Shown: positions 1 through 64,000 of the stretch, piece after piece
How the letters are laid out: every line of letters starts with the position of its first letter
Numbering within the stretch: position 1 is the first letter of the stretch
DNA from: a virus
Taxonomy: Duplodnaviria; Caudoviricetes
DNA length: 64,000 nt
Virus record (IMG/VR): IMGVR_UViG_3300017700_000721
Span: 1 to 64,000 of that record
Direction: 5' to 3' (one strand)
Position numbers and translations under genes: made by a program
The notes under the pieces: model-generated
What the model was told of the DNA's origin: nothing
Seen by the model: only the letters and a program-made list of their open reading frames with translations
Databases searched by the model: none

Positions 1-1362
1 GTTCGCCCAATCAGAGCCAATAAGGTGGGTTGCGCCTACGGCAAGGTTCACGATGGCCACTCGGTAGCCGGTCAGCTCCTGGAACACCTCGGCAAACCTA
101 GGCCAGGCTGATCCCTCAGACGAAGCGTCATTACCGGTCGGGTCGGCCATTGCCTGAAAAGCCTGGCCTGAGACAGACCACTTCATCGCCGTCGGGATGG
201 AGGGGCCGTAGCTCAAGGCTCGACCCGCACCGTTCGACTGGGACGGGAACACTCCAAACACCTTGATGGTCTGCAGTAGGTTTAGGCTGACGTTAGAGTA
301 AATGGATCCGAGGTGGAACCGGATCTCCGAGCTAAAGGTCCGGCTGAGGGTCGCATCGTCGAAGGTTGAGAAGCGACCGTCGTCGCTCACCCAGGCCCCA
401 AACCCGTCGTCCGATAGACGGTCTGTTCCGTTGGCGATCATCCCGCCCGCTGCTACATACATATAGTAGCCGACGGCCTGTCCCTTCTTGATCGGCACGT
501 CAACCTGCTCGGAGTTGGCTCCGAGCTTGATCTGGATAGGGATCCACTCGACGATCGTCTTGGTGTCACCCGATATGTCGAAGATGCCCCAGAACCCGGT
601 GCCTGTCAAGACTCCAAAGTAGTCAATCTGCCTGACACGGCCGTCGGCGACCGCGGTCCAGCCAAAAACTACCGTCTTGTTCGTGATGCCGCTTCGGGTG
701 ATCAGAGGGGTGCCGATGGGACGGCCAAGGTACTGGACCCTCTCGATCCCGCGTCGAACTTCCGTTCTCTCGACGGAGACGGCTGTCGTGGTCACCGCTT
801 GGAACGTTATGTCGAAACCCAGCTGCAGTCGCAGCGCTGCTGTGATTGCCGTCACGGTTCCGCTGGTCGATACGTCGCCTGTGAGGCGATAATATCCGAA
901 CCCGTCAGGCTTATCTGTAGCGGTGTCGAGGTACGACACCAAGTTGGGTCCGTAGAACCCTACGTATTGACCTTTGGTGACTGGGATCTCCAGTGCCAAC
1001 GTCTTCAGACCTGAGGTCAGGATAGGTACCGGCACGTTCTTCACAACTGTCATCGTCGTGCTGACCAGCTCGCCGATCCGGATAAAGCCTGTTCCTGCGG
1101 CTTTACCCCAATAACGCATTGCCCGTAGGACGCCGTCCTGCTTTATCGGAGTCATTGAGAAGTAGGTGTTAGCTCCGAAAGCCGATCCGTCGGCAAACTC
1201 CCCGTCGATCGGGCGCATGATCGATTGCATGGCCTCGAGGTTGGAAGTTACCTTCCTCGCGTCTCGATTAGCGTATCCGCGCGGTGTCCCCGACTCGGAT
1301 ATTCCGCCTCGTTCACGCCAGAGCTGCTGGCTGACGGACACGATGTCATCGGCTTCGGACAT
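1..1362 (-). CDS. SGNH/sialate O-acetylesterase-like domain protein, probably virion/tail-associated (partial, runs off left edge)
   Basis: Manually translated, absent from ORF track: ATG at 1362, open to window edge (MSEADDIVSV...VFPVQSNGAGRA...SAWPRFAEVFQELTGYRVAIVNLAVGATHL...). QSNGAG and the P-F-..-NLAVGAT block resemble SASA-type SGNH hydrolases; beta-rich N-terminus. Confidence 0.6.
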   Translation of the reverse strand, partial: MSEADDIVSVSQQLWRERGGISESGTPRGYANRDARKVTSNLEAMQSIMRPIDGEFADGSAFGANTYFSMTPIKQDGVLRAMRYWGKAAGTGFIRIGELVSTTMTVVKNVPVPILTSGLKTLALEIPVTKGQYVGFYGPNLVSYLDTATDKPDGFGYYRLTGDVSTSGTVTAITAALRLQLGFDITFQAVTTTAVSVERTEVRRGIERVQYLGRPIGTPLITRSGITNKTVVFGWTAVADGRVRQIDYFGVLTGTGFWGIFDISGDTKTIVEWIPIQIKLGANSEQVDVPIKKGQAVGYYMYVAAGGMIANGTDRLSDDGFGAWVSDDGRFSTFDDATLSRTFSSEIRFHLGSIYSNVSLNLLQTIKVFGVFPSQSNGAGRALSYGPSIPTAMKWSVSGQAFQAMADPTGNDASSEGSAWPRFAEVFQELTGYRVAIVNLAVGATHLIGSDWAN

Positions 1363-1370
1363 TTAGCTCT

Positions 1371-1429
1371 CGCGAATTGGGTTCTAGCCTTACGTTCGCA
1401 GTAAAGCTAGGGCGGGTCCCCAATTCGCG
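1371..1429. other. Intergenic stem-loop (terminator or processing site)
   Basis: CGCGAATTGGG (1371-1381) / CCCAATTCGCG (1419-1429) inverted repeat with inner CTAGC/GCTAG stem. Confidence 0.55.
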
Positions 1430-1435
1430 GTTAGT

Positions 1436-1603
1436 TTAGTCCTCACGGAGAAGCTGACTACGACCGCCCTTCAGGAGACGCTTCAGGATCGCACGGGAAC
1501 CGCGGTTGGCAGCACGGCGGGTCTGCTTATGAGGACGGCCCCAGCTACCGCCAGCACGGCGGCCGATCTTCATCACGGTGTTGTTCAAGCTACCCATTTC
1601 CAT
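1436..1603 (-). CDS. Small Arg/Lys-rich basic protein (55 aa)
   Basis: MEMGSLNNTVMKIGRRAGGSWGRPHKQTRRAANRGSRAILKRLLKGGRSQLLRED*; CGT/AAG/GGT-rich codons like the apparently highly expressed genes; below ORF-track cutoff. Confidence 0.65.
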   Translation of the reverse strand: MEMGSLNNTVMKIGRRAGGSWGRPHKQTRRAANRGSRAILKRLLKGGRSQLLRED

Positions 1604-1619
1604 TTCCCCATCTTTATAT

Positions 1620-1913
1620 AGGACCGCCCCGTTACTCGGTCTATGCTACGGAGTACAGGGTGACCAGAGCACCGCCGCGCACGACGATGATTAGTTCCCT
1701 TGGTTAGTTACCCGTTCGGGCGCATCATTGGGAGCGTCAGGTTGCTATCTTCGTTTCGGCTTCAACAATCCCCAAGGCGCTACCCCTTGGGTAATCTCAG
1801 CCTAACTCTATCGGGACTTACTTTTTTACCCCTCCTTAAGGATAGCCCGCCTGCTTTCACCAGTTACCCGGTGCTTCGTATCCAGCCTATGGACTCCCGC
1901 CGTTCTAATCTCT
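1620..1913 (-). ncRNA. Putative structured ncRNA or long structured leader (~300 nt)
   Basis: Directly downstream of consensus promoter 1920-1948; no credible ORF; hairpins CACCGG-GUAA-CUGGUG and CCCAAGG-N7-CCUUGGG; long-range GAUUAG/CUAAUC, GUUAGG/CCUGAC, GGGAG/CUCCC. Confidence 0.6.
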
Positions 1914-1919
1914 GCCCCT

Positions 1920-1948
1920 ATTATATCACAAGGTGAGCTCCTTGTCAA
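1920..1948 (-). promoter_or_regulatory. sigma70-type promoter
   Basis: TTGACA-17-TATAAT with extended TG. Confidence 0.9.
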
Positions 1949-1959
1949 CACTCTAATCC

Positions 1960-2617
1960 ATTCCGTCGGTGCAACCCTGCTATGCGTAGGTTGCATAAAA
2001 GTTCGGCTGCCGGGGCTTTTCTGGCGTCCTGAGAGGGACCGACCCTGGCTTCTGGTGCGAGGTATAAGCTCCACACCACTCTCTATTATCCCGGCCGACC
2101 GGGCACCTTCGCCGGGTGCACCCGGCTCTGGTCTCTTTGTCTGTATCGGGCTGGTATCCAGGAGAGCGGCGCCGCCCTTTGCCCCTCCACCACTTCGCTT
2201 GTCCGACGAGAATGGCCATCCCGTCCTTCCGCTCGACTTCCCTATTCGACTCGATCGCGTCGAGCCTACTGAGGGTTGTGCCCAATCTCTAATATCGAGG
2301 CCTGCGGAACGCGGTCAGTACGTCGACCAATCGGGGGAGAGATACGATTTCCCGCCGCGTCCGCCTGCCCGACGGTGCGATGCGACCCAGGGGATCGGTT
2401 ACGCCGCGTCGAAGAGGTTGGACTTGCCGCCTGCACCAGCTTCCTTTTCAGTCTACTGGAAGATCGACAAGTCCATTAGAGGGTATCCTATCGGATGATC
2501 CAGCCGGCCCCGCTTCAGTTGCCGGGCTGCCCCTCTCAAGACTTCCTCGCCTTCTAACGCACCCGGCGAGGTTGGGTGCCATCGTCGTGAGGATGCGCGT
2601 TCTGTTTCCCTCTTGAC
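1960..2617 (-). ncRNA. Putative large structured ncRNA (~660 nt)
   Basis: Own consensus promoter at 2624-2652; H-type pseudoknot 2545-2579; 12-bp long-range helix 2531-2542/2026-2037; 10-bp helix 2465-2474/2420-2429; mismatches are G-U on the minus strand only; no credible ORF. Confidence 0.75.
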
Positions 2618-2623
2618 CTCACT

Positions 2624-2652
2624 ATTATATCATAACGGAGTCAAGGTGTCAA
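2624..2652 (-). promoter_or_regulatory. sigma70-type promoter
   Basis: TTGACA-17-TATAAT with extended TG. Confidence 0.9.
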
Positions 2653-2668
2653 CTAACAATGCATGCAG

Positions 2669-3112
2669 TTAAGGAATACCTGTTATGCGTTCTTGATCAT
2701 CCTCGATTGGCCGGTAGGCGTAGTTGCCTGACTCGTAGGTTCTAGGCTCCGTTCCCTTCCCCAGGAACGCTCTCCGCCTTGACTTTCTCAGCCACTCTGT
2801 TAGACTCAGGGTCCCTGCTCCTGGTCCGCTGACGGGAACCCACTCGCCCAAGGGATGAAGGGTCCGGCGCTCCCACTGGGGCGGCAATCTCGCGACGGCG
2901 CCTTTCTGAGGCCGAGAGGTTCTCACTCGGGGTACTTGCCCCGAGAGGTCGGGCTGCTTTAACACCCACTTCCTGGCCAGGACTTTGCTCAGGAAGCTCT
3001 CCACCCTCTTTCCGTCTTTCTCGACGCTGTACACCCGGCTTTGGCTTGTTTTTACTCGTCGGATGAGGTGGCCGTTGAGAACGATCGGGGAACTCCTTGT
3101 TCCTTGCCTCAC
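2669..3112 (-). CDS. Hypothetical protein (overlaps RNase H C-terminal extension)
   Basis: 147-aa ORF, GTG start, globular-looking N-terminal half; ends just before next promoter. Confidence 0.5.
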   Translation of the reverse strand: MRQGTRSSPIVLNGHLIRRVKTSQSRVYSVEKDGKRVESFLSKVLARKWVLKQPDLSGQVPRVRTSRPQKGAVARLPPQWERRTLHPLGEWVPVSGPGAGTLSLTEWLRKSRRRAFLGKGTEPRTYESGNYAYRPIEDDQERITGIP

Positions 3113-3560
3113 GCATGGCCTCCTTCGCCATCTGGTCGCAGAGATTGTTCACACTAAACCTCGAGCCGTCTCCTGGCTGATGCCCTTTGACGTGCTTGGT
3201 TCGGAAGGTTAGGTTGAAACTCTCCGCCATCTTGAAAACGGCATCCCGGATCTCCTTGGACTCGGGGCTAAGTCTTTGCTTCGGTGTCCCGCCTACGTAG
3301 GTAAAGACTCCGAGCGCAGATAGACTGTCACACTGGACGAGGACCTCGTCGCCTACGAGGATGCCGCCTGCTTGAAGCCCTGAGTAAAGGACGTTTACGG
3401 CGGCTCGTGCCTCTGCGATGTCAGTCTTGTCTGTCTTTGCCTTTAGGACACCTTTGAACTGGAGTCCCTGCTGCATGCGATTGCTTTTAACCCAACCGCC
3501 ATATCCCACGATCCCCGTCTGTTGACAATGGGATGCGTCGGAGAAGAGCGTCACTAGCAA
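2742..3560 (-). CDS. rnhA: Ribonuclease HI
   Basis: FSDAS, AEARA, VQCDS, KHVKGH, NNLCDQMAK catalytic motifs; low-complexity tail. Confidence 0.9.
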   Translation of the reverse strand: MLVTLFSDASHCQQTGIVGYGGWVKSNRMQQGLQFKGVLKAKTDKTDIAEARAAVNVLYSGLQAGGILVGDEVLVQCDSLSALGVFTYVGGTPKQRLSPESKEIRDAVFKMAESFNLTFRTKHVKGHQPGDGSRFSVNNLCDQMAKEAMREARNKEFPDRSQRPPHPTSKNKPKPGVQRRERRKEGGELPEQSPGQEVGVKAARPLGASTPSENLSASERRRREIAAPVGAPDPSSLGRVGSRQRTRSRDPESNRVAEKVKAESVPGEGNGA

Positions 3561-3564
3561 ATCA

Positions 3565-4155
3565 TTACCTCCATGTTCGATGTTTGTCCTTGAAGTGTAA
3601 AACCTGTCGACGAGGGCTATCCTGCTCCTGCACGAGGAGTCGATCGTTGTATATAACTTCTACGGTCGCCGGTATTTCTACTTCGTTGGTGGTCCCGTCA
3701 ATGTTAAATTGCGTAAGGAGTATTGAAATCTCGTCCCCTTTCCCTGGTTGGGTCTGCTCGGGAGGCTCAAGGTCGCGAGCATGGACAGCGAACTTGGGTC
3801 CAATCTGGACAGGATAACCCATGTAGAAGGTGACTGGTGGGTACGGTACAATGTCCGGTGTGGCACACTTCCCGCTTTGAATGAGGTAATACTGCAGGTC
3901 CTTGTGCTCAATGTCCGTGATCTCAATCAGACAGACAAGAAGGTCCAATGTGTTGTAATGGGCAATCTCCTCGTTAATACGAAGGAGAATGTCCTCGGCG
4001 TTCCGCCAGATATGGTCTGATGTGGAACCCGGCGCCGGGCGGTCTGTGGGTAGGCCTACTATAGCGATGTTGTTCCAGTCGGGAGCGTTCCCAAACAATG
4101 AGTGGGCTACTGTCTTCAGTCCGCCAAGGAGAGTGTCCCATGCGTTAACCATCAC
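3565..4155 (-). CDS. Hypothetical protein
   Basis: 196-aa ORF coupled to neighbours. Confidence 0.7.
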   Translation of the reverse strand: MMVNAWDTLLGGLKTVAHSLFGNAPDWNNIAIVGLPTDRPAPGSTSDHIWRNAEDILLRINEEIAHYNTLDLLVCLIEITDIEHKDLQYYLIQSGKCATPDIVPYPPVTFYMGYPVQIGPKFAVHARDLEPPEQTQPGKGDEISILLTQFNIDGTTNEVEIPATVEVIYNDRLLVQEQDSPRRQVLHFKDKHRTWR

Positions 4156-4457
4156 GGTTCCCAGCTGTATCCCTTACCGTAGGTTGTCCTAATGGCTGAG
4201 AAGTCGGGGTCCACCCTGAGGAACTTCTTCTCCGTCCGGAGTTTGATCACCCGGATCGCGTTCGACCCTTGGTCCGCATTCTTCCAATCGGACTGGAAGA
4301 TGTGCTGGTAAGCCTCTTTGTACGAGCAAGGCTGCCCGTTCCTCCCCTTCACGAAGGCGAGGAACTTCTTCTCCGTCGGCGAGAATAGCAGTGGATTGCC
4401 CTTCCATTCGAAGGTCCTCGAGGCAGGCTCGCTTACGGGCAATGACGTTGAGGACAT
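4152..4457 (-). CDS. Stand-alone OmpR/PhoB-type winged-helix DNA-binding protein
   Basis: LLFSPTEKKFL...NAIRVIKLRTEKKF...IRTTYGKGY pattern of Trans_reg_C. Confidence 0.8.
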   Translation of the reverse strand: MSSTSLPVSEPASRTFEWKGNPLLFSPTEKKFLAFVKGRNGQPCSYKEAYQHIFQSDWKNADQGSNAIRVIKLRTEKKFLRVDPDFSAIRTTYGKGYSWEP

Positions 4458-4944
4458 GTTCGTCCATGCTCTTTATGTTGAGATTATGGAGGAGGTGGGG
4501 GTAGCCGTACTTCCAGTTTGCGTCGACCCGAGCCATACGGAGCTTAGTCTGTATGTCTGCGCAAGCATCCACGTAGTCAGGAGGGTCTGACATTACCGGC
4601 ACATGGTGCTCGTCGTGGATCGGAGGTGGATGGTTAAATGTGAATTCGTAAGCCTTGCGGAAGGCTGCTTCAAACTGCTCGTCGGACAGCTTGTCGAACT
4701 GAGCTCGGAAACCTGATCCGTTCTCGGGCAAAGTGCTTCCTAGCGTCTTGTAGCCGCAGCCGTAGCGCCATCCGTACATCAGCAGTTTCTGCACCTGCCT
4801 GATCTGGATGTGCTGGGCGATCGGAATGGTAGAGATTGGAGCCATCACCCGGGCTGCGGCCGTAGCTGTTTCCGGCATTGCCGGCTGAACGGCAGCGGCT
4901 GTCGCCAGGCCGAAGAAGCTCCGTCGGGTCAGGTTGACCTTCAC
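4189..4944 (-). CDS. Hypothetical protein with twin-arginine-like N-terminus
   Basis: GTG overlapping upstream TGA; NLTRRSFFGLATAAAV. Confidence 0.6.
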   Translation of the reverse strand: MKVNLTRRSFFGLATAAAVQPAMPETATAAARVMAPISTIPIAQHIQIRQVQKLLMYGWRYGCGYKTLGSTLPENGSGFRAQFDKLSDEQFEAAFRKAYEFTFNHPPPIHDEHHVPVMSDPPDYVDACADIQTKLRMARVDANWKYGYPHLLHNLNIKSMDEHVLNVIARKRACLEDLRMEGQSTAILADGEEVPRLREGEERAALLVQRGLPAHLPVRLEECGPRVERDPGDQTPDGEEVPQGGPRLLSH

Positions 4945-5078
4945 TTCGAAGCCTTCTTGTGGTTCTTTAGCATCTTGAGAGCTGCGTAAGGATCGCTGTG
5001 CTCGAAGCACAGCCCGCAACTACATGTCACCTTTGTGGTGGGTACGGCTGGCTCATAGCTCTTCAGGTTGTGCTTCAT
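4941..5078 (-). CDS. Small Cys/His protein (45 aa)
   Basis: MKHNLKSY...CSCGLCFEH...NH; fills gap, GTGA coupling. Confidence 0.55.
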   Translation of the reverse strand: MKHNLKSYEPAVPTTKVTCSCGLCFEHSDPYAALKMLKNHKKASK

Positions 5079-5087
5079 CGTAAGTCC

Positions 5088-5300
5088 CTATACAGGGAGA
5101 AGGTTTACACCCCAGGTCTGGGCGATGAAGCCGGCGCGGCGGAAGCGCATGGACTTACGATCCCCATACGCCATCGCCGGCTTCTTCAGGATCGATCGCT
5201 GGTCCTCTTTGACCAACTCCACGAGACGCGCTTGGTGGCGAGCATGGATCTTGCCTTCGTCGTAGGCTAGCTCGTGGAACCCGTCAAACTGCTCGGTCAT
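5088..5300 (-). CDS. Hypothetical early protein
   Basis: GGAGG SD, directly after promoter. Confidence 0.75.
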   Translation of the reverse strand: MTEQFDGFHELAYDEGKIHARHQARLVELVKEDQRSILKKPAMAYGDRKSMRFRRAGFIAQTWGVNLLPV

Positions 5301-5318
5301 GGTAGCCTCCAGGTCCTT

Positions 5319-5347
5319 ATTATATCACACCTGGGTAAGCTTGTCAA
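5319..5347 (-). promoter_or_regulatory. sigma70-type promoter
   Basis: TTGACA-17-TATAAT. Confidence 0.9.
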
Positions 5348-5613
5348 CTCGTCCGGATTGCTCGGTACTGGGTGTTAAGCCGCTTCATCAGCCCGATCTC
5401 GGAGTCCAGCTTCGCCCCGAGGTTGATAAGGGTTGAGCGTAGGTTCGCCGCCTCCACTTCGGTCAGGCCCAGGCTCTTGATCAGGGAGTGGTTGGAAAGG
5501 TTTGTGACCCGCTCCTTCAAATCACGGAGCTCGGCGCCGATGGTCGAAGTGGCCGAGATCTTGGCCCCTACGAGGACTTGGTTGCGGTTCCCAGCGTTCG
5601 TGTAACGAGCCAT
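5344..5613 (-). CDS. Hypothetical protein (helical)
   Basis: GGAGG SD; TAATG coupling. Confidence 0.7.
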   Translation of the reverse strand: MARYTNAGNRNQVLVGAKISATSTIGAELRDLKERVTNLSNHSLIKSLGLTEVEAANLRSTLINLGAKLDSEIGLMKRLNTQYRAIRTS

Positions 5614-5813
5614 TAGCGCTTCCTCCAACCGCCCACATAACCGAAGAAAGCCCAGAGCCTGTCTCCCCTCGTCGGGTTAGGGTCGTAGTCGACAGCCCAC
5701 CCTAGTCGTTTATAGGTCTGACCTTCTTCAGAAGTGAGACCCAACCAGATTGTTACACCCTTCCGAAAGATGCGATAGGTTGCTTTCGGTGCGGTTGGCT
5801 GCGGCTCGGTCAT
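5613..5813 (-). CDS. Hypothetical protein
   Basis: 66-aa ORF tiling the operon. Confidence 0.6.
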   Translation of the reverse strand: MTEPQPTAPKATYRIFRKGVTIWLGLTSEEGQTYKRLGWAVDYDPNPTRGDRLWAFFGYVGGWRKR

Positions 5814-6035
5814 CTAAGGCCTCTTGGGGAACTCGGCGGCACGGCTCAGCCACTTCTTCCTGAATACATGCCCGAGGTCCACGTTATGAGAAGAGCTAAG
5901 GAACCTCCCGCCCTTGGCTTCGTCGTAGTAAACCCCGGTAGGTATTCCGCCGGCGACTGGCCGGTGAGGCTTCCTCTTCACGGTGTACGGGCGGCCCAGC
6001 ATCATCCTCACGTCGGGCAGGCGATCTGCTACCAT
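5814..6035 (-). CDS. Hypothetical protein
   Basis: 73-aa ORF tiling the operon. Confidence 0.55.
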   Translation of the reverse strand: MVADRLPDVRMMLGRPYTVKRKPHRPVAGGIPTGVYYDEAKGGRFLSSSHNVDLGHVFRKKWLSRAAEFPKRP

Positions 6036-6457
6036 GGCTGTTGCGGGAAGTCAGCCGTCCGGTTCTTCCACAGCTCGTGGAAGTTGCGACCAAGGCCTCT
6101 GTGTGTCGCGTTGGTCTTGAACTGACCTGTCACGCCGTCCCAATAGATCCCTTGAGGGATCGGCAGGTTGTTCGACGGGGTTGCGTCCTTGACCTGCGGG
6201 TCGGTGAGGAAGCGGAGCTTCTGGATGGAGCGCTCGATCTCCTTCTCCATGTCGTCGAGTGCCTTCTCGGCCTTCATGACGGTGGCGTCACGGTCGAGAG
6301 CGAAGGTGACCATGGATATAGCGGCCACGCTCCCCTTCTCGGCTGTGGTGATGTGCGTCTTGCCGAACCAGAGCTTGAGCTCATGACCCTCGTCGACGAC
6401 CTTAATGTGCTTGAGTAGAGAGAAGAGGTTGGCAGTTTCGTTCGTCGACGAGGTCAT
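6029..6457 (-). CDS. Hypothetical protein
   Basis: 142-aa ORF, AAGGA SD. Confidence 0.75.
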   Translation of the reverse strand: MTSSTNETANLFSLLKHIKVVDEGHELKLWFGKTHITTAEKGSVAAISMVTFALDRDATVMKAEKALDDMEKEIERSIQKLRFLTDPQVKDATPSNNLPIPQGIYWDGVTGQFKTNATHRGLGRNFHELWKNRTADFPQQPW

Positions 6458-6466
6458 TATAAGTCC

Positions 6467-6694
6467 TTAGGTGTCGGCGCTTGAGGGGCGGCCCGTCTCG
6501 TAGTTGAAGAGGGCCTTGTTCTCCGGAATGGCCATGTCCGTGATCTCACCCCGGTAGCCGTCGGCGCGCACGGCCGGGAAGACTTCGGACGCCGGGCCCC
6601 GGTAGTCCTCCATCTCCACGTCGTTCTGGTCGAACACCCGTGTGGTTCCGTCGAGAAGCTGGAATACCTTCGTGATCCTACGCTGTTCGTCCAT
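6467..6694 (-). CDS. Hypothetical protein
   Basis: AGGAG SD before MDEQRR. Confidence 0.7.
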   Translation of the reverse strand: MDEQRRITKVFQLLDGTTRVFDQNDVEMEDYRGPASEVFPAVRADGYRGEITDMAIPENKALFNYETGRPSSADT

Positions 6695-6695
6695 G

Positions 6696-7151
6696 TCAAA
6701 ACTCCTGGCTGTCGTCAACGGTGTATACCTTGCTCACCCAATCAGAGTGATTAGCGAAAACAAAGCGATCCTGCTGGCCAACCTCCCCACCTACGTAGAA
6801 ACGCTTGTCGGCCGCAACGTGCACGAAGTCTGGCTTCCCGAAGAAGCGAACCATCCGGTCAAATTGCTCGGTTCCACGCTTCACGCCGACGAAGTGTAAG
6901 GCTGAGCTGTCCCCTGGGAACGAGTAGTAACCCCTGGTTACTTCAGCCATATCTCGGGTGACACCGCTGTAGGCTACGTGCACCTCCATCAAGGAGAAAG
7001 CCTGCGCCAACGAGAAGCCCATCGTCCGGTAGTTCCGACCAGACAAGAACTCGCTGTGCATCAACGTCTTGGGTATGGGCGGGCTCAAGGGAGGCGGCTC
7101 AGGCATCCCTCGCAACCTCTTAACCTTGGCCTTCATCTCGGGGCTCATCAT
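6696..7151 (-). CDS. Hypothetical early protein
   Basis: GAGGAG SD after promoter. Confidence 0.75.
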   Translation of the reverse strand: MMSPEMKAKVKRLRGMPEPPPLSPPIPKTLMHSEFLSGRNYRTMGFSLAQAFSLMEVHVAYSGVTRDMAEVTRGYYSFPGDSSALHFVGVKRGTEQFDRMVRFFGKPDFVHVAADKRFYVGGEVGQQDRFVFANHSDWVSKVYTVDDSQEF

Positions 7152-7174
7152 GGCATGTCTCCTCTGTTGTGCCC

Positions 7175-7203
7175 ATTATAACACAACCTAGGGTTGGTGT
7201 CAA
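7175..7203 (-). promoter_or_regulatory. sigma70-type promoter
   Basis: TTGACA-17-TATAAT. Confidence 0.9.
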
Positions 7204-7529
7204 CGTTCTATTTCAAGTCCTCGCTCCTCCATCCGGCGCTTCCATTCCTCACGACGAGTCTTGGTCCAGCCCCGGTAGTGCCAGTAATCAAACTCACCTG
7301 GCTGGAAAGGACCGTAGGTCCTAACTACAGGTAGGTGCCTCTGGACCACCTGAAATGCCATGAGGGTGCGGGCCGAGGTTCGCCTCATAGCAGGCGTCAG
7401 GTCCGATACGTTAAAGTCGTAGGCTGTCGCCTGACGGAGATCGCCTCGATCGGTGATCACTAAGGCTTCTGCGAGGGCGGCGGTCGCAATTATCCGTGCG
7501 TCTTCCAGGTTCATCTCTTGGCTCATCAT
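7200..7529 (-). CDS. Hypothetical protein
   Basis: AGGAGG SD before MMSQEM. Confidence 0.7.
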   Translation of the reverse strand: MMSQEMNLEDARIIATAALAEALVITDRGDLRQATAYDFNVSDLTPAMRRTSARTLMAFQVVQRHLPVVRTYGPFQPGEFDYWHYRGWTKTRREEWKRRMEERGLEIER

Positions 7530-7542
7530 AAGAGCCTCCTGT

Positions 7543-7761
7543 TTACAGCTGTGCCTTGATGACCATCGCGGCGTAGCGGGCGGCGGTGTTATCGTCACCC
7601 TCGATCCCGGCGGCCTTGGCCTTAGCCAAGGATTGCAGCATCTCCTTGAAGACGCTGTCGCGCGGCAGGATCGGCCCGTCACGCATCATCCAGATGACCT
7701 GCTCGAGGGTCGCCCGCATCTGACGGGCTGCGCTGTCTCGCTCGTTCTGCTCGGTGCTCAT
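7543..7761 (-). CDS. Hypothetical protein
   Basis: SD before MSTEQN; strong codon bias. Confidence 0.7.
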   Translation of the reverse strand: MSTEQNERDSAARQMRATLEQVIWMMRDGPILPRDSVFKEMLQSLAKAKAAGIEGDDNTAARYAAMVIKAQL

Positions 7762-7765
7762 GTCC

Positions 7766-8065
7766 TTACCTCCGGTGGGTGTTGGCGAAGCCGCTGAACA
7801 TGGCGCGCATGTTGCTGCGACGGGTTGTAGGACGAGGGGTCGGGAAGTCACCGATCTTCTTGATCTCGCACTGGACGATGCCCGTCTCCTCCTTCATCAG
7901 GGCAGCGAGCTCGCCGATCGTGTTGGCCTCGAAGGTGGCACGAACGCGGCGGCTTCCTTCGGCGCCGGTCATGAGAACTCCGCCGAGGGTGTATTGCGCG
8001 TCGCGGTCAGCGTGAAGGCTCTTGACTTCGAGGACCGGGTTCTCGTTGGAGGTGTTGAAGGCCAT
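7766..8065 (-). CDS. Hypothetical early protein
   Basis: AAGGAG SD after promoter. Confidence 0.75.
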   Translation of the reverse strand: MAFNTSNENPVLEVKSLHADRDAQYTLGGVLMTGAEGSRRVRATFEANTIGELAALMKEETGIVQCEIKKIGDFPTPRPTTRRSNMRAMFSGFANTHRR

Positions 8066-8089
8066 CTGTCTCTCCTTGTTGATGTCACT

Positions 8090-8118
8090 ATTATAGCACA
8101 GCTAGGGACAGATGTCAA
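8090..8118 (-). promoter_or_regulatory. sigma70-type promoter
   Basis: TTGACA-17-TATAAT. Confidence 0.9.
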
Positions 8119-8135
8119 CAAGAGAAGTTATGCTC

Positions 8136-8342
8136 TTAGCGCGTTCCTGGTATGCGCCGGACGATGACGGTTGTCGGTGTCCTCGTCATCCGCTCTATGG
8201 CTTTGTTGGCCGCATCCTCAGTCGGGTAGAACCCCATTGTGGAGTTGACCGTCTTCCAGGCGCCTTTAATGCCCCAGGTCACGGAGCCGTTCCGGTTGGT
8301 CATAGGGACGGCTCCGTAAACGGCAGGCTTACGAGCCGGCAT
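8136..8342 (-). CDS. Hypothetical protein
   Basis: MPARKPAVYG...; purine-rich SD. Confidence 0.6.
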   Translation of the reverse strand: MPARKPAVYGAVPMTNRNGSVTWGIKGAWKTVNSTMGFYPTEDAANKAIERMTRTPTTVIVRRIPGTR

Positions 8343-8589
8343 CTTCCTTCTCCAGCTGCTTGGCCTCGAACTCCTCGATAGCCTCGTCCAACTGATCATC
8401 GTATTCAGCCTGCCAGACCTCGTCTTTCGTGACCTCGGTGATGATCTCGCTGGGGAACTGGTTGGGAGCGGTCGCACAGAACCGCTCCAAGAAGGCGTCG
8501 GCTTGAGCCTTGGCGTGGTCCATCATCGCCCGCTTCTGCTGAGCGGAGCGGCCGGAGACAATCTCGTCTTCACGTAGGTTGCGGGTCAT
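8329..8589 (-). CDS. Hypothetical acidic protein
   Basis: 86-aa ORF with acidic C-terminus. Confidence 0.7.
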   Translation of the reverse strand: MTRNLREDEIVSGRSAQQKRAMMDHAKAQADAFLERFCATAPNQFPSEIITEVTKDEVWQAEYDDQLDEAIEEFEAKQLEKEDAGS

Positions 8590-8599
8590 TTTCTGTTCC

Positions 8600-8839
8600 T
8601 TACTGTTCCGGGTTGATGCTGTGCTTGGTGTCCAGCCATGTGAACTTGGGGTCCATACCCACGGGAACCACCTGATTGTTTAGAAGGTCTACCATGCTAG
8701 GCATGAAGCGCTCGTAGGTTGGGTGATCGTCATCGTACCGTTCGTAAACCCGTACCAACCAAGTGAGCAAGATCGGGCTCATCTGCAGGTGAATTATGAT
8801 CATCCCACGAATGTAATGGTCGGGTTTGGGCTCACTCAT
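8600..8839 (-). CDS. Hypothetical protein
   Basis: MSEPKPDH... tiling ORF. Confidence 0.6.
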   Translation of the reverse strand: MSEPKPDHYIRGMIIIHLQMSPILLTWLVRVYERYDDDHPTYERFMPSMVDLLNNQVVPVGMDPKFTWLDTKHSINPEQ

Positions 8840-9131
8840 TGTCGTAGGCCTTCTCGTGTCTAGCGTCCCAATCCTTCTGTAGCGAGAACTGGTTGGATCC
8901 ATCTTGTTTGGCCTTGATAGAGGCTCGGGCTGCTTTCAGCGCGCCGGTCTTGGTCCGGAACGGATATCCTGTGTGACCGTAGTTGTCCTGCACCCCGATG
9001 ATGTAGTTGCAGAACCAGGTTCTGGTCGGGATGAAGCTCGCGCCGTCGTCCCCGTCCATCTTCTCGATGAGATCAACGGCCTTGGCGTTCGGGTTCTGGG
9101 CACGATCCCAGACGGCGCTGTAGTTGGTCAT
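8832..9131 (-). CDS. Hypothetical early protein
   Basis: GAGGAG SD after promoter. Confidence 0.75.
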   Translation of the reverse strand: MTNYSAVWDRAQNPNAKAVDLIEKMDGDDGASFIPTRTWFCNYIIGVQDNYGHTGYPFRTKTGALKAARASIKAKQDGSNQFSLQKDWDARHEKAYDNE

Positions 9132-9156
9132 TCTGATGTCTCCTCGTTGATGCCCT

Positions 9157-9185
9157 ATTTTAGCACACTAGGGGCGTGGTGTCAA
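9157..9185 (-). promoter_or_regulatory. sigma70-type promoter
   Basis: TTGACA-17-TAAAAT with TG extension. Confidence 0.85.
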
Positions 9186-9214
9186 CAAGAAATGTATGCG
9201 CTAGTGCATTCTAG

Positions 9215-9601
9215 CTATGCACTAGGTACGTCAATCTCGTCCGCGATCTTCGCAAAGATCATCTTCTTGGCCAGCATTTCGAGGACTCGGCGGGCGGCGT
9301 TCTGCTCCTTCCGCTGATGACTCTCGAAACGAGCTGCGTAGGTTGATCCTTCGACCGCGTCGACAAGGATCGCCTTGTCAAGGTCCGTGAAAATCGGTGG
9401 GATGGTCCTGTCGTTCGCCCCAACTAGAATAGCCAGGTGTTGGGCCCGCTCGAGCACTTCTTCGTAGGTGTCGGAGACTGTTGGCTTCTCTCCTGGGAAT
9501 GCGTCCGTGAGGGCCGAGGCGATGCAGTCCGGCAGATTGAGCCGGTCCATAATTGCAGCATGTTCGTTCGGTGAGAGACGCACGTGGTCGGTTCCGGTCA
9601 T
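9215..9601 (-). CDS. Hypothetical protein
   Basis: 128 aa, AGGAG SD. Confidence 0.75.
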   Translation of the reverse strand: MTGTDHVRLSPNEHAAIMDRLNLPDCIASALTDAFPGEKPTVSDTYEEVLERAQHLAILVGANDRTIPPIFTDLDKAILVDAVEGSTYAARFESHQRKEQNAARRVLEMLAKKMIFAKIADEIDVPSA

Positions 9602-9610
9602 GATTGGCTC

Positions 9611-9751
9611 CTAGTGCACGGTCTTCGGCGGAACGTACCGCTTCACAAACTCTTCTTTGTCCGGGCAGTTACGCCCAAACCAGCGGTGCATGCCGGTTAC
9701 CAACTCGAAAGCGTATTCCATCTTGATTGCGATCAGAACTTGCTCGAACAT
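9611..9751 (-). CDS. Small early protein (46 aa)
   Basis: GAGGAGG SD; MFEQVLIAIKMEYAFELVTG... Confidence 0.65.
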   Translation of the reverse strand: MFEQVLIAIKMEYAFELVTGMHRWFGRNCPDKEEFVKRYVPPKTVH

Positions 9752-9775
9752 AAACCCTCCTCAGGCTACCATACA

Positions 9776-9804
9776 ATTATAGCATATTCGGAGGCATTTG
9801 TCAA
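9776..9804 (-). promoter_or_regulatory. sigma70-type promoter
   Basis: TTGACA-17-TATAAT. Confidence 0.9.
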
Positions 9805-9819
9805 CTATTCATTTCAGAC

Positions 9820-9862
9820 AAAAGAAAGGGCCGCCCGTCCCCGTGACTTAAGCGACCCTTTC
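9820..9862 (-). terminator. Intrinsic terminator
   Basis: GAAAGGGUCGC/GCGGCCCUUUC stem followed by U-tract. Confidence 0.75.
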
Positions 9863-10340
9863 CGTCTACCCATAAATGCACTGGCATGTGCTGCCTGGCG
9901 CTAGCTACAGGCCGTCCAGTGGGGCTGTTGCCCCTTGCCATCGGCGTGATGGGCGACATACGGGGAACTTGGTGAGAGGTTCTTGCTCGACGGCTGTGGC
10001 CGGAGCGCTCTCGACGATACAGTAAAAGAACGCTTCGCCCCGGAAGTAGGTTGATGCCGCGATTACGCGGAGCAGGCTGGGCCGGGTGACGTTCAATCTC
10101 ATCTACCGCCTTAGGCCGCACACTGTCTCTCGACAATGGCGGCCTTGATAAGGTGGGAGTGAGAAGGCGGATTGCAGCGGCCCTTCTACTATCCCTATGT
10201 GCCGCTTTACTGCTCCTTCATTCACTTTCTCCTGGGCCTCGGCCCGGTTCAGGTCTTTGGCTGCTTGTCTTCCACCTGGCTGCCCCTAGAGAACGGGGCG
10301 CCTGTCTGGTGTAGGACGCCGGCGCCGGCAGATCAGGTGC
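9820..10340 (-). ncRNA. Putative large structured RNA (~520 nt) downstream of a leader ORF
   Basis: No credible ORF; AGGCCGC-CAUUGUC-GAGA-GACAGUG-U-GCGGCCU hairpin (10113-10145), CACCUG/CAGGUG, GGAGCAG/CUGCUCC long-range pair, GGGGC-AACA-GCCCC, ends in terminator. Confidence 0.6.
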
Positions 10341-10389
10341 GGTCGAGCTTGGAATTCACACAAACCATGAGCCCGGTGAAACTTCGCAT
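10333..10389 (-). CDS. 18-aa leader/micro-peptide
   Basis: AAAGGAGG SD then MRSFTGLMVCVNSKLDRT*. Confidence 0.5.
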   Translation of the reverse strand: MRSFTGLMVCVNSKLDRT

Positions 10390-10459
10390 GTAAACCTCCT
10401 TTCTTTCCTTTGCACACCCGAGAACTGAGATGGAAACATGCCGGGTGTCTGCTTGCCCC

Positions 10460-11032
10460 TTATCTTACAGCCTCCAGCCTTCCGATCAAAGAGGGAAGCC
10501 TCATCTTGACCTGTACGAGGACTTGCTCGAGAGGGGTGTTGAAGATCTCGGGCTCCTCCACCCAGAACCGCTGAACAGCCTTCCAGCACTCGCCGGCCAT
10601 GTTCAGACCGTTGCGATCCTCACCCCATCCCCAGAAGGGGTCACGCCAGCTGTTCTCGATCGGCATCTTGTCACCGAGCTGGGAGAGCTTGTGCTGTACG
10701 TAGGTATGCTGGTGCGCTTTGCAGAACATGAGCACGGCCATCACTGGGACTTTGATCATGTCCCATTTCGGGTTGCGGTCCGCCTTGTATTCCTGCGCGA
10801 TCTTAAAGGCATCGTGAGCGGAGCGTGCCTTTAGAATATACTGCTGGGCCAGGAAGGCTGCGGGGGTCGGGCGGCTGTCGTAATGGAACTTCTCCCAGTG
10901 GTACGTGTGCTCGAGGGTGTCGAAGTCGTTGCCTCGCCAATTCAGCCGGAAGGCGGAGAAGTTCGAGAAAGGATAAAAGTCCTGCTCGTAAAAGAACGCC
11001 TGCTTCTCATTGTCGAGCGTAAGACGGGTCAT
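10460..11032 (-). CDS. NADAR family protein (YbiA-like)
   Basis: PFSNF, TLEHTYHWEKF, W...K..VM, IENS.RDPFWG.G.D..G.N..G motifs. Confidence 0.9.
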   Translation of the reverse strand: MTRLTLDNEKQAFFYEQDFYPFSNFSAFRLNWRGNDFDTLEHTYHWEKFHYDSRPTPAAFLAQQYILKARSAHDAFKIAQEYKADRNPKWDMIKVPVMAVLMFCKAHQHTYVQHKLSQLGDKMPIENSWRDPFWGWGEDRNGLNMAGECWKAVQRFWVEEPEIFNTPLEQVLVQVKMRLPSLIGRLEAVR

Positions 11033-11385
11033 TGTTTCGCTCTCAGCCAGGGCATTGGACCCTGGTCCACTGGTTCGTTGTACCACCCTTCAACATACAC
11101 TGCCATTGGCTGCCAGTTCGGCCGTTTGTCATCAGCACTGGAGCGCATGAAGGTTACACCCCTAGGGTCCATCCACTTACATACGTCGGCAATCCAGTCG
11201 CGGATTGAGGACTGCACCTGATCCGCATCCTCAAACTCCAGTGGGTCGAACTCTCGCTTGAATGTATAGTCGGGAGGTGCACATCCTTCGTCTGCCCCAA
11301 GGTCCACTTCCGTCCAGTCGGGCGGCTTCGGAGGCAGACTCAGTCTTGCCGCCCTGTCTCGGAGCATGTCGGTGAACTTGCTCAC
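11029..11385 (-). CDS. Hypothetical protein
   Basis: 118 aa, coupled. Confidence 0.7.
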   Translation of the reverse strand: MSKFTDMLRDRAARLSLPPKPPDWTEVDLGADEGCAPPDYTFKREFDPLEFEDADQVQSSIRDWIADVCKWMDPRGVTFMRSSADDKRPNWQPMAVYVEGWYNEPVDQGPMPWLRAKQ

Positions 11386-11756
11386 CTAGCGATCCTCTGA
11401 GGCACGGCCGGGCTACCGTCGGCCTTCCTCACGTGGATGCAGAGGCAGTCAGAACCTGCTTCGAACTCCTTGCACATGTCGGGCCTTGTCTCGTAGGTTC
11501 CACAGCGCCCGTTTGGAAGAAGAGCGCGACACGCCCAGAACCACATACGAGGTTGACCGTCTAATTCCAAGGGCACGGTCAGTGGACGCAAGGCCTCAAA
11601 GAGAGGCCCGTGACGCTCCATTCCTGCGCCGTGTGACACTAAGTAGGCTTCAGCTTCTTGCCTGTCTGTGATCTCGAAAGGAATACGAAGGCTGATCGGG
11701 ATAGCCCGGCAGCACGACCCCGGTGCAACACAGAGGTCGCAAGAGATCTCAGCCAT
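11382..11756 (-). CDS. YkgJ-family cysteine-cluster (Zn/Fe-chelating) protein
   Basis: CDLC...SCCR, C..L...RC..YE.RP.MC..F. Confidence 0.85.
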   Translation of the reverse strand: MAEISCDLCVAPGSCCRAIPISLRIPFEITDRQEAEAYLVSHGAGMERHGPLFEALRPLTVPLELDGQPRMWFWACRALLPNGRCGTYETRPDMCKEFEAGSDCLCIHVRKADGSPAVPQRIAR

Positions 11757-12006
11757 AGAACTTCTTCAGTTCTGTGTCGGTGGGATGTTGGTCAAGGTTG
11801 ATGCGCCGGAGCGGGTGTGCGATGCCCTCGCTCAACAGCTGGTCCTCGTCTGAACGAAAGCGGAACCGGAGGTCTGCCTCGTTCATTGCGTCCAGAATCT
11901 GGAGGTGGAAGTCAGCTTCGATTGCGGCATCGCACCAATCAGACTTGTCTCTATCAAGCAGCACGGGACCCTGCTTCCAGATCAGGCGTAGGTTCGCTCC
12001 CATCAT
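11749..12006 (-). CDS. Hypothetical protein
   Basis: ATGA coupling; shares DW..AA..ADF.L motif with neighbour. Confidence 0.65.
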   Translation of the reverse strand: MMGANLRLIWKQGPVLLDRDKSDWCDAAIEADFHLQILDAMNEADLRFRFRSDEDQLLSEGIAHPLRRINLDQHPTDTELKKFYG

Positions 12007-12263
12007 CGAGGCTGGGAGCCGCCGCTGAGCCACAGGAGGTCTCCTTCCGTTGCGTATCGCATTGGCTGAGAGGTTGCTTCAGCCAGACGATGATCCCGCT
12101 CCACGAGCTCATAGTCCTTGCGGCGCAGCTTGTCAGGCGGAGGGTTGAGCTCAAGCAGGAAGTCTGCGTTGACGGCTGCCTCCAGCCAATCCCGTCGATC
12201 TTTCTCGTCAAACTGACGACGCAAGTTGGCAGGACGGGGCTGTCCGAAGCGATGTCGGTTCAT
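12003..12263 (-). CDS. Hypothetical protein
   Basis: ATGA coupling. Confidence 0.65.
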   Translation of the reverse strand: MNRHRFGQPRPANLRRQFDEKDRRDWLEAAVNADFLLELNPPPDKLRRKDYELVERDHRLAEATSQPMRYATEGDLLWLSGGSQPR

Positions 12264-12454
12264 CTTCCTTGCATCCTTCGAAGGGCTCTCGGCTTGATCT
12301 TCTTGTTCGGCAGGTACTTGTGCCCGTCCTTTTTGTTGGCCCGAGGCGGAGGGTAAAAGGAAGGCTGTTTCTCGCTTGGCTCCGGTACGTGGAGTGTCCT
12401 CGGCAAGCCGGTCAACATGAGCGATGCTGCTGCGAGGATTGCGTGGCGGTTCAT
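12260..12454 (-). CDS. Hypothetical basic protein with hydrophobic N-terminus
   Basis: MNRHAILAAASLML...; ATGA coupling. Confidence 0.6.
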   Translation of the reverse strand: MNRHAILAAASLMLTGLPRTLHVPEPSEKQPSFYPPPRANKKDGHKYLPNKKIKPRALRRMQGR

Positions 12455-12540
12455 TTCAGGGTCTTGTAGATCGCTGCTGTGATCATTACAAAGAGGACAA
12501 TCGTGAAGAACGCCCAGAAAGCAGATTCGAGGAAGCTCAT
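12451..12540 (-). CDS. Single-pass membrane micro-protein (29 aa)
   Basis: MSFLESAFWAFFTIVLFVMITAAIYKTLK; ATGA overlaps at both ends. Confidence 0.65.
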   Translation of the reverse strand: MSFLESAFWAFFTIVLFVMITAAIYKTLK

Positions 12541-12629
12541 TTCCAGCGGTGAGCCAGATAGAGGAAGATGTAAGCCAAGGCGCCAATGAGTCCAGCGCCT
12601 CCGATGAGTCCGATTGCGAGCGGGGTCAT
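12537..12629 (-). CDS. Single-pass membrane micro-protein (30 aa)
   Basis: MTPLAIGLIGGAGLIGALAYIFLYLAHRWK; ATGA overlaps at both ends. Confidence 0.65.
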   Translation of the reverse strand: MTPLAIGLIGGAGLIGALAYIFLYLAHRWK

Positions 12630-12778
12630 TTTCGGGTTGCCTTCCAAATAGCTATTGCGACAACTACAAATACCCCGAGGCAAGTTACCAGAAAGATGCC
12701 TGCGTCAGATATTGAGGACCCTTGGACACAGAGCACCTGGCCGCATGTGACTAGGCTGTGTCCCACGTAGTAGGTCAC
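12626..12778 (-). CDS. Small membrane protein (50 aa)
   Basis: GTGA/ATGA coupled; C-terminal TM then WKATRK. Confidence 0.6.
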   Translation of the reverse strand: MTYYVGHSLVTCGQVLCVQGSSISDAGIFLVTCLGVFVVVAIAIWKATRK

Positions 12779-12999
12779 TGGTCAGTCCAAAGCTTGTTGC
12801 TGGCGAATTGCTCCATTTCCCTGGGACCAAGGGAGCATATGATCTCGTCATGAAGGCACAGGCAGATGTACGGGTCGCCTTGCTCTCCGGCGTGGTACTC
12901 CGGTCGGCGCCTTATCTCCAGGGTGAAGGCGTCTCGAAGGGCTTGGATCAAGAGAGGATCCTTGAGGAAGCTTGCAATCTGGTCAGTGGAGAGGTTCAT
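12775..12999 (-). CDS. Hypothetical protein
   Basis: MNLSTDQIASF...; TGATG coupling. Confidence 0.6.
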   Translation of the reverse strand: MNLSTDQIASFLKDPLLIQALRDAFTLEIRRRPEYHAGEQGDPYICLCLHDEIICSLGPREMEQFASNKLWTDQ

Positions 13000-13178
13000 C
13001 AGATCCGCCGCTTCATGGCAGCCAGGAAGGCGATGATCCCCAACATGACTATGGCGAGCGACATAAAGGTGATTGCGTCGACGTGGTGCCCAGATCGGTT
13101 GGCCACGAGTGACACGGCGAGGGCACCAATGAAATCGAAGAAGCCCAGGCACATAAGGAAGTTGATCGCGGTCTTCAT
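12999..13178 (-). CDS. Two-TM small membrane protein (59 aa)
   Basis: MKTAINFLMCLGFFDFIGALAVSLV...SLAIVMLGIIAFLAAMKRRI; coupled at both ends. Confidence 0.65.
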   Translation of the reverse strand: MKTAINFLMCLGFFDFIGALAVSLVANRSGHHVDAITFMSLAIVMLGIIAFLAAMKRRI

Positions 13179-13414
13179 TCTGACCCCTTTGCCATTCTGA
13201 TGGCTTCTCGGCAGATACTTCGGTCAAGCATCCGCAATAGCGTTACGTAGGTTGCAAACGCTACGGTCCAGCAGAGCCTGCCGAACGACCAATCGCTGGC
13301 TTCCCACCACATGATCCCTATGAAACCAAGCGGGATGTGGATCGTTAGATGGATAAACCTGCCCAAGCTTGGGGACCAGATCTTTGCGATGAAGTCTGCG
13401 GCTTTGGTGCTCAT
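13175..13414 (-). CDS. Small membrane protein
   Basis: Two hydrophobic segments; ATGA coupling. Confidence 0.65.
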   Translation of the reverse strand: MSTKAADFIAKIWSPSLGRFIHLTIHIPLGFIGIMWWEASDWSFGRLCWTVAFATYVTLLRMLDRSICREAIRMAKGSE

Positions 13415-13605
13415 ATTAACACGCAGCGGGGCCAGTCCTGGCACGCCGACTCGTGATAGGTTCCGCAAGGGCATTTGTCCTTATTCTTCGCGGGCTTAGA
13501 AAGGTCCGCAGACGGTTCGTTGTCATGAACCAGATCCACGTTGGTCGGCCGGGAACCTGAGTTCCGGAACTTGCCTCGTATCATGGGCGTGAGCTCGTCG
13601 GTCAC
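13411..13605 (-). CDS. Small Cys-rich protein
   Basis: CPCG..H...C...P.C; GTGA coupling. Confidence 0.55.
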   Translation of the reverse strand: MTDELTPMIRGKFRNSGSRPTNVDLVHDNEPSADLSKPAKNKDKCPCGTYHESACQDWPRCVLI

Positions 13606-13877
13606 AGGTGATCTCCTTCGTGAGCCTTGACTTGGGCCGGGCTCTTGGTGTCGAAGCGCAGGCCGCATTTGACACACTTCTTGAGAAGCCTCTCGTTGGC
13701 GAAGAAGATCTGGTTCTTCATGTCGTTGGCAATCTTCTCCTGGTCCGTAAGTTCACGGCGAGGAGGCTCGGATACGGGACGGCCCTTCTTCACCTTAAGA
13801 GAGGGTTCCGGAACTTTGGATGCCTCGGCAGAACCGTTGATGGCGGCGAGGAGAGCTTCTTGGATTGTCTTAGCCAT
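13602..13877 (-). CDS. Zinc-finger-like protein, probably leaderless
   Basis: CVKCG...H...H; ATG 6 nt after the -10 box. Confidence 0.75.
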   Translation of the reverse strand: MAKTIQEALLAAINGSAEASKVPEPSLKVKKGRPVSEPPRRELTDQEKIANDMKNQIFFANERLLKKCVKCGLRFDTKSPAQVKAHEGDHL

Positions 13878-13882
13878 GACCT

Positions 13883-13911
13883 ATCTTACCATACCCAAGG
13901 CAGGGTGTCAA
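13883..13911 (-). promoter_or_regulatory. sigma70-type promoter (leaderless transcript)
   Basis: TTGACA-17-TAAGAT. Confidence 0.8.
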
Positions 13912-14187
13912 CTATTCTGCGAGCTTGTCTTTGATGTAGCGCTCCTTGTGGACTTCCATCCTACCAAGGAGCCAGATCAAGAGCCATATCCAGGTGTGAA
14001 CCCAGAGAAGACATCCTAGGAGCTTGTCCTGGAATACCAAGGTTAGACCGAAGAACAGTAGGCTCACCAAGCAGATGCCTGCGCGGACTACCTGCAGCGC
14101 CTCGTACTTCTCGAGTGCTTCATCCCGGGTGGCTGCTTTGAGGTTCAACCACTGTACGAAGATGTAAGGCGCTTTGAGCCAGATCAT
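13912..14187 (-). CDS. Membrane protein
   Basis: Two TM segments. Confidence 0.7.
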   Translation of the reverse strand: MIWLKAPYIFVQWLNLKAATRDEALEKYEALQVVRAGICLVSLLFFGLTLVFQDKLLGCLLWVHTWIWLLIWLLGRMEVHKERYIKDKLAE

Positions 14188-14196
14188 GAGGTTTCC

Positions 14197-14445
14197 TTAC
14201 CTTAAGGCCCAAGCATACCATTTCGTGAACAAAGCAGGGCAGAGCGTAGACTCAGGTCTTGTCACGTTACAGTAGTACCAGTCTGCCCCTACCCAAAGGG
14301 TAGCAGTATAGAGAAAGAGGCAAGCCCAGATCACTAGCCACCCTCTCCAGCCCGGCGACGTCAACGGCATGTCCAAGAAACCGCCCGTAGGTTTCCTTGT
14401 CGAGAGCCATATCGCCAACCAGGCGCCAGGATTCGGAGCCATCAC
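14197..14445 (-). CDS. Membrane protein
   Basis: Trp-rich TM segments. Confidence 0.65.
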   Translation of the reverse strand: MMAPNPGAWLAIWLSTRKPTGGFLDMPLTSPGWRGWLVIWACLFLYTATLWVGADWYYCNVTRPESTLCPALFTKWYAWALR

Positions 14446-14771
14446 TTAGGAGGGCCAGCAAGGGCTTTGTGATGGGCCACGACGTCGGCCGGCAGCTTTC
14501 GGGCGAGCTGGGCGATGGTCTCGAGCATCAGCTTGTGGTTCGATCCGCCCTTCGACTTGTTTCGGGTCCAGGTCTCTTCGTGCGTGAGCAGCTTGTGCAG
14601 CGCTGTGTAGAGCTCGATCGAGGGTTCCCAGATGATCTTGCCGTTGCCAGGAGCATCGGTGATCTTGTGCTTGAACAGCTCGATCTTGAGCGGCGCGTTG
14701 TCCGCTTTGTTGAGCTGAGTCTGTAGACGTGACCAAACGGTGTTGCTGATGGAGAAGCGTTCGATTGCCAT
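14442..14771 (-). CDS. Hypothetical protein
   Basis: 109 aa, strong codon bias. Confidence 0.75.
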   Translation of the reverse strand: MAIERFSISNTVWSRLQTQLNKADNAPLKIELFKHKITDAPGNGKIIWEPSIELYTALHKLLTHEETWTRNKSKGGSNHKLMLETIAQLARKLPADVVAHHKALAGPPK

Positions 14772-14780
14772 TGTCGTTCC

Positions 14781-16157
14781 TTAGTTAGGTTTCCAGCCCC
14801 GTTCGTCGTGGTCTGATCTCCAAGATCTACCCTTGGAGATCGGCGTTATTGTTACCTGGTTGCCCGTTGGCATGTTGCGTCGATAGGTTGACATACTCAA
14901 ACGGTGATCGAACTCCGCACGTGTGACCGGCTCGTCCCAGCTGGCGTCAAAGTGAGCTCGGTCCCAGCCGTCGTGGTCAAGTATTGTGATCCCTTTGTAG
15001 TGGCCTGAGTCAAGCCACTCACCTGAGGATTTAAGAGGAGGGTCCGCGGGCTCAGGGTCGGCCATCAGCTTTCCAAGGCGGTCGAGTATGTAATCGTCAG
15101 GTTCTTCCCCTAAGCCTACTCCGGAGTGGCTCGGATCGCGCTGGTTAACGACTGTCGGCTTGGACGGAGGGTTAGCGCGGTACTGGGCGATGGATTGAGC
15201 CGACATGGGCATACTCCCCATCCCGGTCTGGCCTGCCTTGAGCTCCGCTTCCTCAAGTTGCTGTTGCCTGTTCCTACCTAGGACAACCTGGATGTCAATG
15301 ATTGCGGACTCAGGCAGAACTCCCAGACCCGCCCGATCGCGGAATTGGTTGACCTCTTGCGGAGTCATCGCGATGAAGCGATCCGGTTCGGTCGCAAGAA
15401 GGCTTGCCCATTCCTGGGCTGCTATGTCCTCCATGTCCTTCTTTGACAAAGGTTCCGTAGGCCCTTCGTCGAGCAGATCCACAATCTCTTTCTCGGTCGC
15501 GGACTTCTTGCCCTGCTCCTCAATCACGCTGGCCCGGAGCCCTAAGGTCTGACCTGAGTCGGGTGCAGCCAATATTTGAGTTGCTAGGTCAAAAGAAGGC
15601 TCAACCGGAGCAAGCTCGGGCCATAGCTCGACAGGGGTTATCCTGTTGTCGGCGGTGTAGTAGAATTCACCGGCTGCGGTGGCTCGTCTCGTGCTGTCAA
15701 TCTCCGCCAGGGTTAGAGGCCGCTTGTTCGCTAGACCTCGGTTGGCGTTTATGGTGGTTTGGGTGTCGTTAACTGACGCCGCGTTGCGAACCATGATCCG
15801 CGACAGGTCGTTGGCTGCGGCTGTCGATTGGGTGGGGCGCATTGCTCCTTCTTCCACGAGACGCGCTTCGACATCCTGTCGGAGCTGCTCGTCTTCGGTG
15901 GAGACAGGACGGTACATCTTCGGGTCGTGGTACTTGGTCTGTGCCCGACTGATAAAACTGAGCGCCTGGGATTTAAAGCTTGGGCCAAAAGGATCAAGGA
16001 ACACCCGCTCCCGCTGGGTCTCGTCGCCCTGAGGGTTCTTGATTGAGTCCCAGATCGACAGCTCTACGTTCTGAGTGTTCCTGCTAAGAGACAGGCGGTG
16101 CCTGCAGTCCGGAAGCAAGAACGTCAGTTCGTAAACGCGGTTGAGGTCGATCTTCAT
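14781..16157 (-). CDS. Large hypothetical protein
   Basis: ~458 aa; ATGA coupling; C-terminal ILDHDGWDR...W.EPVT..EF..RL module. Confidence 0.8.
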   Translation of the reverse strand: MKIDLNRVYELTFLLPDCRHRLSLSRNTQNVELSIWDSIKNPQGDETQRERVFLDPFGPSFKSQALSFISRAQTKYHDPKMYRPVSTEDEQLRQDVEARLVEEGAMRPTQSTAAANDLSRIMVRNAASVNDTQTTINANRGLANKRPLTLAEIDSTRRATAAGEFYYTADNRITPVELWPELAPVEPSFDLATQILAAPDSGQTLGLRASVIEEQGKKSATEKEIVDLLDEGPTEPLSKKDMEDIAAQEWASLLATEPDRFIAMTPQEVNQFRDRAGLGVLPESAIIDIQVVLGRNRQQQLEEAELKAGQTGMGSMPMSAQSIAQYRANPPSKPTVVNQRDPSHSGVGLGEEPDDYILDRLGKLMADPEPADPPLKSSGEWLDSGHYKGITILDHDGWDRAHFDASWDEPVTRAEFDHRLSMSTYRRNMPTGNQVTITPISKGRSWRSDHDERGWKPN

Positions 16158-16450
16158 CTCTGACCGTATACCTCGCCGGTCAAGGTCAAAAGCTTGTAGG
16201 CCCACTCGTAGGTGTAATCGTCGTCCTCGGGGCGGGCGATCTCGTGGAGCTCAGCCTGGATGCCTGCCGGGAGGTCGTAAACCCGCATTGAGGTCTGGCA
16301 GAGCTTAACCCCGCGGCTGTCGGTCCTGCCGGGTAGCGTCTGGTTGACGGTGATGCGGAACTGGCTCGTGGTTCCGATCAGGAAGTCGAGGCTGAGGGGA
16401 CCTTCCGGAGCCGCCCCGAAGGCGGTCAATGCGTCACGGTAGTAGCTCAT
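16154..16450 (-). CDS. Hypothetical protein
   Basis: 98 aa, coupled. Confidence 0.7.
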   Translation of the reverse strand: MSYYRDALTAFGAAPEGPLSLDFLIGTTSQFRITVNQTLPGRTDSRGVKLCQTSMRVYDLPAGIQAELHEIARPEDDDYTYEWAYKLLTLTGEVYGQR

Positions 16451-16662
16451 TGGTCTTTATTCCTGGCGCCTTGGAAGATGGTCGAATGGTCCGTCATCTT
16501 CTCGACTGTCTTGTTCATCCCGGAGAGGATCTCCAGGGCCAAGGACATGACAGTTGTGAAGTACCAAGCCAGGACGGCGACCAGTGCAGCAGGCACCATG
16601 GTCACGGCCATCATGAACATGATGACGACGTTCAGACTGAGGTCCTTCAGGTATTGTGTCAC
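16447..16662 (-). CDS. Small membrane protein
   Basis: Hydrophobic core; coupled. Confidence 0.65.
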   Translation of the reverse strand: MTQYLKDLSLNVVIMFMMAVTMVPAALVAVLAWYFTTVMSLALEILSGMNKTVEKMTDHSTIFQGARNKDQ

Positions 16663-16757
16663 GGCCAGTTCCCTAGCGTCAAGCCGAGTAGGACCAGCCC
16701 TATGATCACTGCGGCGGAGATTACGAGGACGATCCGGGTGCGTTCTTTGGGTTCCAT
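16659..16757 (-). CDS. Single-pass membrane micro-protein (32 aa)
   Basis: MEPKERTRIVLVISAAVIIGLVLLGLTLGNWP; GTGA coupling. Confidence 0.55.
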   Translation of the reverse strand: MEPKERTRIVLVISAAVIIGLVLLGLTLGNWP

Positions 16758-16894
16758 GAGCTCAGATACCCATCAGACAGGGGGCCGTGACTTCCCGTAA
16801 AGACCTAGGTATTTGTAGGTCTGACCTTTGCGGAGGTAGGCTGTGTCTTGTTTGGCTATTAGCTTGTCGCCAGGCTCAAGGGCAAGGAGCTTGG

Positions 16895-17101
16895 TCATCC
16901 TGGAACCTTTACGCAGCGGTATCGAGGGACGTTGTGGATGATCATCTTCTTTCGTCTCTCCACCTTACCTTGCAGGTCAATGACGTGCACGTTGTGAGGT
17001 GAAGCACCAACTACCTTGTAGGTTCGGCCTTTAACGAGGGGCCACAAGGTGAGCTTGGCTCTAACCTCGTCGCCGACTTTGAGGGTAATGGGCTTGGTCA
17101 T
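16895..17101 (-). CDS. Small SH3/KOW-like protein
   Basis: LKVGDEVR...GRTYKVV pattern. Confidence 0.6.
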   Translation of the reverse strand: MTKPITLKVGDEVRAKLTLWPLVKGRTYKVVGASPHNVHVIDLQGKVERRKKMIIHNVPRYRCVKVPG

Positions 17102-17290
17102 CTACTTCCTCTTAGGGAGCTCGTCGGTTATGATGCGGATGCGCTCCTGCTGGGTCATACCGTTGAGCCACTCCTTGAGCTCAGCTCGGGTCCGCTTGCA
17201 GCCGTCACAGGCCTGGGTCATCTTGTTGATCGTACAGATGCCGATGCAGGGGGTTGCAATACCGCCGCGGGATAGTCGGATTACGGTCAC
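17102..17290 (-). CDS. DUF1289-like protein
   Basis: TPCIGIC......CDGCKRT..E...W..MT..ER. Confidence 0.85.
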   Translation of the reverse strand: MTVIRLSRGGIATPCIGICTINKMTQACDGCKRTRAELKEWLNGMTQQERIRIITDELPKRK

Positions 17291-17676
17291 GAAGAGGGCT
17301 CTTCCCCAGCACGATCGGAGGAGAAAACAATAGGCCCTGCCAGCATCGTAGGCTGCCCCTCCGATGCACCAAGGCAAAGGGAGCGCTCGGGCTCCCCCGG
17401 AGGCAACTTGAATGTGGATGTAACGACATAAAAACCCGACCCGGGAATTGCCTCGACGTCCTTCTGAAACGCGGGCAGGATAACGTCGCCCACCGCGAGG
17501 GTTATACCATCTATTTCAGGGCCGCTGACATAACATCTTGCCGTCAGAAAGTGATTTATTTCCGGCTTGAGCACACTGACCGGCATCAGGCTGGACGCCC
17601 TGACAATTGCCGGAGCCATTAGAAGGGAACCAGCCCCGAACAGGAAGCCGCGTCTCTTGGAGAGCATTATCGTCAT
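17287..17676 (-). CDS. Twin-arginine leader-containing phage protein
   Basis: LSKRRGFLFGAGSLLMAPAIVRASSLMPV; AGGAG SD. Confidence 0.75.
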   Translation of the reverse strand: MTIMLSKRRGFLFGAGSLLMAPAIVRASSLMPVSVLKPEINHFLTARCYVSGPEIDGITLAVGDVILPAFQKDVEAIPGSGFYVVTSTFKLPPGEPERSLCLGASEGQPTMLAGPIVFSSDRAGEEPSS

Positions 17677-17690
17677 TGGTTGCTCCTAAA

Positions 17691-17855
17691 GGGGCTGCGG
17701 GCCGGACTGGGTACCGGCTCCTCTGAGCTACGGTCAGCTTTCAGCGGGCCGACCGGAAGACCACGACGCTCTTCGTCCTTCCGCTTACAAAGCGGCTGCT
17801 CTCTTCGTGGCGGGCGCCTTTGCGTGCCGCAGGTCAATCCCTGCCGCCGCAACCC
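17691..17855 (-). ncRNA. 165-nt RNA with circularly permuted tRNA-Thr(UGU)-like domain
   Basis: Closing stem GGGUUGCGG/CCGCAGCCC; AGAGCA-GCCGC-UU-UGU-AA-GCGGA-AGGAC, T-like stem GAAGA/UCUUC, acceptor-like CGGUCGGC/GCUGACCG closed by a loop, then UAGCUCAGAGG; upstream TG-G-TATGGT extended -10. Confidence 0.7.
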
Positions 17856-17913
17856 GAAATCACCATACCAAACTTTTGCAATTATTTAGAACCTTCCGGG
17901 GGTGGGATAAGGC

Positions 17914-18147
17914 TCATTCGACGGGTTCCACTTTAAAGCACTCCGAGTCCACCTTGATGGTATTCCACTTCCCGCCCTTCAGCTTCTCGAAGTGCTTGTA
18001 CTCAGCCTCGCGGGACTTACAGGCAGCTTCGGTTGCAAAGCCTCGCTCCATGTAGGGTACGATCTGGCGCGGCGATGAGTTTGAGGTCGCGTCGTGGTTG
18101 GTGAACACAGCGGCGATGAGGGTCCAGGTTGCAACTAGGGGCGTCAT
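17914..18147 (-). CDS. Small secreted protein
   Basis: Hydrophobic N-terminus, F.TE.AC...C. Confidence 0.65.
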   Translation of the reverse strand: MTPLVATWTLIAAVFTNHDATSNSSPRQIVPYMERGFATEAACKSREAEYKHFEKLKGGKWNTIKVDSECFKVEPVE

Positions 18148-18205
18148 AGTGAGCTCGTCGTGGTGATCTCCTGGTAGGCTACCTCGTGCTCCGGCTTGGC
18201 TACGG

Positions 18206-18778
18206 TCATGTCAGCGCCTTGATTTCTTGTTCCTTGATCAGGTTCAGGTAGTAGCCGCAGAGGCGTTGGACCGTCTCCGTGATCCAGTCGCCGGGCGGGA
18301 AAGATCGATGCCCCTCGCTGTAGGCTACGGCGCTCTCGACGATGCGAGTGCTAGCCCCGGAGGTTGAGGGGAGGTACGGATGCTTGGCGGTCTGCATCAC
18401 GTTGATCGTGTAGCGCATCTGGTCCGAAGCCGGCAGGAGCTCCGTCTTGAAGCTCAGCTGGTAAAGCTGCTGCTCGTCGATGAACATGTCGAAGGCGGTG
18501 AGCTTGGTCGAGTGGAAACCCGTAAGCTCGCCGACGACTCCGAGGATGCTGAGCTCGCTTGCCTTTACCAGGGGCTCGTCCTGTTTGCGCAGGGCCTTGA
18601 TCTCCTCGCGCTCGATGAAAAAGGCGGCCTCTTGGATCAGGAAGTCGAGGTCCGTCCACTCCTGGTCGGCCGGACGAAGTGTTTCACGGAGACGTTCCTT
18701 GAGAGGCTTCAACGGCGAGACCGAGATCGTGTACGGCGGCTGCTTGAAGGGATAGCCAGGGGCGGTGTTCAAGACCAT
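18206..18778 (-). CDS. Hypothetical protein
   Basis: 190 aa. Confidence 0.75.
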   Translation of the reverse strand: MVLNTAPGYPFKQPPYTISVSPLKPLKERLRETLRPADQEWTDLDFLIQEAAFFIEREEIKALRKQDEPLVKASELSILGVVGELTGFHSTKLTAFDMFIDEQQLYQLSFKTELLPASDQMRYTINVMQTAKHPYLPSTSGASTRIVESAVAYSEGHRSFPPGDWITETVQRLCGYYLNLIKEQEIKALT

Positions 18779-18779
18779 G

Positions 18780-19406
18780 TCAGACTCTTTCGAGGCTTGA
18801 GTAGAAGATGTGACCGGAGTCGTCGGGATCCCGGGCTGTCACCTTATACTCATTGGCCCACTCCGGAGGCCACGTAGTCGCCCAACTCGGTGCTGCGATA
18901 GTGTGGTAGTGATCCGCTCCGTTGGTGGGATCCGGGACCAAGCCTTCGAGAACGTCGCGGGCTACCTTGAGCTGGGTTGTCATGCCCATGGGCTCGGGTG
19001 TGACAAGATCGTCGAAGCGCCTCAGGCGATCGTTAAGAACCCTGGAGTTGGGGTCGTTCACGTTCCAGCAGGAGAACTGCCAGGGAGCAAGGCATACTGT
19101 CGTCACACAGCCGGGTGTGCCAAACTGTGAGCCCACGAACTGCTTCCGTTCGGCTCGGTTCCGGATCACCCAGGCGACCTTGGTCTGCCCTTCTTCCGGT
19201 AGGCCTCGAGCCTCTCCGTAAAGCGTGAGGGCCATAACGAAGAGGTCACGATCGGAGAACGCTGCCATCGGCTTCGTCATGTTCGGCCTTTCTAGGGGAA
19301 GGAGCTTCAAGATCTGGTCGAGCCATTCCCGCGTGACTATGAAGGTGTCGCCGTTCTCTTTGTCCATCTGGACGTTGAGGACGGCGCGGAGTTCCTTGAG
19401 GGTCAT
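18780..19406 (-). CDS. Cell wall hydrolase, SleB/Hydrolase_2 family
   Basis: LTLYGEARG, VAWVIRNR, WQFSCWN, DPTNGADHYH. Confidence 0.92.
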   Translation of the reverse strand: MTLKELRAVLNVQMDKENGDTFIVTREWLDQILKLLPLERPNMTKPMAAFSDRDLFVMALTLYGEARGLPEEGQTKVAWVIRNRAERKQFVGSQFGTPGCVTTVCLAPWQFSCWNVNDPNSRVLNDRLRRFDDLVTPEPMGMTTQLKVARDVLEGLVPDPTNGADHYHTIAAPSWATTWPPEWANEYKVTARDPDDSGHIFYSSLERV

Positions 19407-19687
19407 CAGGATTGCTTCCTGGGTCCGCGAGTCACCCTGTAGGGATCCTTAATCCATTCGTTGACTTTGGCCTGTACAGCCTCGTCGCCGTCGCTGTAGG
19501 TTGCGACCGTGAGCATCCGGAGGGCGAGATCCGTCAGGTCGTCGAAGTTTAGGTCCTTCACGGATAATTCCAGGTCACCCATCCTCGTCTTCCGCTCGAA
19601 GCGAAGGTCGTGTATTGACGAGTGCTCGTCCAGAGAGATCGTTGTGCGACCGTCCTTGCTGATGAGGAGGGTGTGGTCGGTGCTCAT
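19406..19687 (-). CDS. Hypothetical protein
   Basis: Coupled ORF. Confidence 0.7.
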   Translation of the reverse strand: MSTDHTLLISKDGRTTISLDEHSSIHDLRFERKTRMGDLELSVKDLNFDDLTDLALRMLTVATYSDGDEAVQAKVNEWIKDPYRVTRGPRKQS

Positions 19688-19890
19688 TGCTCGGAGTCCA
19701 ACAGACGCTGGGCGGTGTCAAGACGATCCCGTGCCTGGTCGAGGTGACGGCGCAGGGTTTCCCTGTCCACGATGGTGACGTTGGCAATGCGGAGGAAGGT
19801 GCTGGCTGCGACCATACAGTTCTGGGCCTTTTCCAGCCTTGTCGGGGTTTGTACCCCGGAGCGGTCGCCTTCGGTGGTGAGTGTGTTCAT
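19684..19890 (-). CDS. Hypothetical protein
   Basis: ATGA coupling at both ends. Confidence 0.65.
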   Translation of the reverse strand: MNTLTTEGDRSGVQTPTRLEKAQNCMVAASTFLRIANVTIVDRETLRRHLDQARDRLDTAQRLLDSEQ

Positions 19891-20006
19891 GGGCGGCTCT
19901 CCTGCGAGGCAATGAGACGGTCGATCTCCTCCCACATCTCCTTCTCAGAGATTAAGCCTCGCTCGTGGTTCCGTTCAAGGGTCTCGATCTGGTGTTCGAT
20001 GTCCAT
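19887..20006 (-). CDS. Small acidic protein (39 aa), probably leaderless
   Basis: MDIEHQIETLERNHERGLISEKEMWEEIDRLIASQESRP; ATG 6 nt after the -10 box. Confidence 0.65.
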   Translation of the reverse strand: MDIEHQIETLERNHERGLISEKEMWEEIDRLIASQESRP

Positions 20007-20011
20007 GGCTT

Positions 20012-20040
20012 ATTATAGCATGGTTTAGGATTGATGTCAA
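20012..20040 (-). promoter_or_regulatory. sigma70-type promoter (leaderless transcript)
   Basis: TTGACA-17-TATAAT. Confidence 0.9.
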
Positions 20041-20510
20041 CTAAAATCGAAGGTGTGGAGAGTACGGAAGATGGTCACAACCTGAGCTTTCTCGAGGTCA
20101 AGCCACCTCTTGTAGGTTTGCTCGCCGGTCGATGGGTCAAAGACCCGCTGGCCGTCATAAAAGACCATGTGCCAGCCGGGCGGGTTGTTCAGGCTGGGGA
20201 GTGTGATAAGGGCTTGGCGACCCCACGCGAGGAAAAGAAAGGCTCGATCGTTGTCGTCCGGTTCCTTCGTGACAATCGTTGCCGTGGGCTCCTTGAAGCC
20301 GGTGAAGGGGCCGTCGATAACGTGACCTAGCCGCGTAAGGGCAGCACTCAGGTTGGTCAAACCGTCTTTCTCGTTCCAAGCGTCGCCGATCTTGTTCTTG
20401 ACGTATCCGTAGGGGCCGTCCTTGACTTCGCGGAGGTCAAATACGGTCGCCATGTGCATTGCCAGACAACAGATTGCACAGTCCGATTGGTTCCGCTGCC
20501 TGATTAGCAC
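20037..20510 (-). CDS. Peptidase C39-like (papain-fold) protein
   Basis: IRQRNQSDCAICCLAM, WHMVFYDG, VFDP. Confidence 0.75.
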   Translation of the reverse strand: MLIRQRNQSDCAICCLAMHMATVFDLREVKDGPYGYVKNKIGDAWNEKDGLTNLSAALTRLGHVIDGPFTGFKEPTATIVTKEPDDNDRAFLFLAWGRQALITLPSLNNPPGWHMVFYDGQRVFDPSTGEQTYKRWLDLEKAQVVTIFRTLHTFDFS

Positions 20511-20953
20511 GAGTATAACTCTCCGTGGTGCAGGAACCCGTGAAACTGGCTGGTCTGGATTGACCCGGCGCCGGCTTGACAGGTGAGTCCGTTCTTGTCC
20601 ACGTGTATAATACCTGGACGGGAACCGTGACGAACCCAACACCTATGCTCGGTGTCGCTAGGTTTGGTACAATTGCGGGCCATGCCGTCAATGTACCACT
20701 GGTTGTTATCCGGTAGGACACAGACCACACATTCGCCGTCGAACCCGCCAGAGCGATGGCCGCGGAATGCGCGCTCGGGGTCGGTTACGAATAGCGCCCC
20801 GGCTGGAAGTGAGCCGCGCAGTTCTTCACCTGTGTCTTGGCGCCGGTAACGAGGTCGGCCTATTCCGTCGTTCCAGTCGAGGATCTCGGGCTCGATCTTT
20901 TCGACCCAAAAGCATTTGACGCGGAAGCCCTGAAACTTGCTCATAATCCTCAA
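20504..20953 (-). CDS. Cys/His-rich conserved phage protein (DUF6527-like)
   Basis: WYIDG..RNC...HRCW.RHG...GSI....FHGFL.HG. Confidence 0.6.
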   Translation of the reverse strand: MRIMSKFQGFRVKCFWVEKIEPEILDWNDGIGRPRYRRQDTGEELRGSLPAGALFVTDPERAFRGHRSGGFDGECVVCVLPDNNQWYIDGMARNCTKPSDTEHRCWVRHGSRPGIIHVDKNGLTCQAGAGSIQTSQFHGFLHHGELYSC

Positions 20954-20982
20954 ACCTTCTAGGTAAAATGACTGCCCGTTGT

Positions 20983-21234
20983 TTATTTGTCGGGGCTTTG
21001 TTCTCCGAGCTCGATGTGTGGTGTCAGGAGGTGGAGTGCTAGCCGGAAGACGGCGAAGAACACGAGAGCTGCTAGCGTTGAGTACCAGGCGTATTCGTAG
21101 TAGCCTGAAATCAGCTGACCTAGCGCGTGCACCGTGAATGCCACGGTCGCCAGCCCGCTTGCTAGGATCGTGGTCCCGAAGACCCAGAGCCCCATTTCTT
21201 CCTCCCGGCTCCAGTCCGTGCGGCTCAGGGACAT
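20983..21234 (-). CDS. Two-TM membrane protein
   Basis: Two hydrophobic helices. Confidence 0.65.
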   Translation of the reverse strand: MSLSRTDWSREEEMGLWVFGTTILASGLATVAFTVHALGQLISGYYEYAWYSTLAALVFFAVFRLALHLLTPHIELGEQSPDK

Positions 21235-21395
21235 ACTCCCGTCCAACCCATGGCTTAGAAGCTCTGTGAAGTGTTGCTTTAAGGCTCTAGTAAAGCTAGT
21301 CCGTTAAGTTAAGAGGGGTCTAGAGAACTTCTGTGATAAGTCAGGGCTCGAACGAAGACCTACGTTGGAATAAGAACAGGGCTGTTGAGGGAAGG

Positions 21396-21923
21396 TTACT
21401 CGTTTGTGGGCTTGTGCTCGCGGGTGAGTTGGGGTTGCGGCTTGCCGTCGGAGGCTGAGATAAGGCGGAGGGGTGAGCGCAGGCCTGTGTTGCTGGGAGG
21501 TCCGGATGCGTTGTTTTGCTCCGTCGCGGCGGGGGTGGGGTAGAATGGTTGGCGAGTGAAGTCCTCTGTGGGCTCGGGGCCTGTCTCGTGGTTCATGCTC
21601 CCGCTGGAGGGGTCGTATCCGGGCAAATGCACGGTGGCCTGGATGCTCTCGTCGTGCTTGGCTGTCATGATGAGGGTGCGAGAGCCGTCTTGAAGAGAGA
21701 ACCCCACGGTGACGATGCATGGGACTGTCGACTTTATGTTCGTGATCCCTGGGATGGTCTGTGGCATGATCTTGAATGGCTTCTTCGTGAGCTTGAACAG
21801 GTGAGCACGGAAGAGGAAGCCGGCGAATGCTCCCGACAGGTAGGGTACAGGGTTCTCCGAGGTCAAGACCACGAGGGCCAGAACGACGGTTGCCAGGAAG
21901 AAGACGGACCGGGAGTGGTTCAT
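21396..21923 (-). CDS. Membrane-anchored hypothetical protein
   Basis: N-terminal TM pair, Pro-rich tail; ATGA coupling. Confidence 0.65.
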   Translation of the reverse strand: MNHSRSVFFLATVVLALVVLTSENPVPYLSGAFAGFLFRAHLFKLTKKPFKIMPQTIPGITNIKSTVPCIVTVGFSLQDGSRTLIMTAKHDESIQATVHLPGYDPSSGSMNHETGPEPTEDFTRQPFYPTPAATEQNNASGPPSNTGLRSPLRLISASDGKPQPQLTREHKPTNE

Positions 21924-22141
21924 TGGAGGTTGACCCCGTAAAGGGCGGCTGCACATCCGGCGAAGTATTCCCGTTCCTCCGCGTAATGGATGGGGTAAGC
22001 GGCCCAAGCTTTGATGATGGACCCTATCTTGCTGACCAAATCAGGGTCGTCTTGGTTGAAATCAAGCTTGAAGAGGACGTCGCCAACCCCGGTGTGATAG
22101 TTCATCGGGAAGGGGTAAGGGAGGATGTGACGGTCGCTCAT
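21920..22141 (-). CDS. Hypothetical protein
   Basis: Coupled; similar to next ORF (Y.TGV.D...F.AG..A...GV.L). Confidence 0.7.
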   Translation of the reverse strand: MSDRHILPYPFPMNYHTGVGDVLFKLDFNQDDPDLVSKIGSIIKAWAAYPIHYAEEREYFAGCAAALYGVNLQ

Positions 22142-22347
22142 GCGAACCTCGACAGGTCAACCCCGAACGCCTGGGCTGTGAAGCCGGCGAGAAACCTCAT
22201 CAGGTCTGGATTCTTCGGAGGGACGGGCCAGTGAGTGTACATGTAGTCAAGACCGGCCACGTAGTCTTCGACGTACTCGAAGGTGTGGGTTGCGTCGCTG
22301 ACTCCTGTCTCGTAGGACAGCTTCAGGGCTTTGGCGAGGGTGGTCAT
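22138..22347 (-). CDS. Hypothetical protein
   Basis: Coupled; apparent paralog of previous ORF. Confidence 0.7.
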   Translation of the reverse strand: MTTLAKALKLSYETGVSDATHTFEYVEDYVAGLDYMYTHWPVPPKNPDLMRFLAGFTAQAFGVDLSRFA

Positions 22348-22559
22348 TGACCCAGCTCCTTGTCCAAATTGATGGCGTCCGGATCCTCGCCTTTCGGCAG
22401 CTTCGGGTCAATCAGCTTGAGGAAGCGATCCTTGGGCTTGATACCCATCTTCCGGAGGAACTTGGCGTGCTCGACACGAGCAGCCGTCAGCTCCTTGCTC
22501 ACCTTCGGCTTTTTGTCCGAGCGGCCCAGGTGGTTGTATTTCGGGTGGAGCATTCCCAT
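22344..22559 (-). CDS. Small basic protein
   Basis: EHAKFLRKMGI; coupled. Confidence 0.7.
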   Translation of the reverse strand: MGMLHPKYNHLGRSDKKPKVSKELTAARVEHAKFLRKMGIKPKDRFLKLIDPKLPKGEDPDAINLDKELGQ

Positions 22560-22562
22560 GAT

Positions 22563-22751
22563 CTACTCCTGATCCCAGCCGGTGTCACGGTTGAACAGGG
22601 AGTAGACCAACCCGGCGATCCCCACGGCCACGAAAAGGGCGGCCAGGTAAATAACAGGCAGGTCACGCGGCGAGGGGGTGAGAGCACACAAGATGAGCTG
22701 GCAGATGCCGGCCCCGAGTGAAATCCAGCTGGCGAACTCGAACTTAATCAT
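22563..22751 (-). CDS. Small membrane protein
   Basis: Two TM segments; after promoter. Confidence 0.7.
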   Translation of the reverse strand: MIKFEFASWISLGAGICQLILCALTPSPRDLPVIYLAALFVAVGIAGLVYSLFNRDTGWDQE

Positions 22752-22774
22752 TGACGACTCCGGGTTACAGGAGT

Positions 22775-22803
22775 ATTATAACATACCCTGTCCTTGGTGT
22801 CAA
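22775..22803 (-). promoter_or_regulatory. sigma70-type promoter
   Basis: TTGACA-17-TATAAT. Confidence 0.9.
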
Positions 22804-22851
22804 CTAACCAGTTACGCCCCTAGTGAATAGCTGATATGCTTCTAGAACAGA

Positions 22852-23073
22852 TCAGACGTGCCAGGAAAGGAGGGTGTAGGCATTCCTCGAGATCTTCATG
22901 GCTGCCAGCACCGTTTCGCGGGTCACAATCTTGTCCTTCTCCCTAAGCTTGGAGCAAAGCTTGTCTGCGGCGGAGGAAGGATTTACGGCTTCGCCGATAC
23001 GATCTCCGTTCAGAAGTACGGGAACCCTGGCAGGATTGAAAGGCTTTAGTGCTTTTCGCCTCTTAGATCCCAC
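22852..23073 (-). CDS. Hypothetical protein
   Basis: 73 aa, GTG start. Confidence 0.55.
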   Translation of the reverse strand: MGSKRRKALKPFNPARVPVLLNGDRIGEAVNPSSAADKLCSKLREKDKIVTRETVLAAMKISRNAYTLLSWHV

Positions 23074-23552
23074 AGGCTGTGCTCCATGATGGCTGGCTGA
23101 GGGCCGGCCGGTTGGTTCTGGTACTTCCCGGAATACATCTGCTCGGTGGGCTTGTCCAGCTGCTTGAAAACAATCTGGGCGATCGGGGTGCCCTTCTTCA
23201 GTAGGATTGGCCAGGGCTTGAAGCGAGTCAGTTCAAGGGTCAGGTAGCCTTTCCAACCCGGCTCGATGATCGTGTTCTGCACGAAGACGAAGAGCCTGGC
23301 GTTGGTCGACTTATCCTTGACCTCCGCACAGACATCAGCAGGCATGCTGATGTGCTCGATGATGGAGCCCAAACGACCCCAGAAAGGCCAGAGCCAGATG
23401 TCCTGGTCAAGCCTGACGTCGTAGCCACACGACGACAGTCCGAATGAACGGCCGTGGATCTTCTCCCGCTCGTTGAACGGGTGGATCATGGTGTGATGAA
23501 GGTCCACGACGGGGTGGCATCGCGCACGGATAGACTGAGCGGAGAGGATCAT
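23046..23552 (-). CDS. dcd: dCTP deaminase
   Basis: MILS, GLSSCGYDVRL, KSTNAR, IEPGWKGYLTLEL, IAQIVF, Y.GKYQNQ. Confidence 0.92.
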   Translation of the reverse strand: MILSAQSIRARCHPVVDLHHTMIHPFNEREKIHGRSFGLSSCGYDVRLDQDIWLWPFWGRLGSIIEHISMPADVCAEVKDKSTNARLFVFVQNTIIEPGWKGYLTLELTRFKPWPILLKKGTPIAQIVFKQLDKPTEQMYSGKYQNQPAGPQPAIMEHSLWDLRGEKH

Positions 23553-23887
23553 TGCTTCCTTATAGGCAGACGGCCTGTGGTACGCTTGGCTAAATGGAAC
23601 CTACCCGTACCTGGGTGGCCGAAAGCACGACGGAGACGCCAATCATCTCTGTCGGTGAAGTCGCCCAACAAGAATACCGGTGAATGCCTGACGTAAATAG
23701 GACGGTTGTTCACCACTTCTGTGTTAGCTCTCGTCCAGTAAGTCAGAGCGCTGCGGGCTCCATCAATTACTGTAAGTTTACCCCGCTCTGGGTAAGGAGC
23801 TTTGAAGAAGAAGCCGTTCAAGCTAATGTGCGTAAAGGCATAGGCTTTCCCGTCAGAAAGCCTGGCAATAATCTCCGCAAAGGTCAT
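23549..23887 (-). CDS. Hypothetical protein
   Basis: 112 aa, GGAGG SD. Confidence 0.7.
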   Translation of the reverse strand: MTFAEIIARLSDGKAYAFTHISLNGFFFKAPYPERGKLTVIDGARSALTYWTRANTEVVNNRPIYVRHSPVFLLGDFTDRDDWRLRRAFGHPGTGRFHLAKRTTGRLPIRKQ

Positions 23888-23934
23888 TTAATCCTCCATC
23901 TGTCTCGATCCATACCAAAACAAATGGATTCCAC

Positions 23935-24783
23935 CTAGACCTGAATCAGAGGTTGACAGATTGGACAGAAGTATGAACCTCGTTTCCCGTTCTTTCCGTC
24001 TTTTGTGTAAAGGATTGACTGCTCAGCGTGAATAGGGCATTGCTTGCCAGCTTTGTCAAAGACGTTCCAGTGTGCGTGTGAGTCAGAGGCCAGCGAGTCG
24101 TTTACGATCTTCGCTGCAGCTCGACCTAGATGTCTCTTCGTGTGATCAGTAAGAGCGCTCCAACGAGCGTGAGGGTGGATACCGGCAAGGAAACAAGCTT
24201 CCACAGCCAGATAATTTCCCAGACCAGCGGAAATTGATTGGTCGCAAAGAACATCTTTAACTGTCCGCTTGGATTGATAAGATTGGAGGGCCAAGATAGC
24301 CGCAGGCTGATCTGAGATCCAATCTGGACCCCGAGAAGGAGTGCTTAAAAGAGGAGAACGGATCTCCCACTTACCCCAGGTGCGAGGATCGTGATAGTTC
24401 CAGATCTGACCGTCGTCTAAATGAAAGCGGACTCGGACATTGCCATCATTCACGCTGTGTAGGAAGTTCTTGTAGATGCCGTCGGTCTTCGCTACAGCCA
24501 TTGCAGCTTCGTTACCAGGCATAAACCACCCTGTCGAGCTGAGGTGAATATACCAATACTCCGCCGTGTTGGCAAAGCTCACCTCAAGGCTCTTCCCGTG
24601 GCGGCGTAGGTCGTCTATCGGTCGAGCACGAACAAACTGCGAGAAAAATGACCACTCGCAGCCTGTTGCATATTTCTTCGGGTTGGGACTCGAAGCGGGA
24701 GCGGTGATCTTCGTGATCGTCCGCCCAATCCAAGCGCCTATCAATTGGCGCTTGAGCTTCTCGTATTCTGGTACTTCCGGGAT
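23935..24783 (-). CDS. mutM: Fpg/Nei-family DNA glycosylase/AP lyase (apparent ATC start)
   Basis: In-frame (M)PEVPE upstream of the track start, RRHGK, HL..TG, DPR.WG, DQ...AGLGN.LA.E, C-terminal CPIH...CPICQ finger. Confidence 0.9.
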   Translation of the reverse strand: MPEVPEYEKLKRQLIGAWIGRTITKITAPASSPNPKKYATGCEWSFFSQFVRARPIDDLRRHGKSLEVSFANTAEYWYIHLSSTGWFMPGNEAAMAVAKTDGIYKNFLHSVNDGNVRVRFHLDDGQIWNYHDPRTWGKWEIRSPLLSTPSRGPDWISDQPAAILALQSYQSKRTVKDVLCDQSISAGLGNYLAVEACFLAGIHPHARWSALTDHTKRHLGRAAAKIVNDSLASDSHAHWNVFDKAGKQCPIHAEQSILYTKDGKNGKRGSYFCPICQPLIQV

Positions 24784-24796
24784 GACTTACCTACGA

Positions 24797-27127
24797 TCAG
24801 GAACAGTCCGACTTTCCACAGTTCATACACGTCTTGCAGCCTGAGTTCGAAATCACTGCCGGCGTGTTACAAGAGGAGCAGAGCATTCCAAGGACCTTGT
24901 CCAGGGCCTTTGACTTCTCGGTAGGCTCGGCTTCAGGTGCCTCAATCGTCACGTCGTCAGGGATCAGCCCCAGCCATTTGAAGTGCTCTTCGATCTTGAA
25001 GCCGATCGCGGCCACGAGAGAGTTGATGTAGGATCCCTCGTGCCACATACCACCGAGAGCTGAGCGAACCTGCTTCAATTCCTCGATGATAAAGGTTACG
25101 TCACCTCCACGACGGAAGATGGCGGTGATAAGGAGGGTGATGGCCTTCGTCCACTCCTCGTGCTGTGCCGACTTCGAGATGATAAACATCTCGAAGGGAC
25201 GACGCTGACCGGCTTCGTCCTTGTAGTCGTTGATCACGATGTAAAATGCCTGGTCCGTCGTCGGCCACTTCACCCGATAGCGACGACCTTCGAGGGTATC
25301 CTTCATCGGAACTTTGTCGACAGGAGCCTTGACTGCGGTCTTCTTCGCCAGAACTGTTCCGCGACCGCTTTCCGGGTTCGGGCGATAAGTCGTACAGCCC
25401 TTGAGGCCGAGCTCGTAGGCCCGGCTGTAAACCTTCTGGAAAGACTCGAAGGTCATGTCCTGCGGACAATTGATTGTCTTGGAGATCGACGAGTCAATCC
25501 ACTCCTGGCAGGCTGCCATCACGGCAACATGCTCATCCACTGTGAGTGTGTCAGCCGTGCAGGTGATGTAGTCCGGAAGGGCGTTCCCACCGTCGAGAGG
25601 CAAGCCCTTCACCTCATGGTACTTGAGATAGCCGTAGTCGTACAGCTCGAAGGTCTTGAAGGATCCGTCGGCCTGGAGCACGCGGCGGGTGCCTTCAAGG
25701 CTGAAAACAGGCTCGATCCCCGACGATGTGTTACCGGCTGTGACAGATGTCGTCCCGGTCGGAGCGATGGTCATTAGCACGGCGTTGCGGATGCCGTAGG
25801 CTGCTATCCCTTCCACGATGTCCTCCGGGAGCTTCTTGATGAAGTTTCCCTGGAGGTATTGCTCCTTCCGGAAAGCAGGAAAGGAGCCGCGCTCCTTCGC
25901 AAGGTTAATCGACGCCCTGTAAGCGGCGCAGGTCATTTCCTTCGTGATCTCGCTTGTGATCTCGATTGCCTTGGCCGACCCATATTTCACACCCAGCATC
26001 TGTAGGGCGTTGGCCAATCCCGTGAAGCCAATGCCTGTTCGACGCTTGGCCTGAGCTTCTTCCTTCTGGCTGGGCGTCGGGAAAAGACTCACATCCAATA
26101 CGTTGTCCAAGAAGCGGACAAGGACCCCGGCCGTCCACCTCAAAGCGGCATAGTCGAAAGAGGCTTCTGGCGTGAAAGGGTCGGTCACCATCACAGCGAG
26201 ATTGATGTGGCCCAGGTTGCAGTCACCGTTGGCCGGCAAAGGCTGCTCACCACACGGATTGGTACAGTGAATGTACTCGCAGTAGTGCAGGTTGTTCCAG
26301 TAGTTGATCCGGTCAACGAAGATTATGCCCGGTTCGGCGTGCTCATAGGTGTTCCTGATGATCTCGTCCCAGAGCACACGCGCCTTGATGCGCTCGTAAA
26401 CGTACCTGGTCTGACCATCACGCTCATATGTGTCGACGTGCTTGCGGTCTCGGCGAGGGACAGTGAAGAACAGATCCCAATCAAGATCCTTCTCCAGGCA
26501 TTCCATGAAGACGTCCGTCACCAGGACGGAAACGTTGAAATTGGTCAAACGACCAGGTGTCCGCTTGGCCTTGATGAACTCCCGAATGTCGGGATGATGG
26601 ATGGCCAGAGTTGCCATCATTGCGCCGCGGCGAGAACCCGAAGACATGATCGTCGAGCACATCGAGTGCCACATGTCCATGAAATGGAGCACGCCAGATG
26701 ACTCAGAGAAAGTGCGTAGGACCTCGGCACCGCGCGGCCGGAGGGGTGTGAAATCCATTCCGATGCCACCGCCCATCTGCTGGGTGAGGGCGGCCTGCTT
26801 CAGGGCGTCCATGATGCCAAGGCCGGGCTTGTCTCGCTCGGTGTCCATGCTGTCTTGGATGTCGTCACTGACGAAACAGTTGATCAGCGTGACCCTCTTC
26901 TTCGTGCCAGCACCAGACATAATACGTCCGGCCGGGACCATCCGGCGACTCACAAGGGCTGACAGCACCTCGTCATGGAATGAGTTCTTCGGGTCCTTCT
27001 CGGACACCGCCTTCGCGAGCCTGGCAAAGGTCTCGTCGATCGTCTTCTCGTTGTCGTAGGAGTACTTATCTTTCCAGATCTCGTGCACGATCGGCTGCAC
27101 AGTCTCGGCCGGATTGGTCATTTCCAC
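24797..27127 (-). CDS. nrdJ: Class II (adenosylcobalamin-dependent) ribonucleotide reductase
   Basis: PAGRI, LINCFV, GGGIGMDF, RRGAMM, TNPCGEQPL, TIAPTGT, ISKTIN, C-terminal domain with Cys pairs; no small subunit nearby. Confidence 0.95.
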   Translation of the reverse strand: MEMTNPAETVQPIVHEIWKDKYSYDNEKTIDETFARLAKAVSEKDPKNSFHDEVLSALVSRRMVPAGRIMSGAGTKKRVTLINCFVSDDIQDSMDTERDKPGLGIMDALKQAALTQQMGGGIGMDFTPLRPRGAEVLRTFSESSGVLHFMDMWHSMCSTIMSSGSRRGAMMATLAIHHPDIREFIKAKRTPGRLTNFNVSVLVTDVFMECLEKDLDWDLFFTVPRRDRKHVDTYERDGQTRYVYERIKARVLWDEIIRNTYEHAEPGIIFVDRINYWNNLHYCEYIHCTNPCGEQPLPANGDCNLGHINLAVMVTDPFTPEASFDYAALRWTAGVLVRFLDNVLDVSLFPTPSQKEEAQAKRRTGIGFTGLANALQMLGVKYGSAKAIEITSEITKEMTCAAYRASINLAKERGSFPAFRKEQYLQGNFIKKLPEDIVEGIAAYGIRNAVLMTIAPTGTTSVTAGNTSSGIEPVFSLEGTRRVLQADGSFKTFELYDYGYLKYHEVKGLPLDGGNALPDYITCTADTLTVDEHVAVMAACQEWIDSSISKTINCPQDMTFESFQKVYSRAYELGLKGCTTYRPNPESGRGTVLAKKTAVKAPVDKVPMKDTLEGRRYRVKWPTTDQAFYIVINDYKDEAGQRRPFEMFIISKSAQHEEWTKAITLLITAIFRRGGDVTFIIEELKQVRSALGGMWHEGSYINSLVAAIGFKIEEHFKWLGLIPDDVTIEAPEAEPTEKSKALDKVLGMLCSSCNTPAVISNSGCKTCMNCGKSDCS

Positions 27128-27213
27128 TCGCTGATTGTAAGGTTAGGCTGATGCGAAAGGAAACAATCAAGGATTGCCTCTCCCTTCCGATCATACACCT
27201 AAGCATTCGACCG

Positions 27214-27507
27214 TTAATCGGAGAAGCGATCCTTGGTTGCCCAAGCGTAAATTGCCACGATGGCCAAAGACCAAAAGCGCTCCGGCTGGCATTCCATTTT
27301 CTCTACGTCCCGCTTGGCGACGGTGGCAGCAGAGATCTGCTCCCTCAACCCTTCGTAGATCAGCCAGACCTCGCGAGGACTCTCCGGTATCATCTCCATT
27401 TGCAGTCGGTCCAAGGCTGACTTCAAGGCTATCAGCTGGGTGTCCATCTGCAAAAGGGCGATCTCCTTCGTGTGCCATGAAGGGATCTTGATCTTAGGTT
27501 TAGCCAA
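27214..27507 (-). CDS. Hypothetical protein
   Basis: TTG start after GAGGT SD. Confidence 0.6.
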   Translation of the reverse strand: MAKPKIKIPSWHTKEIALLQMDTQLIALKSALDRLQMEMIPESPREVWLIYEGLREQISAATVAKRDVEKMECQPERFWSLAIVAIYAWATKDRFSD

Positions 27508-28081
27508 TGTGACCTCGCCTGATCTCTGTAAGCTCGGCCATTGACCTTTCCCTGTTCCAGATAAAGGAGAAGGTGAACTCTTGGTAGTGGTAGTTTTGCT
27601 CAGAGTCAATGGGGTTGGACACGCACTTCCCGCGGCGAACAATCTCCCGGCAGAACTCTTGTGTCCATTCCAAGAACCGGGCCGTCTTGTTGGTCCGGAT
27701 GATGAATTCCTTCAGGAAAAGATCCAGCAGGTCTTCGACCGCGGCGTAGGACGGGAAGAACTGATCCTGGTGGGAAAGGGGCCGGTTCTGCACTTGGACA
27801 GCATCGCTGATAAGATCAGGTTCATCGCCCCCTGGCACAGCCGGCAAGTTCACGACGTTGGGGTCGTTGACCTTTCCGCCTTCCTTCCGCCGCTGGATCT
27901 CTAGACGGGCGAGCTTCTCCCAATCCTTTCCAAAGTAATCCAGCTTGTAGAGCTCACCGCTGGCGTTCTTCTTGTTGGGGAGAGACATCCACCTCAAGTA
28001 ACCATCGCTGAGCTCTGACAGGCGGAGGTTGCGATGTTGACCCCAGCCGAGGGCAAGATCAGGAAAAGGTGCCGTGCTCAT
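27500..28081 (-). CDS. DUF3820-like (exonuclease X C-terminal-like) domain protein
   Basis: LGWGQHRNLRLSELSDGYLRW. Confidence 0.65.
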   Translation of the reverse strand: MSTAPFPDLALGWGQHRNLRLSELSDGYLRWMSLPNKKNASGELYKLDYFGKDWEKLARLEIQRRKEGGKVNDPNVVNLPAVPGGDEPDLISDAVQVQNRPLSHQDQFFPSYAAVEDLLDLFLKEFIIRTNKTARFLEWTQEFCREIVRRGKCVSNPIDSEQNYHYQEFTFSFIWNRERSMAELTEIRRGHIG

Positions 28082-28093
28082 GTTCCACCATAC

Positions 28094-28125
28094 AAGAAGG
28101 GGCAAGGATTGCTCCCTGCCCCTTC
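28094..28125 (-). terminator. Terminator-like hairpin
   Basis: GAAGGGGCAGGGA-GCAA-UCCUUGCCCCUUC-UU. Confidence 0.7.
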
Positions 28126-28126
28126 A

Positions 28127-28235
28127 GGGGGCTCCCCGGTCAGAGCGTCCTTCAACTCAGAAGCAACACTTGGGTTCAGCCTCACGGCGCCCGCTGCCAA
28201 CCACGTCCACACTCTCCAGGAGCTGGAGCCCTCCC
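28127..28235 (-). ncRNA. Putative ~110-nt rod-like RNA element
   Basis: Nested GGGCUCC/GGAGCCC, CCUGG/CCGGG, AGAGUG/CGCUCU, GGCAGC/GUUGCU, GCC-GUGA-GGC. Confidence 0.45.
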
Positions 28236-28242
28236 ACCGTTC

Positions 28243-28803
28243 CTACGACTCCCTCATCAGCAAGGCCAAATAAGCAGCCCGGCTGGTGGGTTCATCGTCA
28301 GGAACCTCGTCGTAACGGTTCATGAATCCCAGGTCTTCGAGAAGGCCTCGAGCCATGAAATCCCATGCAATACGGCTGGCGTAGCTGTTCTCGCGAATGG
28401 GATCAAGAGGTGCCGACCATTCACAGATCGGGAAATAGAAGAGCCGGTCGTAGGACTCGAGGTTCTCCTTGACCAAGATCATCATGCTCTTGCATGTGCT
28501 GTCGTCGATCGACGAGCGGGCCCAGAGCATGCAGTAAACGAAGTGGTCTAGGAGGGTTCGGTCGAAAAGACCGTGCTTGTGGTTGCGGTCCTGCTCGATC
28601 TTCCGGTCGAAGCCGGTCTTCTGCAGGCGCCAGGTAAGTTCGTCGCTCATATCTCTTTGAGCGCCCTCGCTACCCACGGACAGCTCTTGCAGAACCTGGC
28701 GCATCACACCGGGGACATAAGCTTCCTTGACACGAGGCTCGAGAAGCTTGAGCGTCGTCGTCTTTCCTGTCGCACCGGTACCGATGCATCCAACTTTCAA
28801 CAT
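28243..28803 (-). CDS. P-loop NTPase / nucleotide kinase (AAA_28-like)
   Basis: IGTGATGKTT, FDRTLLDHFVY, YDRLFYFP. Confidence 0.85.
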   Translation of the reverse strand: MLKVGCIGTGATGKTTTLKLLEPRVKEAYVPGVMRQVLQELSVGSEGAQRDMSDELTWRLQKTGFDRKIEQDRNHKHGLFDRTLLDHFVYCMLWARSSIDDSTCKSMMILVKENLESYDRLFYFPICEWSAPLDPIRENSYASRIAWDFMARGLLEDLGFMNRYDEVPDDEPTSRAAYLALLMRES

Positions 28804-29453
28804 CACGGCTCCACTCGACGATGGCTGAGGTAGGTTCGGGTTTCCATCCGGGCCAGGACATTCCCTGACATCTCGTCCAGAAGATAGCAGAGCTTTGCGA
28901 GCACGCTGCAATCCCAGGGCTTGATCTTCGAGAAGCCGCCTTCAGCCCAGCAGAGGGCGTTCAGCTGCTGCGGGTCGAGCTGGATCTCGTGCTTGTTGAG
29001 TAGCCACAGAGACTTGATGTCCGTGGTCATCAGATCCTCTTCGGGATCCTTCGCGTAATCACATTGCCAGGGATCCTCTGACAGCAGCTTGTAGGTTCGA
29101 TGCGCTTTGTGAAGATCGTGGTAAAGGATCGCCTTGAACACCCGCTCGTCGTTAACAAACGCCGGGTCGGTCTTGTGGTTCAGGATGGTGTGGCTGAGTG
29201 AGCAGTAAATGCCCCACATCTCCAGAAGATGGTGAATGAGGCCGCCTTCGAAAGCGTGGTGGTTGCCTTTGGCAGCGGGGGCGCGCTTGAAGCCTACCAA
29301 AGTCATCTTCAATTCATCATCGACGGTGTCGGCCTCCAAGGAGGCAAGCATCGAAGTATGAGCCTGGCTGTCACGAGCGTCGGGGATCATTGCAACAGCC
29401 AACTGGTTGAGGCGGATCCAATTGTCGTTGATGTCCAGTTGACTGAGCTTCAT
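28803..29453 (-). CDS. HD-domain phosphohydrolase (YhaM-like HD)
   Basis: APAA..NHHAFEGGLIHH, ILYHDLHK. Confidence 0.85.
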   Translation of the reverse strand: MKLSQLDINDNWIRLNQLAVAMIPDARDSQAHTSMLASLEADTVDDELKMTLVGFKRAPAAKGNHHAFEGGLIHHLLEMWGIYCSLSHTILNHKTDPAFVNDERVFKAILYHDLHKAHRTYKLLSEDPWQCDYAKDPEEDLMTTDIKSLWLLNKHEIQLDPQQLNALCWAEGGFSKIKPWDCSVLAKLCYLLDEMSGNVLARMETRTYLSHRRVEP

Positions 29454-30346
29454 AGCCCCACCAAAGAGTTGATATGCTCCATCATTGAGCGAAACTCGAG
29501 CTTGACAAAGAGCTCTGTGAGCTTAGCTTTGTCCCGCTGACCTTTGGTGATATTGAGCTTCGGCGGGCTGTGAAGCGTCATTGCGTGGTAGTTCCGCTCG
29601 ACGATCGCCATGGACTCAGCTGCGTCTCCAAACAGAGAGCCTTCAGGCAGCTTGGCCTTCAGGTCCTCGAGGGTCAGAACCTTGTCGGTTGGAAATGTGT
29701 TCGTGAGGTAGGTCGCCAGCTTCGCTTCGTCCGCTGCCCCCGAAACCACCCCGGCCACATGGTCAGACTTGTCGCCAACCATAGAACGGTACACGAGAAG
29801 ATGCTCGGGCCATACGCCGAAAATCTCGCGGACTGACTCGCGGGTCAGGAACTGATCCTTGGTGGCAGGGCGGTTCGGCTTCTTTGCCTTGCCTTGCCGG
29901 AAGATGTCAATCCGACCGCCAATCAGCTGCAACATGTCGTTGTCCGAACTGATGATCGTCACGTCGGCCCCGTTGGAAGCCTTCGTGCGAGCTAGATGTC
30001 CGATGACGTCGTCGGCTTCGTAACCCTCGGAGTCGAGTTGAGCGTATTTGGTGTAGCTAAGCATTTCCCGCAGATCCGGGATCTGGTCGTACATCGTCTG
30101 CTTTTCTTGGGTCCAGACGCGATCCGATTTGTACTCCGGAAGCTCAGCAGCCTTCAAGATCGGACCCTTCACGTCGAAGACGATAGCGACGAGGTCGGCC
30201 TTCGTCTTTTTCTCGTAGGACCTGATCGAGCGGAGGAAGCCGTAGCGAAGGCCGGTTGGGATGTCAGTCTTCGTCTTCAGATATCCCTGGGTGTTAAACA
30301 CCGAGTAGATCAGAGGTGAAGCGTCCACTACCAAGATCTTCGTCAT
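29450..30346 (-). CDS. 5'-3' exonuclease / flap endonuclease
   Basis: ILVVDAS, IVFD, YK.DR, GYEADDVI, SSDNDMLQL, VGDKSD.V.GV. Confidence 0.92.
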   Translation of the reverse strand: MTKILVVDASPLIYSVFNTQGYLKTKTDIPTGLRYGFLRSIRSYEKKTKADLVAIVFDVKGPILKAAELPEYKSDRVWTQEKQTMYDQIPDLREMLSYTKYAQLDSEGYEADDVIGHLARTKASNGADVTIISSDNDMLQLIGGRIDIFRQGKAKKPNRPATKDQFLTRESVREIFGVWPEHLLVYRSMVGDKSDHVAGVVSGAADEAKLATYLTNTFPTDKVLTLEDLKAKLPEGSLFGDAAESMAIVERNYHAMTLHSPPKLNITKGQRDKAKLTELFVKLEFRSMMEHINSLVGL

Positions 30347-30782
30347 CAGCCTTCTTCTCAACTATTTCGAGGCGATCAAGCTCACGTTCGTATACACGGT
30401 TGAAACCCTGCATCGCACAGAGGAACTTCTCTCCTCCATTCCTTACCTCAAGGACCTCCCCATCCAAACCTGAGGCTACGCCCACCACTGCAAGGATCCT
30501 GGCTCCCTTGTCAATTGGTGAAAGGGTCTTGGTAAACATTCGCATCATGTCCCTATAGGACACTGTTGAGTAATCTTCCTTAGCCTTCAAGAAGGCCACG
30601 CAAAGCTCGGTCTGTTTCCTTAGCAGGCGCTCGTTCTTCTCGCTTACCTCCAAGAAAACGTAGTCGTCCATCGCCGGGTAAAAGGTGATAAACCCCCGGT
30701 CTCGAAGCTTGTTAAAGTCAGGCCCGCGGGTGTGTGCAACCCAATACCGAGCAGCTGATATAGCGTCGGGGGTTAATTCCAT
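30294..30782 (-). CDS. NusG/RfaH-like transcription factor
   Basis: WVAHT, F.P...YVF.E NGN-like part; KG....V.G...GL.GEV.EV KOW-like part. Confidence 0.65.
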   Translation of the reverse strand: MELTPDAISAARYWVAHTRGPDFNKLRDRGFITFYPAMDDYVFLEVSEKNERLLRKQTELCVAFLKAKEDYSTVSYRDMMRMFTKTLSPIDKGARILAVVGVASGLDGEVLEVRNGGEKFLCAMQGFNRVYERELDRLEIVEKKADDEDLGSGRFTSDLLGV

Positions 30783-31972
30783 CAGGTCCCCGGCTTCCGG
30801 AAACCATTCACCGGGACAGCTGGCCCTGCCGGCATTTGCGGCCGGAGCGATGAGACCGGACCGCCTGGACGAATCGTGGCCGGCGTATCCGTCAAAAGCA
30901 CGTTGCCGATTGAGGCAATCCCGAAGTTGATGGTGGCATAGTCCATTGGTAAACCAAGGATCGCTTCCGCTGTCGGGAGCAGGCTGTCCTTGCCACGAGC
31001 CTCCACAACACGAGCCAGCCAGGCCTTGTCGGTTGCCGTCGAGTTGTCGATGTTGATCGTCAGGCGATATGCGTTGATAAGCACCTCACCAATGCTTGCG
31101 GTAAGGTCGGCAGCTGCGAGGGTGCAAAGAAGGGCCTCTAGCTGCTCGAAGGCCGACTTCTTGTCCTTCTCGCACAGCAGCTTGTAGACCTCGACGTAGC
31201 GATCCAGCTTGAGGAACTGACGGACCAGATCTTCGGTAACAACCGGAGCCATCTGCGACAGTTGCTCCAGGAAGACCATCGAGTCACGGGCATGGCCACG
31301 AACGTAGGTTGCGATGATGCTGAGTGCCTTCGGCTCGAAGTTGATCGCCTCCCTGGTTGCCACTTCGGTCAGACGGGCTGCAATGAGCTCCGTCTTCAGA
31401 AGCCTCATCTGGAGCTCGATGCAACGTGACAGGATGGTCGGCAACATCTTGCCGCTCTCCGTCGTACAGAAGCCGAACATCACGTGCTCTTGACCCTCCT
31501 CGAGGATCTGGAGTAGTGCATTCTGAGCTGGCACGGAGAGCATGTGCGACTCATCGTAGACAATGATCTTGATCTTGTCGCCGGTGCGATACTGAACCAT
31601 GTCCTTCATGGCGCGCACGTCGTTCACCGCACCCTGACTGGCGGCGTCCACCTCGACATAGTTCGGATGGTTCTCGTTGTCCATCGCCTGGCAGCTGTCA
31701 CACAGACCGCAAGGCTCATAGGGCTTGCCCCGTAGGTTCTCCGGCAAGCCCATCTGGACGGTCGAAAAGGTCGGGCTGTCGCAAAGAAGGGCCCGAGCCG
31801 TGAGGCGTGCGAGGGTCGTCTTACCTGTGCCGAAAGGGCCGGTGTAAGCCAGAGCGTTGGGACGCCAGGCCTCCTGAACGATCTTGAGCAGAACCTGGAC
31901 TGCCCCTTCCTGACCCATCACCTCCCCAAACTTGCGGGGGCGCATACGATTGGCAAGTGTACCCGTAGCCAT
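30782..31972 (-). CDS. dnaX: Clamp loader subunit gamma/tau
   Basis: LA.R.RP..F.EVMGQ, GPFGTGKTT, PCG.C.SC, EVDAAS, DESHMLS, TILSRC, G.ARD. Confidence 0.95.
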   Translation of the reverse strand: MATGTLANRMRPRKFGEVMGQEGAVQVLLKIVQEAWRPNALAYTGPFGTGKTTLARLTARALLCDSPTFSTVQMGLPENLRGKPYEPCGLCDSCQAMDNENHPNYVEVDAASQGAVNDVRAMKDMVQYRTGDKIKIIVYDESHMLSVPAQNALLQILEEGQEHVMFGFCTTESGKMLPTILSRCIELQMRLLKTELIAARLTEVATREAINFEPKALSIIATYVRGHARDSMVFLEQLSQMAPVVTEDLVRQFLKLDRYVEVYKLLCEKDKKSAFEQLEALLCTLAAADLTASIGEVLINAYRLTINIDNSTATDKAWLARVVEARGKDSLLPTAEAILGLPMDYATINFGIASIGNVLLTDTPATIRPGGPVSSLRPQMPAGPAVPVNGFRKPGT

Positions 31973-32595
31973 TAGATCTCCAATGAGCGAATTTGCCGCT
32001 CCACTATTTCTTTTGCTCGCCGCTCGCCACGATCCTCAATCAGCTTAGAAGGATCTTTCGAGGGGATCATCAGCCTGTTGATTTCCAACGAGTCTCTCAG
32101 CCTCTGGTCCGCAGCGTCAGTAGCTTTCTCGCCGGGACCGTCGTGATCAAAGGCGGTCCAGACTTGGCGAGCGTATCTCTTCAAGAAGACTAGTAGGTGC
32201 TTAGCTATACCTTTAGAGAGACGGGCGTAGACCGCATAGTCCGGCACGCATCTCTTGATTGCTGCACGGTCGAACAGCCCCTCGGTCAGGATCACCCGAC
32301 CGTTCAAGTAGAGTAGTTCGTGGTCCTGCTCTGATCCGTAAAGGATCGGCAGGTGGCTCGCGTTCGTTCCAACAGCCCATCGGTATTCATGGACGTCAGC
32401 TCTGCGTGTCTGAACACCGGCAATCTGCCCTCCCATGCTTCGGCAGGGCCAGGCTATCACAGGGTTGTCGGTTCGTATTGTCACACCCTCGACGTTGTGT
32501 ACCCCCTCACCTAAAGACCTGATATCCTCCTGCTCGATCAAAGCAGGGGTATAAGATCTGGTGAGTAGGTACGCTCGATGGGCGTCTGAAAGCAT
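31972..32595 (-). CDS. DNA primase catalytic (Toprim) part lacking zinc finger
   Basis: YL..R, ILTEGLFD, AFDHDGPG..A, KDP. Confidence 0.85.
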   Translation of the reverse strand: MLSDAHRAYLLTRSYTPALIEQEDIRSLGEGVHNVEGVTIRTDNPVIAWPCRSMGGQIAGVQTRRADVHEYRWAVGTNASHLPILYGSEQDHELLYLNGRVILTEGLFDRAAIKRCVPDYAVYARLSKGIAKHLLVFLKRYARQVWTAFDHDGPGEKATDAADQRLRDSLEINRLMIPSKDPSKLIEDRGERRAKEIVERQIRSLEI

Positions 32596-32601
32596 GGGAC
32601 C

Positions 32602-32757
32602 TTAGATACGGCCCAGCAGGAGCAGGATCAGCACGATGACCAGCACGATGCCAATGCCGCCGCTCGGATAAAACCCCCAATTGATAGAGTGCGGCCACTG
32701 AGGCCACGCGCCAACCAGCAATAGTATCAGGATGACTAGAAGGATTGTTCCAAGCAT
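32602..32757 (-). CDS. DUF3309-family small membrane protein
   Basis: MLGTILLVILILLLVGAWPQWPHSINWGFYPSGGIGIVLVIVLILLLLGRI. Confidence 0.85.
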   Translation of the reverse strand: MLGTILLVILILLLVGAWPQWPHSINWGFYPSGGIGIVLVIVLILLLLGRI

Positions 32758-32760
32758 GGC

Positions 32761-35700
32761 TTACTCCGCTGCAACTAGCTCGTGCCCAACGTCGATCGCC
32801 TGCAGCTGGCGTGTGAAGAACACGTCCATATCTACAGGATAGTTGATGTCGAGGCCGTTGTCGGCTACAAGCGAGATACCCGACTTCAGCTTCTCGCCTC
32901 GGAAGAGGTCCATCTCAAGCGGCCCGCCAGTCACAGAACAGGTCTGCACTTCACCCGCAAGGGCTGCGAAGACGTCGGTTTCGCCCGTCTCCTTCGCCAG
33001 CTGCAGGTAGCCGTCGCAATAAATGGGGTAAGCCTTCCAGCTGAAACCCTTTCGGCCGGTGACTGCCTCCAGCATGGCCATCGGATTGTAGTTACCCGAG
33101 ATCACCATTCGCACAAGGGTGCCGCGCTGGTCAGGCATCCACTGGTAGGTTACCTGGCGGACGTCCTTCGCTCCGAGAGCCTGCTCGATGGTGACGAACA
33201 CACCCTTGCCCTGGGTCTTCTTGATCTTGATCTGACCTAGCTTGCCTTCGTACTTGCGCTCGAAATAACGCTCGATGTCACCTCGAATACGGGCGTGACT
33301 CATACCCGAGTTCGGGATGAACATCGAGTAGATGGCATAGTCCACGTCGTTTCGCAGGACGGTAAGATGAGTGTCCATGCGAATGTCGATGATCTCGCCT
33401 TCCCTGATGTAGGTGTTAGCCTCGGCGATCATCCCGCGGAGCTCGCTCTCTGAGACAGGGCTCGAGAGCGAGAAGTCATAGATGTTGTGCCCGAAGGTCC
33501 AGTCCTTCGCCATGTTGGCACCAGCCGCAATGCGCGCATGCCCAATCGAGCCCACGAAAGCATCGTTGAACTTCTTGGACACGTTCATCAGGGCGCGGGG
33601 GATCTGGTACTGGAAGTAGCCCTTCATGACGAACCTGTAGATCGGGTCCGTTGTCCGGAAAAGCACTCGAAGGTGATAGCTCTTTTCGCGAGACTGGGCG
33701 GCGGCCGAGATCTTCTCGGTCGGGATGGTCGGTGCAACTCGGCGGCCTACAATGGCCTTGATAAGGGCAGTGTTAGGCTTACCATCCTTGTCCGGGTCAC
33801 AGGCGCCGCACTCGTTGACATGGCAAACACCCTTGATCGTCCGGGTGCTGAGGCAATAAGCCACACCCTGGTAAGCAACTGCCTTCACGTAGCCGCGCCA
33901 AAGGATCTCCTTCGAGGTCGAGTAAGCGATGTCTTCCCACGGGAAGATGTACTCGAAGGACTTCTCGCCCCAGGTGATCTCCAAGTCAATATTCGGGTCG
34001 CGCTTGACACGCTCAGCCCACCTGGTCCAAGTTCCCTTCGGGACGTTACCGTAGAAGCGGAAGCCGTCCTTGAAGTGCGACTGGATCAGAAGGCCGGTGA
34101 TGTTGCGACCACCGTGGTTAATGGTGTTCGAGACAAGGGGCTCCTCTCCGGAGACGGAAAGACGACGACCCCAGCCCAGCTCTTTTGCTCTTCCGAAGAG
34201 CTTATCCAGACTGCGGGTGCCATGCATGATCGCAGCATTGCAGGGAGCAAACTGGAGGGCAGTGAAAGCAGAAGGGAAGAGCGGGGTGAATGAAACACGA
34301 AAACGGGTCGAAGCTCCCAGCTTTTGTCGGAGGGCATTGACTTTCTCCATCAAGGAGCAGAACTCCTGGACGTCGTGATCCTGCTCGAGCCCGGTCACGA
34401 TCTGGAAGAACTTGAGCTCACCTGCCCCTTCCTTCATCATCTCGGCCGCACACATCAAGATCTCCCACTCCTGGAGGTTCTTGTTGAGGTAGGCTCGGGT
34501 GCGGCCGCTGATGCCCTCGACGCCGAGGGTAAAGTTGGACTTCTTCAGCCAACGCTGAACCTTGACCTGCTCCGGCGTCTCGGCCAGCATGTCAATACGC
34601 TGGGAGATCAAGCCCACCTTGTAACCGCGCTTAACGCTCTCGGCCACGAGGGGGAAGAAGTCGGAATACTGGTTGAAGTTCAGCGAGAAGAAGCTGACTT
34701 CCTTGGTACCTTGGTTGCGTGTGGCGTTGTCGAGGGCGTCCATCACCTTCCCGAGCGAACGCTCCCGGTAGGGGCCCTCAGACCCTTCTCGGCAGAAAGA
34801 GCAAGCACCCCAACCGGCAGATCCAATGCAGCCAACGGAGCCTGCGATAGCCACATCGACTGACGCACCGTCTCCTGTGTAAGGGAGAATCTTCTGCTCA
34901 AGGGTTCGCACGGTGTCGAGGTTATCGACGTTCGACCGCGTGACGGGAAACTGAGCATAGTCACAGCCTTCCTTCCGACGGATGGAAGTTATCGAGCCCT
35001 TACCGTCGAACTCGTGGACGTAGCAATCCGGCTCGTAAAAGCCCATCACTCGTCCGTGGCAGTTGCGGAGGATCTCCCGCTTGGACCAGCCCTTCTGCTT
35101 GCCCTCACGGACAATACGCATGAACTCCTTACCCGCTTCCTCGCCATCGCCGTAGATCACGGCGTCTACCAAGGTCGAGTATTTTGTCCCATCCGAGGCA
35201 ATAAACTCCCCGGCCAGGGGCGCGGTCGTTCCGGAATTGGCTCCACCGACGAGGATAATCGGAATGTCCTCGCGCTCCATCCGCTGCTCCTTGAAGAGCG
35301 GGATGCCCGAGTCGTGAAGCAACGGCACGAAGTTTAGCTGCTCCATCGACACGGCATGGGTGATTGAAAGAACATCGAAGCGATGAGCCTTCAACTTGGT
35401 TCCAACACCAAACCAGACCGGAAAGTTGTTCTCCAGAAGGAGACGATAGTCGTTCGGCTTGGGAAGGAAGGCCAGGTCGCAGAAGGTGTAATCCTCCTCG
35501 CCGTAGATCTGCGCCATCAGCGAGTGCGACATCGAGAGACTCACACTCTCGTAGGTCGATAGCCGGGCGATCAAGATCCGGACTTCAGCGCTCTGGTAAC
35601 GCTCCATGTCAGGGCTGTTCGCTTCGCCTCCGATGTAGGCGTACGGGCTGTCGAATTTGTGGAGGTTGTTTCGGAAGAAATCGAGGAGGGGCGGACCGTC

Positions 35701-35934
35701 CAGAACCGGCTTCGGGTTCAGGATGAAGTGCTCATCCATTTCCTTCTCGTCCTGCAGCTGCAGGAAGTCACGGGTGTTTCCGCCCGTTAGAAATGTTCCT
35801 TCGATCTGGTTTTCCTCGGAGGTCATCGCCTGTTCGAGCGCTGACATCTCCTCGTACAAATCCTCGTTGACCTCCTCGACCGGGGTGGCGTTCACTTCGA
35901 GGGCGTCCACTGAGGGCTTGTCGGTCATATACAA
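32761..35934 (-). CDS. Large radical SAM protein (TIGR03960-like, with radical-SAM-linked C-terminal region)
   Basis: DLAFLP, FDVL, PIILVGG, DAVIYGDGEE, GC-X8-CSFC, C-terminal C..C....CGAC. Confidence 0.8.
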   Translation of the reverse strand: MYMTDKPSVDALEVNATPVEEVNEDLYEEMSALEQAMTSEENQIEGTFLTGGNTRDFLQLQDEKEMDEHFILNPKPVLDGPPLLDFFRNNLHKFDSPYAYIGGEANSPDMERYQSAEVRILIARLSTYESVSLSMSHSLMAQIYGEEDYTFCDLAFLPKPNDYRLLLENNFPVWFGVGTKLKAHRFDVLSITHAVSMEQLNFVPLLHDSGIPLFKEQRMEREDIPIILVGGANSGTTAPLAGEFIASDGTKYSTLVDAVIYGDGEEAGKEFMRIVREGKQKGWSKREILRNCHGRVMGFYEPDCYVHEFDGKGSITSIRRKEGCDYAQFPVTRSNVDNLDTVRTLEQKILPYTGDGASVDVAIAGSVGCIGSAGWGACSFCREGSEGPYRERSLGKVMDALDNATRNQGTKEVSFFSLNFNQYSDFFPLVAESVKRGYKVGLISQRIDMLAETPEQVKVQRWLKKSNFTLGVEGISGRTRAYLNKNLQEWEILMCAAEMMKEGAGELKFFQIVTGLEQDHDVQEFCSLMEKVNALRQKLGASTRFRVSFTPLFPSAFTALQFAPCNAAIMHGTRSLDKLFGRAKELGWGRRLSVSGEEPLVSNTINHGGRNITGLLIQSHFKDGFRFYGNVPKGTWTRWAERVKRDPNIDLEITWGEKSFEYIFPWEDIAYSTSKEILWRGYVKAVAYQGVAYCLSTRTIKGVCHVNECGACDPDKDGKPNTALIKAIVGRRVAPTIPTEKISAAAQSREKSYHLRVLFRTTDPIYRFVMKGYFQYQIPRALMNVSKKFNDAFVGSIGHARIAAGANMAKDWTFGHNIYDFSLSSPVSESELRGMIAEANTYIREGEIIDIRMDTHLTVLRNDVDYAIYSMFIPNSGMSHARIRGDIERYFERKYEGKLGQIKIKKTQGKGVFVTIEQALGAKDVRQVTYQWMPDQRGTLVRMVISGNYNPMAMLEAVTGRKGFSWKAYPIYCDGYLQLAKETGETDVFAALAGEVQTCSVTGGPLEMDLFRGEKLKSGISLVADNGLDINYPVDMDVFFTRQLQAIDVGHELVAAE

Positions 35935-36099
35935 CTCCAGATGAGAGGATTGGGGCTTGCCGCTTCCGCGTTAACCTTGTTTGGTTAACAAGGTGCCCGT
36001 TCCAGCTATCCAATACCAGTGGAGGTGCTCAGTAGCAAGGGCTTAAACCCACCTCCCTTCCACGTGTTCCCAAGTTACATCCCTCGTAATAGAGCTAGA

Positions 36100-36732
36100 T
36101 CAAGGCTTCTTGACTAAGTCAAAGGTCACTCCAGCCTTTGACTCTTTCGCCTCGTAATGGGCAGTGGCATGACGCACGAAGCCTTCCTGATGGGTGATCA
36201 TCAAGATACTAAACCCTAGCTCCCGACAGATCTTCTGGAGAAGGGCAGAGGCGTTCTCGTGGTACTGCACAGAGAGATGGGAAAGAGACTCGTCCAGCAT
36301 AAGGAAGCGCTTCTTCTTCAGGACGATGATCGTCACGACCCTGAGTAGTACGCCGGAGAGCACGAGGACTCCACCACCGAAGCTCTCAAGGAGAGGAGCA
36401 CTCTTTCCGTTGTGGTAGAGCTCGAACTTCATGCTGGTCTTGCCGCGGTATTTGTCCACCACGGTCTTAAATTCCAGCTTCTGGTCGTAAAACACAGCCT
36501 TCAGTCCGGCTGTGACCAGCTTGTCGATGGTGTCTGTAGATTGGTTGAGGGCCTTAGCTGAGACAGCCTGGAGGGTGGCTTCCACCTTCTCCAAAAGGTC
36601 AACTTCTTTCGTCAAGGCTAGGTATTCAGCCTCCAAACGAAGAAGGTCGTCCTTCCGATCAGAGAGTTGCCGCTCCCTTACGGCAACCCCCTGCTCTAGT
36701 TCGACTAGCTTTTTGTCGATCTCCGGTATCAC
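36100..36732 (-). CDS. SbcC/Rad50-like ATPase, C-terminal half
   Basis: Coiled coil, FGGG signature, FLMLDESLSHL Walker B, MITHQ. Confidence 0.85.
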   Translation of the reverse strand: MIPEIDKKLVELEQGVAVRERQLSDRKDDLLRLEAEYLALTKEVDLLEKVEATLQAVSAKALNQSTDTIDKLVTAGLKAVFYDQKLEFKTVVDKYRGKTSMKFELYHNGKSAPLLESFGGGVLVLSGVLLRVVTIIVLKKKRFLMLDESLSHLSVQYHENASALLQKICRELGFSILMITHQEGFVRHATAHYEAKESKAGVTFDLVKKP

Positions 36733-37250
36733 TGGGTGACCAGGTCCGCCGTCTCGGTCAGGTCGGGCTCGGCGCCGGGTTCCGTCTTCTTCTTGGACTT
36801 CGACTTCGCGAAGGCCACGAGGAACTGACGGAGGTTCTTATGGTAGGCTCCGTGGCGTTCGAGCACTTCCTCGAACTCCTCGATTGAGTGCGTCTTGATG
36901 TAGGTCTTGGGTCGGCCGGCATCGTCGTACAGGATGTCCTGCTCGTCGTCGGGGTTCACCCGGAGACCGCAATGACCCAGCTCGTGGTCCATCAGGGCTT
37001 CCTTGAACTCGTCCGTCGCCGTCTCCCAGAGATCATAGGCAATCTCGATGATGAAGTCATAGGCGTGGATGGTTCGGTTCCGGTCGTCGACCTTGATGCA
37101 ACGACCGGCTATCACCTTGTCGTCGGAGATCGACGCTTCGGACCGAAACATGTACTGGATCTTGAGGTGACCCAGCATCGGACGGTGCTTGTTGATAATC
37201 TCTTTGCCGAGCTTCTCGAGGTCGGCGTCAATCCGATAGGTGATCGGCAT
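36729..37250 (-). CDS. Putative phage metallopeptidase
   Basis: DFII.I..D.W, ALMDHELGH, HSIEEF..V.ERHG. Confidence 0.8.
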   Translation of the reverse strand: MPITYRIDADLEKLGKEIINKHRPMLGHLKIQYMFRSEASISDDKVIAGRCIKVDDRNRTIHAYDFIIEIAYDLWETATDEFKEALMDHELGHCGLRVNPDDEQDILYDDAGRPKTYIKTHSIEEFEEVLERHGAYHKNLRQFLVAFAKSKSKKKTEPGAEPDLTETADLVTQ

Positions 37251-37259
37251 GGTGTCTCC

Positions 37260-37517
37260 TCAGAGAAGGCCTTCGCGGCTGAGCTTCTTCTCGATTGCGT
37301 TAATCACGTCTTTCCGGGAGGTTGAAAGATCCCACCGGAAACCTTGTGACCTGATACCTTGAAGGGCTGATCTTGTGAAGCCCTCCTCGTAGTCAGTCAG
37401 AACCTCGTCTCCGATCGCCGTCTCCGCTGCCTCGAGCACCCGTTTAGCTTCCGAGTGCTCGAGCGGAAGGATCTGACGAACAGAGCCGAAACCGACCTGT
37501 TCGCCGTTGCTACTCAA
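37260..37517 (-). CDS. Hypothetical protein
   Basis: Tiling ORF; start uncertain. Confidence 0.55.
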   Translation of the reverse strand: MSSNGEQVGFGSVRQILPLEHSEAKRVLEAAETAIGDEVLTDYEEGFTRSALQGIRSQGFRWDLSTSRKDVINAIEKKLSREGLL

Positions 37518-38799
37518 GGGAGACGTCTTCCAGGGCGCCTTCGGCCAGCTCGGTTGAGGACTCGGTTCCGTCGACACCTGCGTTGGTGACTGGAGTCTCC
37601 TTCGTGCGAGCCTTCTCGGCTGCCGCAGCGTCGGCCTTCTCCTTCTCGATCTGGGCGTCGGTCCGGAACGGGATCACGGTCACGACCTCACGGTCGTTTG
37701 TATGATCGCGAACCAGAAGCAGGTGCTTCTTCTGGATGATCGACAGGTCGACGACCGAGTCACCCTTGAAAACAGAGAGGGTGTCGTTGAGGTGCTTGAA
37801 GGACACCGGGAATGAGGTCGCGGTCGTTCCGGTGCGGCCGCACGAGCAGCGTTCGTAGGAGCGACGGCCGAGGCTGTTCTTCGAGGAGACCTCGAGGTAC
37901 TGCTCCGGCTTCTGGCCGTCCGCGTCGAAGATCACCTTGACTTCCTGGGAGTCGAGACCCAGGGCGACGCCGGCGATCATGGCCTGCAGGACCTTCTTGT
38001 CGATGGAGATCTCGTCGTCGGGGGTGCCGACAGCGGTGATCATGCCCTCGACCTGTGGGAAGTGGCGCTCAACCTTGCGGATGCCGAAGGTGAAGCCGTT
38101 CAGCTTACCCCGCATGTAGTAGTAGTTTTGGCCGTCGATGAGCTGGACGCTCTCGGCCTCGGTGTTCTTGATGGCCGTGATGACAGCGCTGAGGATCGCG
38201 GCCGGCACTTTGTAGGACAGGCTCTTGTCGAAGCCGTCATGGGAGTAAATCATGATCTTGCTGCCGTCCGACGACAGAACACGGCCGCCACGAAGCTCGA
38301 CATGTGTCACGTCGGGGCGGAGGTTGTTCGCTGTCGTGCAGCTCTTGGCGCAGGTGAGGGCTTCCTCGAAGGAGGAGCGGTCGATCGACGTGCCTTCCAT
38401 CGTAAGATGGTCCGAAACGCCTTGCTCGATCTGCTTGAGCGTCGCCGAGTCATAGAGGACCAGGTTGACAGTGAGAAGACCAGACTGAACTTCGAGACCT
38501 TCCTGGTCGGCCTTGAAATAGACCCGCTCGGCTTCGGTGCTGTTCACGAGGTTGATGAGCTTGGCGCCCATGACGCCGAAGGATCCGTCGACCGGCGTCT
38601 CTTCGGTCCGCGTGATCGGCTGTTCGGTACGGCAGAACATCTCCTTGCCGGAGGTGAACATCGTCAGCTTGTTGCCGGTGACGTTGAAACGAATGAGAAG
38701 GCCGGGAAGATCCGTCTTGAGGGAACCGAGGCCGTTGCGGACGAAGTTGACGCGCTGGCGCAACTCCTTCATCTCGACTGAGAAGTTCACGTCTGCCAC
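37510..38799 (-). CDS. dnaN: Sliding clamp (DNA polymerase III beta-like)
   Basis: Three-domain length, SSDGSKI (cf. ATDGHRL), FPQV, VIPFR near C-terminus; context with dnaX. Confidence 0.8.
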   Translation of the reverse strand: MADVNFSVEMKELRQRVNFVRNGLGSLKTDLPGLLIRFNVTGNKLTMFTSGKEMFCRTEQPITRTEETPVDGSFGVMGAKLINLVNSTEAERVYFKADQEGLEVQSGLLTVNLVLYDSATLKQIEQGVSDHLTMEGTSIDRSSFEEALTCAKSCTTANNLRPDVTHVELRGGRVLSSDGSKIMIYSHDGFDKSLSYKVPAAILSAVITAIKNTEAESVQLIDGQNYYYMRGKLNGFTFGIRKVERHFPQVEGMITAVGTPDDEISIDKKVLQAMIAGVALGLDSQEVKVIFDADGQKPEQYLEVSSKNSLGRRSYERCSCGRTGTTATSFPVSFKHLNDTLSVFKGDSVVDLSIIQKKHLLLVRDHTNDREVVTVIPFRTDAQIEKEKADAAAAEKARTKETPVTNAGVDGTESSTELAEGALEDVSLE

Positions 38800-38825
38800 G
38801 AATAGTCTCCTTGCTGCGTCATTGA

Positions 38826-39227
38826 TTAGCCGATGTCGATATCGTCGGCCGGGTTGGTCGGTTTCGGCGGAGGTTCAGCAGCCGGAGCTGGTGAGGTCTC
38901 GACGACGGTTGGTTCGGCCGAGGTCAAGATCTCTCCGATCGAGGTCGCCGTCGTTGGGGGTTCCACAGGGATGGTTCCCTTGAGTTTACCCTCAAACTCA
39001 TCCAGAGACGCGCGGGCCGACGTCATAAAGGACTCGATGTCCCCTTTGAGGCGCTGCATCTCTTCCTGAGGCTTGTCCGGGTCAACCCCGAGTAGGATAA
39101 GGTCGGCGCGGATCTTGTCTTTCCGCTCCAGGGTCGAGCGCTGCTGCTCGGTGAGCACGGCGTGCTGACGGATGAGGTTCTGATGCCTGTCCTGCAGGCC
39201 ACGGAACTCTTCTTCGGGGGTGGGCAT
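38826..39227 (-). CDS. Coiled-coil hypothetical protein
   Basis: 133 aa. Confidence 0.75.
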   Translation of the reverse strand: MPTPEEEFRGLQDRHQNLIRQHAVLTEQQRSTLERKDKIRADLILLGVDPDKPQEEMQRLKGDIESFMTSARASLDEFEGKLKGTIPVEPPTTATSIGEILTSAEPTVVETSPAPAAEPPPKPTNPADDIDIG

Positions 39228-39233
39228 TGCTTC

Positions 39234-40076
39234 TCATACCTTCGGGTTGGGATCCCCGAAGCCTACCTGGGTCGGGGTTACGTCGGTTACTTCTTCCTTG
39301 GCTTTGAAGGCGCTGCGGCAGACCTTGTTCCAGTTGCAGTTCCAACAACGGTCACGTTCCGGCCTGGCTTCAAGGTCACCCGGTATCCCCTTCTTCAGTT
39401 CTTCGAACAGGGGCTGGACAGATTTTACCTCGGTGTTGCCAAAATCGTATAGCGACTTGGGGGTCACGTCAACCGGCACGTAATCGTGGTTGAAGTAGAG
39501 TAGGCCACCGCCCGCTATTTTCCGGCCTGAGCTGGCTCGGTTAAGGGCGTAGTATTTGACTTGCCTCTCGTCAGCATTCTTTGCTGCGTGGCCCTTACCG
39601 TCGATGATAAAGTCGCCGGATTTTCCTTCTCTAAGGAAGTCCACCATTGCAAACATACGGAAGCCGTTGAAGACTCCGTTCAACATAACCTCGGACCTAA
39701 GCTCGAGGTTCAGCATGCCCAGGTCTCGCATGATCTTCATGCCGTTGAGTACCTGAAAACGAGTCCTCTTCTCGAGCTCGGCCTGGTCCATTCCGTAAGG
39801 ATAAGACGGCTGGAGCTCGTAGTTAAACCAGTGAGAGGCGAACACCCGGTCCACGATCTTCATCATGACCTCGGGTGTGTCGCACCCTGGCCGGAGGTTC
39901 ACCCTCTGATTAAAGTACTGCTCGAAGGTGTATTGGACGATCTTGCCCAGGGCCTGGTAAAAGTTGGTTCTGACCTTCCCTGTCGGACGCTTCTCGATCG
40001 CGTATTGCAGCGATAGAGGACATTCAAGGGCAAGGACTAGCTTTGACCACGAGACAGAGTGACGCCAATAAGTCAC
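39234..40076 (-). CDS. PD-(D/E)XK exonuclease (RecB/Cas4-like)
   Basis: SWS....ECP, VDF, IIDGK, Q..YY, C.NC....VC. Confidence 0.85.
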   Translation of the reverse strand: MTYWRHSVSWSKLVLALECPLSLQYAIEKRPTGKVRTNFYQALGKIVQYTFEQYFNQRVNLRPGCDTPEVMMKIVDRVFASHWFNYELQPSYPYGMDQAELEKRTRFQVLNGMKIMRDLGMLNLELRSEVMLNGVFNGFRMFAMVDFLREGKSGDFIIDGKGHAAKNADERQVKYYALNRASSGRKIAGGGLLYFNHDYVPVDVTPKSLYDFGNTEVKSVQPLFEELKKGIPGDLEARPERDRCWNCNWNKVCRSAFKAKEEVTDVTPTQVGFGDPNPKV

Positions 40077-41116
40077 TTCTTGTCGCCTTTTAGCTCGGCG
40101 GCCTGGATGTATTCAAGGGCACGCTTGCGAACCTCCTCAGAGGGTGCGACCTCGGATAATATATCGACGGGGTCGGCCGACTTGACTTCCGCCGAGGCCA
40201 GGGTGGTAATGAACTCGTCCATTTCCTTGCGCTCGGCTTTGATTTCGGCATGCTTTTCCAGGTCCAGTAAGTCCTCGATCGGGGGCATCTTGGGGCGGAG
40301 AAGGGTGAACTTCCGCTCGATCTTGCCGTCGACCTTAGATACCTCGATGAGGCATGCAGCGGGACGGCGATTGAGGTCATGACTGTGAGAGCCTGTGATA
40401 GACATTGAGCCTTGCGAGACGTAGTGGCGCCCGGCTACCTCGGCAACACCTTTGTCCTCGTGGTGGTGACCCACGCAGATGATGTCAGACTCTGACTCCT
40501 TGAAGAAGTCGAAGCCGTAAAGGGCCTCGCCGAAGAACTCGCCGGTCTGGGCCCCTAGCCAGAAATGACCCATTGTGATAAGGGTGTCGGCTCCGAGCTT
40601 CTTCTTGTCACGGATGTGTTGAGCCTGGCCGTGATGGTAGGAACCGCCTGCGATACGCACGGTGTGCCCGTCGCATTGATACAGGTAGTCGGCTCGGTCA
40701 AGGAGGTGATAGGCTCCGGCCTCGATGAGGACTTCGATCGGCTGGCCCTTGAGACCCGTCTCGAGGGAGCCGTATTTGATGTCGTGGTTCCCGGCTACGC
40801 CAAGGTTCTTGAGCGCCCCTTGGATTTGAACCTCTTTGAACTCCCGGATGGTCTTTGCGACTAGCCACAGGGGGTTGTTTCGAGGTTCCTTGAGGTGAAA
40901 AAGGTCCCCAGACCAAAGAATAGCGTCGACCTTTAGGCGAATAGCCGCCTGGAATACCTGGGATAGCATGCTGTCCAGGTGCTCAGGGTAAGGCACCTTG
41001 AAGGCTGGCGGTGACGAGGCTGCGATATGCGGATCGTTGATCTCGATCGCCCGGAAGGTGGTCGGATCCTTCGCTTCACATTTAACGGTGATCACCTCAG
41101 ACATGGACGTGATCAC
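40073..41116 (-). CDS. SbcD/Mre11-like metallophosphoesterase
   Basis: DPH, GDLFH, GNHD, GH.H. Confidence 0.9.
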   Translation of the reverse strand: MITSMSEVITVKCEAKDPTTFRAIEINDPHIAASSPPAFKVPYPEHLDSMLSQVFQAAIRLKVDAILWSGDLFHLKEPRNNPLWLVAKTIREFKEVQIQGALKNLGVAGNHDIKYGSLETGLKGQPIEVLIEAGAYHLLDRADYLYQCDGHTVRIAGGSYHHGQAQHIRDKKKLGADTLITMGHFWLGAQTGEFFGEALYGFDFFKESESDIICVGHHHEDKGVAEVAGRHYVSQGSMSITGSHSHDLNRRPAACLIEVSKVDGKIERKFTLLRPKMPPIEDLLDLEKHAEIKAERKEMDEFITTLASAEVKSADPVDILSEVAPSEEVRKRALEYIQAAELKGDKK

Positions 41117-42161
41117 CCTGGAATGCTCTCTGACACGTGGGACAGATACCCAACTTGGCTTCCAGCTCCAATCTCTTGGTGTCTGCGACAGCCATTTCCC
41201 TGAGGGTCAGGTCCAAGCCTTGCTCGATCATTTGTTCCTTGGTGGTGAGCTCGCTGTACTCGATGAGAGCTTTGAGCTCGACAAGGGAGGGGATGGTCTG
41301 GTGGTCAAACTCGACGGCTGCAGGAAGGGGTCGGGTGTGGAGAGTGAACAGCTCAAGGATCAAGGTGATGGCCTGACTGTTCTGCGGGGGAGACGGGAGC
41401 GGAGGAGGCTCGGGGAGAGGTCGAAGGAGGGAGAGGAGACGTTCGTACTCCTCGATCTCCCCCATCCTCTTGTAGGATTGCTCGATCTGGGTCTTGAGCT
41501 CGGCCGTCTCTCGCTGGAGGTCAATCAGCTGGGACCGAAGGGCTGGGACGTGGTCGAGCTCCTTCACTCGGGCTCGTTGGGTCTCGGTGTCCTCCCGACG
41601 GATGGCCTTGCGGTCCGTGTTCTCCTTCAGGTCCTTCTTCGCCTCTTTCTGGGCGTCGGTCACGATATCGGCTCGACCCAGGATCTTGAAGACCTCGGCT
41701 ACAGCCGTCTCGTTGGCTCCTATGAGAAAGATCTGGTCGAACTGACCTGCGACCTGGGGGCGGAACCGAGCGGTTGTGGTCTCAATCTCCGCTATGCCGT
41801 AGGGTGCGACGAGGTCCTTGTGGTCACGGCCGATCTTGGTGTGGACGTGGCCGTTGATCGCCAGGACTGGCTGGAGGTTGGGTGTCCGGGCCTGCGTCTT
41901 GACCTTCCGCCACTGAACTTTGAACTCACCCTGCCCATCCTCAATAACAATCGCTCCGCCTGCCCAAGCTTCTCCGTTCTTTATAAACGACTCGCCGGGG
42001 GCTCCGAAGAGCATGGCCGTTGCTGCCCTGATGAGGGCCGACTTGCCGATATTTGACTTGCCGGTCACGACGGTGAGGCCGCTGACTTCGATCTTCGCGT
42101 CGGCGATGGACTGGTAGTTGCGAACTCGGATCTTGGTTGAGGTCGGAGGAGGAGAGGTCAT
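41097..42161 (-). CDS. SbcC/Rad50-like ATPase, N-terminal half with zinc hook
   Basis: NYQSI, GKSNIGKS, Q-loop GQFD, coiled coil, terminal CPTC. Confidence 0.9.
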   Translation of the reverse strand: MTSPPPTSTKIRVRNYQSIADAKIEVSGLTVVTGKSNIGKSALIRAATAMLFGAPGESFIKNGEAWAGGAIVIEDGQGEFKVQWRKVKTQARTPNLQPVLAINGHVHTKIGRDHKDLVAPYGIAEIETTTARFRPQVAGQFDQIFLIGANETAVAEVFKILGRADIVTDAQKEAKKDLKENTDRKAIRREDTETQRARVKELDHVPALRSQLIDLQRETAELKTQIEQSYKRMGEIEEYERLLSLLRPLPEPPPLPSPPQNSQAITLILELFTLHTRPLPAAVEFDHQTIPSLVELKALIEYSELTTKEQMIEQGLDLTLREMAVADTKRLELEAKLGICPTCQRAFQGDHVHV

Positions 42162-43234
42162 TGAAGGAGGTCCGAGCTGAGGTCAAGATCGTCGACGTCA
42201 AGGTCTGCGCCGATAAGTGGGTCTTTCGGTCGAGGGGCGGGCTTGGGAACTAGCTTTGGTTTGTCTTCCGTGGCTAGTACTTCCAGGGCGAAGAAGGAGT
42301 TACGAACGTAACGCACTGTACCGTATCGGGTGTAAAGGCCTGAGCCCATCCCGTCGGTGTCAACTCGTACGCTTTTCCCTTGGAGGGAGGAGTTGATGTC
42401 GTGTACGGTGGTCACGTACACGAGGTTTAGAACCCTCTCGATCTTGGTGAAGGGAAACGCTGTGGTTTTCCCGCCCTCCCTCTCGACGGTGACATGGGTG
42501 GATCCGATGTTGGTGAAATCCTCGTATCGACGATGGGTCCGAGCCTTAAGTGCTTCTAGGACCTCTGCGGACTTGCCTGTGGCTTGAAGCCAAGGGTCGA
42601 TGATAGCGTTGAAGCGGTCCACGTCTCGACCACGAAGATCCTCGGCTTCGGTCACGTAAGTAAATCTGAGGTTGCGACCCTTTTCCAAGGCAGGACCAAA
42701 CTTCTGCTGGACCAATTCCCTACCGCGTCGCTCGGTGGACGTTAGGATTAGAACGTCCTCTTCCGCGTTAGGGTCCCAAGAGCCAAGGATCTGTTCCTTG
42801 AAATCCTTGTCCGTCATCTGACGTTTGTCTCGTAGGAACTGAGCGGCGGCTTCAGAGGTCACGGTCTGCATCGGGGTACCTGGGGCCGGCTTCCCTAAGA
42901 CAGCGTGGTCGTGGATGGTCTGGATAATCTTCCGGTAGTCGGCGAATTGACCCGGCTCCAGGTCTTTGACCATGTCGGGTAGGTTCACCATCGGTAGGCT
43001 GGCGAGGTCGAGAATTTTGGGCGGGGGCTCTTGGACAAAATTGGTTGAGCACATCAGCCCCGTCTTGGGGTCGACCTCGAGGGCTGTGGTCTGAGACGGC
43101 TTGGTTGAGAGATCTTGGCCTACGTACATCCACTTGCGCTCGCGGTCCCCGATTGTGGTCACGTCGAGGTAATCGGGCCCTGGCTTTGGGGTCTCGATGA
43201 GAGTCGACGAGGTCTTTGGTCTGCGGGAGGGCAT
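42158..43234 (-). CDS. Hypothetical protein
   Basis: 358 aa. Confidence 0.75.
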   Translation of the reverse strand: MPSRRPKTSSTLIETPKPGPDYLDVTTIGDRERKWMYVGQDLSTKPSQTTALEVDPKTGLMCSTNFVQEPPPKILDLASLPMVNLPDMVKDLEPGQFADYRKIIQTIHDHAVLGKPAPGTPMQTVTSEAAAQFLRDKRQMTDKDFKEQILGSWDPNAEEDVLILTSTERRGRELVQQKFGPALEKGRNLRFTYVTEAEDLRGRDVDRFNAIIDPWLQATGKSAEVLEALKARTHRRYEDFTNIGSTHVTVEREGGKTTAFPFTKIERVLNLVYVTTVHDINSSLQGKSVRVDTDGMGSGLYTRYGTVRYVRNSFFALEVLATEDKPKLVPKPAPRPKDPLIGADLDVDDLDLSSDLLQ

Positions 43235-43413
43235 TGGAGCTTTGTTGCCTGGCCTTCGATCGGGGTCGGTTGGGTTGTGGTTACTGATACCGTCTTGAAG
43301 CAGTCACGGCAGGTTCCGGTTGCTCTGATGGGTCCGACTGCCCATCTCATCCGGTGGCCACGAGCTTTAACTATGATCGTGGCCCGGTCTTTCAGGGCCT
43401 TGAGGCTGGTCAT
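43159..43413 (-). CDS. Small Cys/His protein
   Basis: GH...CRDC...C. Confidence 0.5.
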   Translation of the reverse strand: MTSLKALKDRATIIVKARGHRMRWAVGPIRATGTCRDCFKTVSVTTTQPTPIEGQATKLQCPPADQRPRRLSSRPQSQGPITST

Positions 43414-43423
43414 CCGATCCCTG

Positions 43424-44146
43424 TTAGAAGGCGTGCGGGGGGTTGACCCGGAGCTGGAGCTGGGAAACGGTGACGTAGCCCTGGGCGAGGTGGGTCACGT
43501 CGGAGGACTCTTGTTCGGCGCGGGGGACCATCGACGTGGGAGGGGTCCGGTAGCGGGAGTAGTGGGCGACCTTGGTGGCCTTGAACCCCATCGAGGCCGT
43601 TACGGGGAAGTTCACGTTGAAGCAATCCCCGTGAGAGGGGTTGGTCCTGCGTAGGATGTCGAGGAGGGCCCTGTCGGCGGAGTTGAAGAGGCGACGGTCC
43701 GCTTGGGCGTCGAAGATCTTGGACGCGTCGGGGAGGTCCTGGGAGAACGCGATGGCCGGGGTGGCGTAGAATGATGCGGCCATCATCGCCATGGATACGG
43801 TCGCGGAGAGGTACACGTCCAGGCCCACGTTGGATCCGTGGTTCACGCCGGTGAGCACGAGGTCCCAGGGCCGGTCCGTGATGGGGTCCGGGATGAGGAA
43901 GGCTCGGGTGAGCACGTCTCCGGGGGTGAGGTCGTAGGTGTAGGTGTCCTTTCCGACGAGGGTGGGCTCGATCGTCTTCCAGCGCTCCCATCCGTCCGAG
44001 CAGGAGAACGATTTCCCGCTCTGCTGTGTCGCGGTCGTGATCTGGATGATGCGCGAGGAGGGGTAAGCCTGCTGTGCGGCGTCTCGAAGCACCTTGAGGC
44101 CGGTCGCGTCGGGGCCGTCGTCGCCTGTGATGAGGATCTGTCTCAT
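43424..44146 (-). CDS. surE: SurE-family 5'/3'-nucleotidase
   Basis: ILITGDDG..A.GL, QSG.S, TP.D, GVNHGSNVG, NVNFP, GYVTVS.L. Confidence 0.9.
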   Translation of the reverse strand: MRQILITGDDGPDATGLKVLRDAAQQAYPSSRIIQITTATQQSGKSFSCSDGWERWKTIEPTLVGKDTYTYDLTPGDVLTRAFLIPDPITDRPWDLVLTGVNHGSNVGLDVYLSATVSMAMMAASFYATPAIAFSQDLPDASKIFDAQADRRLFNSADRALLDILRRTNPSHGDCFNVNFPVTASMGFKATKVAHYSRYRTPPTSMVPRAEQESSDVTHLAQGYVTVSQLQLRVNPPHAF

Positions 44147-44305
44147 GGTCTGTTCCTGTCTCTGATCTGTGGGCTGTTCTGTGGTGCGATGTGCGCTTCT
44201 GGACGGGCCGGGAACGGCGATATCCTCGGCGGGATATCTTACCCTTGGATTGGTCCTTGAGCTCTGAACCCATCCCGTCGGTCAGCTTCTGTCTGGTCCG
44301 AAGGG

Positions 44306-45511
44306 TTAACCGTCCGTTACTGCTAGATCCGTACCTGTTCCAAAGGGTGCAACCGGGGCAGAAGGGCTATCCAGAACTAGACCTGGATTATCCTCCAACT
44401 CCTTCGCCTTTCCAATCACTTCAATCTTATCTAGTCCAAGAGACTTGGCATGCTCATCTTTGAGAAGGCTAAGTACTGCGTCTTCGATTTCATTTGCTGT
44501 TGCCGGATGGTCCTTGAGGTGTTGCAGAAACGCGTCGCGGCCCCGGCATGCGACTGACGTTTCCGTTGTTCTCCCCTTGTAGTTGAAGAAGCCTGCGCCG
44601 GCCATAATTCCGAGCTTTGCTTCTGCCAACTCCGCGATGGAGGCAAGGTTGTTGATCCCTTTTCCGTATTCAATCACAAACTCTCCGCGCATAAACGGCG
44701 GGGCAAGCTTGTTCTTTACGGCGGTGATCCTAATCTTGTTGCGAGTATAAACCTGGTCAGTTCCCTTCGTTCCTCGAGCCTCGTCTCCTTCAGATCCAAG
44801 GAACGCAAGCTCGAGACGAAGAGAGGAGTAGAATTTGATGGCGTTGCTTGCTGCCGATTGCTCTTTCGGCGCGTTCTTCTGCGGCCGGCCTCCAATGTTA
44901 ATCACAGCACGCATCTGGTTGATGATCACCACGGCCGGTTTGCGGCCCTTCGAGATCTTCTTCGTCAGACGCTCGAGGAAGCGAGCCATCAAGGCCGCTT
45001 GAGTGCCTTTCTGCGTACCTCCCTCCACGTCCATTATCCCTTCCATGTCGGAGCGAGGGGTCATAGCTGCGGCGGAGTCAATCACAACAAGGTCTACCGC
45101 CCCGCTGTCAACGAAGTCGAGGGCAATGTCGGCCCCCATCTCGAAGTACTCGGGCTGAGACCAGATGAACCGATCTGGGTTCAGATCAATGCCCAACTTC
45201 TTGCCGTATATGGCGTCAAAGGCGTGCTCATAATCGATGAGCAAAGCCGTTCCTCCGGCTGCCTCATGGCACGAGGCGATAACCTCGGTCGCGATAGTTG
45301 TTTTACCCGACGAGAAAGGACCAAAGATCTCGGTCACTCGACCTCTCGGTAGGCCGCCAATGCCACTAACCGCGTTGATGATGGTTGACTTCGTCGGGAT
45401 GACAGGGCATTCGACGGCGGTATTCAGACTCTGGAAAAGCTCGGTACTATCCTTGTACTTCTTCTCCATACGAGCGCGGATTTGCCTGACTACGTCAGCG
45501 TTAGTCGCCAT
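44306..45511 (-). CDS. recA: RecA recombinase
   Basis: GGLPRGRVTEIFGP.SSGKTT, IDYEHA, VIDS.AA, INQMR, KFYSSLRL, KNKLAPPF. Confidence 0.97.
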   Translation of the reverse strand: MATNADVVRQIRARMEKKYKDSTELFQSLNTAVECPVIPTKSTIINAVSGIGGLPRGRVTEIFGPFSSGKTTIATEVIASCHEAAGGTALLIDYEHAFDAIYGKKLGIDLNPDRFIWSQPEYFEMGADIALDFVDSGAVDLVVIDSAAAMTPRSDMEGIMDVEGGTQKGTQAALMARFLERLTKKISKGRKPAVVIINQMRAVINIGGRPQKNAPKEQSAASNAIKFYSSLRLELAFLGSEGDEARGTKGTDQVYTRNKIRITAVKNKLAPPFMRGEFVIEYGKGINNLASIAELAEAKLGIMAGAGFFNYKGRTTETSVACRGRDAFLQHLKDHPATANEIEDAVLSLLKDEHAKSLGLDKIEVIGKAKELEDNPGLVLDSPSAPVAPFGTGTDLAVTDG

Positions 45512-46034
45512 TTATTGTCCCCCAGGGGTGCAGAGCTTGCTCGGCTGACACTAAGTTGTAGCGCCATTTCTTGTTAACTACATCCTCGCCTAGCCTTGTC
45601 AAGTAATACCCATCGACTTTATGGATGGAGATACGATGAGGCCAATTCATTGTAGCCTGGAAATGCTTCACGTAAGGATCACCGTCAGCCGCAGGGGCGC
45701 CGTGTCTTTTCTTTACGTAGGACTGGAGCTGGATTGGGAGCGGCATCACTATTTGTGTGGCTCCGGTCTCTTTGATCAGCTCAAGCATGTTCATCTGACA
45801 GTGGAACATGAGCGAGGAACTCTTCCCACCAACAGATAACTGCTTCTCGATGCAGAAGATCGCGTTGCTTGCGCCGTGTTTCTTCAGAAAAGCCCGAAAG
45901 TCGGCTCGTATCTGCTTGCAGGAGGTTAGCACGTCCTGCTTCCCGGTCTTTATCTCATCAAAAAGAAACTCTGCCCCCTCTCGAAGGCAGAGTCCCGTGT
46001 GACGTAATGACGGGTCGATCCCGACAAACTTCAT
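45501..46034 (-). CDS. RuvC-like Holliday junction resolvase
   Basis: FVGIDPSLRHTG, CIE, terminal D; next to recA. Confidence 0.8.
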   Translation of the reverse strand: MKFVGIDPSLRHTGLCLREGAEFLFDEIKTGKQDVLTSCKQIRADFRAFLKKHGASNAIFCIEKQLSVGGKSSSLMFHCQMNMLELIKETGATQIVMPLPIQLQSYVKKRHGAPAADGDPYVKHFQATMNWPHRISIHKVDGYYLTRLGEDVVNKKWRYNLVSAEQALHPWGTINGD

Positions 46035-46760
46035 CTAACCAACGATGTCGCTCAGGTCGATCGCGCCTGCGTTGTCGGTCGATCCCGGAGAGGCCGAAGC
46101 ACCACCGCCGAGGAGAGTCATGATCTCGAGGTCGGTCAGGCGCCGGCCGAAGTACCGCTTCATGGCTTCGGTGACCTTCGGTTCCTTGGCCTTGACGTGA
46201 TCGTACCAGGCCTGCTTCGACTTCCAGTGAGCCGTGGGGGTAGGCGTGAAGGTCCCCTTCTGGTACTGGTCGTCGGTGCACTTGAACATGATGTCAACCT
46301 GCTTCTCGTCGAAGCCGCCGTCGAGGATGGTCCACTGCTTGTGCAGTTCACTCAGCTCGGCGTAACGGTTCTCGGAGATCAGCCAGGGCTTGAACTTGCC
46401 CTGCAGCTTCTCGGTGGTCATCAACTCACCGGTCTCGGAGGTGGTGTAGTGGAAGGTGATCATCCCGAACCGCTGTTCGGGTTCGCCGAGCGTCTTCTTC
46501 ACGAAGGCAAGGGTTTCGGCGTTGGTCGGGGCGATGAAGCGGGTACCCTGCTTCGCCTGGCCCTGGTAGTAGAAGGTGAACATTCGGGTGAGTGAGCTGC
46601 TGATGATCCCGAAACGCTCCGTTCGACCTTTGGCACCCTTGAAGCGGTCGAAGGTCGAGAGTTCAACCTTCTTGTCTCCGAAGGCAACCTGGTCGCCTCC
46701 TTCGGCCGGCGGGGGCTTCTGCTCGGTAACGTCGGCAAGGGCGGCTGATGTGTCCGTCAT
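46035..46760 (-). CDS. Putative single-stranded DNA-binding protein
   Basis: Size, aromatic-rich beta core, acidic-hydrophobic tail (IDLSDIVG), strong codon bias, context. Confidence 0.55.
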   Translation of the reverse strand: MTDTSAALADVTEQKPPPAEGGDQVAFGDKKVELSTFDRFKGAKGRTERFGIISSSLTRMFTFYYQGQAKQGTRFIAPTNAETLAFVKKTLGEPEQRFGMITFHYTTSETGELMTTEKLQGKFKPWLISENRYAELSELHKQWTILDGGFDEKQVDIMFKCTDDQYQKGTFTPTPTAHWKSKQAWYDHVKAKEPKVTEAMKRYFGRRLTDLEIMTLLGGGASASPGSTDNAGAIDLSDIVG

Positions 46761-46825
46761 TTTCCGTTCCTGTGTTGTCCTGTCCGGTGTGGACTCAGGC
46801 TAACCTGAGTGGTCAATCATACAGC

Positions 46826-46857
46826 AAAAAGCCCAGCTAGTTAAAGCCGGGCTTTTC
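46826..46857. terminator. Intrinsic terminator (possibly bidirectional)
   Basis: AAAAAGCCCAGCT...AGCCGGGCTTTT. Confidence 0.7.
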
Positions 46858-46879
46858 ACTCACCTACCGAGGTAGGTCT

Positions 46880-47368
46880 TTAATCGAGCTTGTCGCCGGG
46901 CGCCACGGTGGCGGCAGCCGGGGCCGTCTCGGTGGCCGGCTTGGCCTCCTCGTCCTTGCTGACACGCGAGCCGCGGACCTTGTAGGCCTCCTCGAGGTTG
47001 CCGCCGTTGGCCACCAGGGCCTTCACGACGACGCCTTCCTCGTAACGGAGCTTGTGGCGGACGCCGAACGTGACTTCCTGGCCGGACGGGAGGCGGCGGG
47101 AGCCTTCCGTGTACTCGCGGATGTGGAAGGAGCCGAAGCCGCCGTTCAGGCGGACGGTCTTGTCGCGCGCGCCGAGGGCGAAGATCTCGTCGATCGCCAT
47201 GTCGAACAGGGCACGGCCACCGGCCTTGCCGATGCGCTTGCCGGTCTTGGTGTGGACGAACTCGGCCAGCTTGCTGTAGATAGCTTCCTTGCCGGCGCTC
47301 TCGACTTCGGTGTTTGCTTCGGTAACTGCGGCCGCGACGGCCGGGTCTGCTGCATTGACGTTTTCCAC
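46880..47368 (-). CDS. HU/IHF-like DNA-binding protein
   Basis: VRLNGGFGSF, R.LPSGQEV arm. Confidence 0.85.
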   Translation of the reverse strand: MENVNAADPAVAAAVTEANTEVESAGKEAIYSKLAEFVHTKTGKRIGKAGGRALFDMAIDEIFALGARDKTVRLNGGFGSFHIREYTEGSRRLPSGQEVTFGVRHKLRYEEGVVVKALVANGGNLEEAYKVRGSRVSKDEEAKPATETAPAAATVAPGDKLD

Positions 47369-47385
47369 GACATTCTCCTTTGGGT

Positions 47386-47925
47386 TCAGATCTCAATCTC
47401 ACCGACCTTTGCGCCGGTGTAAGAAGCTGGTGAGGTTGCGCCTGCTGCGACTTTCTGCTCGTAAAGCCTGGAATGTAGCCGAATGTCGGAGTCCAGACGC
47501 TTCATCGTGCCAGCACGCTCGTTCACCACTGTCTTGATCTCCGATACTACGAAGACCAAGCCCTGCCAGTTTTCTGATGCCTGGGTAAGGTCTTGGAGTT
47601 GGTTTGCCAACCAGAACCCCTTCTGGTGCACTGGCGTCTCCGCGTACTCGTCGCTAGCCTTGAGCTCCTTCTCTTTCATGGCCAGGAGGGCTTTGTTTGC
47701 CCTCGCCACACGGATGATCTCAAGGGAATGACGGGTCAGCTTCATCTGGATATCGCTGAGACGCTCAAGGTAGGTTGAGACGAGGGCCAGCTTCGCACTG
47801 ATGAAGTTGAGGTCATAGTGACTATCATCCTCGGACATACGCACCTCCATCGCGGTGGCATCGTCGAGGAGACCCATTAGCTGGGCTTCGATGGCCTCAG
47901 GCTTAAGAGGCTTTGCTTCCGTCAT
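47386..47925 (-). CDS. Coiled-coil hypothetical protein
   Basis: Helical ORF. Confidence 0.75.
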   Translation of the reverse strand: MTEAKPLKPEAIEAQLMGLLDDATAMEVRMSEDDSHYDLNFISAKLALVSTYLERLSDIQMKLTRHSLEIIRVARANKALLAMKEKELKASDEYAETPVHQKGFWLANQLQDLTQASENWQGLVFVVSEIKTVVNERAGTMKRLDSDIRLHSRLYEQKVAAGATSPASYTGAKVGEIEI

Positions 47926-48235
47926 CTGAGCTACTACTCCGTTTGAGGATCTTGTCAAAGAGTGCGGTCATCCGATTTCGCCAGGCCTCAAAGCGAGAGC
48001 GCTCGAAGGCACCCGAGGCCACTTCCATTACACCGGCAAGACGGTTGAGTATTTCCTTCTCCTCGAGCATCCTCTGCCTGAGCATAGGCCGGTCCATCCC
48101 TTGCGGGACGTCGAAGGTCATGGCTAGAGTGGTTCCGCTGCTCATGCCGTTCTGGAGTTCAAACAGCTTGAGGTTTGACTCAACGGTCACTGAGCGGGGA
48201 ATAAGTTGAAGTTCAGAGGGGCTTGACTCGGTCAT
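47903..48235 (-). CDS. Hypothetical protein
   Basis: 110 aa. Confidence 0.7.
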   Translation of the reverse strand: MTESSPSELQLIPRSVTVESNLKLFELQNGMSSGTTLAMTFDVPQGMDRPMLRQRMLEEKEILNRLAGVMEVASGAFERSRFEAWRNRMTALFDKILKRSSSSDDGSKAS

Positions 48236-48263
48236 GGTGTATGATACCATACCCGCTGATAGA

Positions 48264-48286
48264 AACAGGCCCGAGAAGGGCCTGTT
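48264..48286 (-). terminator. Terminator after ligase
   Basis: AACAGGCCC/GGGCCTGTT inverted repeat. Confidence 0.7.
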
Positions 48287-48319
48287 CGTCGCTTGACATT
48301 CAACCTAGAATGTGCTAGG

Positions 48320-49525
48320 TTAGCCAACCCAATTGGCTGCCTCTTCCAGATCAGCGTAGGACTGGATGCACTCTTGGCTGGTCTTGGCATCCGGGCCTAC
48401 CTTAGCCCGCCACCGCTCGATGGTGCAGTGAGACAGCCGCAAGCTCCTCGAGCTGACATCCTGGCCGGAGATCTCGGCCACCTTCCCCATGATCGCAGGG
48501 ATCAGGCTGACTTGGTTGGTTGCAGGGTCATACACCGAGATCTTTTTACGGGTCTCAAGTGTAATATTGCTGGCATTGCCCAGCTCGTGGAGCCCCTTCT
48601 CCGTGTGAACGGAGAAGGTGAGGGCACCGACCAGGTTCTCCCAGCCTGATCCCGGCTCCCCACGGACGAACCCGGTGACGAAAGCGTCGAACTCGATACG
48701 CTTCTTGACCTTGACCCAGCCGTTCCGGCTTCGGCTCGAGCTGTCCTCGTAAACAGCGTTGAGGTTCTTGAGGATGCCACCTTCGCCGCCGTTGGCGATG
48801 ATGCCGTCCACGAAGGCCTTCTTTCCTTCGATGACGAGCGGCGGGAAGTGGAAGATGTTGGCCATCGGCAGAAGGGCCATACGATCCTTGAACTTGGCCC
48901 GGTACACCTCTCGGTCGACGAGCCGCTTGCCGCGCAGATCGCTTCCTTCGTAGGACAGGATGTCAAACACATGCACGTTGAGCGGTGCGTCCTGCTCGAT
49001 CTGGAGACGCTTCGAGCTTTCGGGCGCCAGGCTGAGGACAGCCGTTGTCGAGTGGAGGGATGACTTGGTCTTGACCCCTTTCGCCGTGTAAGGCGTGGTG
49101 TCGACAGCCTTCTCAATCATGACCTCGCAGTCGATCGTGGCAGAGAAGTCCGGCACGAAGTTGCCCCAGAGAAGCTGCTCCGTCAGTTCCTCGAACCGGT
49201 AGGTCTTGACCGACACCGTCCTTGAATGAGCGAAGACACCAACGTCCTTTACGAAGTGGATCATGAGACGGCAGCCGTTGAACTTGATCTGGGCTGCCCA
49301 ACTCGGACTGGTCCAGACTTTGGTCAGTTCGTCTGGCTTGAGGTTCCACGAGGCAAAGCAGAGCATGGGTTCACGCTCTTCGAACTTCAGACCACCAGGT
49401 GGCAGGAAATGAGCCCGAAGGACGTCGACATAATCCGACTTGGCCGGTCGCTTCCCTTTCTGGGTGACAGCGAGGCCCAACTTCTGGCAGGTCAAGGCAA
49501 GTTTGTCGAGGTTCGGAAGGCCCAT
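48320..49525 (-). CDS. ATP-dependent DNA ligase
   Basis: KFNGCR (motif I), IDCE, VFDIL, EGGILK, WVKVK, OB domain. Confidence 0.92.
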   Translation of the reverse strand: MGLPNLDKLALTCQKLGLAVTQKGKRPAKSDYVDVLRAHFLPPGGLKFEEREPMLCFASWNLKPDELTKVWTSPSWAAQIKFNGCRLMIHFVKDVGVFAHSRTVSVKTYRFEELTEQLLWGNFVPDFSATIDCEVMIEKAVDTTPYTAKGVKTKSSLHSTTAVLSLAPESSKRLQIEQDAPLNVHVFDILSYEGSDLRGKRLVDREVYRAKFKDRMALLPMANIFHFPPLVIEGKKAFVDGIIANGGEGGILKNLNAVYEDSSSRSRNGWVKVKKRIEFDAFVTGFVRGEPGSGWENLVGALTFSVHTEKGLHELGNASNITLETRKKISVYDPATNQVSLIPAIMGKVAEISGQDVSSRSLRLSHCTIERWRAKVGPDAKTSQECIQSYADLEEAANWVG

Positions 49526-49550
49526 CTAATTCTCCATACCAACTACGCCT

Positions 49551-49579
49551 ATTATAGCATAGTCGGAGGGTGGTGTCAA
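49551..49579 (-). promoter_or_regulatory. sigma70-type promoter
   Basis: TTGACA-17-TATAAT. Confidence 0.9.
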
Positions 49580-49596
49580 CATCTTATTTCGCGGCC

Positions 49597-49605
49597 TGTG
49601 GATAA
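49597..49605 (-). promoter_or_regulatory. Consensus DnaA box
   Basis: TTATCCACA just upstream of the ligase promoter -35. Confidence 0.45.
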
Positions 49606-49608
49606 CTT

Positions 49609-50391
49609 TCACCACACGGTGTCAACGGGCATGTCCCCAATATAATCTTGCACCGGCAGGCCACCAACCGGGGCAGCATGGGTCCGCTTGGCCAGTCGCA
49701 AGGCCTTGGAGCGACTTTCGTTCTTGTCCGGCCTCGTCTCCAGAACAGCCTTGACCTCGATGGCCATGGTCTTGAGCACGGCCAGCCAATTGTGTATCGT
49801 TGAGGGAGTGACCCCGAGAGCTGCGCCACACTCCTTCGGATCGTTCTGCTCGAGGAGCAGCTTGAGCAACGGATAGAGGCTCTCGTCTCGCTTGTGGCGG
49901 GGGTTCTCGAAGAGCTTGCGAGCGCGACGGGCCAGCTCGGTCACGATCACGATCGCCGTCATGCGTGACTCATGGTCCGGAGACTCGATACCGAAGATCC
50001 GATCCAAGCTGTAGACCCCAGGCTCGAACTCGCCGTCGTCATCCGTCCCGGTCGTTGCGAGCGACCCGCCATGTAGGCCGGTGATCGGGTTGCGGCTCTT
50101 CTTCGACAGGTGATTGACACAGATTGTCCGGGTGGTGAAGAAGATCACTCCCCCGAAGTTGCCCTTCTGGGGGTCGAACTTCTCGATCATCCCCTTTTCG
50201 ATGAGACGCTCGGCGATTGCTTGGCTCAGCTCTTCCGTCTCAGTGGGGGTGGCGTACGGAAGGAACTTCCGCATGATCTGGCGGCACAGGCTGTTGCCGT
50301 GACCGTCACCCAGGATATAGTAGCGATAGAGGTCGTCGTAATCCCGAGGCACATAGTCATTCGGGTTCGGCTTGTCTGAATTGCGCGGCAT
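49609..50391 (-). CDS. RNA polymerase sigma factor-like protein
   Basis: IEKFDPQKGNF region 2, YSLD, C-terminal HTH KECGAALGVTPSTI. Confidence 0.8.
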   Translation of the reverse strand: MPRNSDKPNPNDYVPRDYDDLYRYYILGDGHGNSLCRQIMRKFLPYATPTETEELSQAIAERLIEKGMIEKFDPQKGNFGGVIFFTTRTICVNHLSKKSRNPITGLHGGSLATTGTDDDGEFEPGVYSLDRIFGIESPDHESRMTAIVIVTELARRARKLFENPRHKRDESLYPLLKLLLEQNDPKECGAALGVTPSTIHNWLAVLKTMAIEVKAVLETRPDKNESRSKALRLAKRTHAAPVGGLPVQDYIGDMPVDTVW

Positions 50392-50423
50392 GTCTACCCC
50401 TTTAAGCCTTAATCAACACCCTT

Positions 50424-50452
50424 AATAAACCATAATCAGAAGGGTTTGTCAA
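50424..50452 (-). promoter_or_regulatory. Weaker sigma70-type promoter for sigma gene
   Basis: TTGACA-17-TTTATT with TG extension. Confidence 0.55.
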
Positions 50453-50555
50453 GTCTTCTTTTCAGATCCACGCCCTAGAACCTCCCGCATCGCATTATGC
50501 TTGTGATTTCTTGTGGGTTCCGGGCGGCCCATTGAAGCAAGAAATGCAGCCGTAA

Positions 50556-51503
50556 TCAACGTTTCACCCGTATCGGCGAGTTCAAGATCAGCAGCTGTAG
50601 TCCCACGTCACCAAGTCGTTGAACCAGAGGATCCAGCTTTACTACCCGCTCGGCCATCAGCTTCAAATCCTCGGCGGTGATCATCTTCGCCACTTCCTCT
50701 AGCTCGTTGGCCCTCCAATCTCGGAGATCCATCTCCCTCTTGACCCTAGCCTCGTCGAGGCCCATCAAACGAAGGCTTCTGTAGTGAATGATCTCGGCTA
50801 GGTTCTGGATCAGCTGGTTGTAGATCTGCTGGTAACCCCGTCGCTCGATCATGTCGAAGACGGGCTTGAGATCAGACCTCTTGATCAGAGTCAGTAGGTT
50901 TCCTCGGTCGGCCGTCTCGAGACCCTTTCCGATCTCCTCCTCGGTCCAGCCCATCACCTGGGCTTTGCGGAGGATGGGCTCAAACTCCTCAAACTTGGCC
51001 ACCCCCGACCAGTCCAGTTTCACAAGCTCCCGCAAGGAGTAGTTTAGGCTGACCTTCGCAGGGAGTGCTCCCGCGGTCATCATTCTTGGGGTGTCCACGA
51101 TCACAGACAGGGCCTTGAGCGCGTCCCGCCTTTTACCGTAGGCCCTGCCAAAGCTCTCTGTCTTTAGCAGCCCGTCATCAACCTCGGCTACCACGTATAT
51201 CCCAGGCGGGAGGTCCAGCTTCGATACGAAGGATCCGGCAAAGCCTTCCAGCACAAAGAGCTGGTCGGTGGGTGACATTTCCCGGAACAAGGAGTACTCC
51301 TCGAGTAGTCCTTTCACCCGCTCGACGTAGTTCTTCTTGGCCTCAAAGGCGATGAAGACAGGCTTCACCCGAAGCCTCTTCTTGAGAGCCTGGACCAAGA
51401 GCATGAACTGATACTTCGAGTCGCTCGTCCTCTCTACGGTGAGGATCTGCGGTATCTTCGAGGTTAGGTGCTCTATGTAGTTAAATACGGTTTGGTCAGT
51501 CAC
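50556..51503 (-). CDS. Clamp loader delta (HolA)-like subunit
   Basis: Size, SLF motif, helical collar-like C-terminus, coupled to HolB-like gene. Confidence 0.55.
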   Translation of the reverse strand: MTDQTVFNYIEHLTSKIPQILTVERTSDSKYQFMLLVQALKKRLRVKPVFIAFEAKKNYVERVKGLLEEYSLFREMSPTDQLFVLEGFAGSFVSKLDLPPGIYVVAEVDDGLLKTESFGRAYGKRRDALKALSVIVDTPRMMTAGALPAKVSLNYSLRELVKLDWSGVAKFEEFEPILRKAQVMGWTEEEIGKGLETADRGNLLTLIKRSDLKPVFDMIERRGYQQIYNQLIQNLAEIIHYRSLRLMGLDEARVKREMDLRDWRANELEEVAKMITAEDLKLMAERVVKLDPLVQRLGDVGLQLLILNSPIRVKR

Positions 51504-52228
51504 AGCATCCGACCCATCGCTAGGAAGAGGGCAAGTTTCTTCCGTTCATTGCTGGGGTTCCTTCCGAGGAACCGAAGCTCAGCGGCATTCATCTTCTCTC
51601 GGGTAGCAGACTCGAAGGCCAAAGAGTCCAGCACTTCCGGCGCAAAGACAGAGGCAATCCCTCGGAGACCTTTGCTCATCTCACGCTGGATAAGGATCGT
51701 TGTATCCTTCATCCCCAGAGCCTTGATGGTTCCAGCCAGGGTACCATCGTAAAGGTTCAACTCGTCGGCCGTCCGAGCATCGTGGTTCATCGAACGTAGG
51801 TTAGCTAAGACCACGTTCTTCGGCAGGAAAGGTAGCTTCACTACCGATGACCGTGACTTCAAGGTCAGGATCTTCCTCGGCACTGATTGAGCCTGGAAGA
51901 TAAAGCGGGAGAACTTCGCGTCCTCGACCGCTTTCAAAAGCGGACCCACGCTGTCCTGAGGCAATTTCTGGAGACCATAGATGAAGAAGTGCTGTAGGTC
52001 CGAGCCGCCTCGCCCTGCTGTTCTCGCCTCGGTCTCTATCTGCCGGGCCTTGTCCTTCGTGATGCCCTCAGCGTCGTAAAAGATGATGTCCTCGCTCACG
52101 GCGATACGAGCGAGGGCTCCTTGCAGGAGCATCCCCAGACCCAGGTTGTCCGGAGCTTGGACAAAGTAATTCAACCGCCCTGGTCGGCCAATCAACTTCA
52201 GGAACTCTTGGATCTTTATTGGATGCAC
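51500..52228 (-). CDS. Clamp loader delta-prime (HolB)-like subunit
   Basis: LLKAVED....FIF......IL.TLKSRS. Confidence 0.75.
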   Translation of the reverse strand: MHPIKIQEFLKLIGRPGRLNYFVQAPDNLGLGMLLQGALARIAVSEDIIFYDAEGITKDKARQIETEARTAGRGGSDLQHFFIYGLQKLPQDSVGPLLKAVEDAKFSRFIFQAQSVPRKILTLKSRSSVVKLPFLPKNVVLANLRSMNHDARTADELNLYDGTLAGTIKALGMKDTTILIQREMSKGLRGIASVFAPEVLDSLAFESATREKMNAAELRFLGRNPSNERKKLALFLAMGRML

Positions 52229-52260
52229 TCCGCTACAGGAGCGTTGATACCACCTAGACC

Positions 52261-52572
52261 CTAGTCCAGAAGGGTTGCCGCGAATGGCGACGGGTCGCTG
52301 TTTCCTACCAGGAGACCCAAAAGGCTGGCCTGATTGGCGTCGAGCTTCCCGAGGTTAGGGTTCAAGAGCACTTGAAGCTGCTCCGAGGAGCGTACAGCAT
52401 CAGGATACGGAGCATCCGGGAGTTCAGCCACCATCTGGTCGATGGAGTCACCCAAGATGGTGAAACCATCGCTCACGAGCACAGCCTTGCAACGTCGCTG
52501 GGCTGTGCAGTTCTTGCAGGCTGCAAGAGACTCGCCGCCGAAGAAACCAAAGCAGCTTTCCTTGGTCGTCAT
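52261..52572 (-). CDS. Cys-containing hypothetical protein
   Basis: CFG...C..C.....C. Confidence 0.7.
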   Translation of the reverse strand: MTTKESCFGFFGGESLAACKNCTAQRRCKAVLVSDGFTILGDSIDQMVAELPDAPYPDAVRSSEQLQVLLNPNLGKLDANQASLLGLLVGNSDPSPFAATLLD

Positions 52573-54293
52573 TTCGCAATTTCCTTCAGCATCTCGAGGA
52601 TGGCGTTTGGCAGTTCATGGACTCCATCCACATACCGATGAGTATCACAGACCTCCTTCGTCCGCCGATGGGAGCCACCAATGTTCATGCTGATGACTTC
52701 GATCTTGTGCCTCTTGCACCGCTTGTAGATGTTCTTCATCAGCAGGAATTCATTGTGCTCCCTGTTCCCGATGGTCAATTCAGGAGCTCCGTCGGTCACA
52801 ATCCAAAGGATCCGGCGAGGCTCTTTACGAACGATAAGGCGATCGAGGCCTTGAGCATAGGCATCCCCGAGTGGGGTCAAGCCCGACGTCTCCATCGACC
52901 CCAGACGTCCGCAAGAGGAGGCATAGCTCTCCCCAAAGTCCTTGAACAGCGGGAAGTAGAGATTACTCATACGACCACCACCGTTGTTCGGATAGGACTC
53001 AGAGCCCGTTGTGAACCCAGCGATCGAGGTCTTGATGGAAGGCACTCCGTTCAAAGCCTCAGCCAGCATGATCCCAGCCAATCGGATAGCTGATGGGGAC
53101 ATGCTCCCGCTCAAGTCGATTAGAACCTGAACCGCTGTGTCTATCATCGTCCGAGTCCGCTTCTCCTTGAAGATGTCGGTGTTCCCAACATGCAAGCGAG
53201 ACAGCTGCTCGGTGTCCAGAGTACCTTCCTGTAGGCCACGCTCCCAGGCTTTTTTGCTCCTGGTCTGGAGATAGATTTGGAGCATACGCTTCACCGAGGT
53301 GACCTCGGTCTGGACAGACGCCCGGATCATCTGGAATTGAGCCAGGTCAGGCTCAATCGGCTCGAAAAGCTTATCCTTATCCATCCCACAGGGAGGAAGG
53401 ACGTGGTTACCATCCCACATATCCTCACCCACGTTATGACCGTCGATCTGGAGGTCGTTATCCGCTGCGATCGCCTGCAGGGTCATCCCTACGGTTTTCG
53501 CTCGGTCATTCTCCTCCAGGAAGATCAAGATGGCATTGTTCAACGCTTCAATCATCTCAGGTGTCATGGGACGGGCTTGACCCATTCCGCCACCGCCCAC
53601 AAAGATGATCAGCGGCAACTCACCGTTGGGACCCAGCGGGAAATCTCCCAGATCGGCGCCGTAGTTGACGTCCTTCGGAAGGAGCTCGTAGATCCGCCGA
53701 GCGAGAACCAAAGAGTGGCGGCTAGAGGTCAGCCCTTTGATCTTCGTCAATTCCTGCCTGAGCTCCTCGAACTCCGGGAAATCAGCCAGGTTTCGCTTCT
53801 CCTCAAAGAGGACGTCAGCGTTACGGTGGACTCCGTAGCACTCCTTATAAAGGAGGTTGAATGCAAGGTTAGCCACAGTCTCGGGCTTCGGGTTCTTCTC
53901 TTCCTCGTCAGCTGCTCGCTTGTCGTATTCAAGCTGCTGGGTGCAGGCATCCAGATAGATCTTGGTTGTCGGGAAATCCCTGATGGACAGGTTCTCGATC
54001 CTGATGTCCTCGACCAGGTTCCACAGCCCACGAATGGCCGGGTTCAAGGTCTTGTCCTTGCTCAGGTCCGGCATCCACTCGGTGTACTTCAGATGGCCAA
54101 TCTCGTGATCGAGGTAGCCGTTGTAAACGTCCACCTGCCAATTAGACAGGACGGTCCCAGGCGGAAGTGCTGGGAGGTTTATGTGACGCCCAGACACGAA
54201 GGCCGTCGTTCCGCCGAAGGTTACGTAGGTCCCCCGCCCGGATCGGGCCCTGGCATATTGCTGGGCAAAGTGAGTGAACGACTGGTGTCTCAT
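52569..54293 (-). CDS. CobT-like vWA domain protein
   Basis: HEIGH, N.VED.RIE, DLSGSM MIDAS, TP, VTDG.P. Confidence 0.88.
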   Translation of the reverse strand: MRHQSFTHFAQQYARARSGRGTYVTFGGTTAFVSGRHINLPALPPGTVLSNWQVDVYNGYLDHEIGHLKYTEWMPDLSKDKTLNPAIRGLWNLVEDIRIENLSIRDFPTTKIYLDACTQQLEYDKRAADEEEKNPKPETVANLAFNLLYKECYGVHRNADVLFEEKRNLADFPEFEELRQELTKIKGLTSSRHSLVLARRIYELLPKDVNYGADLGDFPLGPNGELPLIIFVGGGGMGQARPMTPEMIEALNNAILIFLEENDRAKTVGMTLQAIAADNDLQIDGHNVGEDMWDGNHVLPPCGMDKDKLFEPIEPDLAQFQMIRASVQTEVTSVKRMLQIYLQTRSKKAWERGLQEGTLDTEQLSRLHVGNTDIFKEKRTRTMIDTAVQVLIDLSGSMSPSAIRLAGIMLAEALNGVPSIKTSIAGFTTGSESYPNNGGGRMSNLYFPLFKDFGESYASSCGRLGSMETSGLTPLGDAYAQGLDRLIVRKEPRRILWIVTDGAPELTIGNREHNEFLLMKNIYKRCKRHKIEVISMNIGGSHRRTKEVCDTHRYVDGVHELPNAILEMLKEIAK

Positions 54294-55450
54294 TTGCCCT
54301 TCGCCACCAAACCGTGGTTCTCGAGGATCTTCTTCGCAACGGCGCTGTTGTCGCGACCCATCCAGTTGAGGATGGCGCAACGGATAGCTTCCTCGCGGCC
54401 GAGTACTGGTTCCATGTCAAACACGTCGATCAGCTTGCGCGTCGAGATGGTGACAGGCAAGACACCGTCGCTGAACGACTTGCGGATCTCCATCGCGGCT
54501 TCCACAAACTTCTGGACCACCGCAGGATCACTGTCTGGAAACCGGGCTTTAAGCATGGCGATCTCCTTGTCCTTCGCCAGGTAGCCCACCGTCAGCTTGA
54601 TCGGGAAGCGGTCGAGCAGCGCGGTGTTCATCACCTCGGTGCCGGTGTACATTCCGCTGTCGTCACCTTTGCCACCCGTGTTGCCAGTCCCTACGACGGT
54701 GAACCCAGGCGAGGCTACAATCGTTTCGCCCGTCTCGGGGAGGTAAAGGGTACGCTTCTTCTCCAGAACGGGGTTCAAGACAGCCGCGATGCTGGCCGGG
54801 GTGTAGTCCATCTCGTCAATCAGCAGCGTGATCCCAAGCTTCATGGCAGTCGGAAGGGCGCCGTACATGAAGTAGGTTCCCTTCGACGGATCTGCGCGCA
54901 TCGATCCGATGAAGTTGCCCACGGTCACGTCGCCGTTCATGTTCACCCGCTTGAGCGGTCGGCCCAGCTGAGCATGGATCTGCTCGACACCGTCGGTCTT
55001 ACCGCAGCCAGTCGGACCTTCGATATAGACGTTCGATCCCTTCACGAGGCCGAAGGCAACGGCCTTCACGACGGCCGGCACGAAGACAAACTCGTTGTTG
55101 ATCGTCGGCACCATCCCCGCAATGGACGGGTCGACAGTGACCGGAAACTGCTTCTTCAGGTCAGTGAAGAGATCAGACGCAACTTCGGCTTGGAAGGCCT
55201 TCAGGAACGGCTCGAGGTCGTCGGAAGACTTGCTCTTCCGACCCACCATCCGGAGCAGCTCGGCCGTGATCGGCGACACAAGCGAAGCAGCTTGACCGAA
55301 CTCGTTCTTGTACTGGCCTGCACTCTTGCCGTGCTTATCTTGAAGATGCTTCACGAGCGAATGAGCCTGAAACCCACAGTATTTGCAGGATGGGCACGAG
55401 GCTGCCACTCGATCCCTGAATTCAGCTACTGTCAAAGTCCCGGCCATCAA
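54290..55450 (-). CDS. CobS/MoxR-family AAA+ ATPase with N-terminal C2H2 finger
   Basis: GPTGCGKT, LLIDEMD, GNT.G.GD, ALLDRF, STR.L. Confidence 0.92.
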   Translation of the reverse strand: MMAGTLTVAEFRDRVAASCPSCKYCGFQAHSLVKHLQDKHGKSAGQYKNEFGQAASLVSPITAELLRMVGRKSKSSDDLEPFLKAFQAEVASDLFTDLKKQFPVTVDPSIAGMVPTINNEFVFVPAVVKAVAFGLVKGSNVYIEGPTGCGKTDGVEQIHAQLGRPLKRVNMNGDVTVGNFIGSMRADPSKGTYFMYGALPTAMKLGITLLIDEMDYTPASIAAVLNPVLEKKRTLYLPETGETIVASPGFTVVGTGNTGGKGDDSGMYTGTEVMNTALLDRFPIKLTVGYLAKDKEIAMLKARFPDSDPAVVQKFVEAAMEIRKSFSDGVLPVTISTRKLIDVFDMEPVLGREEAIRCAILNWMGRDNSAVAKKILENHGLVAKGK

Positions 55451-55471
55451 TCACTCCTTGAGAAGTGGTGT

Positions 55472-55500
55472 ATTATACCACGTCCCAATGGCGATGTCAA
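55472..55500 (-). promoter_or_regulatory. sigma70-type promoter
   Basis: TTGACA-17-TATAAT. Confidence 0.9.
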
Positions 55501-56339
55501 GCACTCGCTTTTTGCTTCTCCAAGGGCTGTCCTAGCACCTTCCTCACGTAGCTGTTGTCCAGCTGCTGCACCTGTAGGGAGCGCCGCTCGAGGATCATGG
55601 GAAACTCAGCCCAATCCTTGATGAAAGGAGGGTGGTTCATCTCGGGACGTGCCTCGAAAGCCGTGTTGTGGCGATCCAGATGAGAGCCCAGACCCACTTC
55701 CTTGTCCGGGACGTTCAGGTGAATAAGACTGGTTAGGTCCCTATATTCGTCGATGAAGTCCTTACGGATCTTCTCGTCCCAGAGGTCCACGCCACGAGCA
55801 TACATGTGGGTCGTATCTACGCACATCCGCACGGTGACTGACTGAACAGCGCGGGCGACTTCGGCAATGAACTCAGGGCTCCCGATCGCCGATCCGTTCT
55901 TGCTCCCGCTGTCAGTCTCCAGAAGAAAGTCTACGTCCCACTTCTCGTCCCAGACATCGTTCAGGAAATCAACGATGTTCTTGAAGGCTTCCGGCTCGGA
56001 GAGCTCCTTCTTGAAGCCAGGGTGTAGGACCACCCGCCTGGCGCCTAGTGCTTCCGCTGTGGCAATCTGCTCCTTGAAGTGGCGCTTGTAAAAGCCACGG
56101 CGCTGCTTCATTCCTTCGCAAGGGTTGATTACATACGGAAGATGGAGCGTCACGGCCATCTCATACGACATCTTCCGGAAAGTGGCGGCCACTTCGTCGG
56201 TGATCTCCCACGGAGCGTAGTCGCGCCCTTTCCCATTCATCAGCTGGATCTCGTTGTAGCAAAGGCCGCGGGCCGTTGCTATGGCGTAGGACAGCCCTTC
56301 ATCGGCTCCCAGGTGACCGCCTAGTTTGAGGTGGCTCAT
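55497..56339 (-). CDS. nfo: Endonuclease IV (AP endonuclease family 2)
   Basis: GGH, HLPYVIN, HPG, LLE, DTTH, HLN, DRH, ILE. Confidence 0.9.
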   Translation of the reverse strand: MSHLKLGGHLGADEGLSYAIATARGLCYNEIQLMNGKGRDYAPWEITDEVAATFRKMSYEMAVTLHLPYVINPCEGMKQRRGFYKRHFKEQIATAEALGARRVVLHPGFKKELSEPEAFKNIVDFLNDVWDEKWDVDFLLETDSGSKNGSAIGSPEFIAEVARAVQSVTVRMCVDTTHMYARGVDLWDEKIRKDFIDEYRDLTSLIHLNVPDKEVGLGSHLDRHNTAFEARPEMNHPPFIKDWAEFPMILERRSLQVQQLDNSYVRKVLGQPLEKQKASA

Positions 56340-56353
56340 GAATACTCCTTGTC

Positions 56354-58597
56354 TCAGGCTGCCAGCAGCATCTTGTCATACTCGCCCGCTGCGAGCTTGG
56401 CCAGGTCAATCTCCTTTTGGAGGCCCCAGACATCGCCCACCTTCGGGGCGACAGTGAGTTGAACCTGCCAGGTCTTGACCTCGAACTCCATGGCCTTCTT
56501 GATGATCGGAGCTACTTCCTGAACCAGCTCGTTCCGCACGAGGAACGCAAGCTCGTCATGGATCTGCATGGCGAAGGCCACGTCACGCCATTTGTAGCCG
56601 TGAAGCTTGAGAGCCTTGTCCACCTTCACCATCGCAATGCGCGTCACCTCAGCGGCGGTTCCCTGAATAGCGGTGTTCACCGCGGACCGATTGGCGAAAG
56701 CATGGATCTTCGGGTCGGGGTTATCATAGAACGACTTCAGGCTCCGCTTCCGACCGAAGAATGTGGTTGTGTAGCCGTTCTTCCTGGCAAAAACATGGAC
56801 CTTACCCATCCATCCGAATAGAACAGGGTGACCACGGACAAACCCGTCGTAGACCTGCTCGGCCGCGGCTCTGGGAATGTCAGCCTTAATAGCCAGAGTG
56901 TAGGCCGTTGCCCCGTAGAATGTTGCAAAGTTGAGCACCTTGCCCACGTCGCGCTTTCTCTTCTTCTCTTCCTTCGACAAGGCGTGGAATGTGTCAATCG
57001 GAATGCCATAAGCAGCGGCTGCCGTGAGAGAGTGGAGGTCATCTCCCTTGGCCAGAGCTCTGAGCCACCTAGGCTCGCCCGACATATTGGCACCAATGAC
57101 CAATTCCTGGCGGTCGTAGTCGAAGGAGAGTAGTTTGTAGCCCTTCGGAGCACGGAAGGCTTGGCGCACTGATGGGATCATCAGCACGCCCTTCTGTACT
57201 CGTCGCGTGGTGTCAATGTTGACTGACTCACACTGAGCTGGGCAGCCTACACACGTCTCGCGGATGCAAACAATAGGCTCGCGGCCTTCTTCGTCCTCAT
57301 CACCCTCTCTAGGGATGACATAAGGAAGGCTACGAACAACAGTCTGCCAATCAGCAGGAGCTTGAGGCGCTTCGCCAGGCTCTAGCCCTGCTCTCAGATC
57401 GATGAGGATGTCCGAGTCGTCAACCTGCGATATGTAATCGGCAGAGTCAGGCGTACCCTTCAAATCTACGGCCATCACTTCGCGAGCTTCGCCGTTAGAG
57501 ACGGCCTGAATGTTCACTCCTGTGGCGCCGTCGACGTCCGGATCACCGCCTGGGGCAGAGAACCTGAAAGTCGGAGCTGCAAAGGTGTTGAAGTTGAACC
57601 TAGGTTTGATCTCTCGATCGGAGAGTGCCTGTAGCTTATTGAAGTAGGAACTACGGGCCTTCACAATCTTCTTGTAAGCGATGATCGTCTCTACGATCGG
57701 ATTGGCTCGGGCGAGCTTCTCCAGCGCCTCTTCCTTGGTAACGTGGATTGGGTTCTTGCCCTTGGTCTTGCCTGGCGAAGGCAAGCCGCCCCGCTCGAAC
57801 AGAGCGTCGCCGAGCTGCTTAGGGCTGTTGATCTCGAAGGTGTAGCCGATCACCCGGAATATCTGCTCCCGCATGGTAGCAGCCCGGGTCTCAAGCATCG
57901 CCATCTGATTATCGATGTACTCCCGGTTGAGTTCCATCCCGCCGTTGTGTTCCATCCGGCGGACAATGTCGATGAGCAGGGTGTCAATCTGCACAGCCAT
58001 CGGGTTCTCAGTCGCAACGTAGGCGTAGTGATCCCACATCTGCATGCCTACGTCGGCGTCAGCACAGGCGTAGTCGGTGCATCGCTCCGGTGATTTGGTG
58101 GTAATATCCAGGCGACCTGCTTTGATCTCCTCGGGGGTGAAGAGGTCCTCGAACTTGGTCATGTCGATGCCCAAGTCTTCATGGGCCACCGTCTTCAGAC
58201 CAATCTTCTTCCGATCAGGGTCAGCTAGGTAGACAAGCTCAAGCGCATCGTTGAACTTGAAGTCAGGTTTCCACTTCAACCCCTTCTTGACCACCTGCAC
58301 CTGCAGGATGTTCAAGTCATACTTGGCGTTGTAGAAGATGGGGGTGTGAGACTCCATCTTCTCTTCCATGAGCTCCCAGACAGGCTCAAACGGTAGGTTC
58401 GCCTCGGGGTTCACTCGATGGTTAAATGGGACATAAAGGGCTGAGCCCTTCGCAAGAGACACTGACATTCCGGCAATGCCTGCGCGGCGAGTGTCAAGAC
58501 TCTTTGCCTCAGTATCCATCCCCATCTGGTTCTTGGGGTGGACTGTGGACAGATATTGCTTCACGTGGTCGAGTGACCTAGCTAACTCGTACGCCAT
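56354..58597 (-). CDS. polA: Family A DNA polymerase with 3'-5' exonuclease
   Basis: DTE, NAKYD, YA..D; motif A DY..QEL, motif B R...K..NF...YG, motif C IHDEL. Confidence 0.95.
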   Translation of the reverse strand: MAYELARSLDHVKQYLSTVHPKNQMGMDTEAKSLDTRRAGIAGMSVSLAKGSALYVPFNHRVNPEANLPFEPVWELMEEKMESHTPIFYNAKYDLNILQVQVVKKGLKWKPDFKFNDALELVYLADPDRKKIGLKTVAHEDLGIDMTKFEDLFTPEEIKAGRLDITTKSPERCTDYACADADVGMQMWDHYAYVATENPMAVQIDTLLIDIVRRMEHNGGMELNREYIDNQMAMLETRAATMREQIFRVIGYTFEINSPKQLGDALFERGGLPSPGKTKGKNPIHVTKEEALEKLARANPIVETIIAYKKIVKARSSYFNKLQALSDREIKPRFNFNTFAAPTFRFSAPGGDPDVDGATGVNIQAVSNGEAREVMAVDLKGTPDSADYISQVDDSDILIDLRAGLEPGEAPQAPADWQTVVRSLPYVIPREGDEDEEGREPIVCIRETCVGCPAQCESVNIDTTRRVQKGVLMIPSVRQAFRAPKGYKLLSFDYDRQELVIGANMSGEPRWLRALAKGDDLHSLTAAAAYGIPIDTFHALSKEEKKRKRDVGKVLNFATFYGATAYTLAIKADIPRAAAEQVYDGFVRGHPVLFGWMGKVHVFARKNGYTTTFFGRKRSLKSFYDNPDPKIHAFANRSAVNTAIQGTAAEVTRIAMVKVDKALKLHGYKWRDVAFAMQIHDELAFLVRNELVQEVAPIIKKAMEFEVKTWQVQLTVAPKVGDVWGLQKEIDLAKLAAGEYDKMLLAA

Positions 58598-58625
58598 CCA
58601 TCCGCCTTTGCTTTGACGAACGCTC

Positions 58626-59453
58626 CTAAGCTAGGGTCTGCAGAAGGCCCAGGGAGAGGTGTGCGCTCGGGTCGGAGAGGTGCTTCTTCTTCAAGGTGAT
58701 GCTCGACGTCTGCCAAACACCGGCCTTCAAGAAGCTGATCCCCACTAGGTTCTCCATACCCTTATCATAGCACATGGCCACGATGGTGTCACAGTTGGCA
58801 GCCTTGCCACTGATCTTCCAGAAGAGGGGATCATCCTTCCTCGTCTGGGCCCGATAGCGGTACTGACGCGAGGACTTCACGTTAACCCGACCCAGCACAG
58901 AGTCGTCAAAGTCATAGTCAGCCTGGGAACCCTGCGTCAGGTTCTTGTCCTCGGTGACAAGCGAACCACGAAGCCGAGCGAAGTCGAGCTCAGCGCGGCG
59001 GCCCTTGTTCACGCTGTTGGCTCCCACCGTATAGTCAATGAGATCGGCAATCTCGAGCTCGTACTTCTCCACACACTTCCGAATGAGGGAGTCATTCACG
59101 TCGTGAATGTGAGCGACGAGACGGACTGAACGGTACTTCTCAAACTGCTCGAGCAAGAACTCCTCGGTCCAATCCAGCTCACGGACAGGCTCACCCATGA
59201 AGATGGGTCGAAGAGCAGAGTCGCTACAGCCAATGCTCTCGGCCAGTTTGGCCAGCGAGCCCTTCTTGGCAAGCATCTCCAGCTGTTCTTCCCGAGTCTT
59301 CGACTTAATCCAAGTCAACGGACTCATCAGGCTCTTCGAACGCCAGAGCTCGTCTGTTTGCTTGGGGTCCAGACCCAGGTAGGTTCCCAGCGCCTTCTTT
59401 GATCCCAGCATCAGGACCAGTTTCTGGTATTCGTTGTCCGTCAATGAAAGCAT
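58626..59453 (-). CDS. HTH-repeat protein with PD-(D/E)XK-like C-terminal domain
   Basis: Repeated HTH-like segments; GRRAE, D.D, VNVKSS. Confidence 0.6.
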   Translation of the reverse strand: MLSLTDNEYQKLVLMLGSKKALGTYLGLDPKQTDELWRSKSLMSPLTWIKSKTREEQLEMLAKKGSLAKLAESIGCSDSALRPIFMGEPVRELDWTEEFLLEQFEKYRSVRLVAHIHDVNDSLIRKCVEKYELEIADLIDYTVGANSVNKGRRAELDFARLRGSLVTEDKNLTQGSQADYDFDDSVLGRVNVKSSRQYRYRAQTRKDDPLFWKISGKAANCDTIVAMCYDKGMENLVGISFLKAGVWQTSSITLKKKHLSDPSAHLSLGLLQTLA

Positions 59454-59955
59454 TCTTCGCCTCTCTAACTCTATTATAACATATTTCGAGTGCTTTGTCA
59501 AGCTTTGATTTATCAGCCTGGCCGCGTTCGTAGGCCAGGAGCACCCGGTCAAAAGTCTCAGCTAGAGTGGCGTGCTCTCTCCTTGGGAGGTGGCGGGCTG
59601 TCTTTAGTACAGCCTCCACCTGGTTGCGCAACTTGGCGACTGTGTGGCGATCTGTTCGGTCATGCTCCTCCCCGAGGTCCACACCAAAGATCTTCTCCAG
59701 ATCCTTGAGTGAGTCCCTCCAAGGGACTCCATCGTTTACGTTCTTCACCTTCGCGTAGAACAGGTGAGGCGGTAGGGTGTAATCACACGAGAAGCAGTGC
59801 GCTAGGCTTGTCGTATGGTAAAAACCCGCAGAGGGGTCTCGGTCATCGTGAATTGGGCAGCAGAATGCAAACCGACCTGACTTCTCCAGGTAACTGATGC
59901 CCAGCAGCTTCAGTATCTGCTCAGGACTTATGAGCGGTTTCTGTTCGTGGTCCAC
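59305..59955 (-). CDS. CHC2 primase zinc-finger protein
   Basis: CPIHDDRDPS.......HCFSC. Confidence 0.85.
   Translation of the reverse strand: MDHEQKPLISPEQILKLLGISYLEKSGRFAFCCPIHDDRDPSAGFYHTTSLAHCFSCDYTLPPHLFYAKVKNVNDGVPWRDSLKDLEKIFGVDLGEEHDRTDRHTVAKLRNQVEAVLKTARHLPRREHATLAETFDRVLLAYERGQADKSKLDKALEICYNRVREAKNAFIDGQRIPETGPDAGIKEGAGNLPGSGPQANRRALAFEEPDESVDLD
59473..59501 (-). promoter_or_regulatory. sigma70-type promoter (intragenic)
   Basis: TTGACA-17-TATAAT. Confidence 0.85.
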
Positions 59956-60212
59956 GATCTCACGTTGCTTGGTCTATTCTCGTCAAAGACCCGGTAAGGC
60001 TCACCTTCGGTGATATTCAAATCCGCCTGGGTCTGATTGCCTATTGACTGACCCGACGTGGTGAAACACACCAAATGGCCGGGCGTCGTCTTGTAGGTCC
60101 AGCCGGAGATCTCCTTTGATCGGCGGTTGGCTACCTTCTGTATCTCTGCCAGCAGCTCCTCCCTCGACCCTCGAAAGTAGTTCACTGCAAAGGCCTGGGT
60201 TATCAAACTCAC
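59928..60212 (-). CDS. Hypothetical protein
   Basis: GTGA coupling. Confidence 0.65.
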   Translation of the reverse strand: MSLITQAFAVNYFRGSREELLAEIQKVANRRSKEISGWTYKTTPGHLVCFTTSGQSIGNQTQADLNITEGEPYRVFDENRPSNVRSWTTNRNRS

Positions 60213-61648
60213 AGCGTCACCTGGTCCGCTCCACCGCTCGTCGGGGCGTATCCAGTCTGAGGGTTCATTCCTCCAGACATATCAATGATACGACGACTGT
60301 CCGGCTCAATAAAGAGACTCACGGGTTTCGAGGGCACCTGACCCCAACGGGATTTCATGATTCCGGCCTTTGGCTCACTGGTCGCCATCTCCTCGGTATC
60401 ATAGAAGATGTAGGTGATGACATCGGCTTCCTTCTCGGCTGCGTTATAATCCGCCAGGGCCGTCTTGTCCATTACCCCTTCGTTAGCCTGGGCGGCTTTA
60501 TAGCCTGTCCGGTTGATCTGAAATGGAGAGCAGACAGGCAGCCCGATGCCCTTGTTGAAGCCCATCGCAAACCGCTTCGCGTCGGCCAAGGTCTCGTTGC
60601 GTGCTGCACGCACGTCCATCCGTAGGTATTTAGCGTCGATCGGGAGGCGGGTGATGTAATCACACCAAAGAACGTCGACCTCTTCCTCTGAATGCTCTCT
60701 GACCGTCCGCTGCATCACTGAACCCCACGTGGAGAACTCGGATGAGTCAATCACCCGAATGTTCCCGTGCTGGGTGTTGTTCAGCAGGTCGTCTTTCACC
60801 GTCTGGTAAAAATCTTCCTCCTCAGGACGAAGGGCCCCCAAGAGGAGTCGGAAGGAGTTGATTGGCCGACCCACCGACTGGAACTTGGGGTCCGCACTGT
60901 GCATCGCTATCAGCTTTTGCTGCACGTCCTCGGCCGGCTCCTCAGAGGTGAAGAGCAAGGGGTTCCAACCCGAAACCACTGCGTTGAGCATATGGTTGTG
61001 CATTAGCGTTGACTTGAGATGACCACCAAAGCCAGCAACCAGATAAAACTGTTTCTTTCTGATGCCTGCGGTTGACTGGTCGAAAATACCGTATCCGGTC
61101 ATCACGCCGTAGGTGTGGAGCGGGTTGGTCTTCCTCTGCTGGTACAGCTCGTCCAACTTCACAGAGTTCTGACGCATTGAGGCCTTCAGTCGTCCGCTGT
61201 CCTCTTTCGGCGTTCCTTGAAGAGCGGAGAAGGCGTGGGCAACAGCAGCGTCGGTTCCCTTGATCAGGGTCCCGTTCATTGTCACGCCAACCGTCGCTAT
61301 CTTGATCCCCTCCTTCAAAACGCTTACGGCGCTCTGGCTCGCCTGCTCTTCCACAATCCCTTCGAACAGGACCTTGAAGCTGGCGCTCTCGTAGAATTGC
61401 TCGGCTTGAGCCTCCGTCAGAAACGAGACTTCCTCGCTCCTTGAGAGGTTGTCGAAATGGTCGAAGACCAGCTTGAAGCTCGGAGCTTCACCCGAGGCTG
61501 TAAAGAAATCCACGATATGCTCAAGGACTTCCTTCTCAGTCTTGGTGAGGTTGAGGAGTCGCTCGATCTTGGAGAAGCCGAGATTTATCTTCGCCTCAAG
61601 CTTCTCTCGCGGGTCCATGTAGGTTAGCGAGCGGATTACTCTACGCAT
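60209..61648 (-). CDS. dnaB: DnaB-like replicative helicase
   Basis: GV.TGY..FD..T.G, AG.GG..KS, F.SEE, DYI, QINR, E.EAD, KSR.G. Confidence 0.9.
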   Translation of the reverse strand: MRRVIRSLTYMDPREKLEAKINLGFSKIERLLNLTKTEKEVLEHIVDFFTASGEAPSFKLVFDHFDNLSRSEEVSFLTEAQAEQFYESASFKVLFEGIVEEQASQSAVSVLKEGIKIATVGVTMNGTLIKGTDAAVAHAFSALQGTPKEDSGRLKASMRQNSVKLDELYQQRKTNPLHTYGVMTGYGIFDQSTAGIRKKQFYLVAGFGGHLKSTLMHNHMLNAVVSGWNPLLFTSEEPAEDVQQKLIAMHSADPKFQSVGRPINSFRLLLGALRPEEEDFYQTVKDDLLNNTQHGNIRVIDSSEFSTWGSVMQRTVREHSEEEVDVLWCDYITRLPIDAKYLRMDVRAARNETLADAKRFAMGFNKGIGLPVCSPFQINRTGYKAAQANEGVMDKTALADYNAAEKEADVITYIFYDTEEMATSEPKAGIMKSRWGQVPSKPVSLFIEPDSRRIIDMSGGMNPQTGYAPTSGGADQVTL

Positions 61649-62205
61649 TACCTGGATCCCGCCTTCTCAAAGCCAGCTAAGACAGTCTGCAGCTCGGTGT
61701 TATACTTGGTGGAGACCATCGCAAGGTCTACGCCCATCAACACCCAGGTCGGCTTGTCGTCTAGAGCCCTACGCGACAGAGCCTGGATCAGCAACTCAGG
61801 AAGGTAACGGTTCCTAGGATCTCCGAACCCTAAGAGGATAATCAAAAGGTCCGTTTCGATGGCTGGCCGAGACGAGGCGAACTCTTCGTCCTTCTCCAAG
61901 AAGATCTCAATCAGCCTGTAGGCGTCCATCACCACGAAGCTCTCGTTCCGCTCGATCATTGAGAGGAGTGCGCCAGCTATGTGAGGGCGTAGTGTGTCTA
62001 GTGGACCCTCAAGCCTCAGGTTTGTGCTTGTCTTGCCTCGCAGGGGGCTGTCCTTCTTCGGGTTCTTGCAGAACATCTTCCCGAGCTTGAGCCGGTGAAT
62101 ATCCAAGATCAGGCAGGGGCATCGGACCCACTTACCGTTTTCTTGGTAGTGACCTGTCGCTCCGCAGCGATCGCGGTGGTCACACTGTTCCCGTAGCTTG
62201 CTCAT
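61648..62205 (-). CDS. Degenerate DnaC/IstB-like helicase loader
   Basis: C..G..RCPC, L.L.G, DLLII.LG, R....KPT; adjacent to dnaB. Confidence 0.55.
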   Translation of the reverse strand: MSKLREQCDHRDRCGATGHYQENGKWVRCPCLILDIHRLKLGKMFCKNPKKDSPLRGKTSTNLRLEGPLDTLRPHIAGALLSMIERNESFVVMDAYRLIEIFLEKDEEFASSRPAIETDLLIILLGFGDPRNRYLPELLIQALSRRALDDKPTWVLMGVDLAMVSTKYNTELQTVLAGFEKAGSR

Positions 62206-63755
62206 GCCGCCATCCTATAAGAGTCTTTGATGGCCTCGTAGATTTCCTTCAACTCACCGTCGCCGGTCTGGATGGTGTTAGCCTGTGACTCGCCGGTCAC
62301 AGCCTTGAAGAGCTCATACTTCTTCATCAAGATGTTCAAGGTGTGGTGATCCACGGTCTTGTCCGTGCCTATGTTAGCGGCAAGGTCAGGGTGAAGTTGG
62401 GCTAGGAACCTATATACCCCAATGATCTTGAAGGTGCTGCCGGTCCTCTTGAGGCGACCAATAAGCTGACGATAATCATCGTAAGCCCACGGAAGGTCAA
62501 AGAAGATGAAGTGGCCGCCTTTCTGGAGGTTGATTGCCCGCTTTCCTGCGTTGGTCAGAAGGAGGATAGAGTTCTCGGCGGCTTCCTCGTCTGACATGAA
62601 GAAGTCTTTGGCCGCTTCTTTCTCTTCCCAGGACTCCTTCCCAGTTATACGTAGGACTGGGTAGTTGGTCGACTTACGTATTTGCTGCTCCAGCAGGTCA
62701 ACTACGGACCTAAACTTGGAGAAGATCACAATCCGCTGACCGTTCAGACTTCCGTTCACCATCTCGAGAAGGGCTTGAGTCTTCTCCCCTGGTATGTCGA
62801 AACCCTTTAAGCGAGGGTCGTCAACCATTTGCTGGGCCATCGTCAAGCCTGGCAAGAGGCCCAATGCCTTGACCTCTCCGTCAGGCATCTTGATAAGGCG
62901 ATCCATCGCCTCGACCACTTTCCGACTCTGGTCCTTAGACATGGTTATCTCCACGTCCTTGGTTATCACCTCGGGTAGGTCCTGCTTGACCTCGGGGTCG
63001 TCCTGCATTCTCCCGAAGAAAACAGGCTCAATTAGCTTCCGGAACTCGTCAAGGTTCTTGTAGCCCTTGATCACCTTTCGGTTGTTCACGTAAGCTACGA
63101 TGCAGAAGTTGTCCTCAAAGAACTTCCAGGACTCGATGGCACCTGGACATACGATGCGGAGGATACCGAAGGCCTCGGTCAGTCGATTACCCACAATGGT
63201 GGCGGTCAGACCGTAGACTCTAGCTGGACCACCCTCGGTGTTCACCATGTCAAAGGCTATCTGATGGGCAGCAGACTCCGTGTTCTTAAAAAGATCCGGC
63301 TCATCGAAGATGCAGATCCACCTCGTACCCATCCCCTCCTTCAGGTACTTGGAGAAGTTGTAAAGCATTGAGTAGGATGTAAACACCACGTCCGCTTCAG
63401 GGTTCCTCATCACCCGGATGCGTTGCTGCGTGTCCGGGTAAAGCTCGGCGGTGATGATGCGGGTTGTGAAGGAAGGGCAGAGGTTCTGCGACTCCTTCCG
63501 CCACTGCTTCAGAGCCGTCTTCTCAGTGAAGACCAGGAACCTAGTCTTCTGGTTCTGAGCCTTCATGTAGGATGTGGCAAGGAGAGTCTCGAGGGTCTTT
63601 CCTAAGCCTACGTCGTCTCCGAGCACCATTCTCGGTGTGACCAGCATCACAAGGCTGCCCTTGCGTTGGTACTGGTAAGGCATGTCTGTGTTTGCGAACA
63701 CCCCGTTGGACTTCAGGGTCAGGTTCTTGGCGGCCTTGATGCTTGCTAGGTCCAT
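62202..63755 (-). CDS. SNF2-family helicase/translocase
   Basis: YQ, LGDDVGLGKT, FDE, LTAT, IVIFS, INLQ, Q..GR..R.G. Confidence 0.92.
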   Translation of the reverse strand: MDLASIKAAKNLTLKSNGVFANTDMPYQYQRKGSLVMLVTPRMVLGDDVGLGKTLETLLATSYMKAQNQKTRFLVFTEKTALKQWRKESQNLCPSFTTRIITAELYPDTQQRIRVMRNPEADVVFTSYSMLYNFSKYLKEGMGTRWICIFDEPDLFKNTESAAHQIAFDMVNTEGGPARVYGLTATIVGNRLTEAFGILRIVCPGAIESWKFFEDNFCIVAYVNNRKVIKGYKNLDEFRKLIEPVFFGRMQDDPEVKQDLPEVITKDVEITMSKDQSRKVVEAMDRLIKMPDGEVKALGLLPGLTMAQQMVDDPRLKGFDIPGEKTQALLEMVNGSLNGQRIVIFSKFRSVVDLLEQQIRKSTNYPVLRITGKESWEEKEAAKDFFMSDEEAAENSILLLTNAGKRAINLQKGGHFIFFDLPWAYDDYRQLIGRLKRTGSTFKIIGVYRFLAQLHPDLAANIGTDKTVDHHTLNILMKKYELFKAVTGESQANTIQTGDGELKEIYEAIKDSYRMAA

Positions 63756-63823
63756 TTACTCACTCTAAGGCTATGCGTACATACCCTGAATGAGTAGCCG
63801 CTTAAACAGACGCGGATGGGAGG

Positions 63824-64000
63824 TTAGTCTTTTTCGATGGCGTCGATTAGACGCTCCATCTTTGCCTTACACATCACAAAGGCGGTCGCCACGTTGATCC
63901 CGGCCTCGGAGTTATAACTTATGCTCCTCGTAGGATCCGGCACCGTCTCAGGGTCTTCGCACCGACGAAGGAGCTCAGCGCCTGGTTTGACCTTGATTAC
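63824..64000 (-). CDS. Hypothetical protein (3' end only)
   Basis: Open frame ...VATAFVMCKAKMERLIDAIEKD* entering from the right edge. Confidence 0.55.
   Translation of the reverse strand, partial: VIKVKPGAELLRRCEDPETVPDPTRSISYNSEAGINVATAFVMCKAKMERLIDAIEKD

Follow-up and report, generated by a model that had tools for sequence, protein, structure and literature searches.

Genome setting and layout of the locus

The window analyzed here, meaning the whole stretch of 64,000 nucleotides, spans positions 1 to 64,000 of a 118,081-bp IMG/VR virus record from an uncultured phage. A 123-bp terminal repeat is present on the record, which was therefore taken to be a circular assembly. Every long open reading frame (ORF) of the window lies on the minus strand, and the replication module encodes a DNA polymerase, helicases, a ligase, a clamp loader, a UvsX-like recombinase, and a ribonucleotide reductase. 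A close relative of the whole phage was not found, either in IMG/VR, which was queried with the small basic peptide described below, RNase H, DNA polymerase, and the subgroup alignment A4, or among GenBank phages. Along the genome, the cumulative GC skew is lowest at about 3.5 kb and highest at about 49 kb, with gene orientation constant on one strand. The position of the minimum, where a 1-kb non-coding block and the RNase H gene are found, hints at a possible replication origin.

The unit under study consists of a promoter, a leader, and a peptide gene placed between the RNase H gene (2742-3560) and a tail fiber-like gene. The first of these flanking genes (minus strand; Pfam RNase_H, 3.9e-6; phrog_531, 5e-20) lies directly upstream of the 1-kb non-coding block. 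The second (1-1362, minus strand) matches the tail fiber families phrog_1858 and phrog_4201 on its C-terminal part; it starts at 1362, crosses the record start into the record's far end, and is the first in a run of very large structural-type genes.

Transcription of the unit is predicted to start from a sigma70-type consensus promoter on the minus strand (1920-1948), with a -35 element TTGACA at 1948-1943, a 17-nt spacer, an extended -10 TG at 1928-1927, and a -10 element TATAAT at 1925-1920. All 12 of 12 positions are matched in addition to the TG, bearing out the preliminary description, which had placed a perfect promoter directly after a 660-nt RNA. The transcript is predicted to begin near position 1913. 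Promoter-type sites with at most one mismatch number 12 in the window against 0.02 expected, and the genome holds 17 perfect consensus promoters, all on the coding (minus) strand. In 15 of these 17, a start codon follows about 5-35 nt past the -10 element. The only two that lack a start codon within about 35 nt are the promoter at 1948-1920 and an upstream twin at 2652-2624 (minus strand), and these two sit side by side, near the GC-skew minimum, with the RNase H gene adjacent. At four of the 17 perfect promoters just 5-6 nt separate TATAAT from the ATG (genome positions 100214, 97154, and 86394, and window position 20040, minus strand), and these four genes are probably expressed from leaderless mRNAs. 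At the remaining perfect promoters the leader measures about 15-35 nt and includes a GGAG-type Shine-Dalgarno sequence.

The twin promoter is followed by about 660 nt of ORF-free sequence (element 1950-2652) with a fold z score of -3.4. A transcript from it would read into the peptide unit, whose leader would measure 1013 nt if counted from the upstream promoter.

At the other end of the unit, between the peptide stop codon and the tail fiber-like gene, lies a compound hairpin (1369-1430, minus strand; inverted repeat I1) made up of an 11-bp outer and a 10-bp inner stem. Its folding energy is -35.5 kcal/mol (z -5.68), and none of 200 shuffles folded as well. When 1430-1369 was assessed as an intrinsic terminator, the hairpin was found to be without a U tract (tail AGAGCUAAAUG), and the terminator scan made no minus-strand call. 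It may be an RNase III-type processing site, a 3' stabilizer, or an atypical terminator separating the unit from the structural genes.

A small basic protein and its family

The gene for a basic protein of 55 aa (53 aa if translated from 1597) occupies 1436-1603 on the minus strand and is supported by its codon score, its homologues, and an AlphaFold2 model. The product contains 10 Arg and 4 Lys residues for a net charge of +11, with a core motif GRRxGGxWGxP and a C-terminal LKRLLKGGRSQL that is common to its closest relatives. Its codon score of 0.33 bit/codon is typical of the phage's genes (0.27 +/- 0.17 in the long ones), and the other five frames at the ORF score lower, four of the five negatively. 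All 10 Arg codons are CGY (CGT or CGC), against 44% CGY genome-wide. The Shine-Dalgarno sequence is weak (GGGGA). The Arg/Lys-rich 55-aa ORF reported after the leader is thus present at 1603-1436. It had also been described as missed by gene calling, which was mistaken, as public records for the contig already include the 53-aa product (P0012), which begins at the third codon. Judged by codon usage and by its homologues, the 55-codon ORF is a genuine gene and a conserved one.

The ORF contains an exact 11-nt direct repeat (1510-1520 and 1552-1562) that encodes the R-R-A steps GRRAG and TRRAA. One copy falls in each predicted helix of the peptide, as if a basic half-unit might have been duplicated internally. 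Nucleotides 1906-1896, at the 5' end of the leader, are complementary to this repeat at 10 of 11 positions; an 11-nt complementarity between the 5' end of the leader and the ORF (I5) was judged to be within chance.

An exhaustive HMMER (phmmer) search of 1.84 billion representatives returned 11 matches, the best with an E value of 6.6e-12 (P0001); seven of the 11 were small proteins of 42-77 aa and 35-63% identity. Profile searching extended these to 63 small homologue clusters of 37-105 aa, all annotated as "hypothetical," with which similarity covers the full core, and 11 longer, fused forms were also found. DNA scans added five IMG/VR loci, 56 metagenome loci, and one GTDB locus. These 62 loci, which fall into 31 clusters at 85% identity, together with the 63 small clusters, affirm that the peptide is conserved in other phages. 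The GTDB locus was on the only contig found among 185,579 prokaryote species genomes, which marks the family as one of phages and not of cells or common prophages. One of the 63 small clusters is from a cultured phage: EVB91_089 (QIG70645.1) of Rhizobium phage RHph_I1_18.

The family core reads GRRxAGxWGxP...R..A....R, or in fuller form K-K-[IL]-G-R-R-K-A-G-[ST]-[WY]-G-[KR]-P ... [KR]-x-x-A-x-x-[AG]-x-R. Across 80 sequences R15 and R37 are invariant, and G14, R16, A18, G19, G22, and A32 are kept in at least 90%. The protein of the window carries G14, R15, R16, G19, W/Y21, G22, P24, A32, and R37. Its closest homologue locus (L009) is 68% identical and has the same LKR[IL]LKGGRS tail; the C-terminal LKRLLKGGRSQL tail is limited to a small subgroup (alignment A4), and further closest relatives are clusters P0013, P0014, and P0016. 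Profile searches of Pfam, PHROG, NCBIfam, and the PDB gave no match to the family (25 members were searched at E <= 1 against Pfam, NCBIfam, and the PDB), and matches in the ESM Atlas were "hypothetical protein" clusters only. The peptide is thus a fresh member of an existing phage protein family, unnamed and uncharacterized, of about 40-55-aa peptides found almost exclusively in phage contigs.

AlphaFold2, run with the family alignment, placed helices at residues 5-17 and 26-45 and a loop at 18-25 (mean pLDDT 77; core 86-89). The model predicts that the peptide folds as a basic helix-loop-helix hairpin with a Gly/Trp/Pro loop. Foldseek found no match at E <= 0.001 in the PDB or BFVD.

Large phage proteins of several architectures also contain the module (P0072-P0076, with the motif near residue 910, and P0068-P0071, P0078, L034, L058, L017, and L062). 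In one fused lineage of about 1000-1090 aa, with the motif at about residue 910, the N-terminal 280 residues match phrog_13484, "virion structural protein." Acidic linkers flank the module in this lineage (e.g., ...AASE | KKLGRRK...) and would suit its release by prohead protease.

In three divergent phage lineages the peptide gene is found within tRNA arrays. It lies in an array of 19 tRNAs at L007 (4995-5117), among 17 tRNAs and a permuted tmRNA at L018 (2154-2282), and directly after two tRNAs at L011 (491-613). At L018 the end of the peptide ORF and the start of a tRNA-Tyr gene share about 10 nt. Three of 31 lineages is more than we would expect of a gene placed at random, but phage tRNA arrays often contain small ORFs, and so we treat this association as a lead only. 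Elsewhere the neighbors of the homologues vary (metallophosphoesterase, sigma factor, peptide deformylase, MazG, and primase), and a search for conserved gene neighbors found none; these inconsistent neighborhoods therefore give no functional pointer. From the net +11 charge, the predicted fold, and the fusion and tRNA contexts, we infer that the module may be a general nucleic acid-binding (or acidic surface-binding) hairpin, and in some phages it may be packaged with DNA. The proposal of an arginine-rich RNA-binding peptide accordingly stands in so far as this is a basic two-helix protein of a kind that could bind nucleic acid, but a cognate RNA for it is unsupported.

The leader and the nature of the unit

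The untranslated leader of about 309 nt (1604-1913, minus strand) has stops in all frames and a negative codon score. It contains each of the helices named when it was described as a multibranch RNA of about 300 nt: a GUAA-capped hairpin, CACCGG-GUAA-CUGGUG, at 1873-1858; a 7-bp hairpin, CCCAAGG/CCUUGGG, at 1791-1771; and the pairings GUUAGG/CCUGAC and GAUUAG/CUAAUC. That description holds for the helices and for the ORF-free stretch, but not for the folding, which does not go beyond chance. The minimum free energy of the leader was -100 kcal/mol against -97.9 +/- 5.0 in dinucleotide shuffles (z -0.43), with 31 of 100 shuffles folding at least as well; z scores ran from -1.6 to +1.9 in sliding 100-nt windows and stood at +0.46 around the peptide start codon. 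The leader thus failed the generic test for structured RNA, folding energy below that of shuffled controls, both globally and locally. Since it folds no better than its shuffles, the helices found by hand are what any GC-rich 310-mer offers, and such helices in GC-rich sequence are a poor basis for calling an RNA ornate.

Searches for known RNAs and for relatives of the leader were also negative. Rfam 15 cmscan (4227 models) gave no match at the gathering score across the 64 kb. At E <= 10 in 1300-2800 it gave only two chance-level matches, both outside the leader; raiA was absent at either setting, contrary to the suggestion that a 10-mer resembled the raiA motif. ARAGORN at default settings and the Rfam tRNA model found no tRNA-like element in the leader, and a relaxed-threshold ARAGORN match on the plus strand (1639-1733) was rejected as noise, being one of 209 spurious calls genome-wide. 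No iterons or repeats were found in 1300-2800, and no terminator or strong structure between 1913 and 1604. The leader had no blastn match among 50,697 phage records, and an intragenomic search matched promoter-like pieces alone. A search of all six frames with HMM A3, made in case the leader was a second peptide gene that had decayed, found nothing. In mid-leader there is a perfect AAGGAGG (1831-1837, minus strand), but neither ATG, GTG, nor TTG occurs in the 20 nt that follow; the site may be for ribosome stand-by or stabilization, or be due to chance.

Since the start codon comes within about 35 nt at 15 of the 17 consensus promoters, a 309-nt leader is exceptional for this phage, and it may have a function of its own that is invisible to single-sequence analysis. 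What remains odd on the RNA side is that two of the 17 consensus promoters are directed into sequence without a gene start.

We compared the region 1380-2720 with the 62 homologue loci by blastn and nhmmer, and only the coding part was matched. Gaps upstream of the homologues are mostly below 170 nt, and some homologues are without a leader. At L009 the gap between the preceding gene and the peptide gene is 41 nt. At L006 the promoter, Shine-Dalgarno sequence, and ATG all fall inside about 50 nt, and in Rhizobium phage RHph_I1_18 EVB91_089 begins 3 nt after the previous gene and ends 35 nt before the primase gene. Within the L009 gap, a TTGACT-N17-TAGTAT site (2968-3003) ends 6 nt before the peptide ATG, which may be another leaderless case. 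The same unrelated metagenomic phage, which carries the closest homologue, has a near-perfect TTGACA-N16-TATAAT promoter at 2517-2545. L009 shares nothing else with the genome studied here, which indicates that the small peptide gene moves on its own. Co-occurrence of peptide and RNA in related phages had been proposed as the check on an RNA with a cognate peptide, acting as a ribonucleoprotein or antiterminator. Leader similarity was found at 0 of the 62 loci, the closest relative with its 41-nt gap included; with leaders mostly short as well, a conserved RNA-plus-peptide module is unsupported.

We conclude with moderate confidence that this is a protein-coding transcription unit, conserved and functional in its small protein rather than in its RNA. 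Transcription would start near 1913 from a consensus host-type promoter, and the first ~309 nt of the transcript would be left untranslated, specific to this phage and without detectable excess structure. Translation would then give a protein of 53-55 aa and net charge +11, with two helices and a Gly/Trp/Pro loop, and the very stable hairpin would close or process the unit in front of the tail fiber gene. The long leader would most likely tune expression or stability of the mRNA, or else belong to the larger 1-kb non-coding block, and it is probably not a dedicated RNA partner of the peptide.

Other explanations of the leader were weighed against this one. It could be a functionless spacer, either a long-decayed gene or a recombination scar between modules, with the promoter just serving the peptide gene; this fits a leader without conservation, structure signal, or coding signal and a peptide gene found in very different contexts in other phages. 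We nevertheless think it unlikely, given that phage genomes are compact, that start codons come 5-35 nt after 15 of the 17 consensus promoters here, and that no remnant of a peptide copy or other ORF is detectable in the leader. The pair of promoters, the sole two of the consensus type without an adjacent start codon, could instead serve a replication origin, where transcripts running from 2652 to 1604 would form R-loops that prime or activate replication, as with ColE1 RNA II, the T7 primary origin, and T4 oriF, with the peptide gene merely downstream. The GC-skew extremes, which arise despite one-strand genes, the G-rich RNA strand (plus-strand skew -0.36 at 1801-1900), and the RNase H gene directly upstream make a transcription-primed origin possible. 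The skew minimum is broad (~2-12 kb) and partly made by the non-coding block itself, however, and neither iterons, an AT-rich unwinding element, nor repeats were found there, so that an origin seems quite unlikely. It is similarly doubtful, in our judgment, that the unit yields a free trans-acting RNA. Such an RNA, 0.3 kb on its own or forming the 3' end of a 1-kb species, would be released by processing and would act on a host RNA-binding protein, nuclease, or defense system in the manner of a decoy or sponge. A perfect extended -10 promoter would make such a transcript very abundant, and the missing nearby start codon is exceptional in the genome, but the interval from 1913 to 1604 has no terminator or strong structure with which to define it, no Rfam match, no excess stability, no repeats of the ToxI or CRISPR kind, and no homologues in the 50,697 phage records or the 62 homologue loci.

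Two further readings give the peptide an RNA partner. In one, the peptide binds a hairpin of its own leader or of the 660-nt RNA, either for lambda N-like antitermination past 1430-1369 or in a ribonucleoprotein. The layout does resemble PL-nutL-N, with a promoter, a GNRA-capped hairpin at about +40, an Arg-rich protein, and a hairpin before late-type genes; three divergent phages have the peptide gene among tRNA genes, and similarity searches would overlook a hairpin partner of 15 nt. Against this, the leader is common to none of the 62 homologue loci and folds as its shuffles do, upstream gaps are just 3-50 nt in the closest relatives, the lambda N-like QTRR stretch is not a conserved feature of the family, and the peptide is without a Pfam match. 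The presence of the module inside large proteins, which in one lineage carry a virion structural protein domain, also misfits a dedicated antiterminator, and we regard this reading as highly improbable. In the other, the peptide and phage stable RNAs are dedicated partners, and the 0.3-kb and 0.7-kb transcripts with the peptide form an undescribed phage ribonucleoprotein. It draws on the peptide gene being in tRNA/tmRNA arrays of three phages and, here, behind 1 kb of promoter-driven non-coding RNA, and we consider it very unlikely.

What had been supposed to be a missed micro-ORF becomes a member of a defined, widespread, and uncharacterized phage protein family with a clear motif and a predicted fold. 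The occurrence of the module in large phage proteins, some with a virion structural protein domain, and in tRNA arrays leads to two hypotheses, that of a packaged DNA-binding peptide and that of an RNA-associated peptide.

Comparison with known systems

Like lambda N with boxB, the locus combines a small Arg-rich protein driven by an early promoter with a GNRA-type hairpin in the leader and a strong hairpin before the downstream genes. It differs in that the protein has no sequence or profile match (no Pfam match at E <= 1) and in that no upstream, nut-like element is shared among the 62 homologue loci. Lambda N is a single arginine-rich helix, whereas the core of the peptide family is a Gly/Trp/Pro loop between two helices, and the family, unlike lambda N, has fused forms in large proteins, which in one lineage include a virion structural protein domain. 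With the raiA motif, ROOL, GOLLD, and HEARO RNAs, large structured RNAs of phages and bacteria, the leader shares the combination of a strong promoter and a long transcript free of ORFs, here in a phage genome, but none of these was matched by cmscan (gathering score; E <= 10), and the leader is without excess folding energy.

The small basic ribosomal proteins bL34, bTHX, and bS21, which some phages encode, are similar to the peptide in size and charge. By eye, the pattern G-x-x-[IV]L-x-R...KG-R-x-x-L resembles the C-terminus of bL34. Pfam Ribosomal_L34 was unmatched in 25 members at E <= 1, and there was no PDB ribosomal chain at E <= 10; lacking a profile match, the resemblance is treated as compositional. 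Likenesses to bTHX and RMF, also seen by eye, had no profile backing and were set aside.

The T4 internal proteins IPI-III and the adenovirus mu/VII-type peptides are basic, virion-packaged, DNA-associated proteins. The peptide is like them in being small and highly basic, in being embedded in large proteins with acidic linkers in some phages, and, in the window, in having its gene directly before the tail fiber genes. No homology to them was detected, the peptide has no capsid-targeting sequence, and many of its homologues are in early-type or tRNA regions rather than head modules.

The nearest counterparts are EVB91_089 of Rhizobium phage RHph_I1_18 and the metagenomic clusters P0001-P0067, which, like the protein of the window, are of phage origin, about 40-58 aa long, and marked by the motif GRRKAGSWGKPHK...R..ANRATR, with 64% identity in the core. 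EVB91_089 sits among small genes just upstream of the DNA primase gene and has no long leader, whereas the copy in the window has a 309-nt leader, its own consensus promoter, and the C-terminal LKRLLKGGRSQL tail. As a member from a cultured phage, EVB91_089 offers a setting in which the family could be studied.

What the first reader, a model, noticed from the sequence alone, without database searches (positions are those of the whole stretch)
1620..28235. Candidate RNA-based host-takeover system: five unexplained structured RNAs in one phage segment
Seen: most intergenic gaps over 100 nt in the left 28 kb (1620-1913, 1960-2617, 9820-10340, 17691-17855, 28127-28235) fold extensively on the coding strand, together ~1.7 kb, while no ordinary tRNA gene is present. 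Neighbours include RNase HI, a basic peptide and NADAR. Inference: the phage invests in early, strongly transcribed RNA effectors (decoys, scaffolds or anti-defence sponges) that may act together.
Basis: inference. Interest (0 to 1): 0.75.

Follow-up and report, generated by a model that had tools for sequence, protein, structure and literature searches.

The report
Five unrelated phage gaps, one likely RNA
The five gene-free stretches in this uncultured phage do not form one RNA system: one is probably a real, new, large folded RNA made from its own strong promoter, and the other four look like ordinary leaders, trailers and terminator spacers.

Summary
The five gaps exist, lack credible ORFs, and the window has no tRNA or Rfam match. 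"Folds extensively" is mostly a 57% G+C effect. The other three give z -3.5 to -4.0, -3.05 and -2.3, a range that coding windows of this genome also reach.

The five share no meaningful sequence and pair with each other no better than shuffles. Their contexts differ:
- Two sit behind perfect sigma-70 promoters.
- One is a 3' trailer that ends in a terminator.
- One is a 5' leader.
- One is a spacer beside a terminator.

Only RNA1 (2617-1960) has independent support. It lies in the genome's largest ORF-free block and has its own 12/12 promoter. It ranks 1 of 24 same-length windows for fold definition. It has a 14-bp closing helix (top 1.7% of windows) and a compact H-type pseudoknot.

No homologue of any element could be reached, so conservation and expression are untested. 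Verdict: the "system" is not supported; RNA1 is a plausible new orphan phage ncRNA.

The parts
2624..2652 (-). Promoter P2652: TTGACA, 17 nt, TGnTATAAT (12/12). Inferred transcription start near 2617.
   Evidence: It is one of only two perfect promoters in the genome with no Shine-Dalgarno plus start codon in the 70 nt printed downstream of the -10; a perfect promoter at 86394, inside a coding frame, also lacks a Shine-Dalgarno sequence.
1960..2617 (-). RNA1: a 658-nt ORF-free transcript and candidate stand-alone structured RNA. Its 3' end is undefined because no intrinsic terminator was found.
   Evidence: No coding signal in any frame. z -3.5 to -4.0 against shuffles. Rank 1 of 24 windows for MFE per nt (-0.427), diversity (0.128 per nt) and entropy (0.53). 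No Rfam match even at E<=10 apart from noise.
2545..2579 (-). Compact H-type pseudoknot in RNA1. S1 is GCACCC/GGGUGC (2579-2574 with 2564-2559). S2 is CCUCGCC/GGCGAGG (2571-2565 with 2551-2545). Loops are 2, 0 and 7 nt.
   Evidence: only 3 such perfect motifs on the 118-kb minus strand and 0 on the plus strand, against 0.2 expected per shuffled strand. S2 has pairing probability above 0.9 in one of the three fold contexts tested, 1914-2617.
2026..2542 (-). Closed core of RNA1. A 14-bp helix (2542-2529 with 2039-2026) is extended by 2527-2524/2045-2042 and 2513-2508/2062-2057, enclosing about 515 nt.
   Evidence: Pairing probability above 0.9 in three different fold contexts. Only 3 of 177 same-length windows have an uninterrupted helix of 14 bp or more.
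1920..1948 (-). Promoter P1948: TTGACA, 17 nt, TGnTATAAT (12/12). Inferred transcription start near 1913.
1604..1913 (-). RNA2: a purine-rich, unstructured leader of about 310 nt for the micro-protein gene. It carries an orphan UAAGGAGGGG at about 1838-1829.
   Evidence: z +0.04. MFE and entropy are ordinary. Windows at 1600-2000 are in the top 0.1-1% of the genome for purine content (60.7%) and G skew (+0.21). The Shine-Dalgarno-like motif at 1837 has no start codon after it.
1436..1603 (-). 55-aa Arg/Lys-rich micro-protein gene.
   Evidence: Codon score 0.59 per codon. No Pfam or PHROG family. The Atlas gave only unnamed small-protein clusters.
1371..1429 (-). Two-tier hairpin (11 + 10 bp) without a U tail, between the micro-protein stop and the tail-fibre ATG at 1362. 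Candidate processing site (RNase III type).
   Evidence: MFE -30.6 kcal/mol, z -5.2. The downstream ORF matches tail-fibre PHROGs.
10333..10389 (-). 18-codon ORF behind a strong Shine-Dalgarno sequence (AAAGGAGG), just after the NADAR gene.
   Evidence: Read from the sequence. Weak positive frame score at 10410-10380.
9864..10332 (-). R3: ORF-free 3' trailer of the NADAR operon. It has no promoter of its own.
   Evidence: No promoter found in it. No coding signal. Without the terminator its MFE per nt sits at the 15th percentile and its entropy is ordinary. No Rfam or phage-database match.
10113..10145 (-). 14-bp hairpin with a GAGA loop inside R3.
   Evidence: MFE -25.4 kcal/mol, z -6.6.
9822..9863 (-). 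Intrinsic terminator ending R3, directly upstream of perfect promoter P9804.
   Evidence: Stem followed by UUUCUUUUGU, z -4.45.
17691..17855 (-). R4: G+C-rich clamped 5' leader. GGGUUGCGG pairs with CCGCAGCCC, ending 4 nt before the Shine-Dalgarno sequence of a 129-aa ORF with a twin-arginine-like signal (17676-17287).
   Evidence: z -2.3. Lowest MFE per nt of 98 windows, entropy ordinary. The Shine-Dalgarno sequence is not sequestered. No Rfam match. ARAGORN rejects de-permuted tRNA constructs.
28127..28235 (-). R5: G+C-rich intergenic spacer after a thymidylate-kinase-like gene. It is not more stable than shuffles.
   Evidence: z -0.29. Its low MFE per nt is compositional.
28095..28125 (-). 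13-bp perfect hairpin followed by UUGUAU. This is the real structured element next to R5 and looks like a terminator or attenuator.
   Evidence: MFE -26 kcal/mol, z -5.35.

Best explanation
The five stretches are separate features of different kinds, not one RNA system.

(1) RNA1 (2617-1960) is most likely a real non-coding RNA gene. Host RNA polymerase fires from a perfect extended -10 sigma-70 promoter into 658 nt with no ORF. The transcript folds into a closed core of about 515 nt. A 14-bp long-range helix seals the core, and a compact H-type pseudoknot sits 2 nt upstream of that helix. No terminator follows. I infer that the core is released or stabilised by cleavage in the long closing stalk, as rRNAs are cut out of leader-trailer stems by RNase III. 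I also infer that the product acts in trans as an abundant protein-binding or self-assembling RNA. The promoter, the absence of an ORF and the fold statistics are shown. The processing and the trans action are inferred.

(2) RNA2 (1913-1604) is the purine-rich, unstructured leader of a 55-aa Arg-rich micro-protein gene, made from a second perfect promoter. Its orphan Shine-Dalgarno-like polypurine tract may hold a ribosome and stabilise the message, as in phage SP82 (inferred).

(3) 10332-9822 is the 3' trailer of the NADAR operon. It follows an 18-codon ORF and ends in a strong terminator.

(4) 17855-17691 is a G+C-rich clamp in a 5' leader. It leaves the Shine-Dalgarno sequence free, so it is most likely an mRNA-end stabiliser.

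(5) 28235-28127 is spacer sequence beside a terminator hairpin.
For: - Different contexts: only P2652 and P1948 feed non-coding sequence. Most of the other perfect promoters have a Shine-Dalgarno sequence and start codon within about 20-50 nt.
- R3 has no promoter and ends in a terminator.
- R4 abuts a free Shine-Dalgarno sequence.
- R5 is no more stable than shuffles, while the neighbouring 13-bp hairpin has z -5.35.
- No shared sequence and no complementarity beyond chance between the elements.
- RNA1: no coding signal; rank 1 of 24 windows on three fold measures; the closing helix is robust to fold boundaries and in the top 1.7% of windows; the pseudoknot motif is rare; it lies in the largest ORF-free block of the genome.
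- RNA2: z 0.04, top 0.1-1% for purine content and G skew, orphan Shine-Dalgarno motif.
- Ribosome binding without translation is a known stabiliser, including in SP82 phage mRNA (review PMC7509114, citing Hue et al. 1995).
Against: - There is no comparative or expression evidence for any element, so no pair in RNA1 is backed by covariation.
- RNA1's shuffle z-score is matched by 2 of 13 coding windows.
- Two of the three perfect pseudoknot motifs in the genome lie inside coding sequence, so such motifs can arise without a dedicated RNA function.
- RNA1 has no terminator, so it might be only the upstream part of a long leader.
- Orphan Shine-Dalgarno motifs are common inside this genome's genes.
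- R1 and R4 share a 12-mer and a 10-mer in the same order. I treat this as chance after 10 pair comparisons, but it is not excluded as a shared motif.
Confidence: 0.55

Rival explanations
1. One reading: the five RNAs are early effectors (decoys, scaffolds or sponges) that act together as an RNA-based host-takeover system.
For: - All five lie on the coding strand in the left 28 kb among small genes of unknown function and a NADAR gene.
- Two have perfect promoters.
- R1 and R4 share AGCGGAAGGACG and CCGGTCGGCC.
Against: - Two elements are no more stable than shuffles.
- Three have no promoter of their own meeting the consensus.
- No duplex between elements beats shuffles.
- The R1/R4 match does not extend into an alignment.
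- GGA sponge motifs are not enriched.
- Perfect promoters occur all over the genome.
Confidence: 0.05
2. The RNA1/RNA2 block is a transcription-primed replication origin. Strong promoters make a G- and purine-rich transcript that stays hybridised as an R-loop. The adjacent RNase H trims it and a family A polymerase extends it, as at ColE1 RNA II or T4 oriF/oriG.
For: - The RNase H gene lies directly upstream.
- The non-template strand at 1600-2000 is in the top 0.1-1% for purine content and G skew.
- Cumulative GC skew has its minimum at about 2-4 kb and its maximum at about 49 kb although all genes share one strand.
- Third-position skew also differs between the two arms.
- The direction of leading-strand synthesis primed from these promoters agrees with the sign of the skew (inference).
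Against: - The skew minimum is broad (2-12 kb), while the sharp step is at about 48-49 kb, where a perfect DnaA box and a promoter sit.
- No AT-rich unwinding element, iterons or DnaA boxes occur in 1.4-2.8 kb.
- No antisense control promoter was found.
- RNA1's closed, well-defined fold is not needed for priming.
Confidence: 0.12
3. RNA1 and RNA2 form one long cis-acting leader in front of the micro-protein and tail-fibre genes, like the non-coding A1-A2-A3 promoter region and RNase III site at the start of the T7 early operon. It would serve mRNA stability, processing or anti-termination and yield no free RNA product.
For: - Tandem perfect promoters in the same direction.
- No terminator between 2652 and 1362.
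- A strong hairpin at 1429-1371 just before the next ATG.
Against: - The promoters are 704 nt apart, so P1948 makes P2652 redundant for downstream expression.
- No E. coli-type boxA occurs in the block.
- The downstream gene is a tail fibre, a late function.
- RNA1's core is self-enclosed.
Confidence: 0.18
4. The gaps are decayed genes or hold unrecognised small proteins, and the predicted folds are incidental to 57-61% G+C.
For: - Coding windows fold as well by z-score.
- Accessory regions of phages turn over quickly; the adjacent RNase H has no relative above 36% identity among 5.8 billion proteins, although the capsid has relatives up to 90%.
- Small ORFs exist, such as the 18-codon ORF and the 65-aa ORF at 10102-9905.
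Against: - No frame shows residual codon bias over 2620-1640.
- No Pfam or PHROG match for any gap ORF, even at E<=1.
- Two perfect promoters are maintained in front of the block.
- RNA1 is an outlier for fold definition, closing helix and pseudoknot.
Confidence: 0.1

Closest known systems
ROOL and GOLLD (large 'ornate' RNAs of phages and prophages; Rfam RF03087, RF01998)
   Same: RNA1 is phage-encoded, 500-800 nt, ORF-free, multi-domain and of unknown function.
   Different: No match to either covariance model, even at E<=10. No adjacent tRNA genes. No homologues are known, so there is no covariation support.
T7 early leader: tandem host-RNAP promoters A1, A2 and A3 followed by RNase III site R0.3 (textbook knowledge)
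   Same: Tandem strong sigma-70 promoters firing into non-coding sequence, then a long hairpin just before the next gene.
   Different: The spacing here is 704 nt rather than about 125 nt. The block is not shown to be at a genome end. The downstream large gene is a tail fibre, not an early gene. RNase III cleavage is untested.
Polypurine / orphan Shine-Dalgarno 5' mRNA stabilisers (phage SP82 early RNA, Hue et al. 1995; cryIIIA STAB-SD)
   Same: RNA2 is purine-rich and unstructured. It carries UAAGGAGGGG with no start codon, about 75 nt from the inferred 5' end. The phage has an SPO1/SP82-like capsid protein (40% identity).
   Different: The host is unknown and probably Gram-negative-like in its promoters. 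The known stabilisers act against 5' exonuclease in Bacillus. Orphan Shine-Dalgarno motifs are frequent in this genome. No decay data exist.
rRNA leader-trailer processing stalks (RNase III)
   Same: A long-range helix of about 24 bp in three segments encloses a large folded core.
   Different: No rRNA similarity and no boxA. Cleavage was not tested.
ColE1 RNA II and T4 oriF/oriG R-loop origins
   Same: A strong promoter, a G-rich transcript, RNase H next door, and a GC-skew minimum nearby.
   Different: No mapped origin, no antisense RNA I-like unit and no unwinding element. The skew step is sharper at about 49 kb.

Membership tests
Any Rfam 15 family (4227 models) | Covariance-model score at or above the family's gathering score | tested here: not met
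   Whole window: 0 matches. E-value mode on 1400-2800, 9750-10470, 17650-17930 and 2500-2625 gave only noise (E>1).
ROOL / GOLLD | Match to RF03087 or RF01998 | tested here: not met
   Neither family appears even at E<=10 on 1400-2800.
ROOL / GOLLD | Frequent location beside tRNA genes in phages and prophages | tested here: not met
   No tRNA in the 64-kb window.
Proteo-phage-1 RNA (RF03044) | Score of at least 42 bits | tested here: not met
   15.9 bits at 2131-2005. E is 7.7 across all families and 0.15 for this family on this genome. The model also gives sub-threshold hits in 10 of 14 control genomes.
tRNA or circularly permuted tRNA (for 17691-17855) | Cloverleaf recognised after the halves are re-joined; canonical T loop | tested here: not met
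   ARAGORN found 0 genes in five de-permuted constructs. The T-like loop has 9 nt and lacks the GUUCRANYC consensus (sequence).
Y RNA / YrlA with Ro60 | A TROVE (Ro60) protein encoded in the same genome | tested here: not met
   PF05731 is absent from the 118-kb genome and RtcB is also absent.
Retron msr/msd or DGR template RNA | A reverse transcriptase gene; for a DGR, a template/variable repeat pair | tested here: not met
   PF00078 is absent. No repeat of any element occurs elsewhere in the genome.
CsrB/RsmZ-type sponge RNA | Many GGA motifs, enriched over composition | tested here: not met
   GGA counts are within 1.3 sd of shuffles in all five elements.
rrn-type antitermination leader | A boxA element (GCUCUUUAACAA-like) downstream of the promoter | tested here: not met
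   No match with 2 or fewer mismatches in 1400-2800. The host's boxA variant is unknown.
ColE1/T4-type R-loop origin | RNase H available; G-rich transcript; initiation mapped at the site | tested here: inconclusive
   RNase H is adjacent, G skew is in the top 1% and the GC-skew minimum is at 2-4 kb but broad.
T7-like early leader | Tandem host promoters followed by an RNase III hairpin before the first gene | tested here: inconclusive
   Promoters are present. Hairpin 1429-1371 has z -5.2. Cleavage and genome-end position are not testable here.

The most novel reading that the evidence does not exclude
RNA1 is the founding member of an undescribed class of large phage non-coding RNA. It would be a self-enclosed core of about 515 nt, clamped by a 5' H-type pseudoknot and cut out of its transcript through an rRNA-like stalk. 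It would be made in quantity by host polymerase to bind or divert a host factor. RNA2 and the Arg-rich micro-protein might be its partners.
Probability: 0.3. Interest if true: 0.6.

Novelty: new member of a known kind. Interest (0 to 1): 0.33.

Why it matters
A phage that ran host takeover through a set of cooperating RNAs would be a new strategy, but the evidence does not support that here. What remains is narrower. An uncultured 118-kb SPO1-like phage of a G+C-rich host spends two consensus promoters and 1.1 kb of a tightly packed genome on non-coding sequence, and one transcript has the hallmarks of a designed fold yet matches no catalogued RNA. Large orphan phage RNAs such as ROOL and GOLLD still have no known function, so each new example with a defined promoter is a usable test object. 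The practical lesson is that in 57-60% G+C genomes, 'folds extensively' and shuffle z-scores near -3 are background. Claims need calibration against same-genome coding windows.

Tried and rejected
HOMOLOGUE SEARCHES, ALL EMPTY
- Megablast and blastn against 50,697 phage records for 1400-10500, 1600-2700, 9750-10470 and 17650-17930.
- The exact pseudoknot pattern in viral contigs and metagenome contigs.
- The same pattern in genome contigs gave two hits, in Streptomyces and Rhodanobacter. Both are unrelated high-G+C sequence, so chance.

PROTEIN ROUTES TO RELATED LOCI
- RNase H, the fibre N-terminus, TerL, the capsid protein and RNR as single queries gave nothing near.
- RNase H has no relative above 36% identity.
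- The capsid protein has relatives at 90% (49.7-kb contig) and 70% (113.6-kb contig). Neither alignment-based scan returned them.
- The IMG/VR fragments that were returned (57-68% capsid identity) do not cover the left end and hold no match to 1400-2760 or to the fibre.
- A 97-kb distant relative has no RNase H homologue.

TOOLS NOT AVAILABLE

READINGS CONSIDERED AND REJECTED
- Hidden genes
- tRNA or permuted tRNA
- Y RNA with Ro60, retron or DGR
- CsrA sponge
- boxA antitermination
- Proteo-phage-1
- Repeats or iterons
- Inter-RNA pairing

OTHER
- A search for a paper on this genome by its length found nothing.
- The Atlas look-up of the micro-protein gave only unnamed clusters.
Full report
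SETTING. The window is the first 64 kb of a 118,081-bp IMG/VR viral contig. The contig has direct terminal repeats, is rated complete, and its ends overlap by about 120 nt inside a fibre gene. G+C is about 57%. Essentially every gene is on the minus strand. The capsid protein is SPO1-like at 40% identity. ORF 24797-27127 is a class II ribonucleotide reductase. The window has no tRNA and no Rfam match at gathering score.

THE GAPS ARE REAL.
- A codon-usage log-odds scan trained on 47 long genes shows no coding signal in any minus-strand frame over 2620-1640 or 10330-9830. The true frame of known genes averages 0.65 per codon with a 5th percentile of 0.25; the gaps stay at or below 0.18, apart from blips of 0.23 near 10260 and 0.45 near 10080 in R3.
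- No gap ORF combines a coding score with a Shine-Dalgarno sequence.
- None matches Pfam or PHROGs, even at E<=1.
- Block 1604-2741 is the largest truly ORF-free stretch of the genome. The other long low-score region, 67.8-68.7 kb, is filled by a 299-aa ORF with atypical codon usage.

PROMOTERS.
- The genome carries about 20 perfect TTGACA-17-TGnTATAAT promoters, all on the minus strand and spread over the whole 118 kb. Perfect promoters therefore do not mark the left 28 kb as a special module.
- Most of the others have a Shine-Dalgarno sequence and start codon within about 20-50 nt. P2652 and P1948 instead fire into 658 nt and about 310 nt of non-coding sequence (sequence).
- This is the strongest argument that RNA1 and RNA2 are made, but it remains an inference.
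- R3, R4 and R5 have no consensus promoter of their own. R4 has at best an extended -10-like TGGTATGGT.

STABILITY.
- Against dinucleotide shuffles: R1 z -4.0 and -3.5, R2 +0.04, R3 -3.05, R4 -2.30, R5 -0.29.
- Calibration matters. Thirteen coding windows of 658 nt from the same strand range from +1.4 to -4.8, and two are at or below -3.5. Windows of 200 nt inside genes reach -3.7.

WHAT STILL SINGLES OUT R1.
- It ranks first of 24 same-length windows for MFE per nt (-0.427; background -0.369 +/- 0.027), ensemble diversity (0.128 per nt; background 0.242 +/- 0.051) and positional entropy (0.53; background 1.02 +/- 0.22).
- A 14-bp helix (2542-2529 with 2039-2026) is extended by two further helices and closes a core of about 515 nt. 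Its pairing probability exceeds 0.9 whichever flanks are included. Only 3 of 177 windows have an uninterrupted helix that long.
- Two nucleotides upstream sits a perfect compact H-type pseudoknot (6 + 7 bp, loops of 2, 0 and 7 nt, 2579-2545). Only three such motifs exist on the minus strand and none on the plus strand, against 0.2 expected per shuffled strand. The other two lie inside coding sequence, which tempers the argument.
- RNA1 has no intrinsic terminator.

THE OTHER FOUR.
- R2 folds no better than chance, but it is among the most purine-rich (60.7%) and G-skewed (+0.21) 300-nt windows of the genome. It carries an orphan UAAGGAGGGG and runs into the micro-protein gene. A 21-bp two-tier hairpin (z -5.2) follows, just before the tail-fibre ATG.
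- R3 follows an 18-codon ORF with a strong Shine-Dalgarno sequence. It holds a 14-bp GAGA-capped hairpin (z -6.6) and ends in a terminator (z -4.45) directly before P9804. Otherwise its fold measures are ordinary.
- R4 is a G+C-rich clamp with the lowest MFE per nt of 98 windows but ordinary entropy. It ends 4 nt before the free Shine-Dalgarno sequence of a 129-aa ORF with a twin-arginine-like signal. A companion note read it as a circularly permuted tRNA, but ARAGORN does not accept re-joined constructs.
- R5 is compositional only. The real structure there is the adjacent 13-bp hairpin with a U-rich tail (z -5.35).

DO THEY ACT TOGETHER?
- No 9-mer is shared between elements, apart from a 10-nt stretch between R1 and R3 and a 12-mer and a 10-mer between R1 and R4. 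The R1/R4 match does not extend into an alignment.
- No element has a second copy in the genome.
- None of the 10 pairwise duplex energies beats its shuffles (z from +1.8 to -1.6).
- GGA motifs are not enriched.
- The genome has no reverse transcriptase, Ro60 or RtcB that would point to retron, DGR or Y-RNA modules.

COMPARATIVE EVIDENCE. None could be obtained; the routes tried are listed under Tried and rejected. One informative result: the RNase H next to RNA1 has no relative above 36% identity among 5.8 billion proteins, while the capsid protein has relatives at 90% and 70% identity on long contigs. The left-end neighbourhood therefore looks lineage-specific.

RIVALS. Four were weighed.
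- An R-loop origin is attractive. RNase H is adjacent, the transcript is G-rich, and cumulative GC skew has its minimum at 2-4 kb and maximum near 49 kb although all genes share one strand. However, the minimum is broad, the sharp step lies at 48-49 kb beside a perfect DnaA box, and no origin motifs occur in the block.
- A T7-style cis leader fits the tandem promoters and the hairpin. It does not fit the 704-nt spacing, the redundancy of P2652 or the self-enclosed core.
- Decayed genes are disfavoured by the absence of residual codon bias and by the maintained promoters.
- The five-part system gets 0.05.

VERDICT. The 'system' is not supported. RNA1 is a credible new orphan structured RNA of a known general kind. 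A separate note of this scan (e1-5959743) already describes it.

Noticed in passing
whole genome, e.g. window 22803, 20040, 9804, 8118, 7203, 5347, 49579, 55500, 59501; beyond the window 86394, 96637, 97154, 100214, 103780, 106203: About 20 perfect TTGACA-17-TGnTATAAT promoters, all on the minus strand and none on the plus strand. One lies inside the second polymerase gene. The phage seems to rely on host sigma-70 RNA polymerase across the whole genome.
   Followed up: partly
genome 108872-109666 (L002:8873-9667, minus): An RlaP-family (PF10127) nucleotidyltransferase, a family linked to RNA repair. The genome has no RtcB, Ro60 or tRNA genes. It could repair host RNA damaged by defence nucleases.
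   Followed up: partly
window 49551-49605 and the skew step at about 48-49 kb: Third-position GC skew of the coding strand jumps from about -0.19 to about -0.01 at 48 kb. A perfect DnaA box (49597-49605) and a perfect promoter (49579) sit there. This is a candidate replication origin or terminus.
   Followed up: partly
window 37469-37432; genome 77683-77653: Two further perfect compact H-type pseudoknot motifs, both inside coding sequence. The 37.25-37.51 kb 'gap' is really an ORF that starts at a TTG overlapping the upstream stop. No slippery site was obvious.
   Followed up: partly
window 10333-10389 (minus): An 18-codon ORF (MRSFTGLMVCVNSKLDRT) behind AAAGGAGG, directly after the NADAR gene. 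It could be a micro-protein or a leader peptide.
   Followed up: no
window 17287-17676 (minus): A 129-aa ORF with a twin-arginine-like signal (RRGFLFGAGSLLMAPAIVRA) and no family match. It overlaps the annotated start of a DUF1289 ORF.
   Followed up: no
window 2222-2233 and 2091-2100 versus 17774-17785 and 17746-17755: RNA1 and R4 share AGCGGAAGGACG and CCGGTCGGCC in the same order but at different spacing (about 130 nt and 17 nt). About 0.007 and 0.1 such matches are expected by chance for this pair. There is no wider alignment.
   Followed up: partly
genome 67803-68702 (minus): A 299-aa ORF with clearly atypical codon usage and lower G+C, probably acquired recently.
   Followed up: no
window 1-1362 joined to genome 117467-118081: The contig ends overlap by about 120 nt inside one fibre-like ORF of about 620 aa, whose C-terminus matches tail-fibre PHROGs. 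The start of the record is therefore an assembly cut, not a physical genome end.
   Followed up: partly

Follow-up and report, generated by a model that had tools for sequence, protein, structure and literature searches.

A promoter-driven non-coding stretch ahead of the receptor-binding genes of an uncultured SPO1-like phage, tentatively read as a long tandem-promoter leader

Results

The locus lies between an RNase H gene and a block of receptor-binding genes

The DNA analyzed here is the first 64 kb (the window) of an IMG/VR phage record of 118,081 bp whose two ends overlap by 123 bp. The minus strand carries all genes of the phage. Its major capsid protein is ~40% identical to the counterparts in SPO1-like Herelleviridae, and metagenomes hold uncultured relatives with capsid proteins 55-90% identical to it; the phage represents a distant SPO1-like (Herelleviridae-like), uncultured lineage. 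It encodes a PolA-type (family-A) polymerase, a primase and a helicase. Despite all genes being on one strand, the cumulative GC skew reaches a minimum at 3001-4000 and a maximum at ~49 kb, extremes that may be a replication signal of small amplitude.

The interval under study (positions 1960 to 2652) is a conspicuous gap in a genome otherwise tightly packed with genes. The features of the locus are the following, in the direction of transcription:

2742..3560, minus strand: RNase H gene, upstream neighbor of the interval, with the RNase H domain in residues 1-160
2624..2652, minus strand: promoter P1, a perfect 12-of-12 match (TTGACA, 17-nt spacer with an extended -10 TG, TATAAT)
1949..2617, minus strand: putative untranslated transcript body of ~670 nt, bounded by P1 and the -35 of P2
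2545..2579, minus strand: candidate H-type pseudoknot, at ~+39 to +73 of the P1 transcript
2524..2542, minus strand: 5' arm of a predicted long-range closing helix, pair probability ~1.0 in the nested ensemble
2419..2475, minus strand: predicted hairpin domain, whose closing helix has 11 bp, one of them G-U
2026..2044, minus strand: 3' arm of the predicted closing helix, of a length not unusual against shuffles
1970..1995, minus strand: 3' hairpin UGCAACC/GGUUGCA, without a U-tract
1920..1948, minus strand: promoter P2, a perfect 12-of-12 consensus 704 nt downstream of P1
1604..1913, minus strand: second untranslated stretch, ~310 nt from P2 to the 55-aa ORF, with a fold z-score of only -0.4
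1436..1603, minus strand: 55-aa Arg/Lys-rich ORF, the earliest coding signal downstream of P1 and P2
1..1362, minus strand: first 454 codons of the gene for a 617-aa tail-fiber-like protein, which crosses the start of the record

The tail-fiber-like gene, whose relatives have the SASA esterase domain, heads a block of ~14 kb made of receptor-binding and esterase genes. Further large genes follow it, and the relatives of the block's tail-fiber-like products include SASA and GDSL esterases. The same block holds a 264-aa protein of the RlaP family (genome 108872-109666, L004 4872-5666, minus strand), which matches the Pfam entry 'RNA repair pathway DNA polymerase beta family' nucleotidyltransferase with E = 2e-19. 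An arginine-rich stretch in the 55-aa ORF, KQTRRAANRGSR, resembles by eye the motif with which lambdoid N proteins bind RNA. On the upstream side, the coding signal is weak or almost nil in the final ~117 codons of the RNase H ORF (2742-3095, minus strand), which encode a low-complexity Arg/Pro/Gly/Ser tail; relatives of this RNase H are 190-200 aa long or have another C-terminal domain in place of the tail.

Tandem consensus promoters precede the only long non-coding stretches

We scanned both strands of the whole genome for sigma-70 promoters with the pattern TTGAC[AT], 16-18 nt, TA[TC]AAT. The scan returned 18 consensus promoters, every one of them on the gene (minus) strand, where we estimate that ~0.2 would be expected by chance. 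As read from the listing, 16 of the 18 also have an extended -10 TG. The perfect TTGACA-17-TATAAT promoter that a first-pass annotation, made from the sequence alone, had placed at the head of the interval is indeed present at 2652-2624 on the minus strand, and it has the extended -10 TG as well. Transcription from P1 would start near 2617.

For all 18 promoters we then measured the distance from the -10 hexamer to the next ORF with a coding signal. A gene starts 5-48 nt past the -10 in 14 cases, and two more promoters are internal to ORFs. Long non-coding sequence follows just two, P1 (1020 nt) and P2 (316 nt). A promoter without a nearby gene is the exception in this phage, and this is the strongest result in support of the finding. 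The genome scan yielded no further consensus promoter from 1920 to 106175, going round the ends of the record.

Two other features of the promoter set were apparent. In five of the 18, an ATG follows the -10 by 5-6 nt (-10 ends at 100186, 97126, 95692, 86366 and, in the window, 20012); the mRNAs of these five genes are probably leaderless, which may hint at the host lineage. In addition, the promoters at 9776 and 106175 closely match each other between ~-45 and +25 and diverge downstream (window 9640-9815; genome 106040-106215, that is L004 2040-2215), and they look like a duplicated promoter cassette.

The interval has no coding signal

The first-pass annotation had seen no credible ORF in the interval, and this was borne out in several ways. 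A codon-usage log-odds scan, trained on the long ORFs of the phage, gave a clear signal in all neighboring genes, whereas ~3100 to 1650 was silent on both strands; no other stretch of the genome without signal is as long. The six frames of the interval, read from stop to stop, had no Pfam or PHROG match. The longest stop-free frame runs for 230 codons on the plus strand, which exceeds 99% of composition-preserving shuffles (p ~0.009), and another stop-free frame has 162 codons (p ~0.03 against shuffles). When the 229-aa plus-strand frame was searched against 1.84 billion representative proteins, no real homolog was found, the one marginal match covering 40 residues at E = 6e-4. The RNA strand is purine-rich and its complement correspondingly poor in stop-codon purines, which may contribute to the long antisense frame. 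With the codon-usage scan, Pfam, PHROG and the representative-protein search all negative, we rejected a hidden protein gene. Taken with the promoter scan, these results support a stretch that is exceptional in this genome, apparently promoter-driven and not translated.

No intrinsic terminator separates P1 from the downstream genes

There is no minus-strand intrinsic terminator between P1 (2624) and the downstream genes. A strict scan found none from 2624 to 106175, round the ends of the record, and only six across the whole 118-kb phage. The 3' hairpin at 1970-1995 is not an intrinsic terminator, since it is without a U-tract. The discrete RNA of ~660 nt proposed in the first-pass annotation is thus not borne out, as nothing of this kind closes the interval. 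In the absence of a terminator, P1 transcripts should pass P2 and run into the 55-aa ORF and the tail-fiber block. Because canonical terminators are so few in this phage (six in 118 kb), the missing terminator is weak evidence for read-through.

The predicted fold is stable but made of helices expected by chance

The RNA strand has a predicted minimum free energy of -282.9 kcal/mol (z = -3.7; 0 of 100 shuffles as low), against z = -0.9 for the complement. In a series of 176 consecutive windows of 666 nt along the genome it ranks 6th by GC-adjusted free energy and 12th by strand asymmetry. Coding sequence of the same phage can fold as well: 12 control windows of 400 nt from the same strand gave z-scores of +0.4 to -5.8 (mean ~-1.9), and three pieces of the RNA of that length reached only -0.8 to -2.0. 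Uninterrupted stems in the RNA are neither more numerous nor longer than in its own dinucleotide shuffles. With helices at shuffle level, and coding windows that reach the same fold energy, the 'ornate' fold described at first is not supported.

The individual pairings are nevertheless in the sequence. The long-range helix described as 12 bp pairs 2542-2531 with 2037-2026 as claimed, and the one described as 10 bp is found as 11 bp (2475-2465 with 2429-2419). Shuffles give helices like the first equally, and the second is not beyond them; neither is evidence in itself, though both dominate the predicted ensemble, in which the closing helix would join the ends of a domain of ~517 nt with a probability of ~1. 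The GCUCGAC/GUCGAGC pair and the UGCAACC/GGUUGCA hairpin (1995-1970) can both be read, and G-U wobbles occur on the promoter (minus) strand only, as had been noted. By eye, the predicted fold has few GNRA-type loops. A hairpin with a GUAA loop is seen, also by eye, ~60 nt into the P2 transcript. On these predictions, the structural case for an ornate conserved RNA is weak.

Sequence composition complicates the picture further. The interval is about four-fold enriched in CCGGG/CCCGG. The motif GCCGGGTG has ten copies in the genome (both strands), four of which fall in 2100-3040.

A compact candidate pseudoknot near the 5' end is rare in the genome

Among the structural features, only the compact 5' pseudoknot is rare. 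Its arms, which the first-pass annotation had pointed out, are present at 2579-2545: stem 1 has 6 bp (GCACCC/GGGUGC) and stem 2 has 7 bp (CCUCGCC/GGCGAGG), all Watson-Crick, with AA as loop 1, 7 nt in loop 3 and no spacer between the arms. The 118-kb genome has only four compact pseudoknots of such geometry, three of them on the minus strand and one on the plus strand, and these counts give an expectation of ~0.01-0.02 per 666 nt. In the predicted local fold, stem 2 forms and both partners of stem 1 are free, an arrangement compatible with co-transcriptional folding. The same bases have an alternative contiguous partner of 11 bp at 2104-2119 and a third partner in the minimum-free-energy structure; such multiple partners follow from the four-fold CCGGG/CCCGG enrichment and make any single pairing less certain. 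On the folding models, the compact pseudoknot is the likeliest candidate for a functional element.

The interval matches no catalogued RNA family

ROOL and GOLLD, the large structured phage RNAs to which the interval had been likened, often have tRNA genes as neighbors in phages and prophages. This neighborhood is lacking here, as ARAGORN detected neither tRNA nor tmRNA genes in the 64-kb window. We searched the whole window against Rfam 15 and obtained no match at the gathering score; a permissive search of 1300-2800, with E up to 10, gave two chance matches (mir-343 and Proteo-phage-1, E = 3-8). ROOL was rejected, as its covariance model matched neither in the window nor at E up to 10 in 1300-2800, and GOLLD likewise had no covariance-model match in the window or in 1300-2800. 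A group I or group II intron was also rejected: there is no Rfam intron match, the RNase H domain is complete upstream, and the extra C-terminal domain found in an RNase H homolog (that of fragment G009, described below) is not encoded downstream. Without an Rfam match and without tRNA genes, the interval is not ROOL, GOLLD, an intron or another catalogued RNA, and the membership of a ROOL/GOLLD-like class suggested by the first-pass annotation finds no family to rest on.

RNAs of this size are plausible as a kind in such phages. According to a review, abundant long non-coding RNAs lie near tRNA genes in the staphylococcal Herelleviridae (phages K and 515A1) (PMC10383478); they are a precedent and not a match. 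Like the interval, these RNAs and ROOL and GOLLD are phage-borne, 500-800 nt long, free of ORFs and predicted to be multi-branched. The interval differs from ROOL and GOLLD in having no model match, no adjacent tRNA genes and no homologs that we could find.

The block containing the interval is absent from a syntenic relative

Homologs of the interval were sought at several depths. A blastn search against GenBank phages gave nothing, and neither BLAST nor nhmmer found a homolog of the RNA in nine fetched fragments of relatives; within the phage's own genome, only the promoters recur by the same two methods. Comparing the RNA with the IMG/VR records of capsid relatives, twelve and then twenty of them, revealed no homolog; the nine fragments are members of this set that were fetched whole. 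Scanning IMG/VR for the DNA pattern of the pseudoknot gave two chance matches, both within high-GC coding sequence. The fragments of relatives also contain consensus promoters, but in no case does a long non-coding stretch follow.

The neighboring proteins are hardly better connected. A capsid-profile search returned 33 loci in IMG/VR and 18 short metagenome contigs and none in GTDB genomes; the closest capsid relatives are 90% identical (P0007, on a 49.7-kb JGI contig) and 70% identical (P0018, on a 113-kb contig). In IMG/VR, the tail-fiber profile found nothing, and neither the neighboring proteins nor the polymerase turned up a close relative there. Among 5.8 billion proteins, relatives of the RNase H are at most 36% identical, and the tail fiber has a single relative (P0127, on a 27.9-kb Logan contig), at 50%. 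By these searches the neighboring genes appear to be near orphans.

One relative covers the syntenic site. In G009, an IMG/VR fragment whose capsid protein is 60% identical, positions 31993-33964 hold an RNase H gene, ~230 nt, and then the homolog of a 508-aa gene that lies at 104620-106146 in our genome. What is missing at that position is a block of 14.5 kb, made up of the receptor-binding genes together with the 55-aa ORF and both untranslated stretches. Its absence from the syntenic position of G009 marks the block as a mosaic module, which would have arisen by mosaic insertion in our phage, or else been lost by deletion in G009.

Discussion

We consider the non-coding transcription unit likely to be genuine, and a long leader behind tandem promoters is its most probable role. 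In the reading that we favor, tentatively and with less than even confidence, the interval is the upstream part of a cis-acting leader of ~1 kb for the receptor-binding operon. Host sigma-70 RNA polymerase would start at P1, near 2617, and copy ~670 untranslated nt. The transcript would continue through P2 (1948-1920) and ~310 more untranslated nt before it enters the 55-aa basic ORF and the tail-fiber/esterase operon of ~14 kb. The leader would act in cis, for example on the timing, read-through or stability of the operon transcript. Two points favor this reading: no terminator intervenes to end the transcript, and P1 and P2 are the only promoters of their class that the operon has. Its chief weakness is that P2 could drive the operon by itself, so that the sequence between P1 and P2 needs a role of its own.

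Several known systems share parts of this arrangement. The early region of T7 has tandem host promoters, A1, A2 and A3, and an untranslated leader before gene 0.3. The likeness lies in strong tandem promoters of the host type whose first gene comes only after several hundred nucleotides of untranslated sequence; the promoters are 704 nt apart here and ~125 nt apart in T7, the total leader here is ~1 kb, and the genes served are tail-fiber-like here whereas those of T7 serve host takeover. The putL and putR elements of HK022 are cis-acting antiterminator RNAs of ~70 nt with two stem-loops. As in put, a compact structured element, the candidate pseudoknot at ~+39 to +73, lies within the first ~80 nt of the transcript of a strong phage promoter that would serve a long operon. 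Unlike put, it is a pseudoknot and not two stem-loops, it has no sequence or model match, and the strict scan from 2624 to 106175 found no downstream intrinsic terminators for an antiterminator to override. The T4 gene 32 mRNA likewise has an H-type pseudoknot close to its 5' end; there the regulated start codon lies ~40-70 nt downstream of the pseudoknot, whereas here the next credible one is ~1 kb away.

The arguments for a leader compete with those for an RNA that stands alone. P1 could give a high early output of a large structured RNA, acting in trans and processed or terminated by non-canonical means before P2, and such an RNA, about as large as ROOL and GOLLD, would found a new phage class. 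The layout is suggestive, with a strong promoter, ~670 nt without an ORF and then a second full promoter, and so are the fold energy (z of -3.7 against -0.9 for the complement, 6th of 176 after GC adjustment), the rare 5' pseudoknot and the closing helix predicted, with a probability of ~1, to unite the ends of the ~517-nt domain. The abundant long non-coding RNAs of the staphylococcal Herelleviridae K and 515A1 offer a further parallel (PMC10383478). Against this, no terminator was found, the helices equal those of shuffles, coding windows reach similar or lower z-scores, and the predicted fold has few GNRA-type loops. There is also no Rfam match, no tRNA neighbor, and no homolog in the genome itself, the nine fragments of relatives, GenBank phages or the IMG/VR pattern scan, and the sequence is missing at the syntenic site of G009. 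We regard this possibility as rather unlikely. A bolder version, that the pseudoknot and the ~517-nt domain form a discrete and abundant early RNA of a new class, which would travel with a mobile cassette of receptor-binding proteins and act in trans on the host or the virion, strikes us as doubtful.

The absence of the whole block, interval included, from G009 fits a functionless spacer at a mosaic joint. The receptor-binding block of 14.5 kb would have been acquired or rearranged by recombination, and the 1.1 kb between the RNase H gene and the 55-aa ORF would be leftover DNA with two working promoters and incidental folding. Chance-level helix content agrees with this, as does the scarcity of relatives of the RNase H and the tail fiber (one or a few distant ones among 5.8 billion proteins), and the overlong stop-free frames (230 codons, p ~0.009; 162 codons, p ~0.03) could be a trace of decayed coding sequence. 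Yet the phage is otherwise tightly packed, with promoters 5-48 nt from their genes, two perfect 12-of-12 extended -10 promoters are unlikely to survive unused, and the six frames show no remnant of a protein family; the purine-rich RNA strand may also help to account for the long antisense frame, though the shuffles preserved composition. On balance we think a spacer unlikely. Still another role for tandem promoters would be in replication. The primary origin of T7 is transcription-primed and has tandem promoters, and the primer of ColE1, RNA II, is a folded untranslated RNA of ~550 nt made from a strong promoter. By analogy, an R-loop formed from P1 and P2 could be trimmed by RNase H and extended by the family-A polymerase. 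Both an untranslated promoter-driven RNA and the enzymes (RNase H and a Pol I-type polymerase) are at hand as in ColE1, with the RNase H gene directly upstream of the interval; the whole-genome cumulative GC-skew minimum falls beside it at 3-4 kb, the RNA strand is purine- and G-rich with a GC skew of up to +0.36 just past P2, and GCCGGGTG is clustered in 2100-3040 (4 of 10 genome copies). The skew is, however, small in amplitude and noisy, and in contrast to ColE1 a weak GC-skew minimum is the sole support specific to an origin, with no antisense unit like RNA I seen. No AT-rich unwinding element or iterons were found, and with a primase and a helicase encoded, a primer made by RNA polymerase is not needed. 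An origin thus seems very improbable to us.

To our knowledge, strong host-type promoters that yield an RNA without a protein are rare in compact phage genomes, and the studied cases that we know of (phi29 pRNA, HK022 put, the T7 leaders, ROOL and GOLLD) all had specific roles. The interval is an orphan sequence, and it stands as a well-defined candidate rather than as a demonstrated ornate RNA. The genes that the element heads determine host range in an uncultured SPO1-like lineage, and an RNA with a regulatory or independent role at this position, if true, would be worth knowing.
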